From NCBI GenBank assembly GCA_963921275.4, contig OZ001293.3, positions 1,152,001-1,216,000 of the forward strand: DNA of 64,000 nucleotides, in the 5' to 3' direction. Made by a program: the position numbers and the translations under genes. Numbering within the stretch: the stretch's first letter is position 1; every line of letters begins with the position of its first letter. This document shows positions 1 through 64,000 of the stretch, piece by piece. The notes below the pieces were generated by a model that ran no database searches, was not told where the DNA came from, and saw nothing but the letters and a program-made list of their open reading frames with translations. Source of the DNA: an uncultured Hormoscilla sp. Lineage in GTDB: Bacteria > Cyanobacteriota > Cyanobacteriia > Cyanobacteriales > Desertifilaceae.

Positions 1-144
1 CCGTGGGGAGGGTGCTGTCACTCCTGCACCTGGAGGGGCGGGCTTTCACCACCATCACCTGTAAGTTCTCGGGACTTACGAAATCCCGGTAGCGGTCCCC
101 CTCCTTGACTTGTGTCAAGTTAGTTTACGCTAAACGAATCGCAC
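1..144 (-). mobile_element. 5' end of a group II intron (continues off the left edge)
   Basis: Minus strand starts GTGCGATTCGTTTAG at 144. Bases ~10-65 closely resemble domain I of the RT intron at ~3205-3260 (ctcctgcacctggag...tttcaccaccatca..tgtaag). Confidence 0.8.
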
Positions 145-864
145 ATAAACCCTAGCCTAAAGGGTGACTAGGAAAGAAGTCCATGGTTAGAACAAGGGAA
201 TCCCTGTAAGCGTCGTAAACATTAACAAGCGAAAAAGGCGCTCCACCCTTGGTGCAAAATGCGCAAGCAGTCCGCGTATCAGTATTATTCTTTTACTGAT
301 ATCGTACCCTCAATAACTGTCGGCGTATAGGGGAGACCTAAAGGCTTCGCGAAATGATACCTGCCAACGAAGTAACCCCCGTGATTCTATCCGCAAGGAT
401 AAGTCAGATGTGAAGCGCATGGTCACGTGGGGAGGGATGTCCTAAAAAGCTAATGCCCGGAGTAATGCCTGGGATATGCCCACGTCGGACGGTGATAGTA
501 GGATGTTCTGGGAGAAAGTAGCTCTCTAAAAGTGCTGTACCGGTGTATCGACCCACCAGGTAGTAATGTGGACTAAAATCCTATCCAGGTAAAAAACAGG
601 GGGTACGGGCACCTGTTAGTAAAGAGCGGTTCTGGTGGTTTACCAGTTTATCCCCCGCTCACCTTCCGGAGGTAGGTAGTCAAATAGTCCCTCAGACCAC
701 CATAAAGGAGCCAAATTTCATGGGGCAAGGGACAACGGGAGTAATCCCTAGTAATTCTGTCAGTGACAGTGACCTACTACCCACAAGTAGCCTGGTGCGG
801 TGAAAGTCGCTCTTCAGGTTCGGAATGGTCGGGTCGGGGGGTGACCCCTGGATCGACCCCGATC
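145..864 (+). ncRNA. ORF-less group II intron, 3' part (interrupted by the intron at 1-144)
   Basis: Domain V-like GTAGCCTGGTGCGGTGAAAGTCGCTCTTCAGGTTC (~787-820) and domain VI ending CGACCCCGATC. Shares AACGAAGTAACCC and GGGACAACGGGAGTAATCCC with the introns at 18.5, 28.6 and 36.8 kb. Confidence 0.8.
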
Positions 865-961
865 AGCCCTTGCCCGTCCTTCCCTCCTTGTCCTTTAGCC
901 TTATTTTTTTCAGCCAGCGATAGTTAGGGACGATCGCTTCTCAAAAGCTATCCTATAGGAA

Positions 962-3347
962 ATTAAACTAAGCCAAGGAGTCACATCCTCGACTCGTCTT
1001 CAAAACCGGACGATCTGCTTTTCACCTCATCCGGCTCCTCAGTAATGCCACCCTTGTCATGGGTACGGCTATTACTACCATCATTGGCAGTCTTTATGTC
1101 GTGGCAATGTTTGTGCAACAGTTGCAAGTTGTCCCATTGGTCCTTGCCACCTAATGAGAGTGGTTTGATGTGGTCTATTTCCCACCTGTCGCTATCCTTG
1201 AATGTTAGTCCGCACTGTTGACATTTCCCTTTTTGCCTTTTGAGTAGTTTGGCTACTCGGTTATTCAACTCTGGGTTTTTGCCTAATCTTGTGCTCTAAT
1301 ATGTAAGGTTCCCGTCGTATGGGCTTGCTGTTCCTTTCACCTTTACATGTCTTACTATCTCTACACTCGCGTGTCGATATAGTTCTGTATCATCTTCCTG
1401 AAATCGCCATTGTGCATCTTGGCCAATTGACCAATACTTCCTGGTTATCCATCCTTTTGACTTGTTAGGGTGTCTTCTTTTTGCCCAATTCCACAGGATT
1501 TCCCATAGGTGCTTGTCCATTTCTGAGTAAGTCTCTTTGCTTACCACTGCTCTGAAGTAGTTCGCCCATCCCCGTATTACCGGGTTAAGTTTACTTATCA
1601 AAGCTGCTTGCGGAACCGCTTTATGATTCCTTAATATCTCCGCTAACCTTTCTTTATGCTTACCTATGGATTTATTACTGGGTTTGATGATGGTTTTGAA
1701 TCCTAGTACTTTACCATGTGCGTTTCTACCACTTCTGTATTTGCTTACCTCATATTGCCTTACATTGAAGCCCAGGAAGTCAAATCCTGCCTCTTTTCCG
1801 TTTAGCGTATGGGTTAGCCTTGTCTTTTCTGGTTTGAGTTCTAGTCCAATTCCCTTTAGCCATTTAGCTATGACATTCTGCGCATCTTCTATCATTTTTC
1901 GGTCATCGTGCAAGACTATAAAGTCATCGGCATATCTGTCAACTTCTGACTTTTGCTTTTCCTTTTGTGTCTTTGCTAATTCCATTACTTTATCCTCTAA
2001 CCCCTGTAGGGCTATATTTGCGAGTAATGGTGATATGACTCCTCCTTGTGGAGTTCCCTCCTCTGTCGGATACCATACCTTTTTATCTATCACCCCGGCT
2101 TTTAACCTTGCCCGTATCTGTTTACGGATTGGTGATGTCGTATTTAGTTTTTCCATGAGCGCTTTATGGTCAATTTTATCGAAGCATTTAGCTATGTCAG
2201 CATCTAGTACCCACTTGGGCTTGTGTTTGATACTGACAAATATGGCTCCGATTGCGTCGTGGCATCCTCTCCCTGGCCTGAATCCATAGGAGTTACCTTC
2301 AAAATACGCCTCCCATTCAGGATAAGTGCGCTATCTTCAGTAACCCCGGCGTTGCACGGTCGTACATCGTCGGTATTCCCAATGGACGCTTGGAGTCTCT
2401 CCCTGGTTTGGGTATCCACACTCGTCGCGTGGGTTTTGCCTTGTTTGAGATTTCTATCTGTCCTACCAGTTCTTGGCGCTGCTTTGGGGTCAGTGATTTC
2501 ACACCATCCACACCGGCAGTTTTCTTTCCCTGGTTATCTTGTGTTACCTGTCGTACCGTTAATTTCTTAGCAGCCTGGGAGCTTACCAGTAACCTCTGGA
2601 GCCTGCGAACCATCCGCTTATCGCCACGTTGTGCCGCTCTGTAAATCCGTTTTTGTAACTTAAAGACTACCCGCTCCAGCTTATGCCAGGGGATGTTCTT
2701 CCATTCATCCATCGGCTTGGTGCCGTGTCTATGACATTTCATTACTACTCACCGCTTTACTTTTGACATTACCGTGAGGGCGTCAGCGTATCCCACTCAT
2801 TACAAGTAGGCGTTTGCTTCTCCGCGAAATCTTTCCCAGGTATGACCTGCCTGATGGAAGCATATGTTGCGCCTTTGGTGGCTGCTCTACCTATCGACCG
2901 GTGGTAGAGAGTGCATACCTGGTTTACTTCGTTCCTACAGACGATTGTTCGTAGTTTTAGATGGATTCCTTGCGCCGGGTTTATTGTCAGTGCTTATTGG
3001 TCGGCACATCATCCGCCAATGACCTATATCCTTTCCCTTTTGGGCCAGTGTGTCAGCCTTATTACACTGGTTTACAGTGACGACGCTGCAATTCTTTGCT
3101 TTATGCTCATCATGACTACTTGCTCGACGTTGACCGGTGTAGGCTACCAGTTAGTGCGCCTTTCATTCCCGCTTTACGGATTGATGCCATCGCTACCGTC
3201 GGGAAAGTGCTGTTACTCCTGCACCTGGAGAGGTGGACTTTCACCACCATCATCTGTAAGTTGTCAGGGCTAATGGAACCCTGCCAGTGGTCCCCCGCCG
3301 GTGCTCCTTTATTGGTTCACCGGTGGTTTACACTGAACGAATCGCAC
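962..3347 (-). mobile_element. Group II intron, chloroplast-like type, RT-X-HNH
   Basis: 5' GTGCGATTCG at 3347; DV AGCCGGATGAGGTGAAA...TCCGGTTT; DVI ends TTTAAT at 962; contains an IEP ORF. Confidence 0.9.
981..2742 (-). pseudogene. ltrA: Intron-encoded reverse transcriptase/maturase/HNH endonuclease, disrupted
   Basis: RT-N (LQKRIY..TAGVDG), RPLGIPT, GTPQGGVISPLLANI, YADD, X domain (NPVIRGWANYF) and HNH (EIDHIKP..NLQLLHKHCH). Frameshift near 2330; in-frame TAG at 1296-1298 where Trp is expected. Confidence 0.9.
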
Positions 3348-3368
3348 GAAAGGTATTGTACTGTGCTT

Positions 3369-3543
3369 TCGATATCTCTGGGTCGAGGTATCTCCTGGTC
3401 GCTCGATGTTCCCCGAGGGCGCTAGGGGCACAAAGGGGGGAACATCGTACTCGCACAAAAGAGGAGATACCTCGCGCTACATGCGCTGCGCGCACCAGGC
3501 TGCAAACTCCGCCGAAGTGATCGCACTACCCCAGAGATATCGA
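3369..3543. repeat. Three nested small hairpin elements
   Basis: Nested inverted pairs TCGATATCTCTGGG/CCCAGAGATATCGA, CGAGGTATCTCCT/AGGAGATACCTCG and CGATGTTCCCC/GGGGAACATCG. Confidence 0.7.
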
Positions 3544-3576
3544 CGTGACACTGGCAGCGGTCCCCTGCTGGCTAAA

Positions 3577-4905
3577 TTACAAGAAAACAAAGGTTCCGGC
3601 TTCTGCTGCGAGTTCAGTTGCCTGAATATTCAGGAAAATTCCTAGGTCACTCCCGGCAAAGCTAATCACAGCATCACTTCCCAATTGCCTAAAGCTAAGG
3701 TCATCAATGGATGATATACCGATACGACTGATGCCAATTACATCAATACCCAGTTCAAAGTCAGTAATGGTGTTAGCCATTGAAGGTACTTCGCCATTAG
3801 CGATCCAGAAAGCGTCAGCAGCAGCGCCACCGCTGATAATATTGTCGCCACCACTGCCCACAAAAAACTTGTCCTCTCCTCGACCACCAAACAGACGATC
3901 GCTGCTACCTGGGAAGAAGATGTCGTCCCCCCGACCACCAAACAGCAGGTTATTGCCGTCGCCGTTCGAGCTATCCAGAAGGTCATCTCCCGGGCCGGCG
4001 AACAAGCTATCATTAGTATCAGCAAAAAGTCGATCGTCCCCTGTACCGCCAAACAGAAGGTTATTGCCATCGCCGTCCCCAGCGTCGAGGCGATCGTCTC
4101 CGGGACCAGCGAACAAGCGATCGCCCCTACCAGGGATTAGTTCATCATTGCCTGTACCGCCAAAGAGAAGGTTATTGCCGCCGCCGTTCGATGCATCCAG
4201 AATATCATCTCCTGCGCCACCTTCCAAAAGTTCATTTGTATCAGCAAACAATGGGTCATTATCATTATCCGTGATGTTGGGATTAACGATACTCAGACTA
4301 TTGATGCCGATCGCCCGCTCTGGTTCGGTACTACTAATAACTAGCTGCTTAATGTTAGGACTGTCGCTTCTGACACCTAGGAATATGGCTGAATTATCCA
4401 ATTCCAAAGAGGAAGTTCCAGATACTGAAAAACTTCTCAACAGCATATTATTGTCGTCAAAAGCAGAAATTAATCCTGTGAATTCAAAAGTATCATCTAC
4501 GGCTAGTTGAGCGCCTGCGCCCAACACGGGGGTATCGAAGGTAATAGTTATCGGTCCTGGGTTGCCTGGGGCAGGAGGCGGACCTGCCATGAAGCCCGTA
4601 AACAGAATATAATCTCCCGTGGCATAGTTAGTCTCTATGCCTGGTGCTGGCAGAGTGCGAAACACCAATGGCGGCGTAATGCCCGGTTCAGCAGGGGGGA
4701 TATCTACCAAAAGTTGGAGACCTGCTGGGGAGGTGGTTGAGAAGGAATTGCCTAAAGTATTGACGGAGTTGACTGGATCGATCGGGTCGGACAAGGGACC
4801 CAAACTGGACCAATCAATTTGGTCATTGCCTGCTAAGGTCGCCCGATCGCGGACCAATGTGACTGCTGTTACCCCGGGCCTGCCCGATAGACGTAAATCG
4901 TTCAT
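3577..4905 (-). CDS. Calcium-binding RTX-repeat protein
   Basis: Repeated GGxGxD nonapeptides (LFGGTGNDEL, LFAGPGDDRL) and a C-terminal TITDFELGIDVIG motif. Confidence 0.8.
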   Translation of the reverse strand: MNDLRLSGRPGVTAVTLVRDRATLAGNDQIDWSSLGPLSDPIDPVNSVNTLGNSFSTTSPAGLQLLVDIPPAEPGITPPLVFRTLPAPGIETNYATGDYILFTGFMAGPPPAPGNPGPITITFDTPVLGAGAQLAVDDTFEFTGLISAFDDNNMLLRSFSVSGTSSLELDNSAIFLGVRSDSPNIKQLVISSTEPERAIGINSLSIVNPNITDNDNDPLFADTNELLEGGAGDDILDASNGGGNNLLFGGTGNDELIPGRGDRLFAGPGDDRLDAGDGDGNNLLFGGTGDDRLFADTNDSLFAGPGDDLLDSSNGDGNNLLFGGRGDDIFFPGSSDRLFGGRGEDKFFVGSGGDNIISGGAAADAFWIANGEVPSMANTITDFELGIDVIGISRIGISSIDDLSFRQLGSDAVISFAGSDLGIFLNIQATELAAEAGTFVFL

Positions 4906-5025
4906 GCTCAACTCCTGTAATGTTGACTAATAAAATTCAGTTCGGTGGGCAGGGGCCCCCTACAGTACCCCACGTTCCCACCCGCAGCGTGGGAACGGGT
5001 TCCGACCTGTTATAGTTCCGGCCTG

Positions 5026-6129
5026 TTAGAGTGTGGTAGCTGTACTTGGCGCAGTCCCCATTTTTTTCAGCCAGCGATAGTTAGCGACGATCGTTTCCCA
5101 AAAGGTATCGTAGACGTTGTATTTCACGCCATATTCCTCGCATACTTCTGCCAAAATAGGAGCAATCTTGGGATAATGTATATGACAGACATGGGGGAAC
5201 AAGTGATGAACTACCTGATAGTTTAGTCCCCCCAGATACCAGTTCAGTAGCCAATTATTAGGAGCAAAATCTACCGCTGTTTTTACTTGAAAAATTGCCC
5301 ATTCATCATCGATCGTGTTTGTTTCCACATCTGGTTGGATAAACTCTGCTGGTTCTAGCACGTGAGCCACCATAAACACCGTGCAAATCCACAATCCATA
5401 GGTCATGTAAGCGATCGTAAAACCAATGATTGCTTCTGTGGTACTATATCCTACTGCGATCGGGATGCCAACAAATAAGCCCAGCCAAATCAGCTTAAAT
5501 CCCAGCAATGCTATCATTTCTAATGGTTTTGGTTCAGGGATGGTATTGTCTTGGTATTTGCCCTTGAACAAAATCAAATCTACATCCGCCACCGACCAAT
5601 AGAACGGAATGAATGGATACACAAACCAAATAAATATATGTTGGAATTTGTGATACCATTTATGCTCCATACTGGGAGACATCCGCACTAACCCATTCCC
5701 ATGGATTTCCACATCATGACCCAAGATATTGGTATAGGTATGATGCAGAACGTTATGGCGAAATCGCCATAAATAACTTGACACTCCGATGAAGTCGTAA
5801 ATTGAACCAAGGATCCGATTTACACGATGGCTATTAGAATAACCACCGTGATTGGCATCATGTCCGATACTAAAGCCCACCCCAGCGATCGCGAATCCGA
5901 TGGTAACACAGCCCAGCACTTTCATCCAGTAAACTGATGGCCCAAAGACCGTAAATGTCCAGGCGGAAATCACCCAGCCTAAAATAATTACTGTTTTGAG
6001 ATACATCGCTGGGTTATCTCGCGGTTTCAGGTTGGACGATGCAAACATTGCTTCAACCCGTTGATTCAGTTCTTTCCTGAATCCCACGTTTTTGCCAAAC
6101 CTTACTCGCACTGGTATCACTGTTGTCAT
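5026..6129 (-). CDS. desD: Acyl-lipid delta-6 fatty acid desaturase
   Basis: His boxes HDANH, HNVLHH and QVVHHLFP; N-terminus GFRKELNQRV..RDNPAMYLKT resembles cyanobacterial DesD. Confidence 0.85.
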   Translation of the reverse strand: MTTVIPVRVRFGKNVGFRKELNQRVEAMFASSNLKPRDNPAMYLKTVIILGWVISAWTFTVFGPSVYWMKVLGCVTIGFAIAGVGFSIGHDANHGGYSNSHRVNRILGSIYDFIGVSSYLWRFRHNVLHHTYTNILGHDVEIHGNGLVRMSPSMEHKWYHKFQHIFIWFVYPFIPFYWSVADVDLILFKGKYQDNTIPEPKPLEMIALLGFKLIWLGLFVGIPIAVGYSTTEAIIGFTIAYMTYGLWICTVFMVAHVLEPAEFIQPDVETNTIDDEWAIFQVKTAVDFAPNNWLLNWYLGGLNYQVVHHLFPHVCHIHYPKIAPILAEVCEEYGVKYNVYDTFWETIVANYRWLKKMGTAPSTATTL

Positions 6130-6262
6130 CTAAACCTCCCTCTCGAAAATCCTTGCCTTGCCATTATACCCTGTTGAGGCAACCTCAACAATTTTCCTCA
6201 AAGACCGTCGCATTGCCCCTTAGTGGCCAAGACCGTAAAGTGGGCAGTGCCCACCCTATAAT

Positions 6263-7339
6263 TTAGTCACCCAGGCAAATACCCAAACCTCTAGCGGTTT
6301 TCACTAGAGTCCCGGAGGGGTTGACTTTCCGGTATTGAGCGATCGCCTCAGCAATGGGAACGCTAACCACTTGCCGATTTTGCCAAGTCACCATCCGATC
6401 GTACTTGTCTTCAGCGATCAAATCAACCGCTGCTACGCCAAAAGCTGAAGCAGTTAAGCGATCGAGAGGTGAAGGTATCCCCCCGCGCTGGGTATGTCCT
6501 AACACGATAACTCGGGTTTCGGCACCGCTACAGAGAGAAATTTTATCTGCCAAATATTGACCAATGCCACCTAAGCGACATTGACCTAACACGTTGGTAT
6601 TGGTAATGGGTTCGCCTTCTTGGGTACAAACTGCTTCTGAGACAATTACTAAACAGTAATTCTTGCCTTGGTCCTGACGTTGTGTAATTTTGCTACAGAT
6701 GCTTTCAATTGTGTAAGGAATTTCCGGAATCAGGATGGCGTCAGCACCCCCAGCAATTCCCGCACAGATGGCGATATGTCCGGCATCCCGTCCCATCACT
6801 TCCAGGATCATCACCCGATTATGACTAGCAGCTGTGAAATGCAGGCGGTCCAAGGCTTCGGTAGCAATATTGACAGCTGTGTCGAAACCGATGCAATGTT
6901 CGGTAATGCCGATGTCGTTATCGATGGTTTTGGGTATGCCTACCATGTTAATATTACCCTGCTGGGCCAGACGTAGGAGAATGGCCAGACTGCCATCGCC
7001 GCCAATGCCGATCAGGGCATCTAGCCCTAACTTGCGGTATCCGACGATAATTTCTGCCGATCGATCGATCGTCGTTCCATCTGGCATCGGGTATGCAAAG
7101 GGGTCGCCTTTATTGGTGGTTCCTAGCATTGTCCCCCCAATTGTCAACAAATTCTCCACATTGTGGATATCTAGGGCGATCGCCTGAGGGGGGTCTGCCA
7201 TCAAGCCGTTAGTGGCTTGACGAATTCCCACAACTGAGTAATCATAACCTGTAGCACGCAGTACAACGGCCCGAATGATGGCATTTAGGCCAGCACAGTC
7301 GCCGCCACTGGTGAGAATGCCAATATGTTTTTCTCCCAT
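6263..7339 (-). CDS. pfkA: 6-phosphofructokinase
   Basis: GILTSGGDCAGLN, IGGDGS, GIPKTIDND, EVMGRDAG, LGHTQRGG. Confidence 0.92.
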   Translation of the reverse strand: MGEKHIGILTSGGDCAGLNAIIRAVVLRATGYDYSVVGIRQATNGLMADPPQAIALDIHNVENLLTIGGTMLGTTNKGDPFAYPMPDGTTIDRSAEIIVGYRKLGLDALIGIGGDGSLAILLRLAQQGNINMVGIPKTIDNDIGITEHCIGFDTAVNIATEALDRLHFTAASHNRVMILEVMGRDAGHIAICAGIAGGADAILIPEIPYTIESICSKITQRQDQGKNYCLVIVSEAVCTQEGEPITNTNVLGQCRLGGIGQYLADKISLCSGAETRVIVLGHTQRGGIPSPLDRLTASAFGVAAVDLIAEDKYDRMVTWQNRQVVSVPIAEAIAQYRKVNPSGTLVKTARGLGICLGD

Positions 7340-7427
7340 AGTATGTCTCGCGAGCAAAGTCCAGAAGTAAATTACACTTAATTCAGGACTTGTCTAGAGT
7401 TATTACATTTTCATTTAATCTTCTCGG

Positions 7428-8369
7428 ATGCAAGATAGTTCTCAGTTAGTCGGCCCGGTGATTCCGGTAGCACCGGAGGGGTTCCGATCGGGCTTTATCG
7501 GCATTATTGGACGCCCGAATGTGGGCAAGTCTACGATCGTGAATCAGCTGGTGGGGCAAAAAATTGCCATCACTTCGCCAGTGGCACAGACGACGCGCAA
7601 CCGCTTGCGGGGCATCTTGACTACACCGGTAGCCCAGCTGATTTTTGTGGATACCCCAGGGATCCACAAACCCCATCATCAGTTGGGGAAGGTGCTGGTG
7701 CAAAATGCCAAAATGGCCATTAAATCAGTGGATATGCTGCTGTTTGTAGTAGATGCTTCGGTTCCGGCAGGTGGAGGCGATCGCTACATAGTGGATCTGC
7801 TAGCCCATACCCAGATACCCGTTATTTTAGGATTAAACAAATCCGATCTGCAACCTGTAGATTCGACTCAGTTGGATGCCAGTTACGCGCAGCTGAAATT
7901 AGCACGGAATTGGGAAATAGTCAAGTTTTCTGCAATAACTGGCTCGGGATTAGAACAGCTGCAAAGGTTATTAATTGAGCAGCTAGAACCCGGACCCTAC
8001 TATTATCCTCCCGATTTGGTCACGGATCAACCGGAACGTTTTATTATGGGAGAATTGATTCGAGAGCAAATTTTGCTCCTGACTCGGGAGGAAGTCCCCC
8101 ACTCGGTAGCTATTGAGATTTCAAGGGTAGAGGAAGCACCCAACATTACCCGGGTTTTTGCCGCCATTCACGTGGAACGGAATTCTCAAAAAGGGATTTT
8201 GATTGGCAAAAAGGGCACGATGCTGAAGGCGATCGGGACGGCGGCGCGGGAGCAAATACAGAAATTAATTGCGGATCAGGTATATCTAGAGTTATTTGTT
8301 AAAGTGCAACCCAAATGGCGATCCTGTCGCCTGCGCTTGGCCGAGTTGGGCTATAGAGTGGAGAATTGA
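7428..8369 (+). CDS. era: GTPase Era
   Basis: GRPNVGKST, QTTR, DTPG, NKSD and KH domain (EEVPHS..SQKGILIGKKG). Confidence 0.95.
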   Translation: MQDSSQLVGPVIPVAPEGFRSGFIGIIGRPNVGKSTIVNQLVGQKIAITSPVAQTTRNRLRGILTTPVAQLIFVDTPGIHKPHHQLGKVLVQNAKMAIKSVDMLLFVVDASVPAGGGDRYIVDLLAHTQIPVILGLNKSDLQPVDSTQLDASYAQLKLARNWEIVKFSAITGSGLEQLQRLLIEQLEPGPYYYPPDLVTDQPERFIMGELIREQILLLTREEVPHSVAIEISRVEEAPNITRVFAAIHVERNSQKGILIGKKGTMLKAIGTAAREQIQKLIADQVYLELFVKVQPKWRSCRLRLAELGYRVEN

Positions 8370-8462
8370 AGATAGCGGAGAAATAGGTTAAGCTATAAAA
8401 TAGATAGCTGTACAGATAGTTGTGGAGACGATTGCGCTGCGCGCACGCTACGCGATCGGGGA

Positions 8463-9552
8463 ATGACCGAACTGCTTAGCCCTTTTGACTTGCGAGGTTT
8501 ACCCTCAAAAACAGAGTAGTAATGGCTCCCATGACTCGGGACCGCGCGGGAGTCGATCGCATGCCCAACGCCTTGATGGCCGAGTATTACGCTCAACGAT
8601 CTGGCGCAGGTTTGATTATTACTGAGGCGACGGTGATTTCCCGCAAGCAAATGGATGGCAAAATACGCCGGGTATTTACTCGGAGGAACAAGGGGAAGCC
8701 TGGAAGCAGGTTGTAGATGCAGTTCATGCCCAAGGAACGCCCATTTTCTTGCAACTTTGGCATTGTGGGCGAGCTTCTCACAGTAGTTTTCATCGAAATG
8801 GCGAACTACCAGTTGCTCCTTCGGCAATTAAGCTGAATGGAGAATACATTCATACGCCCATTGGTAAGCAACCCTTTGAAACACCTCGTGCTTTAGAAAC
8901 GGCAGAGATTGGGCAGATTGTGGAGGATTATCGTCAGGCGGCCGAAATGGCTGGTTTTGATGGGGTAGAGATTCACGCGGCCAATGGCTATTTGATTGAC
9001 CAGTTTCTACAGTCGAAAACTAACCACCGGACGGATAAATATGGTGGCAGCATTGAAAACAGATACCGTTTTCTGAAAGAAGTTGTGGAAGCGGTCCTCA
9101 CAGTATGGCCTGCTAATCGGGTAGGGGTTCGGCTTGCTCCCAACGGGAATTATAATGACATGGGTTCGCCAGACTTTCGGGAAACTTTTATATACGTAGC
9201 CAAGCAATTGAACGCTTACTCCTTGGCTTACCTCCACGCGGTCGATGGTCTGGCGTTTGGCTTTCACGAATTGGGAGAACCGATGAGTTTGGCGGAATTT
9301 CGATCGGTGTGGGCAGGTCCGCTTATGGGAAACTGCGGATACGAGCAGTCAACTGCTGAAACGGCCATTCAAGAGGGAAATGCTGACTTAATTGCTTTTG
9401 GACGCCCATTTATTAGTAATCCGGATTTGGTCGAGCGTTTTGCCAATGGCTGGCCCCTGAATCCACCAGCAGATATGAAGATTTGGTTTTCCTTTGAGAA
9501 AGAAGGCTATACGGATTTTCCCACTTACGAAGAATCTCAATCAGCAGTATAA
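8463..9552 (+). pseudogene. Old yellow enzyme / alkene reductase, two frameshifts
   Basis: MAPMTR, LIITEAT, QLWHCGR, EIHAANGYLIDQFL and FGRPFISNPDL lie in different frames; shifts near 8505 and 8642. Confidence 0.85.
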
Positions 9553-9919
9553 TTGGGAAAGCAGAATGATCGATCTGATTCGTAGGGCGGGCGGATCGCC
9601 TGCCCGGGTTCTGCGTAGGGCGGGCGGATCGCCTGCCCGTAAGTTGTCAGCCCCGTCCCCGTCCATAGGTATTCTGTATTGAAGGAAAAATACTGAGAAA
9701 CTGCTCTGGACAGGCTCCCGATCCGATCGCCTAGGGAGTAGGTCAAGAAACTGCGTCGGGCAAGGCAATTGAGGAGTTGGTATAGTTATGCTAGCAAAAC
9801 TGCGTCCGCGCTGGGTATCGAGACAGTATGCCAACGACCATTAGCATACTCGATTTGAAACTTCTGGGTAAAGACTAAAGTCTTTACTACGAACAGGACG
9901 TTAAACAGAGAGGATTGAA

Positions 9920-11425
9920 GTGATGCAAATTCCCATGACTGATAAAAAAATTAAATCGCCAGCTCCCTGGATACTGGGGCTAGTTGCAGCTAGCTTGGTG
10001 GGAACCACAGGTGTCGCGTATGTGATAACGCAAACAGCTATACCCAGCGCTACGGAAGTCATGGAACTGACTGTGCCCGTAGAAAGTAAAAACATGACGG
10101 TGCGCATTACTGCTAGTGGCGTGGTTCAACCTGTCAAACGAGTTAATCTCAGTCCCAAGGTCTCCGGACGTTTAGCTGAATTATATGTCGAACAGGGCGA
10201 TCGGGTGGAGGCAGGACAAGTAATTGCCAGCATGGAAAGTCGAGAAATTGATGCTCAGTTGATGCAAGCGAAGGCCCGTCTGGCCCGCGCCCAAGCCGAA
10301 AGAGATAAGTTGATCGCGGGAAGTCGCCCAGAAGATATCGCCGCAGCGCAAGCGCGGGTAGACCGCGCTCGGGCAATTTTAGCCGAACTGCGGGCTGGTA
10401 GTCGTAGGGAAGACATTGCCGAGGCCCGAGCTACTGTTGCTAGATCCGAGGCCCTGGTAACAGAGGCGCGATCGCGATTAGAGTTAGCTTCCCAGAGAGT
10501 CAGGCGCAACCAGTATCTGGCCGATGAGGGAGCAATTTCCCGGGATGATTTGGATCTGATCGTAGATGAAGAGCGTCGGGCCAAAGCGACGTTTCAACAA
10601 ATGCAAGCAGGGGTTGCGGAAGCGAAACGACGCCTAGAAAGGCTGGAAAATGGCAATCGTCCAGAAGATATTGCCGAAGCGGAAGCTTCTTTAGCAGAAG
10701 CACAAAGTCAATTAGCTGAATTGGTGAATGGTTCTCGTCCGGAGGACATCGCTAAGGCCGAAGCAGATGTGGCCGAAGCTGAGGCAAATGTCCGTTACTA
10801 TCAAGTGCAATTGGAAGATACGCAAGTGCACGCTCCTTTCTCTGGTTTAATCGTGCAGAAATATGCCGATCCGGGAGCTTTCGTGACCCCAGCAACTTCG
10901 GCGTCCGATGCCAGTTCAGCTACTTCTACTTCTGTTGTCGCCTTGGCAAAGGGTTTGGAAGTTTTAGCGAAAGTGCCAGAGGCAGATATCAGTCAAATTC
11001 AACCCAATCAGACAGTGGAAATTGTCGCCGATGCCTATCCAGACCAGGTTTTTCAAGGTCAGGTGAAGTTGATCGCCCCCGAAGCAATTAAGGAACGGGA
11101 CGTGACTTTATTTCAGGTGCGGGTGGCGATCGCGACGGGTGCAGATAAGCTACAATCGGGAATGAATGCGGATCTGAACTTTCTGGGGGACGAGTTGCAG
11201 GATGCTTTAGTTGTGCCGACTGTAGCGATTATCACGAACAAAGGGGAGACGGGGGTTTTGATTCCCAATCGGAGAAATAAACCTACTTTCCAACCGGTGA
11301 CGATCAGCTCTACCTTTGGCAATCAAATTCAGATTCTCGATGGCATAGAAGAGGGCGATCGGGTATTTGTGAAACTCCCGGAAGGACAAAAATTAGAAGA
11401 TATCATCAAAAAGGAAATTAAATAA
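9920..11425 (+). CDS. Membrane fusion protein of an ABC exporter (HlyD/DevB-like)
   Basis: N-terminal TM segment, lipoyl-like motif (VEQGDRVEAGQ), coiled coil with GSRPEDIA repeats, APFSG. Confidence 0.9.
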   Translation: MMQIPMTDKKIKSPAPWILGLVAASLVGTTGVAYVITQTAIPSATEVMELTVPVESKNMTVRITASGVVQPVKRVNLSPKVSGRLAELYVEQGDRVEAGQVIASMESREIDAQLMQAKARLARAQAERDKLIAGSRPEDIAAAQARVDRARAILAELRAGSRREDIAEARATVARSEALVTEARSRLELASQRVRRNQYLADEGAISRDDLDLIVDEERRAKATFQQMQAGVAEAKRRLERLENGNRPEDIAEAEASLAEAQSQLAELVNGSRPEDIAKAEADVAEAEANVRYYQVQLEDTQVHAPFSGLIVQKYADPGAFVTPATSASDASSATSTSVVALAKGLEVLAKVPEADISQIQPNQTVEIVADAYPDQVFQGQVKLIAPEAIKERDVTLFQVRVAIATGADKLQSGMNADLNFLGDELQDALVVPTVAIITNKGETGVLIPNRRNKPTFQPVTISSTFGNQIQILDGIEEGDRVFVKLPEGQKLEDIIKKEIK

Positions 11426-11493
11426 GACAGTTTCGTAGGGCGGGCGTCTCACCTGCCCGGGTTAGACTCATAACAATTTAAAATTCACAAATT

Positions 11494-12711
11494 ATGGACA
11501 TTGTAGAAAATCTGAAGATGGCGGGGACGACGCTGCTGGCAAATAAGATGCGCAGTACCTTGACGATGTTGGGAATTATCATTGGGAATGCTTCCGTGAT
11601 CGCAATGGTTGGCATCGGCGAAGGGGCCCAGAAGTTTGTGGAAGGTCAGGTAAATTCCCTGGGACCAAATGTGCTGTTTGTTTTGCCAGGGAGTCCCGAA
11701 GCGCAAAGGCGACCCGTTTATCCGCCTCAGACTTTGGTGTTAGCAGATGCAGAGGCGATCACCACGCAAGTCCCGTCTGTGGAAGCAGTAGCACCGATGC
11801 TAACTGGCAGCGAATTGATTAGTTACCGGAATAAAAATGTTTCCACTTCGATCACGGGAACGACGCCAGATATCCTGACAGTACGCAGTTTGGATGTTGC
11901 CAGAGGTCGGTTTTTAACCGAGTTAGATTTGCAGCGGCATGAAACTGTAGTTGCCCTGGGTTCGGAACTTGCCAAACAATTGTTTGGGGATGAAGATCCC
12001 TTGGGTAAATCTCTGCGACTAAAAAATGTGAGTCTGCGGGTGATTGGAGTGATGCAACCAAAAGGTTCGACCTTTGGCGATAATATGGATATGAACGCCT
12101 ACGTTCCCGTGACTATGATGGCGAACAGGATTACGGGACGGACTTCTCCCTATGGCATTCAAGTTACCTTTATTTCTGTCTCCGCTAAGGATGAAAATAG
12201 CATGAGTGCGGCCCAGTTTCAAATTGAAAATCTGTTAAGACTGCGGCATAAAATTACTGACGAGGATGATTTTACTGTCCGCAACCAGAAGGATTTAATG
12301 CAGATTATGGGCCAGATTACCGGGGCCCTGACCATGATGTTGGCGGGGATCGCGGCTATTTCGCTAGTAGTCGGCGGCATTGGCATTATGAATATTATGC
12401 TGGTTTCCGTGACGGAACGCACTCAGGAAATAGGACTGCGCAAGGCGATCGGGGCTTCAGAACGAGATATCTTGATTCAGTTTACGATCGAGTCAGTAAT
12501 TCTTTCCGCAGCAGGGGGATTAATAGGGACGGCGATCGGGATGAGTGGCGTTATTATGGTGGCCGCCTTTAGTCCTCTAGAATCAGGTGTTTCCCTGGGG
12601 GCGATCGCAGTTGCTATGGGAGTTTCTGGCACTATCGGTCTATTTTTCGGCGTCTTTCCCGCCCGACAAGCTGCTAAACTAGACCCGATCGTTGCCCTCC
12701 GCAGCGCCTAA
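11494..12711 (+). CDS. MacB/FtsX-type ABC permease
   Basis: RSTLTMLGIIIG; GGIGIMNIMLVSVTERTQEIGLRKAIGA; PARQAAKLDPIVALR. Confidence 0.92.
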   Translation: MDIVENLKMAGTTLLANKMRSTLTMLGIIIGNASVIAMVGIGEGAQKFVEGQVNSLGPNVLFVLPGSPEAQRRPVYPPQTLVLADAEAITTQVPSVEAVAPMLTGSELISYRNKNVSTSITGTTPDILTVRSLDVARGRFLTELDLQRHETVVALGSELAKQLFGDEDPLGKSLRLKNVSLRVIGVMQPKGSTFGDNMDMNAYVPVTMMANRITGRTSPYGIQVTFISVSAKDENSMSAAQFQIENLLRLRHKITDEDDFTVRNQKDLMQIMGQITGALTMMLAGIAAISLVVGGIGIMNIMLVSVTERTQEIGLRKAIGASERDILIQFTIESVILSAAGGLIGTAIGMSGVIMVAAFSPLESGVSLGAIAVAMGVSGTIGLFFGVFPARQAAKLDPIVALRSA

Positions 12712-12739
12712 CCGATTAATTAAATCTTGGGAGAGAAGC

Positions 12740-13510
12740 ATGGAAAAAATATCAGCGATCGAAAATCAAGAATCAGTACAACGTCAGGATAAATCCTCGA
12801 AGCCAATCATCATTAGCCTAGAGAATATTTATAAAGTATACAATATGGGAGATGTGGAAGTCAAGGCGCTACAAGATGTTAGTTTCACAGTAGAGAAAGG
12901 GGAATCTTGCTCGATTATGGGCCCTTCAGGATCGGGGAAGTCTACGGCGATGAATGTTATCGGTTGTCTGGACAGACCGACTGCGGGTCGCTATGATTTG
13001 GATGGGGTAGATGTGGCCCGAATGCCATCTAACGAACTTGCCCATATTCGCAACCAAAAGCTGGGGTTTGTGTTCCAGCAATTTCATCTGTTACCCCAGC
13101 TAACTGCTTGGGAAAATGTGATGCTACCAATGGTTTATGGGGGCGTTCGGCCAGCAGAAAGACGCGATCGGGCGGCAGCTGCTTTGGGAAAAGTTGGTTT
13201 GCACGATCGCATGCAGAATAAACCCAATCAACTGTCGGGGGGACAACAGCAACGGGTGGCGATCGCCCGGGCGATCGTGAACCGTCCCGTATTGCTGCTA
13301 GCGGACGAACCGACGGGGGCGTTGGACACGAAAACCACGCAAGAAGTGTTAGATATTTTTACAGAATTGAATGCTAGTGGGATGACAGTAGTGATGGTGA
13401 CTCACGAACCAGAGGTAGCGAGTCAAACCCAGCGCATTGTGTGGTTTCGGGATGGTAAAGTTTTGCACTCCTATCTGAGGCCAGAGGATTTGCATCAGGC
13501 GGTATTTTGA
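12740..13510 (+). CDS. ABC transporter ATPase (LolD/MacB family)
   Basis: [37 protein letters not shown]. Confidence 0.93.
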
Positions 13511-13766
13511 CCCATGTGCAGGACAAAAATTGTATCGTCTCAAAAAATGCCTCAAACCCTTGCGGGACAAGCATTTGAGAACAAAGATGCTAAGTAGTTC
13601 GTAGTTCGTAGGCAAGTAGTTCGTAGTTATTCTCAGATTCTCTGATACTCGGTAACAGAAGAGTTCAGGATGTATTGGTGTGCTACATGATATGCAATTT
13701 AAATACGCGACAGCTTATAACACTCTCAGCATAAGGGTTTCAGGCTTTTTGTCCTGTACTGAGATC
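13510..13766. mobile_element. MITE-like element carrying a second nested repeat
   Basis: Inverted ends CAGGACAAAAA / TTTTTGTCCTG. The internal 13593-13718 segment (AGTTCGT repeats ... TTTAAAT.CGCGACAGCTTA) recurs at 31716-31841. Confidence 0.5.
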
Positions 13767-13773
13767 CCAGCTA

Positions 13774-16700
13774 CTATATTCTAAATGGAAACTGCTCGAT
13801 CTGCTCGACGTACAGTCGAAGCAATTTATCGTCAGGGGGCGGACAAGTGATGTCAGAATTAGCAAGTCCTTTCAGCACATTTTCGTAGTTCAAGCGTTGA
13901 GTGAAGGAAGATGCCTCTAAATAGGTTAGCTGGGTTTTGGAGATTTTTGCGGTTAAAAACGGCAAAATAGGACTTAAAACATTTTCTGGGGAACTCAAGA
14001 TAACATCCCCCATCTTTGATTCCCACTCGGGATAGTCAATTTGCTCGATGGGGTAGCCCAGAGAACGAACAAGCTTTACTAGCTCCCCAATATGCAAACA
14101 CTTCTCATTGACTAAGTGGAAGTTTTTTCCTAGAGATTCTTTCTGTCTCGATATATAAACAATGGCTTGACTTACATAGTCCACTGGTGTTAAGTCGAAC
14201 TCAATATTCATGTCGGGAGCACAACCTTGCTCGATAAAACTCTTAAGCAGGCGACCCAGGGTTTGATCTGCATTATACGCACCTGTTTTACTGTGGCCAG
14301 TAATCGTCCCCGGTCTGTATATACTAACCGGAATTCCTCGCGAACTTGCCGTTTTTAAAAATTTTTCCGCTACCCATTTACTTTGAGCATAGCCCCCATA
14401 GACAAGTTCGCAATCCTCAAGAGGGTCTTCTTCTCGAATCGACGGCTTGTTGAAATACCCCGTCGATTTAAAAACTGCCGGTGAAGAGATAAAATGAACG
14501 GGCTTGAGTTTGATTTGACTGGCTAATCTCAAGATTTCCTGAGTTCCCCCCACGTTGGCCGCTCGCATAGCCCTGTAGGGATATGCTAAATTTAAGAAAG
14601 TAGCAGCGTGATAGATAATATCGATTTCCCGTCCGACGCGCTCGAACTGTTGGGAGTGCAGTCCTAACAGTGGCTGGGACAAATCCCCGATTACCGGAAT
14701 AATTCGGGAGTTGAAATTTTCATATTCCAATATATAGCGATCGAGGTTGTTGGCAATTTTCTGCTTGCCTTCAGCAGGAGTCTTACAGCCGCGAACCAGG
14801 CAATAAATCTTGGCTGGGGTTTCTCTGAGAAGTTCGTCGAGTAAAAAAGCGCCGAGAAATCCCGTCGCTCCAGTCAAGAAAATAGCATTGGGTTCGGCTA
14901 AAGGCTCAACAGAAGAAAAGAGCGGCTCGATCGTAGGATCGAGAACTGCTTCTGAGAGCAACTCTTCCACAGTCATGCCTTCAATCCCTGTAGCCTCTTC
15001 TGAGTCGCCGAATGTCTCGATCGCTCGGGCCATATTAGCCACTGTTGGTACTTCTAACAAGCTGTGTAGGGGTAAATCAACTCCAAAAGCCTGTCTTACT
15101 TGGAAAAGCAGCCTAATTGCTAGGAGAGAATTTCCTCCTAATTCAAAGAAGTTGTCATTGGTACCAATTGGATTGATGTGTAAAACCTGACTCCAGAGTT
15201 GGGCTAGTTTGATTTCGACTGAGGTACGGGGTGCAATAAATTCTTGTTCTAGAATAGGTCGATCTGGATTTGGTGCTCTTAGCGATCGCCGGTCTAACTT
15301 CCCATTAGGTGTTAGGGGCAACTCGTCCAAAAAAACAAAAGCAGAAGGAAGCATATACTCTGGCAACTTTGCTTGGATAAGTCCGCGCAATTCTGGCACA
15401 ATTGCTGTCCGAGACTCTTCCCAAAGAGTGCTGACAATATAGGCGACTAAGCGTTTGTCACCCGGATTATCTTCCCTGGCAATAACTGCTGCTTGTTTCA
15501 CCGCAGGGTGTTGAGCGATCGCTCCATCAATTTCCCCTAGTTCGATGCGGAAACCGCGAATTTTGACCTGACCATCTCCTCGACCTAGCAACTCAATATT
15601 CCCATCGGCAAGATAGCTCGCTAAATCTCCAGTTTTATAGAGACGACTGAATTTTGAATTCTCAAAGGGGTTTGTTACGAACTTTTCTGCTGTTAATTGC
15701 GGACGGTTGAGATACCCCCTGACCAAATATTCTCCCCCAACGCATAGTTCTCCCGTTTCTCCTCTGGAAACGGGTTGCATTTGCTGGTCTAAAATATAAA
15801 TTTCCAGCTTGTCAATCGGGCAACTTACAGAAAAGTTGCGCGGTTCTGGTTCTGGGTTACACTGCCAGGAGCTAACGACAATGGTTTCAGTAGAGCCGTA
15901 TATCTCAATGGCTTCGCAATTGGGAAGGCGCTCCCAAAAACATTGTTTGAGAGCAAAAGGAAATGCTTCCCCACCCACAAAAACTCGTCTGAGATTCCTG
16001 CAAGTCTTCAACTCAGGCTCTTCTAGAAAAATCGAAAGCATAGAGGAGACAAAATAAGCAATGGTAATTTGCTCTTCGGAAATTAGTCGAACGATGTAAG
16101 CACTATCTTTTTCACCGTCGGGTTTGGCTAAAATGACGCAAGCTCCAGCCATTAGAGGCCAAAATAACTCCCACCGACTGGAAACGTCAAAGCTGAGAGA
16201 GGCTTTGTGCAAAATGCGATCGTCCGCAACAAAGGGAAAAGTTTCTTGAAGCCAGCGCCAGCTTTGACAAACCGCTCTCTGGGGCATCATTGCACCTTTT
16301 GGCTTTCCGGTCGAACCCGAAGTATAGGTAATGTAAGCTAAGTTTTCCGATCCAACGGCACTAACAGGGTTGGTTTTGCTTTCTACAGCTATTTTCTCCC
16401 AATCTGTATCCAAGCAAACCAGATGTCCTCGATATTCTGGAATTCCGCTTACTAATTTCTGTTGAGTCAACAGCACTGGCACCTGGGTATCATAGAGCAT
16501 GAACTCCAAACGCTCTTGAGGATAGGATGGGTCTAAGGGCACGTAAGCCCCCCCTGCTTTGAGAATCCCCAAAAGTCCGATCGCTGTATCGAGAGAACGC
16601 TCCACACAAATACCAACTATGGTTTCTGGTTTTACACCTAAGGAGCGCAAATAGCTGGCTAGCTGGTTCGCTTTGGCATTCAGTTCTCCGTAGGTTAACT

Positions 16701-16779
16701 GCTGGTTTTCAAACACAACCGCAATAGTATCGGGATTTTGTTCTACCCGATCTTCAAATAACTGAACTATTGTATCCAT
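13774..16779 (-). CDS. Single-module NRPS-like enzyme: adenylation, thiolation and thioester-reductase domains
   Basis: YTSGSTGKPKG, YKTGD, QVKIRGFRIELGEI, NGKLDR, FFELGGNSL, TGATGFLG, GYAQSKWVAE. Confidence 0.93.
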   Translation of the reverse strand: MDTIVQLFEDRVEQNPDTIAVVFENQQLTYGELNAKANQLASYLRSLGVKPETIVGICVERSLDTAIGLLGILKAGGAYVPLDPSYPQERLEFMLYDTQVPVLLTQQKLVSGIPEYRGHLVCLDTDWEKIAVESKTNPVSAVGSENLAYITYTSGSTGKPKGAMMPQRAVCQSWRWLQETFPFVADDRILHKASLSFDVSSRWELFWPLMAGACVILAKPDGEKDSAYIVRLISEEQITIAYFVSSMLSIFLEEPELKTCRNLRRVFVGGEAFPFALKQCFWERLPNCEAIEIYGSTETIVVSSWQCNPEPEPRNFSVSCPIDKLEIYILDQQMQPVSRGETGELCVGGEYLVRGYLNRPQLTAEKFVTNPFENSKFSRLYKTGDLASYLADGNIELLGRGDGQVKIRGFRIELGEIDGAIAQHPAVKQAAVIAREDNPGDKRLVAYIVSTLWEESRTAIVPELRGLIQAKLPEYMLPSAFVFLDELPLTPNGKLDRRSLRAPNPDRPILEQEFIAPRTSVEIKLAQLWSQVLHINPIGTNDNFFELGGNSLLAIRLLFQVRQAFGVDLPLHSLLEVPTVANMARAIETFGDSEEATGIEGMTVEELLSEAVLDPTIEPLFSSVEPLAEPNAIFLTGATGFLGAFLLDELLRETPAKIYCLVRGCKTPAEGKQKIANNLDRYILEYENFNSRIIPVIGDLSQPLLGLHSQQFERVGREIDIIYHAATFLNLAYPYRAMRAANVGGTQEILRLASQIKLKPVHFISSPAVFKSTGYFNKPSIREEDPLEDCELVYGGYAQSKWVAEKFLKTASSRGIPVSIYRPGTITGHSKTGAYNADQTLGRLLKSFIEQGCAPDMNIEFDLTPVDYVSQAIVYISRQKESLGKNFHLVNEKCLHIGELVKLVRSLGYPIEQIDYPEWESKMGDVILSSPENVLSPILPFLTAKISKTQLTYLEASSFTQRLNYENVLKGLANSDITCPPPDDKLLRLYVEQIEQFPFRI

Positions 16780-16797
16780 ATGCTTTTCCCATGCACT

Positions 16798-17566
16798 TTA
16801 GCGCACGTATGAGGCTCCATTAATATCAATGCTGGTTCCGGTTGCCGAGGGGACTTGTCCGGATAAGAGGAAAATGACCATGGCAGCAACTTCCTCTGGC
16901 TGGGCGATTCGCTGTAGGGGAATACCGGATACAATCTGGGACAGGGGATAGTTTTCGGTAAATGCCCCAGCCATCTCGGTATCGACAAAGCCCGGACAAA
17001 TCGAGTAGGCCAGTATTCCATCGGCAGCGAAGTTTCGAGCAATACTTTTTGTCAGATTGCTCAGTGCTGCTTTCGAGGCCGCATAGTGCATATATTCTGG
17101 CGTGTCGCCGCGATGAGCCGCACGACTGGAGATATTGACAATAACTCCTCCTTGCTTGGACTGGAAATGTGCGATCGCCTGTCGGGAGATCGCACTGACA
17201 GCAATCAGGTTAACCTGAAGAGTTTCGATCCATTTCTCTTCCCAGACTGAGGGATTATCATCTAAGCTGAGTTCGGTCATAATTGCGGCATTATTGACAA
17301 CACCATCAATGGAATATCCCCTGATTGATAGTTTCCTCCACCAGTTCTCGTCCTGCTTGGGGCTTGGATAAATCTTTTTGAATCACAACACAATCGGGTT
17401 TTGCCTTGGATGCCAGTTCTTTGGCTGACTCGATGTGGGAATTGCAATGCAGGATAACTTTTGCTCCGTGGGCGATCAGGCGATCGGCTATCGAGTAGCC
17501 GATTCCTGTTCCTGCACCCGTTACTAGGAATGTCTTTTCTGAAATTGGCAAGTTTACAAGATTCAT
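16798..17566 (-). pseudogene. SDR oxidoreductase, frameshifted
   Basis: TGAGTGIG in one frame; NNAA, YAASK and PGFVDT in another; shift near 17320. Confidence 0.85.
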
Positions 17567-17597
17567 TTAATTAGGAATTAACCAGACTCACGTTAAC

Positions 17598-17954
17598 TTA
17601 ATTGTTAGAATGCTTATCGTTGAAACATTCTGGCGAAGAAACCACCAATAAATTAAGCTCATCCCTAGATTCATTTTTAATTTGATGTATTGCTCCAGGA
17701 GGTACTAATATGCTGTCGCCACTGTTGAGAATATGTGTTTTTCCTTCAATTAATAGAGATGCTTCGCCCTCCAGTATATAGAAAAAATGTCGGGAAACTT
17801 CGTGGTAATGTTCTACCCCCTTACTTCCCGGTGGCATAATTTCTTCTACGATGCTCAACTCGTCACTTTTTAATAAATGCCATCCATCACAGGCTGTTCC
17901 CTATTTGAAATTCTCAGCAGTCGCTTTATTGACGATCTTTTCTTGATTTGACAT
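17598..17954 (-). pseudogene. Cupin domain protein with an internal stop
   Basis: HYHE..FFYILEG..PGAIHQ motif; TAG at 17901-17903 inside FK*GTACDGWHLL. Confidence 0.75.
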
Positions 17955-18011
17955 AGTTGTTTCCTTTTTAAGTGAAAGAGATTTAAGTTCGATTGACACT
18001 TAGTACCTTAC

Positions 18012-19772
18012 CTAGGTTTTCTTGGCACGGATAAAATACAACTGTTGATATAGAGTTCCATCTTTTTCTATAAAGGGGGATGGTTCTCTTTCTCTATCTG
18101 CTACTTTTTGATAGCTTTGCACAAACTCTCTGTGATAGTTAGCTAGGGGAACATTAACTCTACGGACAACTGCCCAATTTGCATCGCCTCGTTCTTCCCA
18201 GTTAATAAAATAGTCTAAGGATTGTCGCCATCACTTTGAATTCCTTTCCCCCAGTATTTCTCCATTAACCGATAGGTTAGCCTCGGACCATTTTTACTGG
18301 TAGCGATAAACAGAATTTCTCCTTCTGGTGCTAGATAGGAGCTTCCCTCGGCAATGAGAGTATCCATTATCAGTCTACCGCGATCGCCATTGCGGTTCCA
18401 CTCTCCGCCCCGAAATTCGTGGGCAGACTTAAGTCTTGCGTGCAATTGCTCTTCCGTATCAGGGAGTGCTGGAGGATTGAGGTAAACGCGGTCAATTTTA
18501 CCTGGTCGGGGTCGAGCTGGGAATCACTCCCCAACCCTCCAAGAGCGGAACCGGGCTTGCGACTTTCACCGCACCCGGCTACTGGGCAGTAGGGCCTTGT
18601 CATTGGTAGGATTACTGGGGATTACTCCCGTTGTCCCTCATCTCATGTAATTTCTCCCCTTTCCTGGTTGGTAAGTGGCGCTGCCGGATAACCTTTAGTA
18701 TTACCAATTTATCTGAGTCCGTTTCACCAGTTATCCCACCTTCGCATGCTAGGTATTGGGGCGTATTAGGGTTACTTTAGCCCGAGATTTCCTACTGTCA
18801 CCGACCCCTGTTTGCTTATCCCAGGCATTAATTAGGGCTTTTGCTTCTTGGGCCATCCCTCCCACCGTAGCTTGCGCTTCACATCTGACTGGTCTCGGTA
18901 GACAGCACACGATGGGTTACTTCGTTCCCTAGTATCATTTCACGATGCTTTTAGGTTCCTACTATACCCCGGGAGTTCTTTGAGTACGTTATTAGCCAGA
19001 TAGAAGAGCTAATACTAACTACCATTTCCCTTTTTTTTGGGCAAGCGCATAAGCCTTATTCCGCTGGTTCTAGTTAACGAGGTTTACATAGGTTCGCTTG
19101 TTCTAACCATTAGCATCTTTCCTAGCGGCGTCACCGGCTTAGGCTGCCAGTTATCCTACATTTAAGTCCTCGGGAGGCACCACGGCGATGTCGCTCCGTA
19201 GCACCTCCGACCGGTAGTACCCTCGACCCCCGTACCTGGGGAGGGGGAATTGAACCCCCATGATTACCAGAGTTCCTAATTTCTTAGGCTAGCGTTCCGT
19301 GTTTGACTACGTTAGACTAGAACGAATCGCACTCAATCTCTCGATTCCCTTTAACCGCAGCAAAGCTGTTGGACTGGAAACTTTGGAAATCCTTTGGGTT
19401 AAGACCATTCAGTTCCCAATTACGCTGGGCTAGGGAAACAGCATAGGGATTTAGTTCAGTACAAATTACCTTGGCTGCACCGCATTTACCAGCAACTATA
19501 CCGAACATTCCCGATCCCCCAGCAAAATCCATCACCACCTTCCCTGTCAAATCATCAGCAGCTATTAGCTGGCACATGGTCAGAGAAAATAGCGAAGAAG
19601 GTGTCCAGGCATTGGGATGGGTTTCTAGTAATATATCTAAGTCATTACTTAGACTATATTTGACAATTGTACCAGTCTCTAGGGACTGATAGTCAGTGTT
19701 ACTGTCTGCGTCATAGGTAATGATTTGCTTCTGTTCAGAAAATTTTTCTAAATCAAGTTTTGACATGTTCAT
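18012..19772 (-). pseudogene. Class I SAM methyltransferase (NPP motif) split by a group II intron, with a distal frameshift
   Basis: Exon 1 has MDFAGGSG. Splicing 19333 to 18503 gives REIE-GKIDRVYLNPPALPD in frame with ORF 18215-18445. A shift near 18217 would extend the frame to TAG at 18012. Confidence 0.8.
18504..19332 (-). ncRNA. ORF-less group II intron (829 nt)
   Basis: 5' GTGCGATTCGTTC pairs with GAACGAA; DV GTAGCCGGGTGCGGTGAAAGTCGCAAGCCCGGTTC; DVI ends CGACCCCGACC; removal restores the host frame. Confidence 0.9.
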
Positions 19773-20460
19773 TGATTATAATTGCACTGGATAATTTAGT
19801 TTGGATATAATTTTTTTTGTTTCTTCTCTCCAACATTAATTCAACAATTTTTGCTAACTTTGGATGCATAATAAAGTCTTGTTTTTCTTCATTATTTTGC
19901 TGCTTAATACCTTTTACTTCGCCGCGTTTTATCTTCAGTAAAGCTTCCGTAAATACTTGCCATTTATTGGTGTAGTAATTGCGATCTGTGACTGTTTTTA
20001 TCGTGTCTCCTGCTTGTAACTCCAATTGCCTTCTGACAAGAATTTCCCCCGTGTCTAAACCCTCATCAACTAGATGGGCGCTAACACCTACTGGCCCGCC
20101 TTCCAGAATGGCCCAGCGCCTACTCTCTAAACCGCGATACTGGGGTAAGAAACCTGTATGAATGTTTACTGTAGCAATTTTAGGTATTTCCAGTATTGGT
20201 TTGCGTAAAATATTTAAAACATTGACTGCTAAAACATCTGGTGCAATTGCTTTCATCAAAGTCAGACCTTCATTGCTATTAGGATCGTCAAGAAAATGTA
20301 GGTTGAAGCGATCGTTCTGAGCCTGCTCCCTCAAAAGATCGTATTGTCGATCGTCATTACCTACGATGATAACATCAGCAAATTTCAGAGCCTGGGTTTG
20401 GGCCTGATAAATAATATGAATAGTTATCAGAGGTGGGGTTGATAATAAACAAAATTTCAT
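19753..20460 (-). CDS. Formyltransferase-like protein
   Basis: NIHTGFLPQYRG, GVSAHLVDEGLDTG; TGATG coupling to the upstream ORF. Confidence 0.8.
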   Translation of the reverse strand: MKFCLLSTPPLITIHIIYQAQTQALKFADVIIVGNDDRQYDLLREQAQNDRFNLHFLDDPNSNEGLTLMKAIAPDVLAVNVLNILRKPILEIPKIATVNIHTGFLPQYRGLESRRWAILEGGPVGVSAHLVDEGLDTGEILVRRQLELQAGDTIKTVTDRNYYTNKWQVFTEALLKIKRGEVKGIKQQNNEEKQDFIMHPKLAKIVELMLERRNKKNYIQTKLSSAIIINEHVKT

Positions 20461-20738
20461 CAGATAATTCCCAATCTCTTTTTCAGGGTTTCTAGGCAAT
20501 CATGTTCGCGTTCTTCAATTTCCCTAAGTTGATTCTCCTTTAGATACTCTTCCCGCAACCTGTCATTCAACTTAAGTGCTGTATTTAAGAAGCGATAATC
20601 ATAACTTTCCATAGCATGATCCATAAAACTGAGTGAAAGCATTTCTGGGATAGAAATGTCTGAATTTTCCCGTCTCCACAACTTTCTTATTTCTACGCTA
20701 CGCATAGATTTTTCCAATTTTTTGGCTTTTTCACTCAT
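20460..20738 (-). CDS. Hypothetical protein
   Basis: 92 aa ORF with a GAGG RBS, translationally coupled within the operon. Confidence 0.55.
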   Translation of the reverse strand: MSEKAKKLEKSMRSVEIRKLWRRENSDISIPEMLSLSFMDHAMESYDYRFLNTALKLNDRLREEYLKENQLREIEEREHDCLETLKKRLGII

Positions 20739-20824
20739 TTTTCCCTCATTTTTTGATTTACTTTTCCTCTCTTCTTAAGCTTTACAGATCGCAGCCTTCT
20801 TTGACACTCATGAATGCAAAAAAT

Positions 20825-22336
20825 TTATGTTGCAATAATTTGCTCTGATTTTTTTTCTAACTCTTTACCTTCACTTGCAATTATTTTCTCAAAGTCATTA
20901 AATGAAAACATGCCTTTTTCTAGAGCCAGCCAAAAATATTTTAGTCTGTTTAGGACTTCATCAATGTACTCTTGGCTATTTTTGAATCCTTCTTCTGTTA
21001 GAGCTTGTTGACCCCGCATCAGATTAATCCGTACTCCAAAACCCGGTATTCCCATGGCAGAAGGAATACTGCAATGAAGACCTGTTATCAAACTTAATGT
21101 CTGGCAAAGGTGTTGAGCATCTCGACAATCTTTTTCCGAAAGAAAGGAAGATTCAAAGTTTATAAAATAGTTAATCCCCGCTTCCGGGTTAGCATAGGGA
21201 CGCATCAGTTATGCTCCCAATTCCTGATTGATTTGTGCAATTTTTTTAGTAGCATAATCAAAGTTTTCAAACTGATAATCTACGGAACCACCTCGTTCGA
21301 GGAACTTTTCCATAATCTGTGAGGCAACAAGAGTTTCCAGTTTCGAGAATTGAGAAACAGTATAGAAGCTATTTGAGCCGAAAAAGATGGATAGCTTTTC
21401 TTTCAATGTCTTGCTACCACAAGCGATCGGGGTTATTAGTCCCCAATTGGCCGCCGGAATTTTCTTCCTCATGCTAGTTGTATAGATAGCATTCTTGCGA
21501 ATCTCTGGATATTCATATAGAGAATGAATTTTATCCTCCTTGAATAATCCACCATTATAGGCATCGATTAAGATGACCATTTCAGGATACTTTACGAGTT
21601 CTTGTTCGATCAGAGCGGCAATGTCAGCAAGAGCTTCATCTCTGAAGATAAATCCCAGGGCAGTAGGTTCCTCCCATATAAAAGCTACGGGTACTCTATC
21701 GCTGTTTTGGGCAGCTTCAAAAGCTTCTTTAATCGCAGCTGCAGTTACCGTAAATTTTTCGCCTGTGGATTGGGCATAAATTAATTCACCGCCGAGCAAG
21801 TATGGGAACGAGCCGCCACACTTAAAAGAACCTTCAACTCCGATGACACAAGGCTTTTTATATAAAAGCTTTTTGAAATTTTGAAGATCATTGACCTTAT
21901 CTTGGACCGATCCAAATATTCCATCATGGAACTCTTGATAATGTTTCTGAAATGCAATGCTCAAAGCATAATATATAGCAATCATTGAGCTCCCCGGAAA
22001 CACCAGTACGTCATCAATTTCGACTGGTATTTGCTTTTGTAAAACTTTATAAGCCAACTCTAGCAGTTTTTGCGGTTGATGACCTACTGTTTGGGCTAAC
22101 TCAATTGGGGACAGAGAATATTCCAGGAGATATTCATTAAGTTGTTCTAGATCCTTTTGGATATCTGAAGCTGGCTTAATGTCCCACGCCTCAATCTGTT
22201 GTAGTTGGGAGCTTTCTCCGATTTTTTTGACTAATGGCCTGAAATCTTTAGAATATCTGAAATACTCGCAAAAATTAGCAAAACCTGGATTAATAATCGG
22301 ATCGAATTCAAAACCCCCTCTCAGCATAATCTTCAT
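20825..22336 (-). pseudogene. Possible PLP-dependent aminotransferase-like protein split by an in-frame stop
   Basis: ORFs 21209-22336 and 20825-21205 share one frame across TAA. FPGSSMIA, EEPTALG, ILIDAY, TSMRKK and GVRIN weakly resemble class I/II aminotransferase motifs. Confidence 0.5.
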
Positions 22337-22448
22337 ACAATTTTTTCTCTATCTTTACAGCTCTTACGCTCTTTCCGCTAATTTCTGTTTACATTCGCTC
22401 CGCCAGGATGGTTGCGGCCATTTCCGATGATTACATTTCCACTTTTAT

Positions 22449-22477
22449 ATTCTATTACCTTTCCCTATTTCTGTCAA
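22449..22477 (-). promoter_or_regulatory. Sigma70-type promoter of the NRPS-like operon
   Basis: TTGACA-17 nt-TAGAAT on the minus strand; a degenerate duplicate lies at ~22598-22627. Confidence 0.6.
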
Positions 22478-22683
22478 CCCCTCATCTTTTTTTCTTTGTG
22501 ACCACCAGTCCTGAGTTCTGAGGACTTTTCCCGGCGTTGGAACTCCTCTTTCTGAGAGCGGGAGCCTAACTTAGATGTCACCGGCAACCCCATCATCTAT
22601 TTTCTTGCCTTTTCCCTATTTCTGTCAACCCCTCATCTTTTTTTCCTTTCCTTGTCACCACCAGTCACTCTTTAATCCTACTT

Positions 22684-22970
22684 TCAACTGTCGGGCGGAC
22701 AGCAGCAACGGGTGACGATCGATCTCCCGGGCGATCGTGAACCGTCCTGTATTGCTGCTAGCGGACGAACCGACGGGGGCGTTGGACACGAAAACTACCC
22801 AAGAAGTGCTGGACATTTTTACCGAATTAAATGCTAGTGGGATGACAGTAGTGATGGTGACTCACGAACCAGAGGTAGCGCGTCAGACTCAGCGAATTGT
22901 GTGGTTTCGGGATGGTATGGTTTTGCATTCTTATCTGAGGCCAGAGGATTTGCATCAGGCGGTCTCTTGA
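22684..22970 (+). pseudogene. Duplicated 3' end of the ABC ATPase gene
   Basis: Near-identical to 13228-13510, has no 5' half, small indel near the start. Confidence 0.9.
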
Positions 22971-23079
22971 CAAATCATGTCTTGGGGATTATGATAGTAG
23001 AGAAGGTTAGGTGGGCGATCGCCTCTGGTAACATCCAGACCTATGTCAAGATCGTGTAATTATTACCAATAGGAAAGCT

Positions 23080-23307
23080 ATGACAACCCCATTACTCAAG
23101 GAAATCTTGCAGCTAAGTATCCCAGAACGACTAGACTTGATTGAGAGGATATGGGACAGGATCTCTGCTGTTCCTGATGCCATTGAGTTGACAGAGGCAA
23201 AACGGCAAGAACTCAGCGATCGTTTAGAACGATACAGGCAAAATCATGCTTCCGGTTCGACTTGGGATGAAGTTAAGCAAAGAATTTCCCAATCAATAAT
23301 CATGTAA
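23080..23307 (+). CDS. Putative addiction-module antitoxin (TIGR02574-like)
   Basis: LSIPERLDLIERIWD..ELSDRLERY..TWDEVKQR pattern. Confidence 0.75.
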   Translation: MTTPLLKEILQLSIPERLDLIERIWDRISAVPDAIELTEAKRQELSDRLERYRQNHASGSTWDEVKQRISQSIIM

Positions 23308-23347
23308 AACTGATAATCTACGATCCCAAGCAGGAGGAGATTAAGCA

Positions 23348-23680
23348 ATGGATAAAATAGATCGTTATAGACAAGCGATGGAGCAAATTTTGACAGAACA
23401 TGCCGAACTTACGAGTTCAAAAGATTCTGCGGTAAAAGCGCAGTTGATATTCGATCGGGAACGGCACCACTATCAGTTGATTTATGTGGGTTGGCAAGGA
23501 TATAAGCGGGTATTTGGTCCGGTCATGCACTTTGACATTGAAGATGGCAAGATTTGGGTTCAGTATAACTGCACTGAAGATGCTGTTGCTGAAAGGTTAG
23601 TTGAGATGTACCCGCTACCGATATCGTGTTGGGTTTTCATTCTGCTTTTAAGCGTCAGTTTACTCGTTATGCGGTTAGTT
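23348..23680 (+). pseudogene. xisI: XisI-family protein with a distal frameshift
   Basis: MDKIDRYRQ..FDRERHHYQL..HFDIEDGKIWVQ; the IVLGFH tail continues in another frame after ~23610. Confidence 0.8.
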
Positions 23681-23690
23681 AAGGGAAAGG

Positions 23691-24168
23691 AGGCGATCGC
23701 AGTCAGAAGCCCGGGGACAAAAAAGCCGCAGGCGGGGTCTTGACAAAGTAGGCTGACATGGTTAGAATAAACCAAGGTGACCGGTCACCAGTCTGGCAAG
23801 AGGTGGAAATTTAGGTGCTAGCAGGCCCGGAAAGCAGATAGTAAGGGGTGTGGTCATAAGCAGTTGATAGCCGGGTGCATCTCAGATACATGTATATAGT
23901 CCGCGCAGGCGGGCTTTGTCAATGTAGCCGGACCCTTTAGGGCTCCTACCAACGGGTTTTGACCACACCCGATAGTAAGATATAATCGGAACATCAGGCG
24001 ATCGCAGTCAGAAGCCCGGGGACAAAAAAGCCGCAGGCGGGGTCTTGACAAAGTAAGCTGACATAGTTAGAATAAACCAAGGTGACCGGTCACCAGTCTG
24101 GCAAGAGGTGGAAATTTAGGTGTTAGCAGGCCCGGAAAGCAGATAGGTAAGATACGATCGGAACATCA
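23691..24168 (+). promoter_or_regulatory. Tandem ~175-bp duplication containing a promoter and palindrome
   Basis: TTGACA-17-TAGAAT at 23740-23768 and 24045-24073, each followed by GGTGACCGGTCACC (23776-23789 and 24081-24094). Confidence 0.75.
23846..23970. mobile_element. MITE with GGGTGTGGTCA terminal inverted repeats
   Basis: 9-bp target duplication GATAGTAAG at 23837-23845 and 23971-23979. Confidence 0.8.
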
Positions 24169-24169
24169 A

Positions 24170-25315
24170 GTGAGCATAGGAGGAAGCATTGTGACAGAAA
24201 AGCCGCAGCTACGAGAAAATCCCCTCGACGAGGATGAGAACGAGGATGAGGATGAACGATACCAAACAGACAGCTTGGAGTATGACCCTGAGAAGATTAA
24301 CATTGCAAGTAGGGAACCTACGATATTTCAAATGCTGAGACGAATTGATGAGGAAGCACTGGACTTAGCACCTGATTTTCAGCGTCATGCAGACCTGTGG
24401 AATAACGAGACGAAAAGCCGACTGATTGAGTCTATCATCATCCGAATTCCTCTGCCAGCCTTCTACATGGATGCTACGAATGAAGAGAAATGGCTAGTTG
24501 TAGATGGGCTGCAACGACTAACTGCCCTAAAACAGTTTGTCAGCGATAAAACACTGAGGTTAACTGGACTAGAGTACCTCAAGGATCTTGAAGGCAAAAC
24601 TTACGATGAAATAAGTCGCAAGTACCAGCGTCGCATTGAGGAAACTCAAGTAACTGTCTATCTGATTGACAAAGGCACACCAGAGCAAGTTAAATTCAAT
24701 ATATTCAAACGTCTTAACACAGGGGGATTGCCTCTATCAAACCAAGAAATCCGCCACGCGATCCACCATGGAAAGGCAATAAAATTGCTGGAAAGTCTAG
24801 CTAAGTCTGAAGAATTTAGACAAGCAACTAAGCTGAGCTATAAGAGAAAAAGCAGGATGGACGACAGAGAATTCGTACTGGGTTTCTTGGCGTTTCAACT
24901 TACTTCTTACAAAGATTGTCAAGATGGCAAAAGAGATGCTTTTTTAAATGAGACTATGGGTAAGATAAATAAACTTGATGATGCTGAAATTAATAGTTTA
25001 GAGAACAAATTTAGAAAAGCGATGACTGATGCAATAGAGATATTTTGCGACCATGCATTTCGTAAAATTTATAAGAAAAATAGGAAGAAACAACCGGTAA
25101 ATAAAGCGATGTTTGAAGGCTGGTCAGTGCTCATTAGTAATCTCAGCAATATAGAGCTGAAACGGTTGAAAGAACGCAATCAATTATTAATTGATAAATT
25201 TAGCGATCGCCTAGAAACAGATAAGACATTTGAGCATTCGGTATCCCAGGCAGCTAAAGATATAAAGTATCGATTTGAAACCATTAAGGGATTAATCCAG
25301 GAAGTGCTTTCATGA
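24170..25315 (+). CDS. DUF262 (ParB-like) protein, Menshen NsnA-like
   Basis: PDFQR, SRLIESI, VVDGLQRLTA, IFKRLNTGG. Confidence 0.85.
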   Translation: MSIGGSIVTEKPQLRENPLDEDENEDEDERYQTDSLEYDPEKINIASREPTIFQMLRRIDEEALDLAPDFQRHADLWNNETKSRLIESIIIRIPLPAFYMDATNEEKWLVVDGLQRLTALKQFVSDKTLRLTGLEYLKDLEGKTYDEISRKYQRRIEETQVTVYLIDKGTPEQVKFNIFKRLNTGGLPLSNQEIRHAIHHGKAIKLLESLAKSEEFRQATKLSYKRKSRMDDREFVLGFLAFQLTSYKDCQDGKRDAFLNETMGKINKLDDAEINSLENKFRKAMTDAIEIFCDHAFRKIYKKNRKKQPVNKAMFEGWSVLISNLSNIELKRLKERNQLLIDKFSDRLETDKTFEHSVSQAAKDIKYRFETIKGLIQEVLS

Positions 25316-26406
25316 TTAACTCACTGCGCTTACAAAACTTCAAACCTTTTCAGGAACAGTACCTACATTTCAGGCCACTCACCCTGTTGTCTGGTCTCAA
25401 TAGTAGTGGCAAATCTTCCGTACTGCAAGCACTTCTGTTGCTGCGTCAATCTTACCAACAAGGCTTATTACTTGAGAAAGGTTTGGCGCTGAAGGGCGAT
25501 TTGGTTTGTATTGGGACGGCTCAAGATGCCCTGTTCGAGGGAGCAGAAGAGGACTCGATTAGTTTTGATATTGTCTGGGAAAATGGTACGAAGGGGACGT
25601 GGCACTTCGACTACGATCGAGAAGTAGATGTGTTGGCTCTTGCCTCATCACCAGTTACAAATGTAGTCTATCAATCGAGTCTTTTCAGCAACAAATTTCA
25701 CTACATAATGGCAGAACGTATCGGTCCCCGTCTATTCTTCGAGATGTCAAATTTCCAGGTGCGACAGCAGGGACAACTAGGAAGTAAAGGTGAATATACC
25801 GCCCACTTCCTGAAAATTAATGGAGGTAAAGTAATTCCCAACAGTAGAGTGAGCCATCCAGAGGCAAAATCCCAGGATTTGATCCACCAAGTCGAGGCAT
25901 GGATGGGAGAAGTCAGTCCTGGAACGCGCATCAAAATTGACCCGAAATTAGATGTAGATCTGATGAGTTTCCAATACTCCTATGGAGACAGCAACCCCTA
26001 CCGGGCTACCAATGTTGGGTTTGGCATTACCTACACCTTACCAGTTATTGTCGCAGCGTTGGCATCAGAACCAGGTACATTAATCCTCATGGAAAACCCC
26101 GAAGCTCATCTCCATCCCAAAGGTCAAGCCAAAATTGGCGAGTTGTTGGCCCTTGCTGCTAGCTGCGGTGTTCAGGTGGTAATAGAAACTCATAGCGACC
26201 ACGTGTTAAATGGAATTCGTGTTGCCGTTCATGGGGGTAAGGTTAAGCCTGATGATGTCCAGTTGCACTACTTCCAACGTCAAGTGAAAGACAGACAAGC
26301 TGTCAGTGAGGTAATATCTCCCCGGATAGATCGCAACGGACGCATCGACCAATGGCCAGATGGCTTCTTCGACGAGTGGAGAAAGCGTTTAGCAGCATTA
26401 ATATAA
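25312..26406 (+). CDS. ABC/AAA ATPase with DUF3696 tail, Menshen NsnB-like
   Basis: NFKPF, GLNSSGKSS, NVGFG, ENPEAHLHP, ETHSDH, WPDGFFD; ATGA overlap with the upstream gene. Confidence 0.85.
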   Translation: MINSLRLQNFKPFQEQYLHFRPLTLLSGLNSSGKSSVLQALLLLRQSYQQGLLLEKGLALKGDLVCIGTAQDALFEGAEEDSISFDIVWENGTKGTWHFDYDREVDVLALASSPVTNVVYQSSLFSNKFHYIMAERIGPRLFFEMSNFQVRQQGQLGSKGEYTAHFLKINGGKVIPNSRVSHPEAKSQDLIHQVEAWMGEVSPGTRIKIDPKLDVDLMSFQYSYGDSNPYRATNVGFGITYTLPVIVAALASEPGTLILMENPEAHLHPKGQAKIGELLALAASCGVQVVIETHSDHVLNGIRVAVHGGKVKPDDVQLHYFQRQVKDRQAVSEVISPRIDRNGRIDQWPDGFFDEWRKRLAALI

Positions 26407-26424
26407 CGGAGGGAAGAATAACAA

Positions 26425-27372
26425 GTGGATGTAGATATGGTGTTGAATCACCTTTCTCTGGTGACTCCTGTTGCTGAAGAGCGAATTGCACGAGAACTAA
26501 TGTCTGAGCTGATTCGCACTATGAAGACAGCGGTGAACTTGGGTGTAAAAATACTTCGGACTCAAGACAATATTTTTTATCTCATCCTTGCCCAGGATTA
26601 TCCTGTGGCTCGCTGGCTTAATGATAATCAGGTGTCTCAAGACGATCGGGATTTTTTACTAACTCTGTCAATCCAAACTCCTCCGATCGCCGATATTATC
26701 GATCCAGAGCTTGAAAACAGAGTCGGTTTGTCTGAGTTTAGGTATCAGGGAGCGCTCGCGACAGAACTGGGAATTGCTTATCTACTTGACGCACTCGCAA
26801 TGAGCTTACTCTCGGAACCTAGATGGGATTGCAGTCACTTAGAATTGGAAATAGAACGACTAGAAGATGATGAATTAATCGATGATCGCGCAGAAATTCT
26901 CCACGCCAGTCGCAGCATTCACGTACAGGAACACGCAGATTGGATAAAAAAACGTATCCGCACAGATGTACGTGATGGGTCCGATCTGTGGAATCGTAGA
27001 GATGAGTTATTTCCTCACTTAGAATTCTGCGATCGGGTTTGCGAACAAATGCAGGATCTGAGAACTGGTAACCCGATGCTAGGACAGGTTGTCACACGGT
27101 TATTTGAACTTGAGGAATACTGCCAGAATTGGACATCGGGATCTTTTAATTCAGACAATCTTCCGAGGGCGTCCCCCGAGAGCGAAATAACGCTCCAACA
27201 GTTCGGAAAGGAACATACTTTTAGATGTCCCGATGGGGCAGAACGTATTTTTAGTTGGCATCTGCGGATTACCAAAAGTTGGCGGCTTCATTTCTCGATC
27301 GCATTAGGACCGGGAAAGATAATCATCGGGCACATTGGTCCTCATCTCCCCACAGATAAATATCCTACCTAA
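26425..27372 (+). CDS. Putative effector, Menshen NsnC-like (possible C-terminal RNase fold)
   Basis: Third gene of the operon; C-terminus WHLR..WRLHF..IIIGHIGPHLPT. Confidence 0.6.
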   Translation: MDVDMVLNHLSLVTPVAEERIARELMSELIRTMKTAVNLGVKILRTQDNIFYLILAQDYPVARWLNDNQVSQDDRDFLLTLSIQTPPIADIIDPELENRVGLSEFRYQGALATELGIAYLLDALAMSLLSEPRWDCSHLELEIERLEDDELIDDRAEILHASRSIHVQEHADWIKKRIRTDVRDGSDLWNRRDELFPHLEFCDRVCEQMQDLRTGNPMLGQVVTRLFELEEYCQNWTSGSFNSDNLPRASPESEITLQQFGKEHTFRCPDGAERIFSWHLRITKSWRLHFSIALGPGKIIIGHIGPHLPTDKYPT

Positions 27373-27877
27373 TTACCTCAAGTGAGGCGATCGCACTTTT
27401 ACCTGTTGGGTTTCATGCTTCCACCCAACCTACAATATAGGCGATCGCTGATGCTACCAATGATTAACGTTTTTGTTATATAATGATTATCCTACCTACT
27501 TAGAGCTAATTTAAAATGCAACAAAACTGGTTAAAAGTCGAACAATTAAAAGCGATAGCCGCGATCGCACTTTCTTTGATTATTTTGGCGATCGCCCCGA
27601 TTTTTATCAAATTACTTGAAGGCGAAATCGGTACCAACGCTACTATTTTCAACCGTCTTTGGGGTGCTGCAATTATTTTTGGATTTTGGAGTGGACTTTC
27701 GAGAATTAAAAGTCAAAAAGCCAACTCCTCCAAAGAGACCAGGAAAAAAGACTATCTACTTTTATGGGTGCATCTCAGTTAGGCGATGAGTATATTTACT
27801 CAGCACAAGTGGATTTACTGAGTCTGATTAGGCAACTAATGCGCCATTCAGGTAGGCACAGCGATGCTTCAACACCT

Positions 27878-29624
27878 ACGGTCCGCGGACGGCCCGAAAA
27901 ATCGGCACATTCTCGGCTCGCCATTGTGCCCCCGGTAATTTCACCCTTAACCCAATTTGTTTCACCAGGGACTCAACCCGACCAGAGCCAATCGAGTGCC
28001 GAGCTGCCTGCCCGTTCGCGCAGCGGCCCGACGCCAGGAGGGCTAGCCTGGTAGTCAATGATGCGCGTCTGATGGTGCTTCAAGTAGTTGATCAACCCTG
28101 TGGCTCCCCGACATTGCTGTTGGCGCAGATAACTAATCGCCCTCTGGGTCTCCCCTCGCCACAGGAGTGCACGGTCCGCGGACGGCCCGAAAAATCGGAT
28201 CTGCACGGTCCGCGGACGGCCCGAAAAATCGGATTGAGCCGGTGTCCCTTGCACCTTATTGGCATTTTCCATTAGGTGATACCAATCGAGCACTTCGATA
28301 CGTTGTTCTGGTGTCCCGATACCACTGAAAATGTTCCACACCCCATCATGACCATCTCCGAGACCGGTGAACTGCGCCCCTAGGGGCTGGGCATTCACCC
28401 ACTCAAGCAGCCCTTGATTATCCTTGAAGAAAGCCACACTGCCTTGCTCATGGACATTTAAGGCTTTGTATTCTCGCCACTCACCAGGTTGACCCTCCAC
28501 GGTCCGCGGACGGCCCGAAAAATCGGTACGAAGGCGAATCATGCCGCCATCCAAGCTGAGCTCCTGAATCGGTTCAGCTATCTCGGTCGGGGTCGAGCTG
28601 GTACTCACGTACCAACCCTCCAAGAGCGAAACCTGAAGAGCGACTTTTACCGCACACGGCTACTGGTTGGTAAGCTGCTGTCATCAGTAGGATTACTGGG
28701 GGTTACCCCCGTTGTCCCTTACCCTTTGAAATTTTACCCCTTATGGTCAATCCTATTGGACCGTTTAAGTACTTAGCTCCGGAAGGTTCGCGGAGGATAG
28801 TTCAGCAAACCATACTCGCCGCTCTTTACTAACATCTTCCCCATTCTGCTTTCCGCTTTTCGTAGGGGCTCTGAACTTTACCTGGCTAAGATTTGAATCC
28901 AAGATTCGTACTTTTGGAATTTCTTCCTAGTTCTGTGACATTAAGGTTACTTTTCCCAAGGGTGTCTTACCATATCCGTCCTACGTCTGCATATCCACAA
29001 GCATTACCCCGGGCGTTGGCTTCTTAGGACATCCTTCCTCTTCGTGGCTTGCGCTTTACATCTAACTTGTCCAAATGGGGACAGCTCACGAGAGGTTACT
29101 CCGTTCCCTGGTATCATTTCGCGATGCTTTTAGGTTCCTACTATACCCCGAGAGTTCTTTGAGTACGTTATTAGCCAGAGGCAAGAGCTAATACTAACTA
29201 CCATTTCCCTTTTTGGGCAAGCGCATAAGCCTTCTTCCGCTGGTTCTGGTTAACGAGGTTTACATAGGTTCGCTTGTTCTAACCATTAACATCTTTCCTA
29301 GCGGCGTCACCGGCTTAGGCTGCCAGTTATCCTACATTTAAGTCCTCGCTCCACACCACGGTGATGTGACTCCGCAGCACCTCCGACCGGTAGTACCCTC
29401 GACCCCCGTACCTGGGGAAGGGGAATTTAACCCCCATGATAACCAGAGTTATCTGGCTGATAGAGCCAGACCCGACTTTCACCTACTGGCTTATGCCGGA
29501 ACGAATCGCACTACCTCAGACCAGTCCTCTCGTTGAACAAAGCGTTGGAGCGTACTGTGGGAGATGCTCACCCCAGTCAGCATCGCGAGATCTTTTACGG
29601 TCCGCGGACGGCCCGAAAAATCGG
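27878..29624. repeat. Five identical copies of a 24-nt inserted repeat
   Basis: ACGGTCCGCGGACGGCCCGAAAAATCGG at 27878, 28171, 28205, 28499 and 29597. Confidence 0.9.
28585..29511 (-). ncRNA. ORF-less group II intron (927 nt) inside the transposase
   Basis: 5' GTGCGATTCGTTCC; DV GTAGCCGTGTGCGGTAAAAGTCGC..; ends CGACCCCGACC; splicing gives DWSEV-EIAEPIQELSLDGG. Confidence 0.9.
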
Positions 29625-30808
29625 CTCTCTGGTAAGAGGCATTGGCACTGACGACCCAACAACATTTTTCCACATACGGACTCCAACGAGTTCCCGGTTT
29701 AACTTGCAGTTGTTGGGCTTGAGCAGTGGTGAGGGTTAGTTTGCCCAGGATACTGGTCAGGGTGCGCTGTTTTCCGGTGCGGCGGGAAGTCGCCGTGTTG
29801 ATAAAAAAATTCCTAGTTGAGGCCAGACGTGTTCTTGGGCAAGCGCACGAACGTTTTTCTCAATGCCTTCAAGGGTGGTGAGTTCAGTGGGGTCGGCTTC
29901 CTGGTAGAGAATCGCGGCAATCGCGTCAAGATGTTGCTGGAGTTCAGCCTGCTTTTGGGAGTTCATGGGTCAAGGGTGGTCAACAGTGCCTAAATTATGT
30001 ACCGTTTTGAGGGATACAAGCACTAAGTATAATTACTCATCGCCTAACTGAGATGTACCCACTTTTATTACTCGCCGGTTTCCTTTTCTGGGCTTCCCAA
30101 ACCTCTTGGGCTTGGTCTCTCCCTCGCACTTCCGTGGCCATTTCCGAACTCTTACATAATTTTACCCCCATCTTTGTCATTTTAGGAGGGTGGCTCCTAG
30201 GCGGACAACGATTCAATGTTCAATTTTTACTCGGAACGGCACTCTCAATTATTGGTTCTTGTCTCATCGGTATCGAACATTTATCTCATTCATCCGATCG
30301 AATTCAAGGCGATCTTGCTGCTCTTCTATCCGCAGCTTTCTTAGGAGGGTATATGCTCGTTGGAGAAACGCTTTGTTATAAATTATCGACGGTCACAATT
30401 ATGTTTTGGGTTTGCACTGCGGGAACGGTTTTCAGTATCCCCGTCCTACTGATTGCAGGGATGCAATCGTTTCCAGAATCTGTCCAAGGATGGATTTTTG
30501 CAGTTTCTTTAATCCTCACAATGGTCTTGGGGCAAGGATTTTTCTTGTATGGAGTCGAACGCTTGGGGGCGAGTTTGGCTGCCGTTCTTTTTTGGCTCCT
30601 TCCCGCTATTACCGAGATCGCCGCTTGGCTCGTTTTTTCAGAAATATTGAGTTATTTGGATTGGGGAGCAATGGCAATTGTTTTACTCGGGGTTTATTTG
30701 GCAATTTCGACGCGATCGCAACCCGCGCCCGAATTAAATGAGGAAATTGCTTCGGCAAATTAGAAATACGATTAAAGCGGGTTTGGGCTTTGTAACCTTC
30801 TGGATAGA

Positions 30809-31669
30809 TTATCCAGCAAATTGGTAGGTAGTAAGGCCAGGCACAGTTGTCTTTAAGCGAAACAAATCCCCTGCCAACGGTTGCTTATGCTTGCCTGCTT
30901 CTCCCAACGCCGCACAAGCCGATGTAATGTATAATTCATCCAAGTTTGCTCCCCCGAAGGTACAACTGGTAGGGCATTCGACAGGCATTTCAACTTGGCG
31001 TTCTAGTTTGCCTTCCGGATCGTAGCGCGTGATGCGCCAACCACCCCACCATGCACTCCAAATAAAGCCCTCCCTGTCTACGGTTAAGCCATCAGGTAAA
31101 CCAGCGCTATCATCATGCACAAAAACGCGCCGGTTCGCGATCGTGCCTGGGACAGCATCATAATCGTAGGCGTAAATGGTATGTCGCAGGGTATCGGTGA
31201 AATACAGGGTTTGGTTGTCCGGACTCCACCCGATACCATTGGCCATGCCGATCCCATCTTCCATCATCTGTACGGAACCATCAGGGTCAAATCGGTATAA
31301 AGCATTATGATAACTATCCCCTAAAGTTCCCGCCCAAAAACGCCCATAACGGTCTACTTTGTCATCATTAAAGCGCGTTTGGGGTTTATGGGCTTCTGGA
31401 TCGGCAATGCATTGTAGTGAGGATGTGGCATCATCCCAAAAAGCAAACCCTTTTTGAGTCGCCATGATGATACCATCACCAGCGCGAAAGGCAACCGATC
31501 CTACTGGTAGTCCCACTTCAAAGCGTTCGTGCTTTCCTGTAGCAGGGTCAAATTTGAGAAAACATTGGCCATCAATATCCACCCAATACAATACTTGCTC
31601 TTCGGGCTGCCATATTGGTCCTTCCCCCAAGGTATTTTTGATGGCTAAAACATGCTCGATTTGATTCAT
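30809..31669 (-). CDS. SMP-30/gluconolactonase family protein
   Basis: LGEGPIW, RFND, NGIGWSPD, PDGLTVD, PTSCTFGG. Confidence 0.9.
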   Translation of the reverse strand: MNQIEHVLAIKNTLGEGPIWQPEEQVLYWVDIDGQCFLKFDPATGKHERFEVGLPVGSVAFRAGDGIIMATQKGFAFWDDATSSLQCIADPEAHKPQTRFNDDKVDRYGRFWAGTLGDSYHNALYRFDPDGSVQMMEDGIGMANGIGWSPDNQTLYFTDTLRHTIYAYDYDAVPGTIANRRVFVHDDSAGLPDGLTVDREGFIWSAWWGGWRITRYDPEGKLERQVEMPVECPTSCTFGGANLDELYITSACAALGEAGKHKQPLAGDLFRLKTTVPGLTTYQFAG

Positions 31670-31916
31670 CGTTTGGTTCTTAACAACGGGTTCATCTCAA
31701 TTGTGCAAGGGCGCTAAGTAGTTCGTAGTTCGTAGTTCGTAGTTCGTAGTTATTTTCAAATCCTCTGATCTCCAACTACCTTAGGGTTTCAACCTGTATT
31801 ACATCATTACAGGATGTGCAGTTTAAATGCGCGACAGCTTAGCGCTACGGGCACTTCATAAAAGGGTAGTGCCCGATCGGGCACTACCCTAAACGCCCCG
31901 GAGGCTAGATTTGCTT

Positions 31917-32675
31917 CTATGAAATGCACTCCTTAACAACAGGCTCTACTTCAATCCCAAGGTTCTTCGGCAGATATTGTGCTTTGCGAGCCCAAGCCTC
32001 GTTATCTGTCACAATCATCCCCCCACCACCAGTGATGAGGATTTTATTGCCGTTAAAGCTGAAACAGGCGATATCCCCTAGATGCCCCACCATACGCCCC
32101 TGATATTTTGCTCCCAAGCTTTCCGTGGCATCTTCAATGACGACAAGGTTGTATTTACGGGCCACGTCCAATATTGGCTCCATATCAACTGGGTGTCCCA
32201 AAATGTGAACGGGCATGATAGCTTTCACGCGGCGACCAGTATGCTTATTGCGTACTTCTCCGTCTTGAAAATTGCATTCTCGTTCTAGAAAGTCCGCGAC
32301 ATTCTGAGGAGACATTTGCCAATACTCTGGCTCGGCATCAATAAATAGAGGCCAAGCGCCTGCATAGCGGATGGCATTCGCTGGGGCAATGAATGTTAGG
32401 GTCGAGACGAGAACTTCATCGTCAGGCTCGATACCAGCTACTAATAATGCTACGTGTAAGGCTGATGTGCCATTGACTGTTGCAACAGCATGATTCGTCC
32501 CCACATAGTCCGCCACCATTTCCTCGAAGCGGTTTACATAAGCCCCAACGGAGGAAACCCAGTTGGTATCGAGGCACTCCTTGATATATTTCCACTCGTT
32601 GCCTCTAATTTCGGGAACGCACAGGGGAATAAAGCCTTCAGCAGAAGGAACTCCTGGTTCAAAGGGCGTAGACAT
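31917..32675 (-). pseudogene. LegC-like DegT/DnrJ aminotransferase, 3' truncated
   Basis: WVSSVG, NGTSALH, EDATESLG, SFNGNKI; ends shortly after KAQYL, far short of family length. Confidence 0.8.
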
Positions 32676-33640
32676 CTGGTCGATACCTCTCAATATGCTC
32701 TTCTAGCCATGTAATGGTCAATTTCAGCCCTTCTTCTAGGCTCTGGCTCCCAACCTAGCAAATCTCGGGCTAAAGTATTGCTAGCGAGAAGGCGATCGAC
32801 TTCACTCCCCTCGGGTCGCAAGCGTTGCTCGTCCGTTTCTATGACAATCGAATGCCCCGTCAAGTCAGCAATTAACTGGGCCAGATCGCCAATACTAATT
32901 TCCTGTCCCGATCCCAAATTAACCGTTCGACCCATAGCTTCGGGTGTAGCTGCAGCCATGATAAAACCATTAACCGTATTGGCAACATAGTTAAAATCTC
33001 GGGTCGGTTGCAAATTTCCCAACCTAATTTTTGCATTTCCTTTGAGGCATTGCGTAATAATCGTGGGAATCACGGCGCGAGTTGATTGGCGCGGTCCAAA
33101 TGTGTTGAAAGGTCGCACCGTGACTACTGGTAAGCCGAAGGAAAGATGAAATGCCTCCACTAGCTTATCCGCGCCAATTTTGCTAGCAGAATAGGGGGAC
33201 TGCCCTTGCAAAGGGTGAGCTTCATCTATAGGCACATAGCGGGCTGTCCCATAAACCTCACTGGTGGAGGTATGGACCACTCGTTCAATGTCCAGTTCTC
33301 GCGCCGTCTGTAACACATTTAACGTACCTTCTATATTTGTCCGTACATAAGACTCTGGTGCGCGATATGAATAGGGTATTGCAATTAATGCGGCTAAATG
33401 AAACACGATTTCCGTGCCTTGCATCGCTTGACATACGCTGTCGCGATCGCACACATCTCCCGCGATCGCTTCTATTTCGTGACGAACTGGCGATTTATCT
33501 AACCATCCCCAAGTGCCCAGGGCATTATAATGAACCAAACCTTTAAAATTGGCTCCTAATTCTACCAATTTCTCTGTTAGGTGGCTGCCAATAAACCCAC
33601 CCGAACCGGTGACTAATACGCGCTTTCCTTGCCAATTCAA
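32659..33640 (-). CDS. LegB-like NDP-sugar 4,6-dehydratase (C-terminal frameshift)
   Basis: GSGGFIG, HLAALIAIPYSY, QSPYSASK, RPFNTFGPRQS; the SLEEGLKLTITW tail is in another frame after ~32743. Confidence 0.85.
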
Positions 33641-33653
33641 AATGCACTCCTTT

Positions 33654-34724
33654 TTACTTACTTTGAAAATCTTTTTGTGCTTGTTTATAATCATCAGATT
33701 TGCCAATGTCTAGCCAATACTCAATCATCGGAAAATTGGCAATCCGAAGGCTACTATCTAGCAATGTTTGCATCAGGTCTGTCATATCAAACCGCTGCCC
33801 CACTGGGATATAAGGCAGTACCGAAGGCTCCAACATATAGATGCCTGCATTGATGAGGAAGTTGACGCGGGGTTTTTCGCTGAGTTGCTTCAGATAAGGT
33901 CCTTCTGATTCCATGACGCCATAGGGAACTTGGTATTCGTATTGGCGAACTGCGACCGTTAATGCCGCCTTATAGGCACGGTGAAAAAACCACATGCCTT
34001 GGAAATCAAGTTTCGTCAAAATATCCCCATTGATTACCAATAAGGGCCAGTCTGGGTTTTCCAGCAAGCCCAATGCCCCAGCAGTACCCAAGGGAGTATC
34101 TTCGGAAACATAGGTGATGTCGATCCCAAAAGAACTACCATTGCCAAAATGATTAATAATTTTCTCTGGCAAGTAATGGAGTGTGACGTAGAATTGCTTA
34201 ATTCCCACATCCCTTAACTGCTCGATAATTAACTCCATAATTGGGCGATCGCCGATTGGGAGCAGAGGTTTAGGCAAATCATTGGTCAAAGGACGCAAGC
34301 GGCTTCCAAACCCACCCGCCATAATCACCGCTGACAAGGGCAGTTCATCGGAGGAGATCCTATCATCTCGGGATATCAAGTTGACTACACGATCTTCTTC
34401 ATCCACCAAGGGCAGGTGATTGACAGAAACATTTCCCTTGCCGTTCATCAGATGCATAGCTTCCGAATAAGATATTTGTTGTGAGGCCGTCATCGGATTA
34501 AGGTCAGCAATTTTCAGGCACGGTTCGTTGAAAGACACCCCCCTCAACATCGCTCGTCGAATATCACCGCAGGACAGGGTGCCGACAAGTTGACGGTCAT
34601 TTTCGCACAGGAGCAACAGGCTCGTCTCGGCACAGTCTAATATTGGAATGGCCTCTGATATGGGGGTTTGGGGCGAGATTATGATTTGCAGTAGGGAAGA
34701 CTCAATCGAACCCATCATGCTCAT
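33654..34724 (-). CDS. CBS-domain sugar-phosphate nucleotidyltransferase
   Basis: GDIRRA CBS pair, MAGGFGSRLRPLT, PKPLL, NGDILT, WLDIG. Confidence 0.88.
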   Translation of the reverse strand: MSMMGSIESSLLQIIISPQTPISEAIPILDCAETSLLLLCENDRQLVGTLSCGDIRRAMLRGVSFNEPCLKIADLNPMTASQQISYSEAMHLMNGKGNVSVNHLPLVDEEDRVVNLISRDDRISSDELPLSAVIMAGGFGSRLRPLTNDLPKPLLPIGDRPIMELIIEQLRDVGIKQFYVTLHYLPEKIINHFGNGSSFGIDITYVSEDTPLGTAGALGLLENPDWPLLVINGDILTKLDFQGMWFFHRAYKAALTVAVRQYEYQVPYGVMESEGPYLKQLSEKPRVNFLINAGIYMLEPSVLPYIPVGQRFDMTDLMQTLLDSSLRIANFPMIEYWLDIGKSDDYKQAQKDFQSK

Positions 34725-35367
34725 TCCTCCTCAATAATCTAGCTGGATTCCCTATCAATATTTGACCGTCTGGCACATCCTTAACCACAACTGCACCCGC
34801 ACCGATCGCAGAACCCTTTCCTACTTTAATTAATTGACGGATCGCGGCACCGATACCAATATGAGTATTATCGCTAACATGTACAGCACCAGCCAGTCTA
34901 GCACCTGTAGTGATATGAACGTGGTTTCCGATAACGCAATCGTGTTCGACGATCGCCCCACTATTTACAATGACGTTCTCGCCCACGATCGCGCCCGCGT
35001 TAATTATTGCACCAGCCATAACAGTTGCCCCTTCTCCTAAAACTGCTGAAGGTGAAATAATAGCACTAGGATGAACGGCTGTCACGGGTTTCATACCCAG
35101 GCTGCGGGCAAACTCATACAGCCGTCGGCGTGGGACAATATTGGATGTACTCCCCAATCCAACAAAAAAATACTCAACCCCTTGGGCTTTAATCGAAGGG
35201 AGCCGATCGTCATCGCCCAAGATCGGCACGCCAAGTAAGGACTTACCCTGTAATTCTGGGTTTGGATCGAGCAGACCCACCAACTTGTACTGACTAGATT
35301 GTTGAAGAATCTCGATCGCCACTTTGGCGTGCCCTCCTGCGCCCAAGCCAATGACTTCTGGAGACAT
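34702..35367 (-). CDS. NeuD/PglD-like sugar acetyltransferase
   Basis: GAGGHAKV, VHPSA, hexapeptide repeats, VEHDC, GNPAR. Confidence 0.88.
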   Translation of the reverse strand: MSPEVIGLGAGGHAKVAIEILQQSSQYKLVGLLDPNPELQGKSLLGVPILGDDDRLPSIKAQGVEYFFVGLGSTSNIVPRRRLYEFARSLGMKPVTAVHPSAIISPSAVLGEGATVMAGAIINAGAIVGENVIVNSGAIVEHDCVIGNHVHITTGARLAGAVHVSDNTHIGIGAAIRQLIKVGKGSAIGAGAVVVKDVPDGQILIGNPARLLRRNEHDGFD

Positions 35368-36037
35368 TAATCCACCTCCCGAATTAGCATAAATGCCTCT
35401 GCATAGTCCACCCCAATGCTTGCCCCACGATAGCGAGCCAACGCCCGAATTGCCGACGGTCCGCGAGGCCAAGGATCTGAGTGAGTCTCGCTCTCATATA
35501 ACCCCATAATTTCGACCTTTTGCTCGATGTAGGGCGTAATGTCGCGGTAAACATTGGGAACAAACGCGCGATCGGGCTGCGGTGGGGCTGCTTCAGTCGA
35601 AGAAAGGGTTTCATAAGAAAGGACGCGCCGCACCCCCCATTTACGCATATAAAATGTCTTCAGCACGGACATCGTAGCCTTGAAAACGACGGCATGATCG
35701 GAATTCACATCACCACCATGAACCAGATAAACTACTTCTGGCTTAACCTCTTGGATGACATCCCGAATGCGGCCAATCAGATCGGCCAGTGGAATTGTGT
35801 CAAGACGAATGGTTGGGAATCCCAACTTAAAAAACTGCTGCATTTTATAGGCCATCGAGGCGATCGCATTACTTCAGCGGCCTTAACCTGAATCGTCTCC
35901 GCCGACCACTGCGGCTCGTATGTCTCCGTCACCACCAGCCAGAACAAGCTGTCCTCTTCTGCGACATGTCCCAGCAACGTCCCCCCACAACCGAGGGTCT
36001 CGTCGTCAGGGTGAGGAGAAATCGCGAGTACTTTCAT
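35367..36037 (-). pseudogene. PIG-L family deacetylase, frameshifted
   Basis: PHPDDETLGCGG and DVNSDH..YETLSSTE..AEAF lie in different frames; shift near 35860. Confidence 0.8.
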
Positions 36038-36825
36038 GCAGGTCCTCCTATACCAGACCATTTGTCAATCGTCCAAGATAGTTGACCCCCATCAATAATG
36101 ATTGACTGACCGATGAGAAATGATGCCTCATCAGAGGCGAGAAAAGCAAACAAATTCGCCACCTCCTCAGGATTTCCAGAACGACCGAGTGGTATCTTAT
36201 TGGGATATTCCCGCACAAAGGTATCGCCTGCACCTGATTGTTTTGTGAGATCCGTGATAATAAAACCGGGCGAAACGCAATTAACTCTGATATTATAGGG
36301 TGCTAACTCAGCGGCCATCGTCTTGGTAAGCAAAACAACCCCCGCTTTAGAAGCATTGTACGCCGCCGATTCTCTCTCTGCCACATGACCATTGGTCGAT
36401 CCCATATTAATAATCGCGCCTCCTTTGCCTTGTGCCATCAACACCCGCGCCACCTGCTGTCCCAACAAAAAAGTCCCCTTCAGATTCACTGCCATCACTC
36501 TATCCCAAGCCGACTCAGAGTGTTCGAGAAAGGGCTCGATCGCCACTATACCAGCATTGTTGACTAGCACATCGATCTCACCAAAGTATTCCGCTGCCTG
36601 CTTGACCAGGGCCTCACAAAACGCGCGATCGGAAACATCACCGGTCATCCCATAAACCTCACCACCCCACTGACTCAACTCTGCAGCCGCCACCACAATC
36701 CGCTCTGGTACAAGATCGCAAATCAGGAGCTTCGCGCCCTCTTGCAAAAACTTCTGGGCAATTGCCTTACCTATACCACGTCCCGCCCCAGTGACGATCG
36801 CACTTTTTTCTTTTAATCGCAACAT
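36034..36825 (-). CDS. SDR oxidoreductase (FabG-like)
   Basis: TGAGRGIG, NNAG, YNASK, VSPGFI. Confidence 0.9.
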   Translation of the reverse strand: MLRLKEKSAIVTGAGRGIGKAIAQKFLQEGAKLLICDLVPERIVVAAAELSQWGGEVYGMTGDVSDRAFCEALVKQAAEYFGEIDVLVNNAGIVAIEPFLEHSESAWDRVMAVNLKGTFLLGQQVARVLMAQGKGGAIINMGSTNGHVAERESAAYNASKAGVVLLTKTMAAELAPYNIRVNCVSPGFIITDLTKQSGAGDTFVREYPNKIPLGRSGNPEEVANLFAFLASDEASFLIGQSIIIDGGQLSWTIDKWSGIGGPA

Positions 36826-36827
36826 GA

Positions 36828-37678
36828 ATTAGGGGTCGAACTGGGGGTCACCCCCCAACCCTCCCATTCGGAACCGGACATGCGACTTTCACCGCATCCG
36901 GCTACTGGGAAGTAGGGCCTTGTCATTGCTAGGATTACTGGGGATTACTCCCGTTGTCCCTCATCTCGTGTGATTTCTCCCCTTTCCTGGTTGGTAAGTG
37001 GCGCTGCCAGATAACCTTTAGTATTACCATTTTCAAGTCTGTTTTACCAGTCATCCCACCTCAGCTACGCGAGGTATTGGGGCTTGTTAGAGATACTTTT
37101 GCCCAAGATTTCCTACTTTCACCAACCCGCGTCTGCATGTTGAGGCATCCTTACCTATTCCTCAACGTATCCATAGGCATTACCCTAGGCATTAGCTTCT
37201 CGGGCTATCTCTCCCCCCGTGGCTTACGCTTTACATCTAACTAGTCCAAATGAGGACAGCACACGAGAGGTTACTTCGTTCCCTGGTATCATTTCGCGAT
37301 GCTTTTAGGTTCCTGCTTTCCTCCGGGAGTTCTTTGAGCACGATGCTGGCAAGCAGATACTACCAGCACTAACTACCATTTCCCTTTTGGGCCAGCGTAT
37401 AAGCCTTATTCCGCTGGTTCGGTGTAACGAAGTTTACACAGGTTTGCCTGCTCTAACCTTGAGCATCTTTCCTAGCGGCGTCACTGGCTTAGGCTGCCAG
37501 CTATCCTACATTTAAGTCCTTGCTTCGCACCACAGCGATGTGACTCTATAGCACTAAGGACCGGTGTTACCCCCGTACCTGGGGAGAGGGAATTTAACCC
37601 CCATGAATACCAGAGTTACCAGTTTGGACCTGGCCTAGTGTTCCGTATTTGACTACGTTAGACTAGAACGAATCGCAC
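36828..37678 (-). ncRNA. ORF-less group II intron (851 nt) in the 5' UTR of the sugar operon
   Basis: 5' GTGCGATTCGTTCTAG; DV GTAGCCGGATGCGGTGAAAGTCGCATGTCCGGTTC; ends CGACCCCTAAT; highly similar to 18504-19332. Confidence 0.88.
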
Positions 37679-37834
37679 AACTACCACTCCGTTAAGCTGT
37701 GAGGCATTTAGATTGCATAGTCCAAAATGGCCATGATGCCTGAAACACATATGGTGATGGACCTCCACGATTTTGCCTATATCCCAATATGTAGTTTAGA
37801 TGCGCGGTGGTCTGTGTCGGTCGCTTCACCCCAT

Positions 37835-40048
37835 TCACCCTTTAACTATGGCGCCAAAATCTGCTAACACGCGAGCATGATTTCGCAGTAACCCCAGCAA
37901 ATTCAGGCGGTTGCGCCGAATTTCCGGGTTCTTATCCATCACTAAAACGCTGTCTTCGCCGTCTAAGAAACGACTTACGAAGGGCGTTATTTCACTCAAG
38001 GCATCCACTAATTGCTGATAATTTCGCGTCGATGTCTCTCGGGTAGTGCGACTAGCGCTCCCGAGAGATATCGACGCTTGCGATGCCTGGGTTTTGGGCA
38101 GTAACTCTACTATGGCATTAAGGAATGCTTGTTCTGAAGATTTCTCAAACAGTTCGGGATTGACAAACCCTTTCGGTTCCAACTGGACTGTATCTAAATC
38201 CCCTTGGGCAGCTAAACGGGTGGAACGGTTCACGGTTTCGTAAATTGCATCTAATTGGCCGTTATTGCGGATTGCTTGCAGGAATAAGGCCCGATCGCGC
38301 AGGTCGAGCAAATCCTGCAATGCCCGATCGGCATATTCTGGGTCATTTTCCCCCAGCACAGCATTGACTAGATCGTAATCTATGCCCCGTTCCTCTTGCA
38401 ACTGGGTGCGGAGGCGTTGCAGGAAAAATTCTTGCAATGAGGCAATTAATTCTGATTTCGATGTGCGAGGCGTAGTGCGAGTAGCGCTCGCCGAGTACAT
38501 CGAATGGGCTATTTCTGTCAGCAGTTGCTGTAGGTTAATCCCTAAATTCCCTGCCCAAGTAATGTTCACGATCGCATTAGCGGCCCGCCGCAGGGCGAAG
38601 GGGTCTGACGAACCCGTGGGCACCATGCCCAAGCTGAAGATACTTACCAAGGTATCTAGTCTATCTGCTAACCCGACCACTTGACCCGCGATCGTCTGGG
38701 GCAATTTATCTCCTTTGCCTCGAAGGGGCAAGTAATGTTCAAAAATCGCCGTCGCGACTGCTTCTGGTTCCTGACTGGCGCGAGCATATTGCCTTCCCAT
38801 CACCCCTTGCAATTCGGGAAACTCGTACACCATCTGGGTTACCAAGTCCGCTTTACAGAGTAATGCTGCCCTTGCGATCGTACTGGTTTCTGCTGCCGAC
38901 AGTTGCAACTGTTGGGCAATTTTCAGGGCAATCTTACTCAGGCGCGAGACCTTTAACCGTACCGACTCCAAATCTTCCTGAAAGGTAACTTTTTCCAGTT
39001 GAGGCAAATAGCTTTCCAGGGGTTGGGCCAGATCTGCTTTATAGAAGAACTGGGCATCTGCTAATCTGGCGCGGATGACCCGTTCGTTCCCAGCGGCGAT
39101 AATATCTGATGAGGCTGGGTCTCCATTACTAACGGTGATAAAATAGGGGAGGAGTTCCCCAGTTCCCTGGTTTTTCAACACCGGAAAATACCGTTGGTGC
39201 TTCACCATGACCGTGGTGCTGACTTCGGCAGGCAACTGCAAAAACTCCGGGTCAAATTTCCCTACTACTGCGGTTGGGTATTCGACCAAGTTAGTGACTT
39301 CCTGCAATAATGCGGGGGATATTTCGGCATAACCATTCACTTTTTGGGCCGCCGCTTCCACGTCCTGTTTGATTTTAGCCTGACGCTGGGTCGGGTCAAC
39401 TTCTATATAGGCAGCACCCAGGCATTCGACATAATCACCTGCCTGGGGAATGGTCACGGGTTCGGGATGCAATACCCGATGACCCCTAGAGAGGCGATCG
39501 CTCTTCACGGTTTCGCTGCCATTTTCCCACATCAGGGGCAGCACCCGGTCGTCCAACAAAGTCACCAACCAGCGGATGGGGCGAGGAAAGCGCAAATCTC
39601 CATCGGCCCAGCGCATGAACCGCCTCCCCTCCAAGGCAAAAATCCATTGAGGGACCAGTTCCGTGAGAATTTCGGCAGCAGGGCGTCCTGCCTTTTGCTT
39701 GCGCAGGAAGATAAAATCCCCCTTATCCGTAGGCCGCACTTCCAGGGCCTCTACTGCTACTCCCTGCTTGCGGGCGAACCCTTCTGCTGCTTTCGTGGGT
39801 TTGCCATCCTTGAACGCCGCTTTGGCAGGCGGACCTTTCACCTCTTCTTCCCGGTCCGGTTGCTGGGCAGGCAAATCCTTCAGGAGTAAGGCCAGGCGGC
39901 GGGGTGTGGCGTAAAGTTCCAGGGTCTCTGGGGTTAGGAGTTGGTCCCCTAGGGACTGGGGGAGGCGGTCCCGCCACTGAAGCAAAGCATTATCCAGAAA
40001 ATCTGCTGGTAATTCTTCTGTACCGACTTCTAATAGGAATGTAGGCAT
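37835..40048 (-). CDS. glyS: Glycine-tRNA ligase beta subunit
   Basis: [46 protein letters not shown]; two in-frame hairpin insertions. Confidence 0.95.
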
Positions 40049-40169
40049 GAGACTGGAGTTAAGGGGCTAGTTTCCATAGTTTACAGTCCGATGGACACCG
40101 ACTGGATGATTATATCAAGTTTGGTTAAATGCTAGCAAGACGTAGGGTGGGCACCGCCCACCATTGACT

Positions 40170-40335
40170 TCTCCCACTATTCCTTGCGATCGCAGTCTGG
40201 CAAGAAAAGGAGACTCCCCTGCGCAGAGGCGCGATCGTTCTGCTTACTCCTCTCGCCGCTCTATATCCGCGTCGAGCTGCTGCTTATTATCCCAGTAATA
40301 AGCCAAGGCTGAGTAGATCTGACTCATATGGATGC
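40170..40335 (-). pseudogene. DUF433-like C-terminal remnant
   Basis: Minus frame reads SQIYSALAYYWDNKQQLDADIE with no N-terminus. Confidence 0.5.
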
Positions 40336-40450
40336 TGGAATTGCCTTTCTTCTGGACTCCAACCCTATGCTATCTGACCAGTGACTAATTCTATTACTTA
40401 TCGGAAGAGTTAGGTTCGTATCGGAGCGCTTTGCGCGCTTATTTCTCCGA

Positions 40451-41128
40451 TTAATCAAAAGCGGGTAATTGCCACAGCTGGGGTTGAAACTCTCTCAAGG
40501 AATTAAGCACCTGGTGAGCATTATGATACAATTGTTTATCTATGCTAGCGTCAGGGACAGCGACAACCGACATCCCAGCCCCGATCGCCGCTTTCAGGCC
40601 GGTTAAAGCATCTTCAAACACCAGACATTCTGCGGGGTCTGCATCCAGGCGTTGGGCGGTAATTAAGAAAATATCCGGTGCTGGTTTGCCGAGCGCGATC
40701 GCGGAGTCATTACCTTTAACAATGCAGTCAAACAGGGCTAACCATTCAGTATGATTGCTCGTTTTCAGTTCAAAGGAAAGACCAGCAGAACTGGTTGCCA
40801 CGGCCTGCCGAATGCGATGCTGATGCAGATGTTGGGTCAGGCGCACCGCACCTGGAAGGGGTTTGGCATCGGGTAACAAATCACGAAGCAATGGTTCTCG
40901 TTCTCGGAGAAAACTTTCCGGAGTCAGGGGCAAGTCTAGCATTTCAATTATAGTCCGGGCTGAGTCTAGGGCGTTTCTGCCAGATATCTGAGATTTTACC
41001 GACTCGGACAAGGTCTTGCCGTAGGGACGGGCGATCGCCTGGTAGACTCGATCGTAAATCGGTTCCGTGTCTAGCAGCAGACCATCTAGATCGTAAATGA
41101 CGTGAGTAATTTTTTTGAAGTCAGGCAT
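40451..41128 (-). CDS. HAD-superfamily phosphatase (IA, HDHD1/GS1-like)
   Basis: YDLDGLLLDTE, ATSS, GKPAPDIF, VFEDA. Confidence 0.9.
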   Translation of the reverse strand: MPDFKKITHVIYDLDGLLLDTEPIYDRVYQAIARPYGKTLSESVKSQISGRNALDSARTIIEMLDLPLTPESFLREREPLLRDLLPDAKPLPGAVRLTQHLHQHRIRQAVATSSAGLSFELKTSNHTEWLALFDCIVKGNDSAIALGKPAPDIFLITAQRLDADPAECLVFEDALTGLKAAIGAGMSVVAVPDASIDKQLYHNAHQVLNSLREFQPQLWQLPAFD

Positions 41129-41474
41129 GGGCAGATGACTCCACAATCCGCTCTGGTACAAGAATGCGCTGCGCGATGTGGGCGCGCTGCGCGTCTGGGC
41201 GCCCAGCGCATCGCCAATCTTCTCTGCCAGCAAGTATTATACTCCCCACAGGCCAGAGGTTGGGTTTCAGAGGTCAACCCAACCGACAATATAGGCGAAT
41301 GCAGGAGGGGGCCCTGTGAAAAAAGCCGGAGGCACTAAGCGAAGATCAAGTCCCTGGGGTCGAGGAACATCTGGTTACCAGTCAAGTTGTCGCCAGAGAT
41401 TAATATGTCATGCTGGTTACTATCCCAAGTATTCCCTGTCTGTGCTGGGATAGTCACGTTCCCATTGCCGATGT

Positions 41475-42575
41475 CTATCCCGCTTGAGGTAATGCTACTC
41501 CCTGCTTGCGGGCGAACCCTTCTGCTGCTTTCGTGGGTTTGCCATCCTTGAACGCCGCAGTGACGATAGTAGGATGAACAATCTTCTGGTTCTCCAGGTT
41601 TTCCTGATATATGACATTGCCATTCCCTTCTCCCACAAAAATATCTAGATCCCCGTCTCGATCAATATCGACAAGGGTGGGGCTGCTAAAGGACTCTACA
41701 TTTGCGACTCCAAAGGGGTTCGCTTCGGGTGTCCCGAAAGTAAGATCCTTAGCAGTACCCTGGTTTTCCTGATACATGACATTGCCATTATTTTCTCCCA
41801 CAAAAATATCTAGATCCCCGTCTCGATCAATATCGGCAAAGGTGGGGATGCTAAGCCTCCCTACATTTGTGATTCCAAAGGGGTTCGTTTGGGGTGTCCC
41901 GAAGGTGGGATTCTTAACGGTACCCTGGTTTTCCTGATATATGACATTGCCATAAACTTCTCCCACAAAAATATCTAGATCCCCGTCTCCATCAATATCG
42001 GCAAAGACAGGGATGCTATTGATCGATACCTTTGTGATTCCAAAGGGGTTCGTTTGGGGTGTCCCGAAGGCGGGATAAAGAGCGGTACCCTGGTTTTCCT
42101 GATATATGACATCGCCATTATTTTCTCCCACAAAAAGATCTAGATCCCCGTCTCCATCAATATCTACAAGGGTGGGGGTGCTAGCGAACCCTCCATTTGT
42201 GAGTCCAAAGGGGTTCGTTTGGGGTGTCCCGAAGGCGCGATAAAGAGCGGTACCCTGGTTTTCCTGATATATGACATCGCCACTATCTTTTCCCACAAAA
42301 AGATCTAGATCCCCGTCTCCATCAATATCGGCAAAGGCAGGCATGCTATAGTGCCCTCCTACAGAGGTGAGTCCAAAAAGGTTCGTTTGGGGTGCCCCGA
42401 AGGTGGGATAAAGAGCGGTACCCTGGTTTTCCTGATATATGACATTGCCATAATAGTCTCCATAAAAAATATCTAAATCCCCGTCTTGATCAATATCGAC
42501 AAGGGTGGGGCTGCCATAGTCCCCTATATCTGTGAGTCCAAAGGGGTTCCTTTGGGGTGTTCCGAAGGTTAACAT
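41475..42575 (-). CDS. FG-GAP/VCBS repeat protein, copy 1 (six repeats; C-terminus disrupted by a glyS-derived piece)
   Basis: ~56-aa unit FGTPQTNPFG..PTFADIDGDGDLDIFVGE..GNVIYQEN. Confidence 0.8.
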   Translation of the reverse strand: MLTFGTPQRNPFGLTDIGDYGSPTLVDIDQDGDLDIFYGDYYGNVIYQENQGTALYPTFGAPQTNLFGLTSVGGHYSMPAFADIDGDGDLDLFVGKDSGDVIYQENQGTALYRAFGTPQTNPFGLTNGGFASTPTLVDIDGDGDLDLFVGENNGDVIYQENQGTALYPAFGTPQTNPFGITKVSINSIPVFADIDGDGDLDIFVGEVYGNVIYQENQGTVKNPTFGTPQTNPFGITNVGRLSIPTFADIDRDGDLDIFVGENNGNVMYQENQGTAKDLTFGTPEANPFGVANVESFSSPTLVDIDRDGDLDIFVGEGNGNVIYQENLENQKIVHPTIVTAAFKDGKPTKAAEGFARKQGVALPQAG

Positions 42576-42667
42576 TGTCTTTTTCCTTTTTCAATTCGAT
42601 TTGGATTATTTGATTACGCTACGCGAATGCGCTGCTCGTCCCGTAAGGGATACGCCAATCTTCCCTG

Positions 42668-44989
42668 CTAACAATTATACTCCCCACAGGCCAGAGGTTG
42701 GGTTTCAGAGGTCAACCCAACCGACAATATAGGCGAATGCAGGAGGGGGCCCTGTGAAAAAAGCCGGAGGCACTGAGCGAAGATCAAGTCCCTGAGGTCG
42801 AGGAACATCTGGTTACCAGTCAAGTTGTCGCCAGAGATTAATATGTCATGCTGGTTACTATCCCAAGTATTCCCTGTCTGTGCTGGGATAGTCACGTTCC
42901 CATTGCCGATGTCTATCCCGCTTGAGGTAATGCTATTGCGATAGAACAATTCCTCGGGGCTAGTAATACTGGCGCTATGGGAGTCGATTTTGTCTATGCT
43001 ATCTTCAAAATCGGTAATGCCCCAGTTGGTTATATCATTTGACGGGCCAATCCTCCCTGGCCCAGGAGTGCCTGTAATGGGGTCTTCCACAGTGACGATA
43101 GTAGGATGAACAATCTTCTGGTTCTCCAGGTTTTCCTGATATATGACATTGCCATTCCCTTCTCCCACAAAAATATCTAGATCCCCGTCTCGATCAATAT
43201 CGACAAGGGTGGGGCTGCTAAAGGACTCTACATTTGCGACTCCAAAGGGGTTCGCTTCGGGTGTCCCGAAAGTGCGATCAAGAGCGGTACCCTGGTTTTC
43301 CTGATATATGACATTGCCATACGTTTCTCCCACAAAAATATCTAGATCCCCGTCTCGATCAATATCGACAAGGGTGGGGCTGCTATCGAGCCCTACATCT
43401 GTGAGTCCAAAGGGGTTCATTTGGGGTGTCCCGAAGGTGGGAGCAAGAGCGGTACCCTGGTTTTCCTGATATATGACATTGCCATCCGATTCTCCCACAA
43501 AAATATCTAGATCCCCGTCTCGATCAATATCGGCAAAGGTGGGGCTGCTAAAGTACCCTACATTTGCGACTCCAAAGGGGTTCGTTTGGGGTGCCCCGAA
43601 AGTGGGATTCTTAGCGGTACCCTGGTTTTCCTGATATATGACATCGCCATTATAGTTTCTCACAAAAAGATATAGATCCCTGTCTTGATCAATATCGGCA
43701 AAGGTGGGGTTGCTATCGTACCCTGCATCTGTGACTCCAAAGGGGTTCCTTTGGGGTGCCCCGAAAGTGGGATTCTTAGCGGTACCCTGGTTTTCCTGAT
43801 ATATGACATTGCCTAGATAGTTTCCCACAAAAATATCTAGATCCCCGTCTTGATCAATATCGACAAAGGTGGGGTTGCTATTGTACCCTGCATCTGTGAG
43901 TCCAAAGGGGTTCCTTTGGGGTGCCCCGAAAGTGGGATCCTTAGCAGTACCCTGGTTTTCCTGATATATGACATTGCCATTCAATTCTTCCACCACAAAA
44001 ATATCTAGATCCCCGTCTCCATCAATATCGACAAAGGTGGGGTTGCTATTGTACCCTACATCTGTGAGTCGAAAGAGGTTCCATTGGGGTGTCCCGAAGT
44101 CTTCCACACTCTTCTGGTTCTCCAGGTTTTCCTGATATATGACATTGCCATTCCTTTCTCCCACAAAAATATCTAGATCCCCGTCTTGATCAATATCGGC
44201 AAAAGTGGGGTTGCTATCGTACCCTACATCTGTGACTCCAAAGGGGTTCGTTTGGCGTGTCCCGAAGGTGAAATTCTTAGCAGTACCCTGGTTTTCCTGA
44301 TATATGACATTGCCATCCAATCTTCCCGCAAAAAGATCTAGATCCCCGTCTCGATCAATATCGACAAGGGTGGGGCTGCTAGAGTTCTCTAAACCTACAT
44401 TTGTGAGTCCAAAGGGGTTCGTTTGGGATTCCCCGAAGGCGGGATCAAGAGCAGTACCCAGGTTTTCTTGATATATGACATCGCCATACGTTTGTCCCAC
44501 AAAAAGATCTAGATCCCCGTCTTGATCAATATCGGCAAGGGTGGGGATGCTAGCGAGCCCTGCATCTGTGATTCCAAAGGGGTTCATTTGGAGTGTCCCG
44601 AAGGCGGGATAAAGAGCGGTACCCAGGTTTTCTTGATATATGACATTGCCCCTCCATTCTCCCACAAAAAAATCTAGATCCCCGTCTCCATCAATATCGG
44701 CAAAGGTAGGGGTGCTAGAGTACCCTCCATTTCCATAAGTATCGGCGGCAAAGATAGGGATGTTAACGAGCCCTCCACCTGTGAGTCCAAAGGGGTTTGT
44801 TTGGCGTGTCCCGAAGGCGGGATAAAGAGCGGTACCCTGGTTTTCCTGATATATGACATTGCCATTAATTACTCCCGCAAAAAGATCTAGATCCCCGTCT
44901 TAATCAATATCGACAAGGGTGGGGCTGCTAAGGTACCCTACATCTGTGAGTCCAAAGGGGTTCCTTTGGGGTGTTCCGAAGGTTAACAT
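42668..44989 (-). pseudogene. FG-GAP/VCBS repeat protein, copy 2 (about eleven repeats)
   Basis: ATG at 44989 with AAGGAG; TAA at 44900-44902; shift near 44670; long open frame 42668-44665. Confidence 0.8.
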
Positions 44990-45088
44990 TGTCTTTCTCC
45001 TTTTTCAATTCGATTTGGATTATTTGATTACGCTACGCGAATGCGCTGCTCGTCCCGTAAGGGATACGCCAATCTTCCCTGCTAACAA

Positions 45089-45398
45089 TTATACTCCCCA
45101 CAGGCCAGAGGTTGGGTTTCAGAGGTCAACCCAACCGACAATATAGGCGAATGCAGGAGGGGGCCCTGTGAAAAAAGCCGGAGGCACTAAGCGAAGATCA
45201 AGTCGCTGGGGTCGAGGAACATCTGGTTACCAGTCAAGTTGTCGCCATAGACTGATAGGAGTTGCCGGTGATTTCTCCAACGGTTCTCCGTCTGTCCGAC
45301 TACGGTCATGTTCCCATTTCGGCAAAGGTGGGGCTGCTAAAGTCCGCTACATCTGTGAGTCCAAAGAGGTTCCTTTGGGGTGATCCGAAGATTTGCAT
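45089..45398 (-). pseudogene. FG-GAP gene copy 3, collapsed remnant
   Basis: Same leader, half a repeat (MQIFGSPQRNLFGLTDV) and the same 3' tail as copies 1 and 2. Confidence 0.7.
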
Positions 45399-45520
45399 TA
45401 TCTTTCTCCTTTTTCAATTCGATTTGTATTATTTGATTACAGGTAGACCTTAATTTGAGTATGACGTATAGGCTACGATGTAATCTGTCAGCGCCGGTCC
45501 CTCCCCCCTCTCCTCCCTAC

Positions 45521-45858
45521 CATTCACCCTTTAACTATAGCACTAAAATCTGCTAACACGCAATGATTTCGCAGTAACCTCAGCAAATTCATGCGGTTGC
45601 GCCGAATTTCCGGTCTTATCCATCACTAAAACGCTGTCTTCGCCGTCAGGGGCAAGTTTAGCATTTCAATTATAGTCCGGGCTGAGTCTAGGGCGTTTCT
45701 GCCAGATATCTGAGATTTTACCGACTCGGACAAGGTTTTGCCGTAGCGATGCGCGATCGCCTGGTAGACTCGATCGTAAATCGGTTCCGTGTCTAGCAGC
45801 AGACCATCTAGATCGTAAATGACGTGAGTAATTTTTTTGAAGTCAGGCATGGGCAGAT
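45521..45858 (-). pseudogene. Fusion of the HAD 5' end to the glyS 3' end (deleted duplicate)
   Basis: 45645-45858 matches 40923-41137; 45521-45647 matches 37832-37963; joined at GTC. Confidence 0.85.
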
Positions 45859-45867
45859 GTCAGGTAA

Positions 45868-46328
45868 CTCAGGTTTGTGGTAATTCTAGGCTAAAACTCC
45901 AGCCATGTTGCTTGAAGCCCAAAGATTCGTAAAAGGCATGGGCCAGCATGGGCCCGATCGCGCTTCAGGTTAGAGGAGAGAGTTATTTTATAACATCCCG
46001 CCGCAGCACAAAGTTTGATTGCTACTTTCATCATCTCCGTACCTATCCCTTGACTCCGATAATGGGGGGAAATGGTCACAGCATCCAAGATAGCAAACTT
46101 ATGAAAACCTCTGTGCATCATCGTGGGCAGATACAACAGACTAAACGTACCTACAACCTCACCATCAAGAGAGGCAAGATAAACGTGATAGTCAGGCACA
46201 TTCGCCATTTCCGCCCAGATTTGGGACGCCTTCTCTTGGGGTATAGGAGGTTTTCCATCCATTTCCCCATAGAGGCGAATAAGAGTCTGCAAATCGGCAC
46301 GGGTAGCAAGGCATATATCGAGTTTCAT
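45868..46328 (-). pseudogene. GNAT acetyltransferase, frameshifted by a 10-nt tandem duplication
   Basis: YRSQGIG motif. Duplicated GGCCCATGC near 45935-45955 moves AHAFYESLGF out of frame. Confidence 0.75.
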
Positions 46329-46990
46329 GTTGCAGTATTGGGGCGAAACAATAAGCTCAACTCGAAATCATCTGAGAACTTCAGTTTTTCTTCGAGCATA
46401 TAGCCGAAATGTTCGTACATGAGTATATTCTGTTGGGTATCGGTTTCCACCCACACTCCCGTTGAGGTGGGGTGGGACTCAGATAAGGCGTGAATGCGAT
46501 CGAGCAATTGGCGGCCATAGCCCCGGCCCTGAAAATTCGGGTGAACGGCGATCATCACCAGGTGGTAATAGGGTGCGGTAGGGTAATGTGGTTCTATAGC
46601 TATCATCAATCTTAGCAGCCGCCAGACAGCAGGCAATCCTGCTCCCAGAGTTAGCCGCACTAGCAGTCGCAGTGCGCCCCAAGGATCCGCTTTGACTGCG
46701 GGCTCGTAGATGGCGGCCAGGCCAATAACTCGATCCTCCAGCATGACTGTCAACAGCGGCTGTTCGGTAGCAACGAGCATATCCAATAACAGCCGGAAGT
46801 ACAGGTGGGTGACTTGCCGTTTGCGATCAGGTAGCGTGCGCGCAGCGCGATCGCCCGCTACCCAAAAGAGGTAGTCGATCAGAGGCTGGGCAGTGAAAGT
46901 GTCAGCCAGCAGTTGAGTTACTTCATCATGTCTGGAGGCAGGAAGATCCATAACTCTAGCGGCATGGTTGGATCTGTCTGAAGCGGTCAT
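46325..46990 (-). CDS. GNAT acetyltransferase
   Basis: IAVHPNFQGRGYG, NILMYEHFGY; small in-frame repeat at a HIP1 site (46823-46854). Confidence 0.8.
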   Translation of the reverse strand: MTASDRSNHAARVMDLPASRHDEVTQLLADTFTAQPLIDYLFWVAGDRAARTLPDRKRQVTHLYFRLLLDMLVATEQPLLTVMLEDRVIGLAAIYEPAVKADPWGALRLLVRLTLGAGLPAVWRLLRLMIAIEPHYPTAPYYHLVMIAVHPNFQGRGYGRQLLDRIHALSESHPTSTGVWVETDTQQNILMYEHFGYMLEEKLKFSDDFELSLLFRPNTAT

Positions 46991-47082
46991 GGGATCTCTA
47001 GATGACTCAAGGGATGTGAATTGACAAGGCAGATTTTGATATGATATAGCAATACAATACTTCACCCATAAGGAGGCTTGTA

Positions 47083-48402
47083 GTGGTAAGGATTCTCCGA
47101 CTCGACCAGATGACATCAGCTGAACTCTCTTCGTTGAAAAGGCGAGCGGAGTTGGATATCGAAAAGGCACTTACGGTTGCCAAAGAGGTGATTGACAAGA
47201 TTCGCCAACAGTCCGATGCGGGAGTATTGGAATATGTCCGCAAGTTTGACTTTCCCGAGGCCCAACTGGATAACCTCAAGGTGAGCGATCGGGAGTTTGC
47301 TGCTGCCCGCGAGGCCATAGATCCGGAAATTAAATCGGCGATCGAACAAGCATTTGCCAATATCTGGGAAGTTCACCAGGGCCAGATGCCGGAGGAAATG
47401 CGACTGGCAGAAGTTGATACGGGAGTATTTGCGGGAGAAAAGGTGACCCCTGTAGTAAGTGCGGGACTGTACGTTCCCAGAGGTAAGGGCGCTTTCCCTT
47501 CGGTGATGCTGATGCTGACTGTCCCGGCGATGGTGGCCGAGGTCCAAAAGGTTATCGTCTGTACGCCTCCCGATAAACGGGGCAATGTCGAACCTGCTTC
47601 CCTTGTAGCTGCCGAGATGGCAGGTGTCAAGGATATCTATAAGCTGGGGGGAATACAGGCGATCGCGGCCATGGCGTTAGGTACGGAAACTATCCCTAAA
47701 GTTGACAAGATCACGGGTCCGTGCAATATCTACGGTTCGGCAGCTAAGCGACTATTATACGGCACGGTGGACGTGGGACTGCCCGCTGGACCCAGCGAGT
47801 CGATTATTTTGACAGACGAACATACCGATCCGCAGTTAGCGGCACTGGATCTGTTAATAGAAGCGGAACATGGTCCGGACTCCGCCGCCCTGTTAGTAAC
47901 TCACTCGGAAGCAGTTGCCCATCTAGCAGCAGAGTACGTACCTAATTATCTCAAAAAGCTGCCCGACTGGCGCCGGGAATTCTGTGAAGCTTCTCTTTCA
48001 TCCTATGGCGGCATCTTGCTGACTTCTAGCTTAGCAGAGTCGATCGCCTTTGTCAACGACTATGCCCCGGAACATCTGGAAGTACTAGTCAAGGATCCTT
48101 TGAGTATTATCGGACAAATTAAGAATGCGGGTGAGATTTTGCTCGGTCCCTACACCCCCATTCCTACAGCTAACTACTGTCTGGGTGTCAATGCTATTCT
48201 CCCAACTGGAGGTTTTGCCCGATCATACTCTGCTGTTTCTGTCTGGGACTTTCTCAAGCGATCGGGCATCGGCTATCTGACCAAAGAAGGGTTCGATCGC
48301 TTGCAGCATACAACTCAAACTTTAGCAGATTATGAGGGATTTCCTGCCCACGCCATGGCCATTCGCGAACGGGAACATCTGTTAAAAACAAACCAGGATT
48401 AA
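47083..48402 (+). CDS. hisD: Histidinol dehydrogenase
   Basis: GLYVPRG, GGIQAIAA, PAGPSE, EAEH, APEHL, NAILPTGG. Confidence 0.9.
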   Translation: MVRILRLDQMTSAELSSLKRRAELDIEKALTVAKEVIDKIRQQSDAGVLEYVRKFDFPEAQLDNLKVSDREFAAAREAIDPEIKSAIEQAFANIWEVHQGQMPEEMRLAEVDTGVFAGEKVTPVVSAGLYVPRGKGAFPSVMLMLTVPAMVAEVQKVIVCTPPDKRGNVEPASLVAAEMAGVKDIYKLGGIQAIAAMALGTETIPKVDKITGPCNIYGSAAKRLLYGTVDVGLPAGPSESIILTDEHTDPQLAALDLLIEAEHGPDSAALLVTHSEAVAHLAAEYVPNYLKKLPDWRREFCEASLSSYGGILLTSSLAESIAFVNDYAPEHLEVLVKDPLSIIGQIKNAGEILLGPYTPIPTANYCLGVNAILPTGGFARSYSAVSVWDFLKRSGIGYLTKEGFDRLQHTTQTLADYEGFPAHAMAIREREHLLKTNQD

Positions 48403-48792
48403 ATTATTGGGTGGGCCCTGCCCACCTGCCTTCTCATCCCAAATACAAATTACCGAGTCAAGCCAAGAGTCATAGCAGTTACAGCAGTTTTCATATCATC
48501 TTCTCTCTGATAATCAATCCTGAGTCGAGGTTAGTTCTAATTTTATATCTTACACCTCCTGGAGCAGCTCGGGCTTGCTATAATTTCAAATAACTCAATA
48601 TCTACGCTGTAATTATATTTATTGACTCCCTTGCAGATATAATGAGTAACAGTGTGAAATATAAAATATAGTTCGCAGTAGCGCTGCGTACTCTTCGTAT
48701 ACACAGTTAGGGCAGTTCTAGGATACTTTTACTTCAACCGGCACCTACTAGCTAGTTGCTAATCTGTGTCCCACTGTTGGAGTTGGAAACTT

Positions 48793-49110
48793 CTCTGCTG
48801 GGGTTTAAGACCTCTCTGCTGAGGTTTAAGACCTCTCTGTTGAGGTTTAAAACCTCTCTGTTAAGGTTTTAAACCTCTCTGTTGGGGTTTAAAACCTCTC
48901 TGTTGAGGTTTTAAACCTCTCTGTTTCTCTTAAGGTTTTAAACCTCTCTGTTGGGGTTTAAAACCTCTCTGTTGGGGTTTAGACCTCTCTGTTGGGGTTT
49001 AAAACCTCTCTGCTGGAGTTTAAGACCTCTCTGTTGGGGTTTAAGACCTCTCTGTTGGGGTTTAAAACCTCTCTGTTGGGGTTTAAAACCTCTCTGCTGG
49101 GGTTTAAAAC
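48793..49110. repeat. Tandem 21-22 nt repeat (CTCTCTGTTGGGGTTTAAAAC), about 14 units
   Basis: Read directly; no spacers between units. Confidence 0.9.
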
Positions 49111-49224
49111 GGGTCTTGTACCTCGTTGACAACGATTCACTGTTCCCTGTGAGCCGTTTTTGTAATAAAGCCCGCGCAGGCGGGCTTTGTTCGTGTAGCC
49201 GGACCCTTTAGGGTTCGGGCCGGG

Positions 49225-49373
49225 GGGTGTGGTCAAAACCCGTCGATCTAACATGGGTCCTCCCAGTCGTCGGATCCCCCAAAACCCCCCTTTTTAAGGG
49301 GGGCTTCCATAGCCCCCCCTTTTGGAAGGGGGGTTTGGGGAGATCCCTATGCAACAAATGCATGACCACACCC
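49225..49373. mobile_element. MITE with GGGTGTGGTCA terminal inverted repeats, second copy
   Basis: 9-bp TSD CGGGCCGGG; opposite orientation to 23846-23970. Confidence 0.78.
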
Positions 49374-49447
49374 CGGGCCGGGCGGCGACTCTGGTACAAT
49401 GGATGAGGAAATGCACCGAAAGCAGTGAGACTTAGGGAGGTAGAAAG

Positions 49448-49650
49448 TTGACCGGTCTAGATCCATTGAGCAATCCATTTTTCTGGAAAAAAGGCTTTGA
49501 CGACATTACCGAGGTCTGGGGTAATATTAGCCAATTATTCAAAAATAAGCAGCAAGCTAGGAAGGCATCCAAACAATACGCAAGCAAATATCTGGACAAG
49601 TATGGCACGATTAAGCTGCTGGGAATGTCCGACCCTATACCACTGTCGGT
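49448..49650 (+). pseudogene. N-terminal fragment resembling cyanobacterial NACHT-protein leaders
   Basis: ASKQYASKYLDKYGTIKLLGMSDPIPL, then runs into hairpin repeats. Confidence 0.4.
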
Positions 49651-49715
49651 TTTAACCGACATAAAGCCGAGTTCCCTGGCTCCGCTTGGGAACTCGGGGG
49701 GGGTTTGAACCCTCG

Positions 49716-49838
49716 CTATCTCGTGGGTAGTGCGAGTACGATGCTTCCCGGGTAGTGCGGTTACGATGTTTCCTGGGTAGTGCGATTAGCGCGGGAAACA
49801 TCGAGCGACTGGGGAACATCGGGCGACCACGAGATAAA
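49716..49838. repeat. Three nested small hairpin elements
   Basis: TATCTCGTGG/CCACGAGATA, CGATGCTTCCC/GGGGAACATCG and CGATGTTTCC/GGAAACATCG; each left arm is followed by GGGTAGTGCG. Confidence 0.75.
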
Positions 49839-49941
49839 GTTCGGGTGAGGATGAGTGATTGATGATAAGATTAAACTGCCTCTAATAAGAAGATCCAATG
49901 AGAATAAGGACAGTTTCCGCTGAATCAAGAGAAAATCACCC

Positions 49942-51387
49942 ATGACAACATCGACTCGCCTGCGGTATCTGGAGCGTACTCTTGTCCTTCAGGACATGCG
50001 CTGCGCGCCCAGCGTAGCGCCATCGGCACGCTCCAGACACCGCTATCACATCACCACATTCGGCTGCCAGATGAACAAGGCCGACTCGGAGCGCATGGCA
50101 GGTATACTGGAAAATATGGGCTTTGAGTGGTCAGAAGATCCCAACCAGGCGGAGTTAATCCTCTACAACACCTGTACGATTCGGGATAACGCGGAACAAA
50201 AGGTTTATTCTTACCTAGGCAGACAGGCGAAGCGCAAGCAAGAACAGCCCGGTCTCACCCTAGTAGTTGCCGGTTGTGTGGCCCAGCAAGCAGGAGAAGC
50301 ACTGTTGCGGCGAGTGCCAGAATTAGACTTAGTGATGGGACCGCAACATGCCAACCGCCTGGACTCGTTGCTAGAACAGGTATTTGATGGGAATCAGGTA
50401 GTGGCCACAGAACCCATTCACATCATGGAAGATATCACTAAGCCGCGTCGGGACAGCAGAGTGACAGCTTGGGTGAATGTAATTTATGGCTGCAACGAAC
50501 GCTGTACTTATTGTGTCGTACCCAATGTCCGAGGTGTAGAACAATCCCGCAGGCCAGAAGCAATTCGCGCGGAAATGACAGAAATAGGGCGCAGTGGCTA
50601 TAAAGAAGTGACCCTGCTGGGGCAAAATATCGATGCTTACGGACGGGACTTACCAGGCGTGACGGCAGAGGGGCGTCACAAGCATACCTTTACAGACTTG
50701 CTGTACTTCGTGCATGACGTGCCCAGAATCGATCGCATCCGTTTTGCCACCAGCCATCCTCGCTATTTTACCGAAAGATTGATTAAAGCTTGTGCGGAAT
50801 TGCCCAAAGTATGCGAACATTTCCACATACCCTTTCAGTCGGGGGATAACGATATCCTCAAGGCCATGGCCCGGGGTTATACCCATGAGAAATATCGGCG
50901 GATTATCGATAAAATTCGGGCCCTGATGCCAGATGCGGCAATTACGGCGGATGCGATTGCGGGATTTCCCGGGGAGACAGAAGCGCAGTTTGAAAATACC
51001 TTAAAATTGGTGGACGATATTGGGTTCGACCAGTTGAATACAGCGGCCTATTCGCCGCGTCCGGGAACCCCCGCCGCCTTATGGCAAAATCAAGTCAGCG
51101 AGGAAGTAAAGGGCGATCGACTGCAACGTCTGAATCATCTAGTGGCGAGGAAAGCAGCAGAACGTTCGCAACGGTATATGGGAAGGATAGAAGAGGTGCT
51201 GGTGGAAGATAAAAATCCCAAAAATGACCGTCAAGTAATGGGAAGGACGAGATCGAATCGCCTAACTTTCTGCGATTTCTCGGACCGTCCGCGGGCCGTG
51301 GGCGACCTGGAGGAATTAAAGGGTCAGTTGGTTAGGGTGAAAATTACGGATGTGCGGGCATTTAGCCTAACGGGCGATCTGGTTTAG
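49942..51387 (+). CDS. miaB: tRNA methylthiotransferase MiaB
   Basis: [30 protein letters not shown] and TRAM domain; in-frame repeat insertions near both termini. Confidence 0.95.
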
Positions 51388-51773
51388 CAGTTCGTAGGTT
51401 GGGTTGAGGCACGAAACACAACCGATGCATCTTAGCGTTTGCAGGTTCGTAGTAGTTAAGCAAATGTTAGGGAATCAGGGGGCGAATGCGCTGCGCGTCC
51501 CGTAAGGGATACGGGTTAACATTGTCAATCAAGAAACCAGGTTTCTTGATTGACAATTGAGATGCATCCTAGAGATCGCCCAAGACAGGAAATGATTAGC
51601 GATCGATCTAATCAGAGGCAAAGTTAGCTGCCAATCTTGTTTCGTTCGCATCTGACCATTGTTGATTATTGATTCAATAAGCAAGGAGACAAAATCATTA
51701 GAAAAGTTGAAGTGAGGGTGCAGTCGAGAAAAAACGCGATATAATGGAGATAGTAGGAAAAAGAGGAGGAGTG

Positions 51774-52838
51774 ATGGAGAAACGGCGAGTAGGACTGCTG
51801 TTTGGCGGTTGTTCGGGAGAACATGAAGTCTCAATAGCCTCAGCAAGGGCGATCGCCAGTGCGCTGTCAGAGTCCGAAAACACCAGCAAGTACGAACTAT
51901 GGCCAGTATACATCCAAAAGGATGGCATCTGGCAAGCAGTCCAAAGGGCCCGGCAGGTGCTAGAATCGGGTAAACCACAAGAGATGAGTTCTGGCAGATC
52001 CCTGTGGGAATTTCCTCCGGGTATGGAAAAAATAGATGTCTGGTTTCCCATCCTCCACGGTCCCAATGGGGAAGATGGCACGGTGCAAGGCTTGCTGAAA
52101 TTAATGCAAGTTGCCTGTGTGGGGACGGGGGTGCTGGGTTCGGCCCTGGGTATGGATAAGATTGCGATGAAAATGATATTTGCCCGAACAGGCTTGCCCC
52201 AGGTAAAGTATAGATCGGTTAATCGCGCCGATATATGGTCCAATCCTTGCGTGTTCCCGAAACTATGCGATCGCCTGGAAGATGCTTTGGGCTATCCCTG
52301 CTTTGTCAAACCAGCGAATTTAGGGTCATCGGTGGGCATTAGTAAGGTGCGATCGCGGGCTGAGTTAGAAGCGGCCCTGGATAATGCCGCTACCTATGAC
52401 AGACGTATAGTAGTAGAAGCAGCGGCGAACTACGGGCGGGAACTGGAATGTGCTGTTTTAGGCAACGATCGACCCAAAGCTTCTGTAGTAGGGGAGATTA
52501 CTTATAAAAGTGATTTCTATGACTATGAAACAAAATACATAGCGGGGAAAGCAGATTTAACCATACCAGCGCCGGTCCCAGCTGAAGTTGCTGCTAAGAT
52601 CCAGGAAATGGCCCTGCAAGCATTTGCGGCTATAGACGCAGCGGGTCTAGCAAGGGTAGACTTTTTCTATGTGGAAGCCACAGGGGCAGTCTTAATTAAT
52701 GAAATCAACACCCTGCCAGGGTTTACGGCCACCAGCATGTATCCTCAATTATGGGCGCAAACAGGCGTGTCTTTCCCTCAATTGGTAGACCAGTTGATTC
52801 AATTGGCCCTGGAACGACATTCCGGAAAAAGCCAGTAA
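51774..52838 (+). CDS. ddl: D-alanine--D-alanine ligase
   Basis: [40 protein letters not shown]. Confidence 0.95.
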
Positions 52839-53112
52839 TTATACTTTGAAAAGGATGGCGCTGCGCGTCCCGTAAGGGATACGACGAGCGCAAAATGGTG
52901 AAGTTGGTGTCATTGCTCGGGAGGCTTTTAAAGCAGTAACTGTGATATGTTTTACTGTCAGAGGGGTGTTACTCATATGCTAAAAAGGATCTCGAAATTT
53001 AGCTCCCCCCTTGCTCCGGACAGATTGGCTGCATTCTGAAGTGCAGTTCCTGACAGTTCGCAGTATATAGTGATTAGTTCTTGGTCCATAGGCTAGGACA
53101 AAAGGAGAATGT

Positions 53113-54000
53113 TTGATGAACAAAATGCTAGATAAAAGACTAGAACAGCGCCCGCTCCTAATGCTATTTAAGCAGATCGGGACTAGCCCCCTATTTATTT
53201 GGGGCGGACTGTTGACATTAATATTATCAGTTGCTAACATGGCTATCCAGGAACTGACGAGTCCAGGGCCCAGAGAACTAGCAGAAATTGCCGCTTCCCC
53301 AGTCCAGTCTGAGGCAGCAGAGATTTCTCCCCAGACAGATGAGGCCCTGCCCCTATGGTTATTTGGCGCGATCGCGATTGGTTGTGCCAGTGGTTCCTGG
53401 TTAATTTCCCAACAAATTAACCTTCGGCCAATGCTTGCCAATTGTATGGGTGCTATGGGCACGCGGCCTTTTCTGGGACAGGTGCGCCGACCCCTTCGTC
53501 TAACTAGGTCTCGAGCAACATTGGCCCAGCGGGAGGCGACAGAGTCAGGCAGAATTTTGTCCAAAATGGAGCGATCACGCCCGGCGGAAGTCACCAGGGT
53601 TCCGCAACAGACAAGAAGGTCTCAGGCACCACTCACCTGGTGTACCCGGGGAGCGCTACTCGCACTACCCCGGGCACACCGCCCAGAGGTCTCGCGGGCC
53701 ACAATTAGACGGCGATGTCTCCTGGGTAGTACGAATAGTGCTCCCAGGAGACATCGAAGCTCATATATGACGGGCCAATTACAGCAAGCACTTAGAACTC
53801 ACGGGCCACAAAAAGAAGAGGTGCAGATGCCCTCGACATGGCCGCCAAAGCAAAGGCGAAACGTTGTGGTGCCAGATCTTGAGAATTTGAAAAGCGATCG
53901 GACCTTTGGTGGCGATGGGAAACGAGGTGAAAAAAATATGGCCGAGATGATGGATATTCGCAAAAGGCAGTCGCTCGCTTCTGTGGTCCGAAATATATAA
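53113..54000 (+). CDS. Hypothetical membrane protein with two hairpin insertions
   Basis: 295 aa ORF, two hydrophobic segments, C-terminal LAEMMDIRKRQ-like motif. Confidence 0.6.
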   Translation: MMNKMLDKRLEQRPLLMLFKQIGTSPLFIWGGLLTLILSVANMAIQELTSPGPRELAEIAASPVQSEAAEISPQTDEALPLWLFGAIAIGCASGSWLISQQINLRPMLANCMGAMGTRPFLGQVRRPLRLTRSRATLAQREATESGRILSKMERSRPAEVTRVPQQTRRSQAPLTWCTRGALLALPRAHRPEVSRATIRRRCLLGSTNSAPRRHRSSYMTGQLQQALRTHGPQKEEVQMPSTWPPKQRRNVVVPDLENLKSDRTFGGDGKRGEKNMAEMMDIRKRQSLASVVRNI

Positions 54001-54180
54001 TTGTTGAAAAGTGCAAAATCTTATTGGATGATTGAATCAGAGATCCTCAGACTGGCAGGTAAGCAGGTAAACTAGCGACGCGAAATTATATGTCAATTTT
54101 ATGAAAAAACACGAAATACTTACATACCAATATCGCCCTATCGATTGCTGGTGGGCGATGCCCACCCTACCGGTTCCCAC

Positions 54181-54972
54181 CTAATTTTCACCAAATATTT
54201 TATCGATCTCGTCGGGGGGTACTCCCATTTTCAGTAAACGCTGGGCTAACTTTTCAGCCCGTTGGCGTTCGGTCTCGGCCTGTTGTTTCCAGGTTTCCAT
54301 TTCAGCTTGTTCTGCTAGAATTAAGTCCTCCACTGACGGCGGGTCTAGTAGTTCTTTTACCGATAAATCTAAACCCTCAAACTGACCCGAAACAATTGAT
54401 GTCTCTTCGGTAAAATCTACAAAACGATATCCCTCTTCATTGCTAGGATTAGCAAAGACCCGGACTCGTTTCTTTTTGGCGTCTACTATCCAATATTCAG
54501 CAATTTCCGCCACTTCGTATTCGTTGCGTTTGATCACGTAATCTTCCCGGCGATTGCTGCTGACAATCTCTATTACCAGCATCGGTTTTTCCTCAAAATC
54601 CAAAACTCCAGCCCCAGGATGATGACGAACTTTATTCCAAACGGCTTTGCTATAGACTACCACATCGGGAATTCGAGATGAATTTTCTTCCGTTCGGACA
54701 CCGGTTGCTAAACCGGTCACGACTAAATCCAATTTTTTGGTCGCCAAGTAGCGCTGGAACTTGTGAACCAGAAACTTGCCAATATTGGTATGATTGTGGG
54801 TCGTTGCTCCCATGGGTATTAATTTTCCCCTGACTAATTCATAGAGAACACCAGGTTCTCCTTCATAAGATAGATATTCTTGGAAGGTTAAAGGATGTTT
54901 TTCGTCGTGATGTTCAATTTCAGGAGGTTCCTTGATGGCCACCTCCGTTGCTGGGACGACAGAAGATGTCAT
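54181..54972 (-). CDS. Uma2 family putative endonuclease
   Basis: YELVRG, RIPDVVV, LVIEIVS, EYWIVD, AETERQRAE tail. Confidence 0.9.
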   Translation of the reverse strand: MTSSVVPATEVAIKEPPEIEHHDEKHPLTFQEYLSYEGEPGVLYELVRGKLIPMGATTHNHTNIGKFLVHKFQRYLATKKLDLVVTGLATGVRTEENSSRIPDVVVYSKAVWNKVRHHPGAGVLDFEEKPMLVIEIVSSNRREDYVIKRNEYEVAEIAEYWIVDAKKKRVRVFANPSNEEGYRFVDFTEETSIVSGQFEGLDLSVKELLDPPSVEDLILAEQAEMETWKQQAETERQRAEKLAQRLLKMGVPPDEIDKIFGEN

Positions 54973-55324
54973 AATAGACCTCCCTTACGATCGCTCTCTG
55001 AAACTATTCTAGCACAGGTTCTGAACGCAAATAGCCGATGATACAAAACTGGTTAAATTATTTTTCTTACTGTACCACAGATTGCCGCGATCGGGTTAAC
55101 AGGGGATGCAGTTGTTCCTAATATCTGGCACCGGTGCCTGAGGCGATCGCGCTTTTTTCTAGGGTGCCATCGCGCTTTTGACGAGACTATTGACATGTTT
55201 TGGGATGAAGGTAGCACAGTTCAAGATACATGCAAACTCACGGGTCTTTGAGATGCGATCGGGGGGCTGGTTTGGCGCTCGTTCGTGACACAATTATTCT
55301 TTTTCTTGAGGTATGGGGTCTCCC

Positions 55325-57450
55325 TCCTGGTTGCTTCTTCCATTCGACCATTTGCATCGTAGGTAGCGAGGACTTCGTTCCCCAGACGATCGACTAGACG
55401 ATTGGGATTGCCAAAAGTATCGTAACCCCATTCGCGTATTTTGCCGTCAGGATATTCTTGACGAATGAGGTTGCCTTTGGCGTCGTATTCGTAAGTTGTT
55501 GTTAGTCCGTCAGTATCGGTACTAGAGATCATATTACCGCGACTGTCGTACTCGAAGGATGTAGTCAAACCTGTTGGCGAAACCATTGACTGTACTAGAG
55601 AGCGATTATTGTAGGTCATGCGGGTGATGTTTCCCTCTTCGTCCTCTATTGTCAGTACATTTCCTCGCCTGTCGTAAATGTATTTGGTAATAACACCGTC
55701 TGGATCTGTTTCGCTAATCAGATTATTGTCGGAGTCGTAAGTGCGTTCTATAATTCCTCCTAACGCATCTACCTCAGTAACAACATTCCCCCTCTCATCA
55801 TACACGTAGGTCGTGGGATTCCCAAACACATCCTTAACTGTCTGAGTATAATTATCCCGATCGTACTCTAACTCAACTGCTTCCCCATTCACATCCAGGA
55901 TCCGCTTCAGACGCCCGGACTCATCATACTCGTTGCGCACCGCTTCCCGTCCCAGAGGATCGTTTATTCCCGTCAAGTAATGGGGACGTTCTTCTGCTTC
56001 ATAGTCAAATGTAGTAGTATTGTTGGCCCGATCGCGCACCCTAATCAAATCCCCAGTAACGGCATCGTAGGAATAAACAATCTTCTCACCAGCCGGATCA
56101 ATAACGCTAGTTATCCGACCTTGGGCATCCCGTTCAAACGTAACCTCTACCCCAGTATCGCTAGAGATACCCTCATCAGTATAGGTCAGAGTATTGCCAT
56201 TCAGGTCCGTCACCGTCAGCAAATCACCAGTCTTCGCCGATATCTCGTAAACAATACCTTCCTTAGTAGTAAGAGTATAGGAACCGCCAAAGAAAGAATC
56301 TTCCGGGTTATAGGGAGTGCCACTCAAGGCCACATATTCGCCATTAGGGTTGCGAGTCAGGAACACATCCTTAACAGTCAGAGTATTGTGAGAACCATCT
56401 TGGGCCGCAAACGCCGGGTGGAACAAACCTCCTTCTCCATTAGGACTGGTCACGTACCGACTCAGGCGATCGGGCGTCGGAGAGAAAGTAAAAGTTTCCC
56501 GCTTCCCACCAGGTAGAGTAACGTATACCCGCGTGTTATCAGTAAAAGCTTTTGAACGAATGCCAACAGTCTCATAAATTTCATCCCGTCCCAAAGAAGT
56601 GCGCAGCTCTGTATCCCGGAACTCCAGACGCCAACCCGGACCAAAATTATCTTGTGTTCCCACCCCCAGACTATCATAAGTGCGGGTCACGCTAATGGGA
56701 ATGCCCGAAACTGGCACCTCCAGGTCAGTAAAACTAATTTGGAAATTACCCAACTTCAGGTCACCACCCACATCAACTGTTTCGGAAACAAGAGAACTCT
56801 CTCCAGAAGCATCCGTTGCTATCACCCGCAGAGTATAGGAATCATTCTGCAATAAAGTCGGGTCAAACTCTCCTAACACCCCATCTGTTACCTTTTCAGT
56901 TCCCGTGAATATCGTTACGAAATCATTACTGCCAACTGGCGCCACCTCAAACCTGTACTCTGCCAGATTATCGTCAGAGATCGTACCCGTCAACTCAATG
57001 ACATTGGTCACCAGATCGTCCGGTAGGGGGTCGAGTTCTATTACTGGAGATGACCCGTCACTTTCACCCAACACCTCCAATACTTCTATAGTTGCTGTTG
57101 CCGACGCCGAATTTCCTGCCGCATCCGTTGCCGTAGCAGTCGCCTCATAGAGACCTGGGTTATCAAAACTAACCGTCGCCACCCCATCAGGAGTAACTGG
57201 TACCGCCTCTCCATCCACAACCAAACCAATACTTGCCACGCCAATATTATCAGTTGCCGCCACCCAGAGGGTCTGTTCCTGAGAGGTATAGACAAAATTG
57301 AAACCTTGATGCAACTGCACTACCGGTGGTGAAGCGTCACCCGTCACCTGCAACGAGAAAGTTCCCGTGGTAGTCTCGCCCCTCCTATCGGTGACAACCA
57401 CCTCAATCTTGAAAACCCCAATATCATCGTTGGAAGGAGACCAGTAGATC
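55325..57450 (-). pseudogene. Internal fragment of a large Rhs/YD-repeat protein with Ig-like domains
   Basis: LKLGNFQISFTDL..TRTYDS..FGPGW and many YD repeats; both ends truncated. Confidence 0.85.
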
Positions 57451-57882
57451 CAATGGGTTGGGATGCCTTTGGGCTACCGGCTGAAAATGCGGCGATCGCC
57501 CGTGGCATCCATCCTGCCCAGTGGACTGATTCCAATATCGCTCAGATGAAGTCGGAGTTACAGCGCTTAGGGCTTTCTTACGATTGGAATTGCGAACTTT
57601 CTACCTGTTCGCCGGAATATTACAAGTGGACTCAGTGGATTTTCTTGCAATTTTTAGACGCGGGCCTGGCTTACCAGAAGGAGGCGGCGGTTAATTGGGA
57701 TCCAATCGATCGGACAGTGTTGGCAAACGAGCAGGTGGATAGCAAGGGGCGATCCTGGCGTTCTGGCGCTAAGGTGGAGCGCAAAATGTTGCGGCAGTGG
57801 TTCCTCAAAATTACTGACTATGCCGAACAACTGCTCAAGGATTTGGAGAAATTGACCGATTGGCCAGAGCGGGTGAAGCTGA
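57450..57882 (+). pseudogene. leuS: Internal fragment of leucyl-tRNA synthetase
   Basis: [47 protein letters not shown]; no HIGH motif and no C-terminus. Confidence 0.9.
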
Positions 57883-58550
57883 TCCGACTGCACCAGAGGG
57901 CGTAGCCGATGTTGGCGGGGATAAAACGCCGTCCCACCGCCTTGTTAATGTAGCTTGCGCCCGTTTTGTCTTGCTGTTCCCAGCCCCCCCGCAGTTCCAG
58001 ACGGCTAGTTTTGGTGGTATTGCGCCCATAGCTAACACTGGCCTCGCTTGTTTGGCTGTTGGACATTTCCAGATTGCCCTTGAGTCCAGCTTTTTGCCCT
58101 GCCAGATAATCGGCCCGCATGGAGTTATCAATTTGATCTCGGTTGCTTGTAACGCCACTTGGGGTCGTTTCGATATCGGAAACCTCGAAACCTGGCAGGG
58201 TTTGCTTCACCATTTTTACCTGTTGCCGTTTGGTGACGGCAATTTTGTACAGGCTGTTCCCAGAGATGGTGTTGGGATCGGTTTCATATTCGTGGGTCTG
58301 GCGGTCTTTGTCGTCAAAGGCGAACCGCACTTGCCCGCTGCTGGTCAGATACAGAGCGTAGGGAATGCCGCTGCCCAACTTGCCCTTGGCGAGGATGCCC
58401 ATGTCTTGCAGTTGCGTGACCTGGACGAAGGCTTCGATAGTTAAATCGCGTAGTGATTTGACTGCGGTCCCGTGTCCCCGCCGGGGCCAGCCGGGGCCAC
58501 AGTCTGGGTTTTCGGTAATCACTACTTGTGACCCACTACCTTTAACAGAA
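57883..58550 (-). pseudogene. Fragment of a large LamG-like domain protein
   Basis: LTIEAFV..YALYL..VRFAF..KIAVT beta-sandwich pattern; GC-richer than its flanks. Confidence 0.4.
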
Positions 58551-58635
58551 GCGACGATGTGATAATCTAAATTGAAGAATTATGTGCGCTTTTGTGTGTA
58601 AATTTTATTCTGGAAGAGTCTCTAACGGAGTCAAG

Positions 58636-59062
58636 GGAGTCCCTGAATCAGTCGGAGAAGTCCCTGACTACTGAGGTGAAGTGTCGCACTCATTCGGAGA
58701 CTCCCGGACTCATTCGGGGAAGTCCCTGAATCATTCGGGGAAGTCCCTGACTACTGAGATGAACTGTCGCATTCATTCGGTGATATGCCTGACTACTGAG
58801 GTGATATGCCTGACTACTGAGGTGATATGCCTGACTACTGAGGTGATATGCCTGACTACTGAGGTGATATGCCTGACTACTAAGGGGAGGTGTCGCACTC
58901 ATTCGGGGAAGTGCCTGACTACTGAGGTGAAGTGCCTGACTACTGAGGTGAAGTGCCTGACTACTGAGGTGAAGTGCCGCACTCAGTCACTCAAGTGCTT
59001 ACTACGAACCCGCAAGCACTCAAGTGCTTACTACGAACCCGCAAGCACTCAAGTGCTTACTC
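58636..59062. repeat. Tandem 21-nt repeats (CCTGACTACTGAGGTGATATG family) followed by ~27-nt repeats
   Basis: Read directly; no unique spacers. Confidence 0.88.
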
Positions 59063-59127
59063 GCAGTTGTATAGAACAAGAGACAAGATTATGAATGATT
59101 ACATTCCCAAAAGTGATGCCGAGTATA

Positions 59128-59257
59128 CTTCCTGAACCGAATGAGGATCCGGCTATCACCATTAGGCGAGAAATAGAAGAAGAAACAGGATATCGGGCGC
59201 ACAAATGGCGGAAATTAGGGCAATTTTTCCTGGCCCCAGGCTATTCCGATGAAATTC
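59128..59257 (+). pseudogene. NUDIX hydrolase fragment
   Basis: EPNEDPAITIRREIEEETGY..FFLAPGYSDEI (Nudix box). Confidence 0.8.
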
Positions 59258-60225
59258 AAATCATCGCCATCAGGATCTTCTGCTTCTACCTGATAATTGT
59301 AATCCTTTCCAGGACTGGCGTAGAGTACGGGCGTGGAAGTGATTTCCGGGGCGGTGTTAATGGCATTGGTTCCCACGGAAATATTGTAAGACTGGGTGGA
59401 TGCTGCGCCCCGAGAATCTACAACCGTTATCTCGACTTCCTGGGTTCCCGTCTGAGACTCCTGAGGCGTCCAGAATATGACACCGGTAGCGGAGTCGATC
59501 GCCATCCCTTCCGGATGCTTGGAAAGACTGAAACTGAAAGAATCATTCTCCAGATCCGTGGCCACCACTTGGTAACTGTAAGGAACGTCAACCGCCGCCA
59601 CAGTAATAGGAGTCGAGACCAGTTCCGGTGGCGTGTTGCCCCCCCTCACTGTCAAAGTATATTCCTGACCTGCCAACAGACCCCGCGCATCCAATACAGT
59701 TACCGTAACAGTATGGTCGCCAATTTGTGTGAGAGACGGTTGCCAACTCAACATTCCTTCTATCTCATCCACCACCATACCACGGGGACCTGACTCCAGG
59801 TTCCAGATTAAGAAATCTCCATCCGGGTCCGTCGCTTCCAAAGGATACCTATATACGTCTTCTCTCAGCGCGATCGTCTTCGGTACTGAGGTAATACTAG
59901 GAGGTCGGTTGACATCCCGATGGGAAACATTGATAGTAAATTCTATCTGTGAAGTAGCGCCCTCAGAATCAGTCACCGTCACCGAAACTGTCTGGTTACC
60001 CAACTGGGCAGGCGTCGGCGTCCAAGCGATCGCACCCCTGGAATCAACAGTCATGCCGTCCGGACCGACTAAACTAAAACTCAGAGAACCGCTACTTTCA
60101 TCATCAATATCAAGTTGCGATAAATAGGTCCGGCCTACTACCGCTGTCGTCCTCATCTTTTCAGAGATTTCTGGCGGCGTATTTTCCTTTGCCTCTACCA
60201 CTTCTACCGACAGAGTTTGAGTCAG
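59251..60225 (-). pseudogene. Fragment with about three cadherin/putative-Ig repeats from an Rhs-type protein
   Basis: NxPPxITS..YxYQVxAxDPDGD..GPxGM..W.P repeats. Confidence 0.8.
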
Positions 60226-60311
60226 TAACACCATTTTTTTGTCATGAATGCTTAGACCAGTATTAATTGGCCTCTCTGGATTTAGCAGTTTAAGTATCGT
60301 CTTTGTTTCCT

Positions 60312-61439
60312 TTAAAAACACGAGATTAAGTCCGAATGTTTACTAGCACTTAAATGAGCAGCTACTTTTTGAACTAATGCGTTTTGTCTTGAGACAAACA
60401 GCGAATAGTAATTATCTCTTAAATCACGGTTTAGACCATAAAACCATTGCACAACTTCAAGTAATTCTTCAAAATGGTTCAAGTCTGAATAGAGCCAGTC
60501 ATCTCTGTCAGCTTCTATCTTTCCTAGTAGACTTTGCAGCAGCTCAAGATTTGTGTCTTGAGGAACGATAATTTCAATATCTGGTTCGCTACCTATATCG
60601 TGCCTACACATCAAGTTGAAAGACTTTCTATTTCGCGGGCGAACTACTCCTAACCTCGGATGAAAGATATAGGCTCGATACAAGTTTGTGTCTCTTTCTT
60701 CTATGAATAATTCCATAATTTTGACAAAATCATATTCTGGATCAAATTCTGGATCAAATTCTTGTTCGCTCCAAGGGTCGTCAAGACTTTCATAACCTGG
60801 AGCTGGTACATAAATTTCTCCAATCAAGAAAGGTGCTGTGGCATCGCAACCGCAAGCGTCCCAGACTGCCATACCTGCTTCTTTAAGTTCTTTAAAGAGT
60901 AAAACCTGTGCTAAGTCGCTAAAGTTGCCAGCCACATCATATTTAGAAATAAGTAGGTTACATTGAGGAATATTGCATGGTAGGCAGAATTTGAGACCCA
61001 GCTCAAGAGAGTTAATGTCTGCCTGGTTGGGGGAGGCTTCTAAGAATCGATCGTGAAGGCTGCGATCGCGAGATAGAAAGGCAAAGCTTGAAAACCCCAT
61101 TCCCCACCTCCCCCAAGGGAAAATAGACCACAAGTATCGCTCGGATAGCCAACGCAACAGGGTATTGACTTGCTCCATAGATGTTCCGTTAAACAAAGGA
61201 AGCTTTGGCCGATCTTGCCTGTTAAATTCCTTGATGTACGAGCCGTGTATGCACCAATGTCGCAGGTGAAAAAAATTACAATAATTTTCTGGGCTAAAAA
61301 TCCCTGTATCTAAGGAATGTAAGGCATTTTCTTGATTTTCATGCTCCAGCCAAACCTTAGATAAATCACCATTCAAAAATCTCTTTATTTTTTCCTTAAA
61401 AAACAAAAGATCGTGACGAAAAAAAGCTAGATAATACAT
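60312..61439 (-). CDS. Putative immunity protein, copy B
   Basis: 375 aa ORF directly after a toxin C-terminal cassette; near-identical to 62146-63270. Confidence 0.65.
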   Translation of the reverse strand: MYYLAFFRHDLLFFKEKIKRFLNGDLSKVWLEHENQENALHSLDTGIFSPENYCNFFHLRHWCIHGSYIKEFNRQDRPKLPLFNGTSMEQVNTLLRWLSERYLWSIFPWGRWGMGFSSFAFLSRDRSLHDRFLEASPNQADINSLELGLKFCLPCNIPQCNLLISKYDVAGNFSDLAQVLLFKELKEAGMAVWDACGCDATAPFLIGEIYVPAPGYESLDDPWSEQEFDPEFDPEYDFVKIMELFIEERDTNLYRAYIFHPRLGVVRPRNRKSFNLMCRHDIGSEPDIEIIVPQDTNLELLQSLLGKIEADRDDWLYSDLNHFEELLEVVQWFYGLNRDLRDNYYSLFVSRQNALVQKVAAHLSASKHSDLISCF

Positions 61440-61456
61440 GATTTATTTACCTATTT

Positions 61457-62145
61457 TTAATTTTTGGGAACGTGGAAGTGGAACCTGGGGTTGTCTGCTT
61501 TCCATACTAAGTGGTTTTTTTTGTCGCTACATTCCTCTGCAGTACCACAGTGATTAAAGTCTCCATAGTCCATTCTAAAAAACTGAATTCTTACCGGGTT
61601 CTTTTTTCCTATTCCCATTCCTACGCCAAAGAAACGGTCCTTCCAACTATTGTTAACAATTTGCACGGGTTTGCCCTGTATCTGTAAACCCGTGTTAAAG
61701 AACGGTACTTTAAGGGCAAGGCTTATTAAACTAGGCGGGAAAAAGGCAAAATTTGATTTGTCGGAGTTAAAAAATGTTTTAAACGAGTTGATTTCCGACG
61801 GAATTTTTCGAGTGAGTATAGTCGTTACGATCCGACCAGCGTTTGCGCGTAATACAACAACAGCATCATCCAAGTTAGAGATCTCTGTTAGGTCTAAAGA
61901 CAAAATCTTGGATGGATCGGGTATAATGCTAGATGGATTTGACTGGTTAGAGCTAAAAGGTCCGTAATCCATTCTGAAGAATTGAATGGTCTTTTCCTTC
62001 TTCTTAGCGTTCAATGTCATACCCATGCCGAAAAGGCGATATCCTTTATCATTTGTCAGTAACACCATTTTTTTGTCATGAATGCTTAGACCAGTATTAA
62101 TTGGCCTCTCTGGATTTAGCAGTTTAAGTATCGTCTTTGTTTCCT
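61457..62145 (-). pseudogene. Orphan Rhs C-terminal cassette (chimeric)
   Basis: 61457-61943 duplicates 63288-63783 and is preceded by a paralogous piece (NTGLSI..RLFGMGM..IQFFRMDYG). Confidence 0.7.
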
Positions 62146-63270
62146 TTAAAAACACGAGATTAAGTCCGAATGTTTACTAGCACTTAAATGAGCAGCTACT
62201 TTTTGAACTAATGCGTTTTGTCTTGAGACAAACAGCGAATAGTCATGATCTGCTAAATCACGGCTTAGACCATAAAACCATTGCACAACTTCAAAGAATT
62301 CTTCAAAATGGTTCAAGTCTGAATAGAGCCAGTCATCTCTGTCAGCTTCTATCTTTCCTAGTAGACTTTGCAGCAGCTCAAGATTTGTGTCTTGAGGAAC
62401 GATAATTTCAATATCTGGTTGGCTACCTATATCTTGCCTACACATCAAGTTGAAAGACTTTCTATTTCGCGGGCGAACTACTCCTAACCTCGGATGAAAG
62501 TAGGATCGATACAAGTTTGTGTCTCTTTCTTCTATGAATAATTCCATAATTTTGACAAAATCATATTCTGGATCAAATTCTGGATCAAATTCTTGTTCGC
62601 TCCAAGGGTCGTCAAGACTTTCATAACCTGGAGCTGGTACATAAAATTCTCCAATCAAGAAAGGTGCTGTGGCATCGCAACCGCAAGCGTCCCAGACTGC
62701 CATACCTGCTTCTTTAAGTTCTTCAAAGAGTAAAACCTGTGCTAAGTCGCTAAAGTTGCCAGCCACATCATATTTAGAAATAAGTAGGTTACATTGAGGA
62801 ATATTGCATGGTAGGCAGAATTCGAGACCCAGCTCAAGAGAGTTAATGTCTGCCTGGTTGGGGGAGGCTTCTAAGAATCGATCGCGAAGGCTGCGATCAC
62901 GAGATAGAAAGGCAAAGCTTGAAAACCTCATTCCCCACCCCCCCCAAGGGAAAATAGACCACAAGTATCGCTCGGATAGCCAACGCAACAGGGTATTGAC
63001 TTGCTCCATAGATGTTCCGTTAAACAAAGGAAGCTTTGGCCGATCTTGCCTGTTAAATTCCTTGATGTACGAGCCGTGTATGCACCAATGTTGACCGTGA
63101 AAAAATTTCCAATAATTTTCTGGGCTAAAAATCCCTGTATCTAAGGAATGTAAGGCATTTTCTTGATTTTCATGCTCCAGCCAAACCTTAGATAAATCAC
63201 CATTCAAAAATCTCTTTATTTTTTCCTTAAAAAACAAAGGATAATGACGAAAAAAAGCTAGATAATACAT
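62146..63270 (-). CDS. Putative immunity protein, copy A
   Basis: 374 aa ORF starting 17 nt after the Rhs stop, with an AGGT RBS-like site. Confidence 0.7.
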   Translation of the reverse strand: MYYLAFFRHYPLFFKEKIKRFLNGDLSKVWLEHENQENALHSLDTGIFSPENYWKFFHGQHWCIHGSYIKEFNRQDRPKLPLFNGTSMEQVNTLLRWLSERYLWSIFPWGGWGMRFSSFAFLSRDRSLRDRFLEASPNQADINSLELGLEFCLPCNIPQCNLLISKYDVAGNFSDLAQVLLFEELKEAGMAVWDACGCDATAPFLIGEFYVPAPGYESLDDPWSEQEFDPEFDPEYDFVKIMELFIEERDTNLYRSYFHPRLGVVRPRNRKSFNLMCRQDIGSQPDIEIIVPQDTNLELLQSLLGKIEADRDDWLYSDLNHFEEFFEVVQWFYGLSRDLADHDYSLFVSRQNALVQKVAAHLSASKHSDLISCF

Positions 63271-63287
63271 GATTTATTTACCTATTT

Positions 63288-64000
63288 TTAATTTTTGGGA
63301 ACGTGGAAGTGGAACCTGGGGTTGTCTGCTTTCCATACTAAGTGGTTTTTTTTGTCGCTACATTCCTCTGCAGTACCACAGTGATTAAAGTCTCCATAGT
63401 CCATTCTAAAAAACTGAATTCTTACCGGGTTCTTTTTTCCCATTCCCATTCCTACGCCAAAGAGGCGGTCGTCCCGACTATTGTTAACAATTTGCACGGG
63501 TTTACCCTGTATCTGTAAACCCGTGTTAAAGAACAGTACTTTACTTTTACTAAGGACAAGGCTTATTAAACTAGGCGGGAAAAAGGCAAAATTTGATTTG
63601 TCGGAGTTAAAAAATGTTTTAAACGAGTTGATTTCCGACGGAATTTTTCGAGTGAGTATAGTCGTTACGATTCGACCAGCGTTTGCGCGTAATACAACAA
63701 CAGCATCATCCAAGTTAGAGATCTCTGTTAGGTCTAAAGACAAAATCTTGGATGGATCGGGTATAATGCTAGATGGATTTGACGCAATTTTGAAAACCAT
63801 CCAGATAGAATCTATTATGGACAAAGTGCTATCGACCTTATCCAAAATGTTCAGGTATGAATTGCCCAGCCGGAGCGACGTATTTAAAATATTTTGGATT
63901 TTGTTCGCAGCAATAAAATCGCTCACTGATGTAAGTCCACTAGGATCGACGAACATCACCGGATTGGCGTTGGCATATAGGTAGCGGTGCAGACTGATTG
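63288..64000 (-). CDS. Rhs protein C-terminus with an unknown toxin domain (5' part outside the window)
   Basis: SLHRYLYANANPVMFVDPSG core-end motif followed by a ~215-aa tip. Confidence 0.85.
   Translation of the reverse strand, partial: ISLHRYLYANANPVMFVDPSGLTSVSDFIAANKIQNILNTSLRLGNSYLNILDKVDSTLSIIDSIWMVFKIASNPSSIIPDPSKILSLDLTEISNLDDAVVVLRANAGRIVTTILTRKIPSEINSFKTFFNSDKSNFAFFPPSLISLVLSKSKVLFFNTGLQIQGKPVQIVNNSRDDRLFGVGMGMGKKNPVRIQFFRMDYGDFNHCGTAEECSDKKNHLVWKADNPRFHFHVPKN

Follow-up and report, generated by a model that had tools for sequence, protein, structure and literature searches.

Thermosynechococcus elongatus contains 28 group II introns, 17 of which are ORF-less (Mohr et al. 2010, PMC2882425). 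As described in that paper, the ORF-less TeI3 introns diverge in EBS, form twintrons via domain IV (DIV), have a covarying structured DIV, and are mobilized in trans. They are presented there as close derivatives of a resident ORF-containing intron, with N- and C-terminal ORF remnants still discernible. The reported prokaryotic record is 101 group II introns per genome in Arthrospira platensis (Miura et al. 2022, PMC8919778), and a group II twintron with ORF-less mini-introns has been described in Trichodesmium (Pfreundt and Hess 2015, PMC4649490).

The window, i.e. the whole stretch of 64,000 nucleotides that was analyzed, comes from an uncultured Hormoscilla sp. and contains four ORF-less group II introns, c1 to c4, which have a mean column identity of 70% when aligned in intron orientation. 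Y, a fifth intron in the window, had been overlooked in an earlier note on this DNA. The features are listed below.

1-145, minus strand: first 145 nt (5' end) of X, an ORF-containing intron that extends upstream of the window to about -3964
146-864, plus strand: c1, the 719 nt at the 3' end of an ORF-less intron of 891 nt, with DIV at 496-779
962-3347, minus strand: Y, a group II intron that contains an ORF and belongs to the "Y-type" ribozyme lineage; its broken IEP is spread over the three frames below
2317-2742, minus strand: Y IEP frame with RVT_N (Pfam)
1296-2156, minus strand: Y IEP frame with RVT_1 and GIIM (Pfam)
981-1268, minus strand: Y IEP frame with HNH (Pfam)
18504-19332, minus strand: c2, ORF-less, 829 nt, subfamily F4 (4 copies), sense within a methyltransferase gene
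18587-18797, minus strand: DIV of c2, 211 nt, from alignments and pair counts (coordinates counted along the c2 row)
18791-18797 with 18587-18593, minus strand: helix P1 of the c2 DIV
18783-18788 with 18640-18645, minus strand: helix P2 of the c2 DIV
18768-18772 with 18655-18659, minus strand: helix P2b of the c2 DIV
18773-18778, minus strand: AAAGUA loop of the c2 DIV
18608-18637, minus strand: GNRA hairpin P3 of the c2 DIV
18597-18603, minus strand: AUGACAA loop of the c2 DIV
28585-29511, minus strand: c3, ORF-less, 927 nt, subfamily F2 (17 copies), within a 319-codon ORF
28668-28972, minus strand: DIV of c3, "long" type
36828-37678, minus strand: c4, ORF-less, 851 nt, subfamily F9 (2 identical copies), with DIV at 36910-37118

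The earlier note had described four elements with DV/DVI and no IEP, and this description was confirmed. None of them has an ORF of at least 80 aa on the intron strand, tblastn with a resident RT placed 0 of 122 matches (E<=10) within them, and a purpose-built end-HMM recovered all four 3' ends. The 5' start of c2, c3, and c4 is GTGCGATTCG. With the Rfam DV/DVI model RF00029, c4 (44.5 bits) and c2 (41.9 bits) scored above the gathering cut-off of 40, while c1 (29.4 bits at 786-863) fell under it, c3 gave no match at E<=1, and Y reached 26.8 bits at 962-1039. In the DV of c3 the lower helix is mispaired and the loop is not of the GNRA type, and a mispaired DV is also found in the family of c3. 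The c1 intron had been called partial. It is not truncated but split by X, and its first 172 nt lie upstream of the window, at -4135 to -3964. BLAST annotation of window positions -6500 to +1000 showed that X (4.1 kb) is inserted antisense into c1 and itself carries two nested ORF-less introns, an F1 copy (sense) and an F0 copy (antisense). The 5' end of X is at 145; the plus strand reads ...aaacgaatcgcac at 133-145, the reverse complement of which is GTGCGATTCGTTT.

Exon 1 of the c2 host gene matches PrmA/MTS methyltransferase profiles, and the joined frame runs on into ...DRVYLNPP...; as it stands, the interrupted gene is read as two ORFs. The 319-codon ORF that hosts c3 has no Pfam match and is present several times, and a contig of a related strain is without the region around c3 (27758-30060). 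Downstream of c4, a short-chain dehydrogenase gene (36034-36825) has its ATG 2 nt from the 3' end of the intron.

A whole-genome HMM search found 343 5' ends and 493 DV/DVI-type 3' ends. These gave 323 pairs, 290 of them with a length of 600-1050 nt, which were taken as the full-length ORF-less copies. The copies form 41 clusters at 90% identity and 25 at 80%, and the largest subfamilies are F0 (140 copies, 61 identical) and F1 (74 copies, 19 identical). The four window introns belong to four different subfamilies, so the picture of one family that had spread to four sites within 38 kb was too narrow. DIV-tail HMM matches number 384 and 3' ends of the c-type, the ribozyme lineage of c1 to c4, number 394. 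A genome scan with RF00029 gave 867 first-look candidates, and 148 of 150 among the matches listed exceed the cut-off. Altogether, group II intron DNA makes up 530,767 of 7,034,909 bases (7.54% of the 7.03-Mb genome). The c-type ribozyme starts with GUGCGAUUCG, has the DV AGCCGKRUGCGGUGAAAGUCGC, and ends in a DVI of ...CUCGACCCC; GTGCGAT begins 285 of the 290 copies, in agreement with the GUGYG 5' feature. Judged by eye from DVI pairing, the branch A is likely 8 nt before the 3' splice site. There are also 18 c-type composites of 1.4-2.9 kb, each with two tails.

The larger paired c-type elements did not contain an RT of their own (0 of 30). Since no c-type intron carries an RT, the lineage is non-autonomous, as the earlier note had proposed, and it is large, old, and exclusively ORF-less. 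The genome contains no cognate IEP for it: when the IEP of an intron from another genus with a c-type DV/DVI was compared with the resident IEPs, the best of 123 matches had 54% identity, full-length matches considered. The 25 stop-free IEP frames of at least 560 codons belong to another ribozyme lineage, and the domains of these IEPs are RVT_N, RVT_1, GIIM, and HNH. These resident IEPs are closest to the solved entry 6me0_C, the best solved relative of the RT/X part of Y (E 7e-50), and 6me0 is presumably a T.el4h-type maturase/RT entry. The class label CL follows the general assignment for cyanobacteria by Miura et al. (2022) and has no phylogeny of the resident IEPs behind it. In BLAST, c1 to c4 share partial identity of about 65-80% with Y-type introns, and the DVI is different. 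Because the ORF-less and ORF-containing ribozymes differ clearly, cross-recognition by a Y-type IEP is assumed here.

The DIV is a multi-helix scaffold. It is made up of the basal stem P1, the long-range helix P2, an asymmetric internal loop with AAGUA, helix P2b, a hairpin capped by a GNRA loop (P3), and a short hairpin with an AUGACAA loop, which adjoins the 3' strand of P1. The closing stems are exactly those quoted earlier (TAGTAGG/CCTACTA, CAGTAGG/CCTACTG, TGGTAAG/CTTACCA, and AAGTAGG/CCTACTT), and AAAGTA and GGGACAACGGG(A/G)GTAA(T/C)CCC(C/T)AGTAAT...TGACA were found in all four copies. An alignment of 33 subfamily representatives of this genome, with a mean DIV column identity of 51%, was used for the pair counts. 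Five helices covary, with 96.2% of cells paired versus 80.6% in shuffles (0 of 500 reached the observed value). Both sides have changed in 20 of 26 pairs, and slid controls were 41-53% paired. An independent set of 23 DIVs from four other species of the genus gave 90.1% paired versus 76.9% shuffled, with changes on both sides in 19 of 29 pairs and slid controls at 36-52%. Mean pairwise identity is 0.67 for the scaffold, the same as for DI-DIII (0.67), and 0.35 for the interior, which occurs in three architectures of about 150, 210, and 290 nt. In the "short" interior, the sequence of module B is conserved, yet only 1 of its 15 pairs changes on both sides. P3 has an internal loop and is capped by a GNRA tetraloop (GUAA, GCAA, GUGA, or GAAA) on covarying stems, and it is retained in a mini-intron of about 450 nt from another family (G413). 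The DIV-tail model R1 had no match at E<=1 when run against four intron-rich genomes from other cyanobacterial genera.

Parts of this scaffold recur in cyanobacterial introns that have an ORF of the same IEP class; there, AAGUA lies just 5' of the start codon of the IEP, and the hairpin with the AUGACAA loop lies within its last codons. All 13 unique ORF-containing DIVs of this genome have AGTAG before the start codon, a CTGCCA-NNNN-TGGCAG-type hairpin, and CCC-ATGACAA-GGG. Among 25 loci of other genera, an AUGACAA-like loop is closed by a 3-4 bp stem in 23, with at least 10 stem sequences (by eye), and AGTA[GA] lies no more than 30 nt from the called start in 16 (tallied by eye). P1, AAGUA, the capped hairpin, and the AUGACAA hairpin occupy equivalent places around the ORF in the ORF-containing relatives; position, short motifs, and structure suggest a shared frame. 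P2 is poorly supported in those introns, as there is little variation among the 13 sequences and mismatches occur in some copies, and the hairpin equivalent to P3 has non-GNRA loops in several relatives. Since AAGUA and the AUGACAA hairpin flank the ORF in relatives, the conserved part of DIV appears to be the ancestral frame around the ORF. The DIV had been proposed to be a selected RNA module rather than ORF debris. Selection at the RNA level is borne out by the covariation in this genome and its repetition in four congeners, but the opposition to an ORF origin does not hold: the conserved part is both ORF-flank remnant and selected RNA, and its motifs are class-wide instead of a novelty of this lineage.

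The insertion sites suggest mobility. Distinct flank pairs number 122 for the 140 F0 copies and 64 for the 74 F1 copies, and identical copies occupy distinct sites, a sign of recent bursts. The 5'-exon motifs are family-specific, and the EBS1 loop is complementary to the IBS1 of the family (e.g. AGACUC/GAGUCU in F0). In F0, F1, F2, and F4, a loop found at a constant position in DI is complementary to the 5'-exon motif, and in F9, the family of c4, it matches at 5 of 6 positions (by eye). In-silico removal of the intron restored frames of at least 70 codons on both sides in 19+18 of 126 F0, 12+4 of 66 F1, and 4+1 of 15 F2 cases. Only 0-5 open frames were restored at other offsets, which upholds the 3' boundary given in the earlier note. 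Genic F0 insertions are divided about equally between antisense and sense (18 versus 19), so splicing cannot remove many of the copies from host mRNA, and these may simply be tolerated damage. No target-site duplications were found at the insertions. Two flank pairs are each shared by 6 F0 copies. In 5 flank-identical cases an F0 copy has inserted into another F0 copy, in its DIV tail, and F1 is found inside the DIV of another subfamily.

We favor, with a probability of about 0.68, the explanation that these are SINE-like non-autonomous introns whose DIV is a folded docking frame and which probably depend on a resident Y-type RT/maturase in trans. The c-type introns have no coding content and retain a working-looking ribozyme, and diversification of their EBS loops would let them reach new target sites. 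Splicing and retrohoming would most likely proceed via the RT/maturase of resident ORF-containing Y-type introns. The DIV frame would most likely be the docking platform for this trans-acting IEP (a DIVa equivalent), with P3 possibly contributing a tertiary contact. IEP binding to DIV, mobilization in trans, and splicing in vivo are all predicted from sequence. More tentatively, and at somewhat less than even odds, this sponge symbiont may have the largest prokaryotic group II load (about 490 3' ends, 7.5%). Its ancient ORF-less lineage may have lost its own IEP and become a hyperparasite of the IEP of another intron lineage, keeping the ancestral DIV docking frame with new conserved RNA modules inside.

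Another explanation is that DIV is retained because it serves the ribozyme itself as an additional domain for folding or tertiary contacts, and that docking of an IEP is of secondary importance or does not occur. For example, the P3 tetraloop could dock into a helix receptor elsewhere and yield a compact, nuclease-resistant, largely protein-independent intron. Retention of the GNRA loop while its stems covary, conservation of the scaffold equal to that of DI-DIII, and the survival of P3 in the G413 mini-intron are consistent with this. However, a receptor for the tetraloop was not found, the equivalent hairpin of several ORF-containing relatives has other loops, and AAGUA adjoining the IEP start codon better fits a protein-binding or translational-control site. 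We consider this explanation unlikely.

A reading of DIV as neutral debris left by the deletion of an IEP gene, with conservation only apparent because the copies are young, deserves hardly any credence. The large recent bursts, with 61 identical F0 copies, would fit this, and the 3' tail can be read by eye in the IEP frame as ...S-N-P-T-N-D-K versus S-N-S-R-T-H-D-K in Y. Yet the 33 subfamilies differ at about half of the DIV columns while 96% of helix cells stay paired via compensatory changes, the structure is also upheld in the four other species, and the comparison of DIVs with IEPs called for by the earlier note gave no significant similarity (blastx of the 33 DIVs against resident IEPs, best E 0.19; nhmmer of DIV profiles against 10 resident ORF-containing introns, best E 0.025). 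It is also very improbable that segmental duplication or recombination multiplied copies which are themselves immobile fossils, or that DIV is mainly a landing pad for introns in twintron nests. Some copies do have common flanks, the ORF around c3 recurs, and F0 and F1 insertions into DIVs and the two-tail composites are of the kind expected from nesting. Against this stand the mostly distinct flanks of F0 and F1, the common IBS-like motif that matches the EBS1 loop, the absence of target-site duplications, and the exact excision that restores ORFs.

The principle of trans-mobilization is known from Thermosynechococcus (Mohr et al. 2010, PMC2882425); the scale and the missing cognate IEP are new relative to that description. 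Spliceosomal introns are presumed to descend from group II introns, and for bacteria the main illustration so far of the transition from an intron's own maturase to service in trans has been the 17 ORF-less introns described in T. elongatus. The present genome offers a much larger natural experiment, with hundreds of copies in dozens of diverged subfamilies across the genus and the cognate IEP absent. Since many subfamilies and a covarying DIV frame occur without a cognate IEP, the RNA features needed by a heterologous IEP become testable. If the more tentative hyperparasite reading is true, this would be a bacterial system already organized like the proposed spliceosome precursor, with many degenerate introns sharing a trans-acting protein, and the antisense insertions into genes would be a mark of ongoing genome erosion in a host-restricted symbiont. 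The genome also allows one to ask whether intron proliferation accompanies the small population size of an obligate symbiont. In practice, the DIV-tail covariance model and exact boundaries permit annotation of introns that otherwise break gene calls.

As in the published description of the TeI3 introns, cyanobacterial ORF-less introns here outnumber ORF-containing ones and show EBS divergence, twintrons, and a covarying DIV. They differ in scale, with 290 full-length copies (about 390 3' ends) versus 17 ORF-less among the 28 introns reported there. They also form a separate ribozyme lineage without a cognate IEP in the genome, and in contrast to the TeI3 account, N- and C-terminal ORF remnants are not significant (nhmmer best E 0.025, blastx best E 0.19) and a closely related ORF-containing parent is absent from this genome (all IEP matches <=54%). 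The reported expansion in Arthrospira platensis likewise involves a filamentous cyanobacterium and introns with CL-type IEPs; the 493 3' ends found here are several-fold more and mostly ORF-less, an approximate comparison given that counting methods differ. The Trichodesmium twintron, as described, is similar in that ORF-less introns are nested and the cyanobacterial host has much non-coding DNA, but it is a single nested arrangement, whereas here a genome-wide family nests in both orientations. In the SINE/LINE pairs of eukaryotes, a non-coding element retains RNA features recognized by a foreign RT and outnumbers its driver. The c-type introns resemble SINEs in that non-coding copies outnumber the candidate RT source, in a partnership that we infer, and they would differ in moving by ribozyme-based retrohoming instead of target-primed reverse transcription of a Pol III transcript.

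The four ORF-less group II introns reported in the earlier note, c1–c4, were confirmed as real elements with domains V and VI (DV/DVI) by alignment, Rfam searches, an ORF scan and tblastn. In intron orientation they align with a mean column identity of 70%. Element c1 (146–864) lies on the strand opposite to c2–c4. Two ORF-containing introns, X and Y, had been overlooked. Apart from c1, the introns of the window are:

1–145, minus strand: 5' end of ORF-containing intron X, which continues upstream of the window
962–3347, minus strand: ORF-containing intron Y, with its intron-encoded protein (IEP; an RT/maturase) broken into three frames (RVT_N, RVT_1+GIIM and HNH)
18504–19332, minus strand: ORF-less intron c2, 5' start GTGCGATTCG
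28585–29511, minus strand: ORF-less intron c3, 5' start GTGCGATTCG
36828–37678, minus strand: ORF-less intron c4, 5' start GTGCGATTCG

Element c1 had been described as partial. It appears so because X is inserted, antisense, between its halves; the missing 172 nt were found 4.1 kb upstream, at window positions -4135 to -3964. Nested inside X are two further ORF-less introns, one of subfamily F1 (sense) and one of subfamily F0 (antisense). In the Rfam search, the DV/DVI of c4 scored 44.5 bits and that of c2 41.9 bits, both above the model's cut-off, and c1 scored 29.4 bits. No match at E ≤ 1 was found for c3, because the lower helix of its DV is mispaired and the loop is non-GNRA, as in the rest of its subfamily, F2. 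In these introns, the 5' strand of one DV subtype (AGCCGUGUG...) is paired with the 3' strand of another (...CUCUUCAGGUU), which creates the mismatches. Despite this mismatched DV, F2 is present as 17 copies at 15 sites. No ORF of at least 80 aa was found on the intron's own strand within c1–c4, none of the 122 tblastn hits obtained with a resident RT fell inside them, and no Rfam family was matched within any domain IV (DIV) at E ≤ 1 when positions 1–40000 were searched.

The insertion sites of c2–c4 differ in kind. c2 sits in sense orientation in a methyltransferase gene whose exon 1 matches PrmA/MTS profiles, and when c2 is removed in silico the frame runs on to DRVYLNPP. c3 lies within a 319-codon ORF that has no Pfam match and recurs elsewhere. 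A contig of a related strain is without segment 27758–30060, which includes c3 and its host ORF, and carries about 2.5 kb of additional DNA between 31701 and 31972. An SDR gene follows c4, with its ATG 2 nt past the intron's 3' end. Neither c2 nor c4 showed an empty-site joint in the DNA of relatives (four runs), and a second contig from these runs ends at 36827. Among the sequencing runs, no RNA run containing this genome was found. Two possible short repeats were also seen. The peptide DFSGRPRTV occurs three times in the ORF split by c3 (27973–29859), which suggests a short DNA repeat that was inserted repeatedly. Positions 23897–23920 resemble Rfam CRISPR-DR28 (30.1 bits, below the cut-off of 35), and a stretch of a congener (L048, 1376–1399) matches that family at 36.6 bits. 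In metagenome contigs, depth is raised and loose ends are numerous at 23901/23942, which suggests that the element is a short repeat in dispersed copies and not a CRISPR array.

These introns are of interest mainly because of the population they belong to, its size and its organisation. The window is positions 1152001–1216000 of contig C1 in the 7.03-Mb assembly G000. Another contig of this assembly, C3 (31,420 bases), has a G+C content of 17.6%, compared to 42–49% in the other six, and may be foreign to the cyanobacterium, e.g. from a host organelle or some other organism. With profile HMMs for intron ends, 343 5' ends and 493 3' ends were detected in the genome, and nesting-aware pairing joined them into 323 pairs, 290 of which are 600–1050 nt long. 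The earlier note spoke of a spread to four unrelated sites within 38 kb, which understates the scale, as these 290 copies occur genome-wide and c2, c3 and c4 belong to separate subfamilies (F4, with 4 copies; F2; and F9, with 2 copies). Clustering at 90% identity sorts the copies into 41 groups, and clustering at 80% into 25; the largest subfamilies are F0 (140 copies, 61 of them identical) and F1 (74 copies, 19 identical). By their 3'-end signatures, 394 ends are of the ribozyme lineage of c1–c4 (c-type), 75 are of the lineage of the resident ORF-containing introns (Y-type) and 24 are of other types. A first look with Rfam RF00029 gave 867 candidates in the genome, and 148 of 150 among the matches listed were above cut-off. 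Intron-derived DNA makes up 7.54% of G000.

Distinct flank pairs numbered 122 for F0 and 64 for F1. Each family has a specific 5'-exon motif, and a loop at a fixed position in domain I (DI) is complementary to it, e.g. AGACUC with GAGUCU in F0. Introns were excised in silico with the 3' end set one base past the HMM end, which gives the boundaries of the earlier note, and a site was counted when frames of at least 70 codons lay on both sides. Frames were restored at 19 sense and 18 antisense of 126 F0 sites, at 12 sense and 4 antisense of 66 F1 sites, and at 4 sense and 1 antisense of 15 F2 sites. Offsets of -1, 0 and +2 restored only 0–5 frames. The boundaries are therefore exact, and there is no target-site duplication. 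Within long ORFs, F1 is thus sense-biased, and about half of the F0 copies are antisense. Splicing from the host mRNA is impossible for such antisense copies, and they probably inactivate their host genes. Five twintrons of about 1741 nt were found in which F0 is inserted in the DIV tail of another F0 copy, between helices P3 and P4, with the flank pair AACGGAAGTAATTCCTATTAAGTCT / CACCTATGAAAAGGG (5 copies). F1 is likewise inserted in the DIV of another subfamily. Since F0 and F1 introns are found in DIVs, this domain is a homing site as well.

The structure of DIV was examined in an alignment of 33 subfamily representatives from G000 (mean column identity 51%). Five helices were tested:

P1, 7 bp
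P2, 6 bp, formed by the bases just past P1 with TGAGAT of the 3' block described earlier
P2b, 5 bp
P3 outer helix, 4 bp
P3 inner helix, 4 bp, capped by GUAA, GCAA or GUGA

Of the 852 cells in these helices, 96.2% were paired, compared to 80.6% after the columns were shuffled (none of 500 shuffles reached the observed value) and 41–53% when the 3' partner was slid by 1–3 columns. Both sides had changed in 20 of the 26 pairs. An independent alignment was made of 23 DIVs from four congeneric species; 17 of the 40 stretches fetched were left out because no P1 5' strand, i.e. DIV start, was found or the contig ended. Here, 90.1% of cells were paired (76.9% in shuffles and 36–52% in slid controls) and 19 of 29 pairs had changed on both sides. 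This second set also supported P4, a 3-bp helix closing an AUGACAA loop. The covarying stem that had been proposed to close DIV is thus confirmed and extended to a scaffold of several helices, in which the other conserved motifs find a place: AAAGTA is part of the internal loop between P2 and P2b, GGGACAACGGGAGTAATCCC is P3, and TGACA is the P4 loop. Two other readings of the conserved bases were rejected. AAAGGAG..N7..ATGAGATGA is not a relic Shine-Dalgarno sequence with its start codon, since TGAGAT belongs to P2, a covarying helix, as its 3' strand, and CCUAA...UGGAU is not an 11-nt tetraloop receptor, since CCCU pairs with GGGG in P2b. Mean pairwise identity was 0.67 for both the DIV scaffold and DI–DIII. 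The DIV interior is far more variable (0.35) and has three architectures, of about 150, 210 and 290 nt. The sequence of module B, the short interior, is strongly conserved and would fit four helices, but a double change is seen in just 1 of the 15 pairs; no structural claim beyond consistency is therefore made for it.

DIV profiles gave no significant match to 10 resident ORF-containing introns (best E 0.025), and neither did blastx of the 33 DIVs against 47 IEP frames (best E 0.19). Together with the double changes in both alignments, these results argue for a selected RNA, as had been proposed, and on statistical grounds DIV is not ORF debris. The proposal that its motifs are novelties of this lineage did not hold. 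All 13 unique resident ORF-containing DIVs have a covarying P1, AGTAG 3–20 nt ahead of the start codon, a helix GCARTG/CAYTGC enclosing the ORF, a CTGCCA-NNNN-TGGCAG hairpin with mostly GNRA loops within the codons T-A-S-D-G-S, and CCC-ATGACAA-GGG adjoining the 3' strand of P1. Further ORF-containing introns of the same IEP class were collected from other cyanobacterial genera; these 25 loci came from 60 of the 301 genomes that had a match. When tallied by eye, 23 of these loci have a 3–4 bp stem closing an AUGACAA-like loop at the same place, the stem occurring in at least 10 sequence variants, and 16 have AGTA[GA] no more than 30 nt ahead of the called start; among the remaining 9 are several that are truncated or whose start was called wrongly. 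Because the same motifs surround the ORF in these introns, what is conserved at the edges of the ORF-less DIV is a frame that surrounds the ORF throughout the class and, judged by its position, is ancestral. Where an ORF is present, the frame overlaps the last IEP codons, and its retention in ORF-less DIVs, where there is no coding constraint, is evidence that it functions as RNA.

A covariance model of the DIV tail (82 positions) was used to search other cyanobacteria. All 150 candidates scored in G000 matched, as did all four other species of the genus (29–30 of 30 scored in three of them and 1 match in the fourth), but almost nothing was found beyond the genus. None of nine genomes from the family's two other genera matched, four intron-rich genomes of other genera gave nothing at E ≤ 1, and among 151 genomes only one from another family, G413, gave 3 weak matches. 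The best of these is located in a group II-like mini-intron of about 450 nt (L049, on contig C9 of G413, about 1226–1674, minus strand). This mini-intron directly follows a 2-oxoacid dehydrogenase gene, right past its stop codon, and has DV/DVI, 5' GTGCGATTCG and a P3 hairpin whose loop is GAAA. An exact-pattern scan for the P3 motif in named genome records found 8 stretches of Hormoscilla MAGs and 7 single matches in unrelated bacteria, presumably by chance. In a BLAST search with whole c2, with 2 candidates scored per genome, 19 of 401 cyanobacterial genomes had a match; outside G000, what matched was either just DV/DVI or a fragment no longer than 121 nt.

The c-type lineage was found to be non-autonomous, as suggested previously: c1–c4 have no IEP, and none of the 30 larger paired c-type elements has an RT of its own. 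Each of these larger elements consists of ORF-less introns, one inside another, or has a Y-type intron nested within it. ORF-containing introns with c-type DV/DVI were found in other genera (genomes G098, G050 and G234). In two of them, L033 in G098 and L042 in G050 (about 1290–1580), the c-type DV/DVI shows about 80% identity with c2 along 75 nt, and the IEP carries a long C-terminal extension past the HNH motif. These introns are candidates for the source lineage of the ORF-less family. No close relative of the IEP of a c-type DV/DVI intron from another genus was found in G000 (at most 54% identity for full-length matches; 123 matches). The 25 stop-free IEP frames of at least 560 codons in G000 are all in Y-type introns, and the nearest solved relative of the resident IEPs is 6me0_C (E 7e-50). 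Since there is no cognate IEP, yet 25 Y-type frames are open, the most economical reading is that c-type introns would be mobilised in trans by a heterologous IEP, which would recognise the DIV frame common to the two lineages.

In the limited collection of papers searched, no mention of introns in Hormoscilla was found. The earlier observation was real and understated, and its interpretation was right in kind: DIV is a selected RNA of a non-autonomous intron and probably a docking frame for an IEP. The principle behind it is already established, as it was described by Mohr et al. (2010; PMC2882425). Compared to that system, as presented in the available portion of the paper, G000 differs in scale, its ORF-less ribozyme is a separate lineage with no cognate IEP, its DIVs are without recognisable ORF remnants, and the DIV interior is elaborated. 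The prokaryotic maximum given in the available portion of Miura et al. (2022; PMC8919778) is the 101 introns of Arthrospira platensis; G000 stands several-fold above this number, with the two counts obtained by different methods.

Follow-up and report, generated by a model that had tools for sequence, protein, structure and literature searches.

The 45-nt hairpin that recurs in this cyanobacterial genome is a non-autonomous, tiny mobile element that close relatives lack at the same sites, and a profile search recovers about 350 copies of it from a single Hormoscilla chromosome. In the window (the whole 64,000-nt stretch that was analysed), the four copies claimed in an earlier note are all present, at coordinates refined here to 46 nt each, running from the 5' C through the 2-nt tail. 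The layout, taken from copy 1, is a target-side C, a 13-bp arm, a 16-nt core, the second arm, a G and the 2-nt tail. Inverted arms had been described with lengths of 13-18 bp; they are real, but their length is fixed at 14 bp, including the 5' C, a base usually supplied by the target, and the longer figures include extension into the flanks. The copies and their host genes are as follows.

37835..40048, minus strand: glyS, glycine-tRNA ligase beta subunit, 737 aa including two 15-aa inserts (TIGR00211, PF02092)
38020..38024, plus strand: upstream target box of copy 1 (-11 to -7), which fits A-11 A-10 T-9
38030..38075, plus strand: copy 1, tail AC; in glyS, antisense, in frame, adding 15 codons ([15 protein letters not shown] region)
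38459..38504, plus strand: copy 2, GAA tail; in glyS, antisense, in frame, in a loop of variable length among orthologues
53113..54000, plus strand: conserved hypothetical gene, the 295-aa ORF hosting copies 3 and 4, without a match in Pfam or NCBIfam
53636..53681, minus strand: copy 3, GGTG-type arms, tail not G-N-A; in the hypothetical gene, antisense, in frame
53713..53758, plus strand: copy 4, compensated core variant, GAA tail; in the hypothetical gene, sense, in frame

Both glyS peptides read as had been claimed. The peptide at site 2 is missing from all 29 other orthologues and that at site 1 from 27 of the 29, the remaining two being congeners that carry the same hairpin, and no orthologue has the peptide without the palindrome. 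Five Hormoscilla genomes were compared, G000, which holds the window, and G001-G004. Site 1 is empty (-45 nt) in G001, falls in a 54-nt gap in G002, has one rewritten arm in G004 and two in G003, while site 2 is empty (-45 nt) in all four relatives. The second host had been called simply another gene; 53113-54000 is indeed a real gene, and its G001 orthologue lacks both inserts, with a 51-nt gap at copy 3 (at 80% identity, the edges being uncertain) and a 45-nt gap at copy 4, whose site lies after the GC of a HIP1-like sequence with a full A-11 A-10 T-9 A-7 box. That all copies leave their ORF open is true in the window, and genome-wide for 71 of 74 genic copies.

The profile, trained on copies with paired arms, gave 353 matches at 22 bits or more, with a control maximum of -2.6 bits, so the possibility that few further copies exist does not hold. 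Arms are paired (score of at least 7) in 268 of 519 core matches and in 0 of 40 from the reversed genome. Among the genomes searched, Hormoscilla is the sole genus with the element, whose foot pattern, K-C-G-A/G-T, is at background elsewhere; G000 has the most pattern matches (160, against 27-86 in the other Hormoscilla genomes). Contigs C2-C7 (156 kb) hold 0 copies where about 8 would be expected at the chromosome's density, and the metagenome and viral collections searched returned 0 matches.

Covariation is found in 12 of the 19 stem pairs, a count as high in 0 of 500 shuffles, and a compensated core variant (17/196 copies) preserves a T-G wobble on one strand. This same wobble-bearing strand folds better in 176 of the 196 copies with DNA energies and in 188 with RNA energies; since both favour the same strand, folding cannot tell DNA from RNA. 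About one fifth of the copies have lost the internal GTAG (TT and CA core variants). The tail reads G-N-A in 123 of 196 copies (80 of the 96 with GAT arms) and differs in the other 73. The stem kept by paired changes, the better folding of one strand and the presence or absence of copies among strains all support the earlier proposal of a tiny mobile element. Its description as conserved in structure rather than sequence stands for the paired changes, but arm sequences follow a strong consensus, and their covariation arises in part because resident copies are rewritten in place, in blocks.

Such rewriting is seen directly between strains. The same 5-nt block is swapped at 6 of 24 shared loci, one shared locus swaps both arms with flank differences of 0/82, and glyS site 1 exists in original, one-arm and two-arm states. 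Conceivably, no dedicated enzyme operates at present, and copies spread through template switching plus short-patch conversion in the course of replication and repair, the family being the relic of an earlier burst. The frequent rewriting in place, the 180 distinct 44-mers among 196 copies and the lack of a partner gene in G000 are in line with this. Clean 45-nt gains at unrelated sites with a common positional motif nevertheless need a step that chooses the site, and many sites differ between close strains, which makes a mere relic quite improbable.

How precise these gains are became apparent from comparisons of empty and filled alleles between strains (41 rows, about 38 distinct sites). The net length is exactly 45 nt in 31 rows, +44 in five and +46 in two, a target-site duplication occurs in 0 of 41, and insertion is mostly directly 3' of the target C that closes the hairpin. 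As 45 nt also prevails outside called genes (10/15 sites), the length is not only a product of frame selection. The target consensus is A-10 T-9 and K-2 C-1|G. Its position -2 covaries with the first tail base (MI 0.198 versus a permutation 95% level of 0.114), the sole significant link between target and element. Arms acting as programmable guides were rejected, as arm sequence is unlinked to the upstream box, and so was HIP1 targeting as a rule, with the HIP1 core in 7 of 196 targets and the observed HIP1 insertions after base 2 or 6. There is no clear replication-strand (replichore) bias, given a weak GC skew.

The target dinucleotide is kept on the left in 13 rows and on the right in 6, two rows are mixed and 6 keep only the C. 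A G-N-A tail is present in every one of the 19 rows whose left side retains the dinucleotide or its C, and none of the 14 rows with a different tail shows such retention; the two junction dinucleotides, left and right, are equal in 3 of 196 copies, in two of the listed classes only. This mixture of classes could be produced by an enzyme working on double strands, i.e. a recombinase or a host structure-specific nuclease plus repair, that would make cuts staggered by 2 nt in both the target and an extruded cruciform, the heteroduplex junction then being resolved to donor or target sequence. A motif located one helical turn upstream likewise suggests a protein that reads duplex DNA. Yet, the five +44 and two +46 rows misfit a single fixed stagger, some empty alleles of the "kept right" class may have arisen by later deletion (one site is filled in G000 and G001 and empty in G002 and G004), and IS110, the recombinase family searched, is represented by a single, broken match, so that we consider this route unlikely.

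Copies within genes bear on the fate of the insert. According to a purpose-made gene caller, 140 of 214 simple copies are intergenic and 74 genic; the latter comprise 52 antisense and 22 sense copies, and the intergenic ones show no sense bias either (42 vs 31). The phase that would introduce a stop codon is depleted tenfold among genic copies (3 observed, 30 expected), the phase encoding a hydrophilic linker is enriched (38 versus 20), and in the antisense phase able to hit a stop, 10 of 11 copies are stop-free loop variants. From this phase bias, in-frame copies are likely translated as 15 extra amino acids. The earlier suggestion of a micro-intron was therefore rejected on orientation and phase. 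More broadly, removal from the message, as a micro-intron or a ribosome-bypass element, would agree with the stable RNA fold and with two sense copies that place in-frame stops in called genes, but it is very improbable in view of the antisense majority and the phase counts, and an Rfam search of the window gave two group II intron matches only, none at the hairpin copies. The RNA runs X1 and X2 come from different strains, which diverge by about 8% and carry empty alleles.

Our preferred reading, to which we give slightly less than even credence, is that the hairpin moves in the form of a closed dumbbell of single-stranded DNA, which is cut out and pasted in trans by an HUH (Y1-type) transposase. 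The folded top strand would be cleaved on the 3' side of both the target-side C and the G-N-A tail, and its ends joined; owing to this tail, the joint would probably form a C-[GNA]-G DNA mini-hairpin loop. Reopening of the circle at the GNA joint could then be followed by its joining to the 3' side of a KC site, a minority register shift of 1-2 nt leaving the junction dinucleotide donor- or target-derived. Free copies may, in addition, pair with resident ones and replace short blocks in them, a changed arm being copied onto its partner, and selection would purge genic copies whose reading gives stops or hydrophobic peptides. Elements of the IS200/IS605 type insert 3' of a short motif without duplication; to our knowledge, a distal box such as A-10 T-9 is not a feature of HUH target choice. 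Excerpts from the literature describe GCGNAGC mini-hairpins as being of unusual stability in DNA and of lower stability in RNA (PMC13037366), strand-specific single-stranded transposition by IS200/IS605 TnpA with guide-chosen cleavage sites (PMC8266576), and circular transposition intermediates (PMC6006769).

A head-to-tail joint with the predicted junction occurs at one site, common to G000 and G002, but a further insertion into that site would explain it equally. Furthermore, simple insertion of a dumbbell does not explain nests in the loop with a net gain of +43 and fixed junction modules. In a bolder version, which we regard as doubtful, the dumbbell with its GNA mini-hairpin cap would be a near-minimal transposon, and an enzyme of no described family would read the A-10 T-9 box one helical turn from the KC|G cut. 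Free copies would rewrite residents so that a genome-wide pool shuffles peptide loops in essential proteins, and loss could leave codon-changing footprints of 1-2 nt.

A RAYT/TnpA gene flanked by the hairpin, for which the earlier note advised a search, did not emerge: in no Y1 gene examined do the flanks hold the element as cognate repeat. Hormoscilla genomes commonly contain class-2 Y1 genes. All three Y1 genes in G000 are flanked by other repeats, and among 22 Y1 loci in G001-G004 a copy is present only at two overlapping loci, about 1.1 kb from a gene fragment. Inspection of the first 90 residues revealed no transposase among 31 genes with the element on both sides, and the ends of the TnpB-only IS of G000 (6 matches) have, by eye, no resemblance to it. 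A weak lead is the Y1 family P0003, which has a downstream hairpin with a foot similar to that of the element and scores 63 bits against the NCBIfam RAYT model (cut-off 80). However, only a remnant persists in G000, though this genome has the most element copies, the P0003 hairpin, present at 9 loci but at none of G000 or G002, is not a dispersed one, and the family is found in 59 genomes of the order outside the genus, where the element's foot pattern is at background.

The chromosome is rich in another machinery, that of group II introns, with 93 RT-domain matches and 440 intron 5' starts, compared with 79 and 46 RT matches in two better congener assemblies and 1-6 in outsiders of the family. 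Group II intron RTs might copy the hairpin RNA into target nicks, priming on KC with 1-2 nt and leaving an untemplated tail. In line with such a route, target position -2 covaries with the first tail base, the first 6-8 core letters are the same as the intron 5' end, and intron 5' exons favour A-15 A-14, letters similar to the element's box. The introns' box is, however, located 4 nt further out and different in detail, and untemplated addition would leave a less tidy end than the fixed 2-nt tail. The absence of a sense bias, genic or intergenic, also disagrees, as does the lack of enrichment in the 2.6 kb immediately downstream of intron starts (37 elements versus 65 expected). G001 and G003 have 3 and 8 RT matches in fragmented assemblies, yet carry the element, and weak selection could explain both expansions. 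Hence, we hold the RNA route to be somewhat unlikely.

The small dispersed repeats (SDRs) of Nostoc have a unit size of 21-27 nt. Conservation of their structure by compensatory changes is reportedly already claimed, along with in-frame genic copies, so this property, shared by our element, is no point of difference; SDR1-8 of Nostocaceae are said to have been described by Elhai et al. (2008, Genome Res 18:1484). Excerpts of PMC4390886, PMC5861425 and PMC3116915 portray very small, mobile cyanobacterial repeats that insert precisely and for which no enzyme is known, much like the element, which is set apart by its 45 nt, judged by description rather than by SDR1-8 sequence. It is also found outside Nostocaceae, where the passages available from PMC5861425 report no SDR-like repeats. 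SDR5 inserts between HIP1 bases 3 and 4 (PMC4390886, in part), unlike the element with its few HIP1-core targets and other cut positions.

REPs and REPINs, as portrayed in parts of PMC3116915, PMC6006769, PMC8266576 and PMC3733652, are likewise hundreds of short, non-autonomous, lineage-specific hairpins, sometimes in frame in genes, and single-strand handling is likely in both cases. They are mainly extragenic, to be set beside the 74 genic copies among 214 here. The element differs by a foot without GTAG/GGAG, its variable internal GTAG lying inside the stem, by the lack of a flanking tnpA-REP (RAYT) gene, and by its fixed unit length, exact ends and distal target box. With IS200/IS605 derivatives it shares the missing target duplication, insertion 3' of a short motif and strand asymmetry, whereas the whole element is one hairpin in which separate left and right ends and guide tetranucleotides were not identified; no lagging-strand bias was seen (GC skew being weak), and no parent IS with the same ends was found, apart from the partial foot resemblance in one Y1 family.

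What is new is the insertion rule (net 45 nt, no duplication), the target motif, the G-N-A tail, the phase bias and the block rewriting. The literature searched holds no description of the element, though the primary SDR paper may bear on novelty, and a term search of available parts of the Hormoscilla genome paper (PMC6520454) yielded no passage on such repeats. How repeats below 50 nt move (SDRs, Rickettsia palindromic elements or RPEs, many REPs) is a long-standing question. What makes it testable here is a set of dozens of natural pairs of empty and filled sites with exactly known junctions, together with a target motif and a prediction for the circle joint. Essential genes gain new protein sequence in steps of 15 residues, and selection can be seen acting on the reading phase. 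Should an enzyme indeed insert a 45-nt hairpin with variable interior and no duplication, it would offer a compact tool for in-frame insertion.

Classical MITEs (DDE) differ by the target-site duplication that all 41 rows lack. RPE-1 measures about 100-150 nt. Excerpts of PMC3733652 describe RPEs as in-frame palindromes that add peptide loops to housekeeping genes of a host-associated bacterium; the element is likewise a palindrome in frame in such genes and is likely translated. Compared by description, the element is shorter than RPE-1, self-nesting and subject to defined junction and target rules. Self-nesting is also seen in the window, in two stacks overlooked by the earlier note.

3368..3542, minus strand: nested stack of three element levels together with a different small repeat; stops 20 nt short of the 5' end of a group II intron
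49714..49836, plus strand: nested stack of three levels with a truncated right end, within a REP-like repeat

The four copies of the hairpin element described in the earlier note are present at its positions, give or take a few bases, two of them within glyS and two within a 295-aa ORF:

38030-38075, + strand, element copy inside glyS
38459-38504, + strand, element copy inside glyS
37835-40048, − strand, glyS (TIGR00211)
53636-53681, − strand, element copy inside the 295-aa ORF
53713-53758, + strand, element copy inside the 295-aa ORF

Few further copies would have spoken against a mobile element; instead, a genome-wide search with a profile trained on paired-arm copies gave 353 matches at ≥22 bits (control maximum, −2.6). 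A relaxed core matched 519 times in the whole assembly, 268 times with paired arms (score ≥7), vs 40 and 0 in the reversed genome. All copies of the source genome (G000) sit on the chromosome contig (C1), with none on contigs C2-C7, of which C3 (31 kb, 17.6% GC) is unlike all other contigs of the assembly and possibly foreign to this organism. A 20-letter element pattern matched 160 times in G000, 27-86 times in each of the four congeners (G001-G004) and in none of 36 other genomes. A genome-collection search returned at least 73 matches, all from Hormoscilla among the matches listed; with an ends-only pattern, G000 had 118, G003 32 and the other 199 genomes at most 4 each, again among the matches listed. 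Metagenome and viral collections contained no match.

The element family is a real, new variety of tiny mobile palindromes. It works like the small dispersed repeats (SDRs) of Nostoc, REPINs and Rickettsia palindromic elements, but departs in a defining feature from each known family tested, the SDRs being compared through descriptions in excerpts of citing papers. Our literature search found no description of the Hormoscilla element, and one study reports no SDR-like repeat outside Nostocaceae (PMC5861425).

In each copy, a C and a 13-bp arm precede the 16-nt core, and the matching arm, a G and a 2-nt tail follow it; the core forms a bulged T, a 5-bp stem with a T-G wobble and a 5-nt loop. 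Among 196 simple unique-flank copies (from 227 non-nested ones, after exclusion of 13 for poor pairing and 18 as flank duplicates), 180 distinct 44-mers occur; Watson-Crick pairing holds in 2506 of 2744 arm cells, and in 502 both sides depart from the consensus pair. In 44 copies from five genomes (four from the window, 40 of the 73 Hormoscilla loci from the collection), two-sided changes affect 12 of 19 pairs and none of 500 shuffles reaches the score, with inner pairs preset by the search pattern and kinship among copies uncorrected. A core variant (17 copies) swaps G-C for A-T and keeps the wobble, and the wobble-keeping strand is the better folder in 176 (DNA energies) or 188 (RNA energies) of the 196 copies. 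Sister hairpin families combine the element's ends with other cores, as a unit of 42 nt (one core alone has at least 22 copies), which also shows the element's upstream bias, and as 56-66-nt units. Separately, other small repeats, GC-rich ones of about 25 nt and REP-like hairpins, are found inserted in the element's loop or in place of the block that precedes its core. Examples on C1 are:

672259, 1600634 and 5677662, + strand, sister hairpins with the same ends and other cores
313722-313792 and 5697210-5697280, − strand, among the other small repeats in the element

How the element inserts was read from empty and filled alleles, by setting G000 against 73 short loci and 2.3 Mb of DNA from relatives, most of it selected around known copies. 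The 41 junction rows (about 38 distinct sites; length difference 35-56 nt, matchable flanks) show no target duplication and a net gain of 45 nt in 31, 44 in five, 41 in three and 46 in two. The empty allele's dinucleotide is kept left in 13 rows, as C alone in six, right in six, mixed in two and neither in four. All 19 rows with the dinucleotide kept left or C alone carry a G-N-A tail (the last G plus N-A), and none of the 14 rows with other tails falls into these two classes. Hence, an insertion typically places 43 nt plus N-A immediately 3' of a C in the target, and this C goes on to form a pair with the final G of the element; minority events bring their own 5' C and leave the target bases on the right. 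The proposed check of length against coding status found 45 nt prevailing in coding (20/22) and non-coding sites (10/15), so that unit length is largely set by mechanism. Target letters, counted in the filled alleles of the 196 copies (upstream flanks are near-identical in the empty alleles of the junction rows), are A-11 in 91, A-10 in 133, T-9 in 128, A-7 in 82, G/T-2 in 163, C-1 in 190 and G+1 in 111; the cyanobacterial palindrome HIP1 is a minor target (7/196). The sole significant target-element association is between base -2 and the first base of the tail. Loss occurs too: G002 and G004 are empty at a site that is filled in both G000 and G001, and in G002 an in-frame gap of 54 nt lies at glyS site 1.

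Were the ends of the usual 45-mer joined, the stem would end in a G-N-A loop of three bases over a C-G pair, the motif of very stable DNA mini-hairpins according to PMC13037366. One head-to-tail joint with the predicted sequence was found, although two successive insertions at one site would also explain it. This joint motif, the strand asymmetry and the lack of target duplication point to HUH chemistry on single-stranded DNA (outlined in PMC8266576 and PMC6006769), which we tentatively favour over its rivals as the means of movement. A staggered double-strand cut would account for the junction classes but leaves the 44-nt gains unexplained and is quite unlikely. Spread by reverse transcriptase (RT) would fit the 93 RT matches and 440 group II intron 5' starts (383 with unique flanks) on the G000 chromosome, with similar loads in two congeners; yet neither position nor orientation of copies supports it, making it an unlikely route. 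The intron load itself is extreme, with two families of 153 and 92 copies, and the ratio of starts to RT matches suggests that most of these introns lack an ORF. In the window, where a short intron adjoins glyS just downstream, the load is seen at:

36828-37679, − strand, group II intron sequence
18505-18583, − strand, group II intron sequence
1296-3347, − strand, group II intron sequence

For HUH chemistry, a TnpA or RAYT gene flanked by the hairpin had been suggested, but no such partner was found: the three HUH-type (Y1) genes of G000 are flanked by their own repeats. P0003, a class-2 Y1 family in 63 of 301 order genomes with only a remnant in G000, has in Hormoscilla a downstream hairpin with a foot similar to the element's, which is not dispersed. 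Its downstream DNA (loci L206-L235 and L236-L253) holds a conserved non-coding tail, which may be a small RNA gene or a transposon end mark: one motif is followed 84-85 nt later by another, itself preceded by a promoter-like stretch, with a short GC hairpin beyond a variable region. C1 carries an intact RAYT-like gene, which escaped the Pfam genome search and lies between REP-like repeats of its own, and six near-identical TnpB-like elements, none with a TnpA (Y1) match at its locus:

2007191-2007724, − strand, RAYT-like gene of 177 aa, upstream neighbourhood unlike that in G003
50955, 194860, 1400935, 3756744, 4428171 and 6147446, TnpB-like elements

Resident copies also change in place. Of 24 loci common to strains, six differ by a swap of one and the same 5-nt block ahead of the core, one has both arms exchanged for another subfamily's (0/82 flank differences) and two have single paired changes. 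As the difference per site is only slightly higher in the element (0.066) than in flanks (0.057), the block pattern rather than the rate stands out. Three states occur at glyS site 1: relative to the arm pair of G000, only the left arm is changed in G004 and both arms in G003. We infer that sequence passes from copy to copy and that one arm is then corrected to match the other; alternatively, sibling copies re-inserted independently. Among nested copies, a small set of fixed junction modules recurs (26 and 65 unique cases; +43 net for loop nests), suggesting that founder events were propagated by copying.

Reading within genes was assessed by removing 214 simple copies in silico and re-calling genes with our own hexamer caller, with expectations computed under the target profile. 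Intergenic copies number 140 (83 expected), and the 74 genic ones comprise 52 antisense and 22 sense. The two-stop sense phase occurs three times (30 expected), two open but hydrophobic phases three (21) and five times (15.5), and the antisense S/T/P/G/E/R linker phase used by both glyS inserts 38 times (20). The frame is open in 71 of 74, extending the earlier observation of open ORFs. The micro-intron also considered there is rejected, since an element removed from RNA would show no such phase and stop bias; genic copies are thus probably translated, not spliced. The glyS peptides are missing from 27 of 29 (site 1) and 29 of 29 (site 2) orthologues, site 2 lying in a loop of variable length in any case, and the G001 orthologue of the gene at 53113 lacks both inserts. 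Beside site 2, a two-base change at 38452-38456 (+ strand) is common to G000 and G003, vs G002 and G004, and in the empty G003 allele a different junction base changes Gln to His; these differences may be scars of past insertion and loss. Elsewhere in glyS (38630-38722), compensating 3-nt indels separate G000 from G002-G004 within about 90 nt. The insertion rules of the element are now specific enough for testing.
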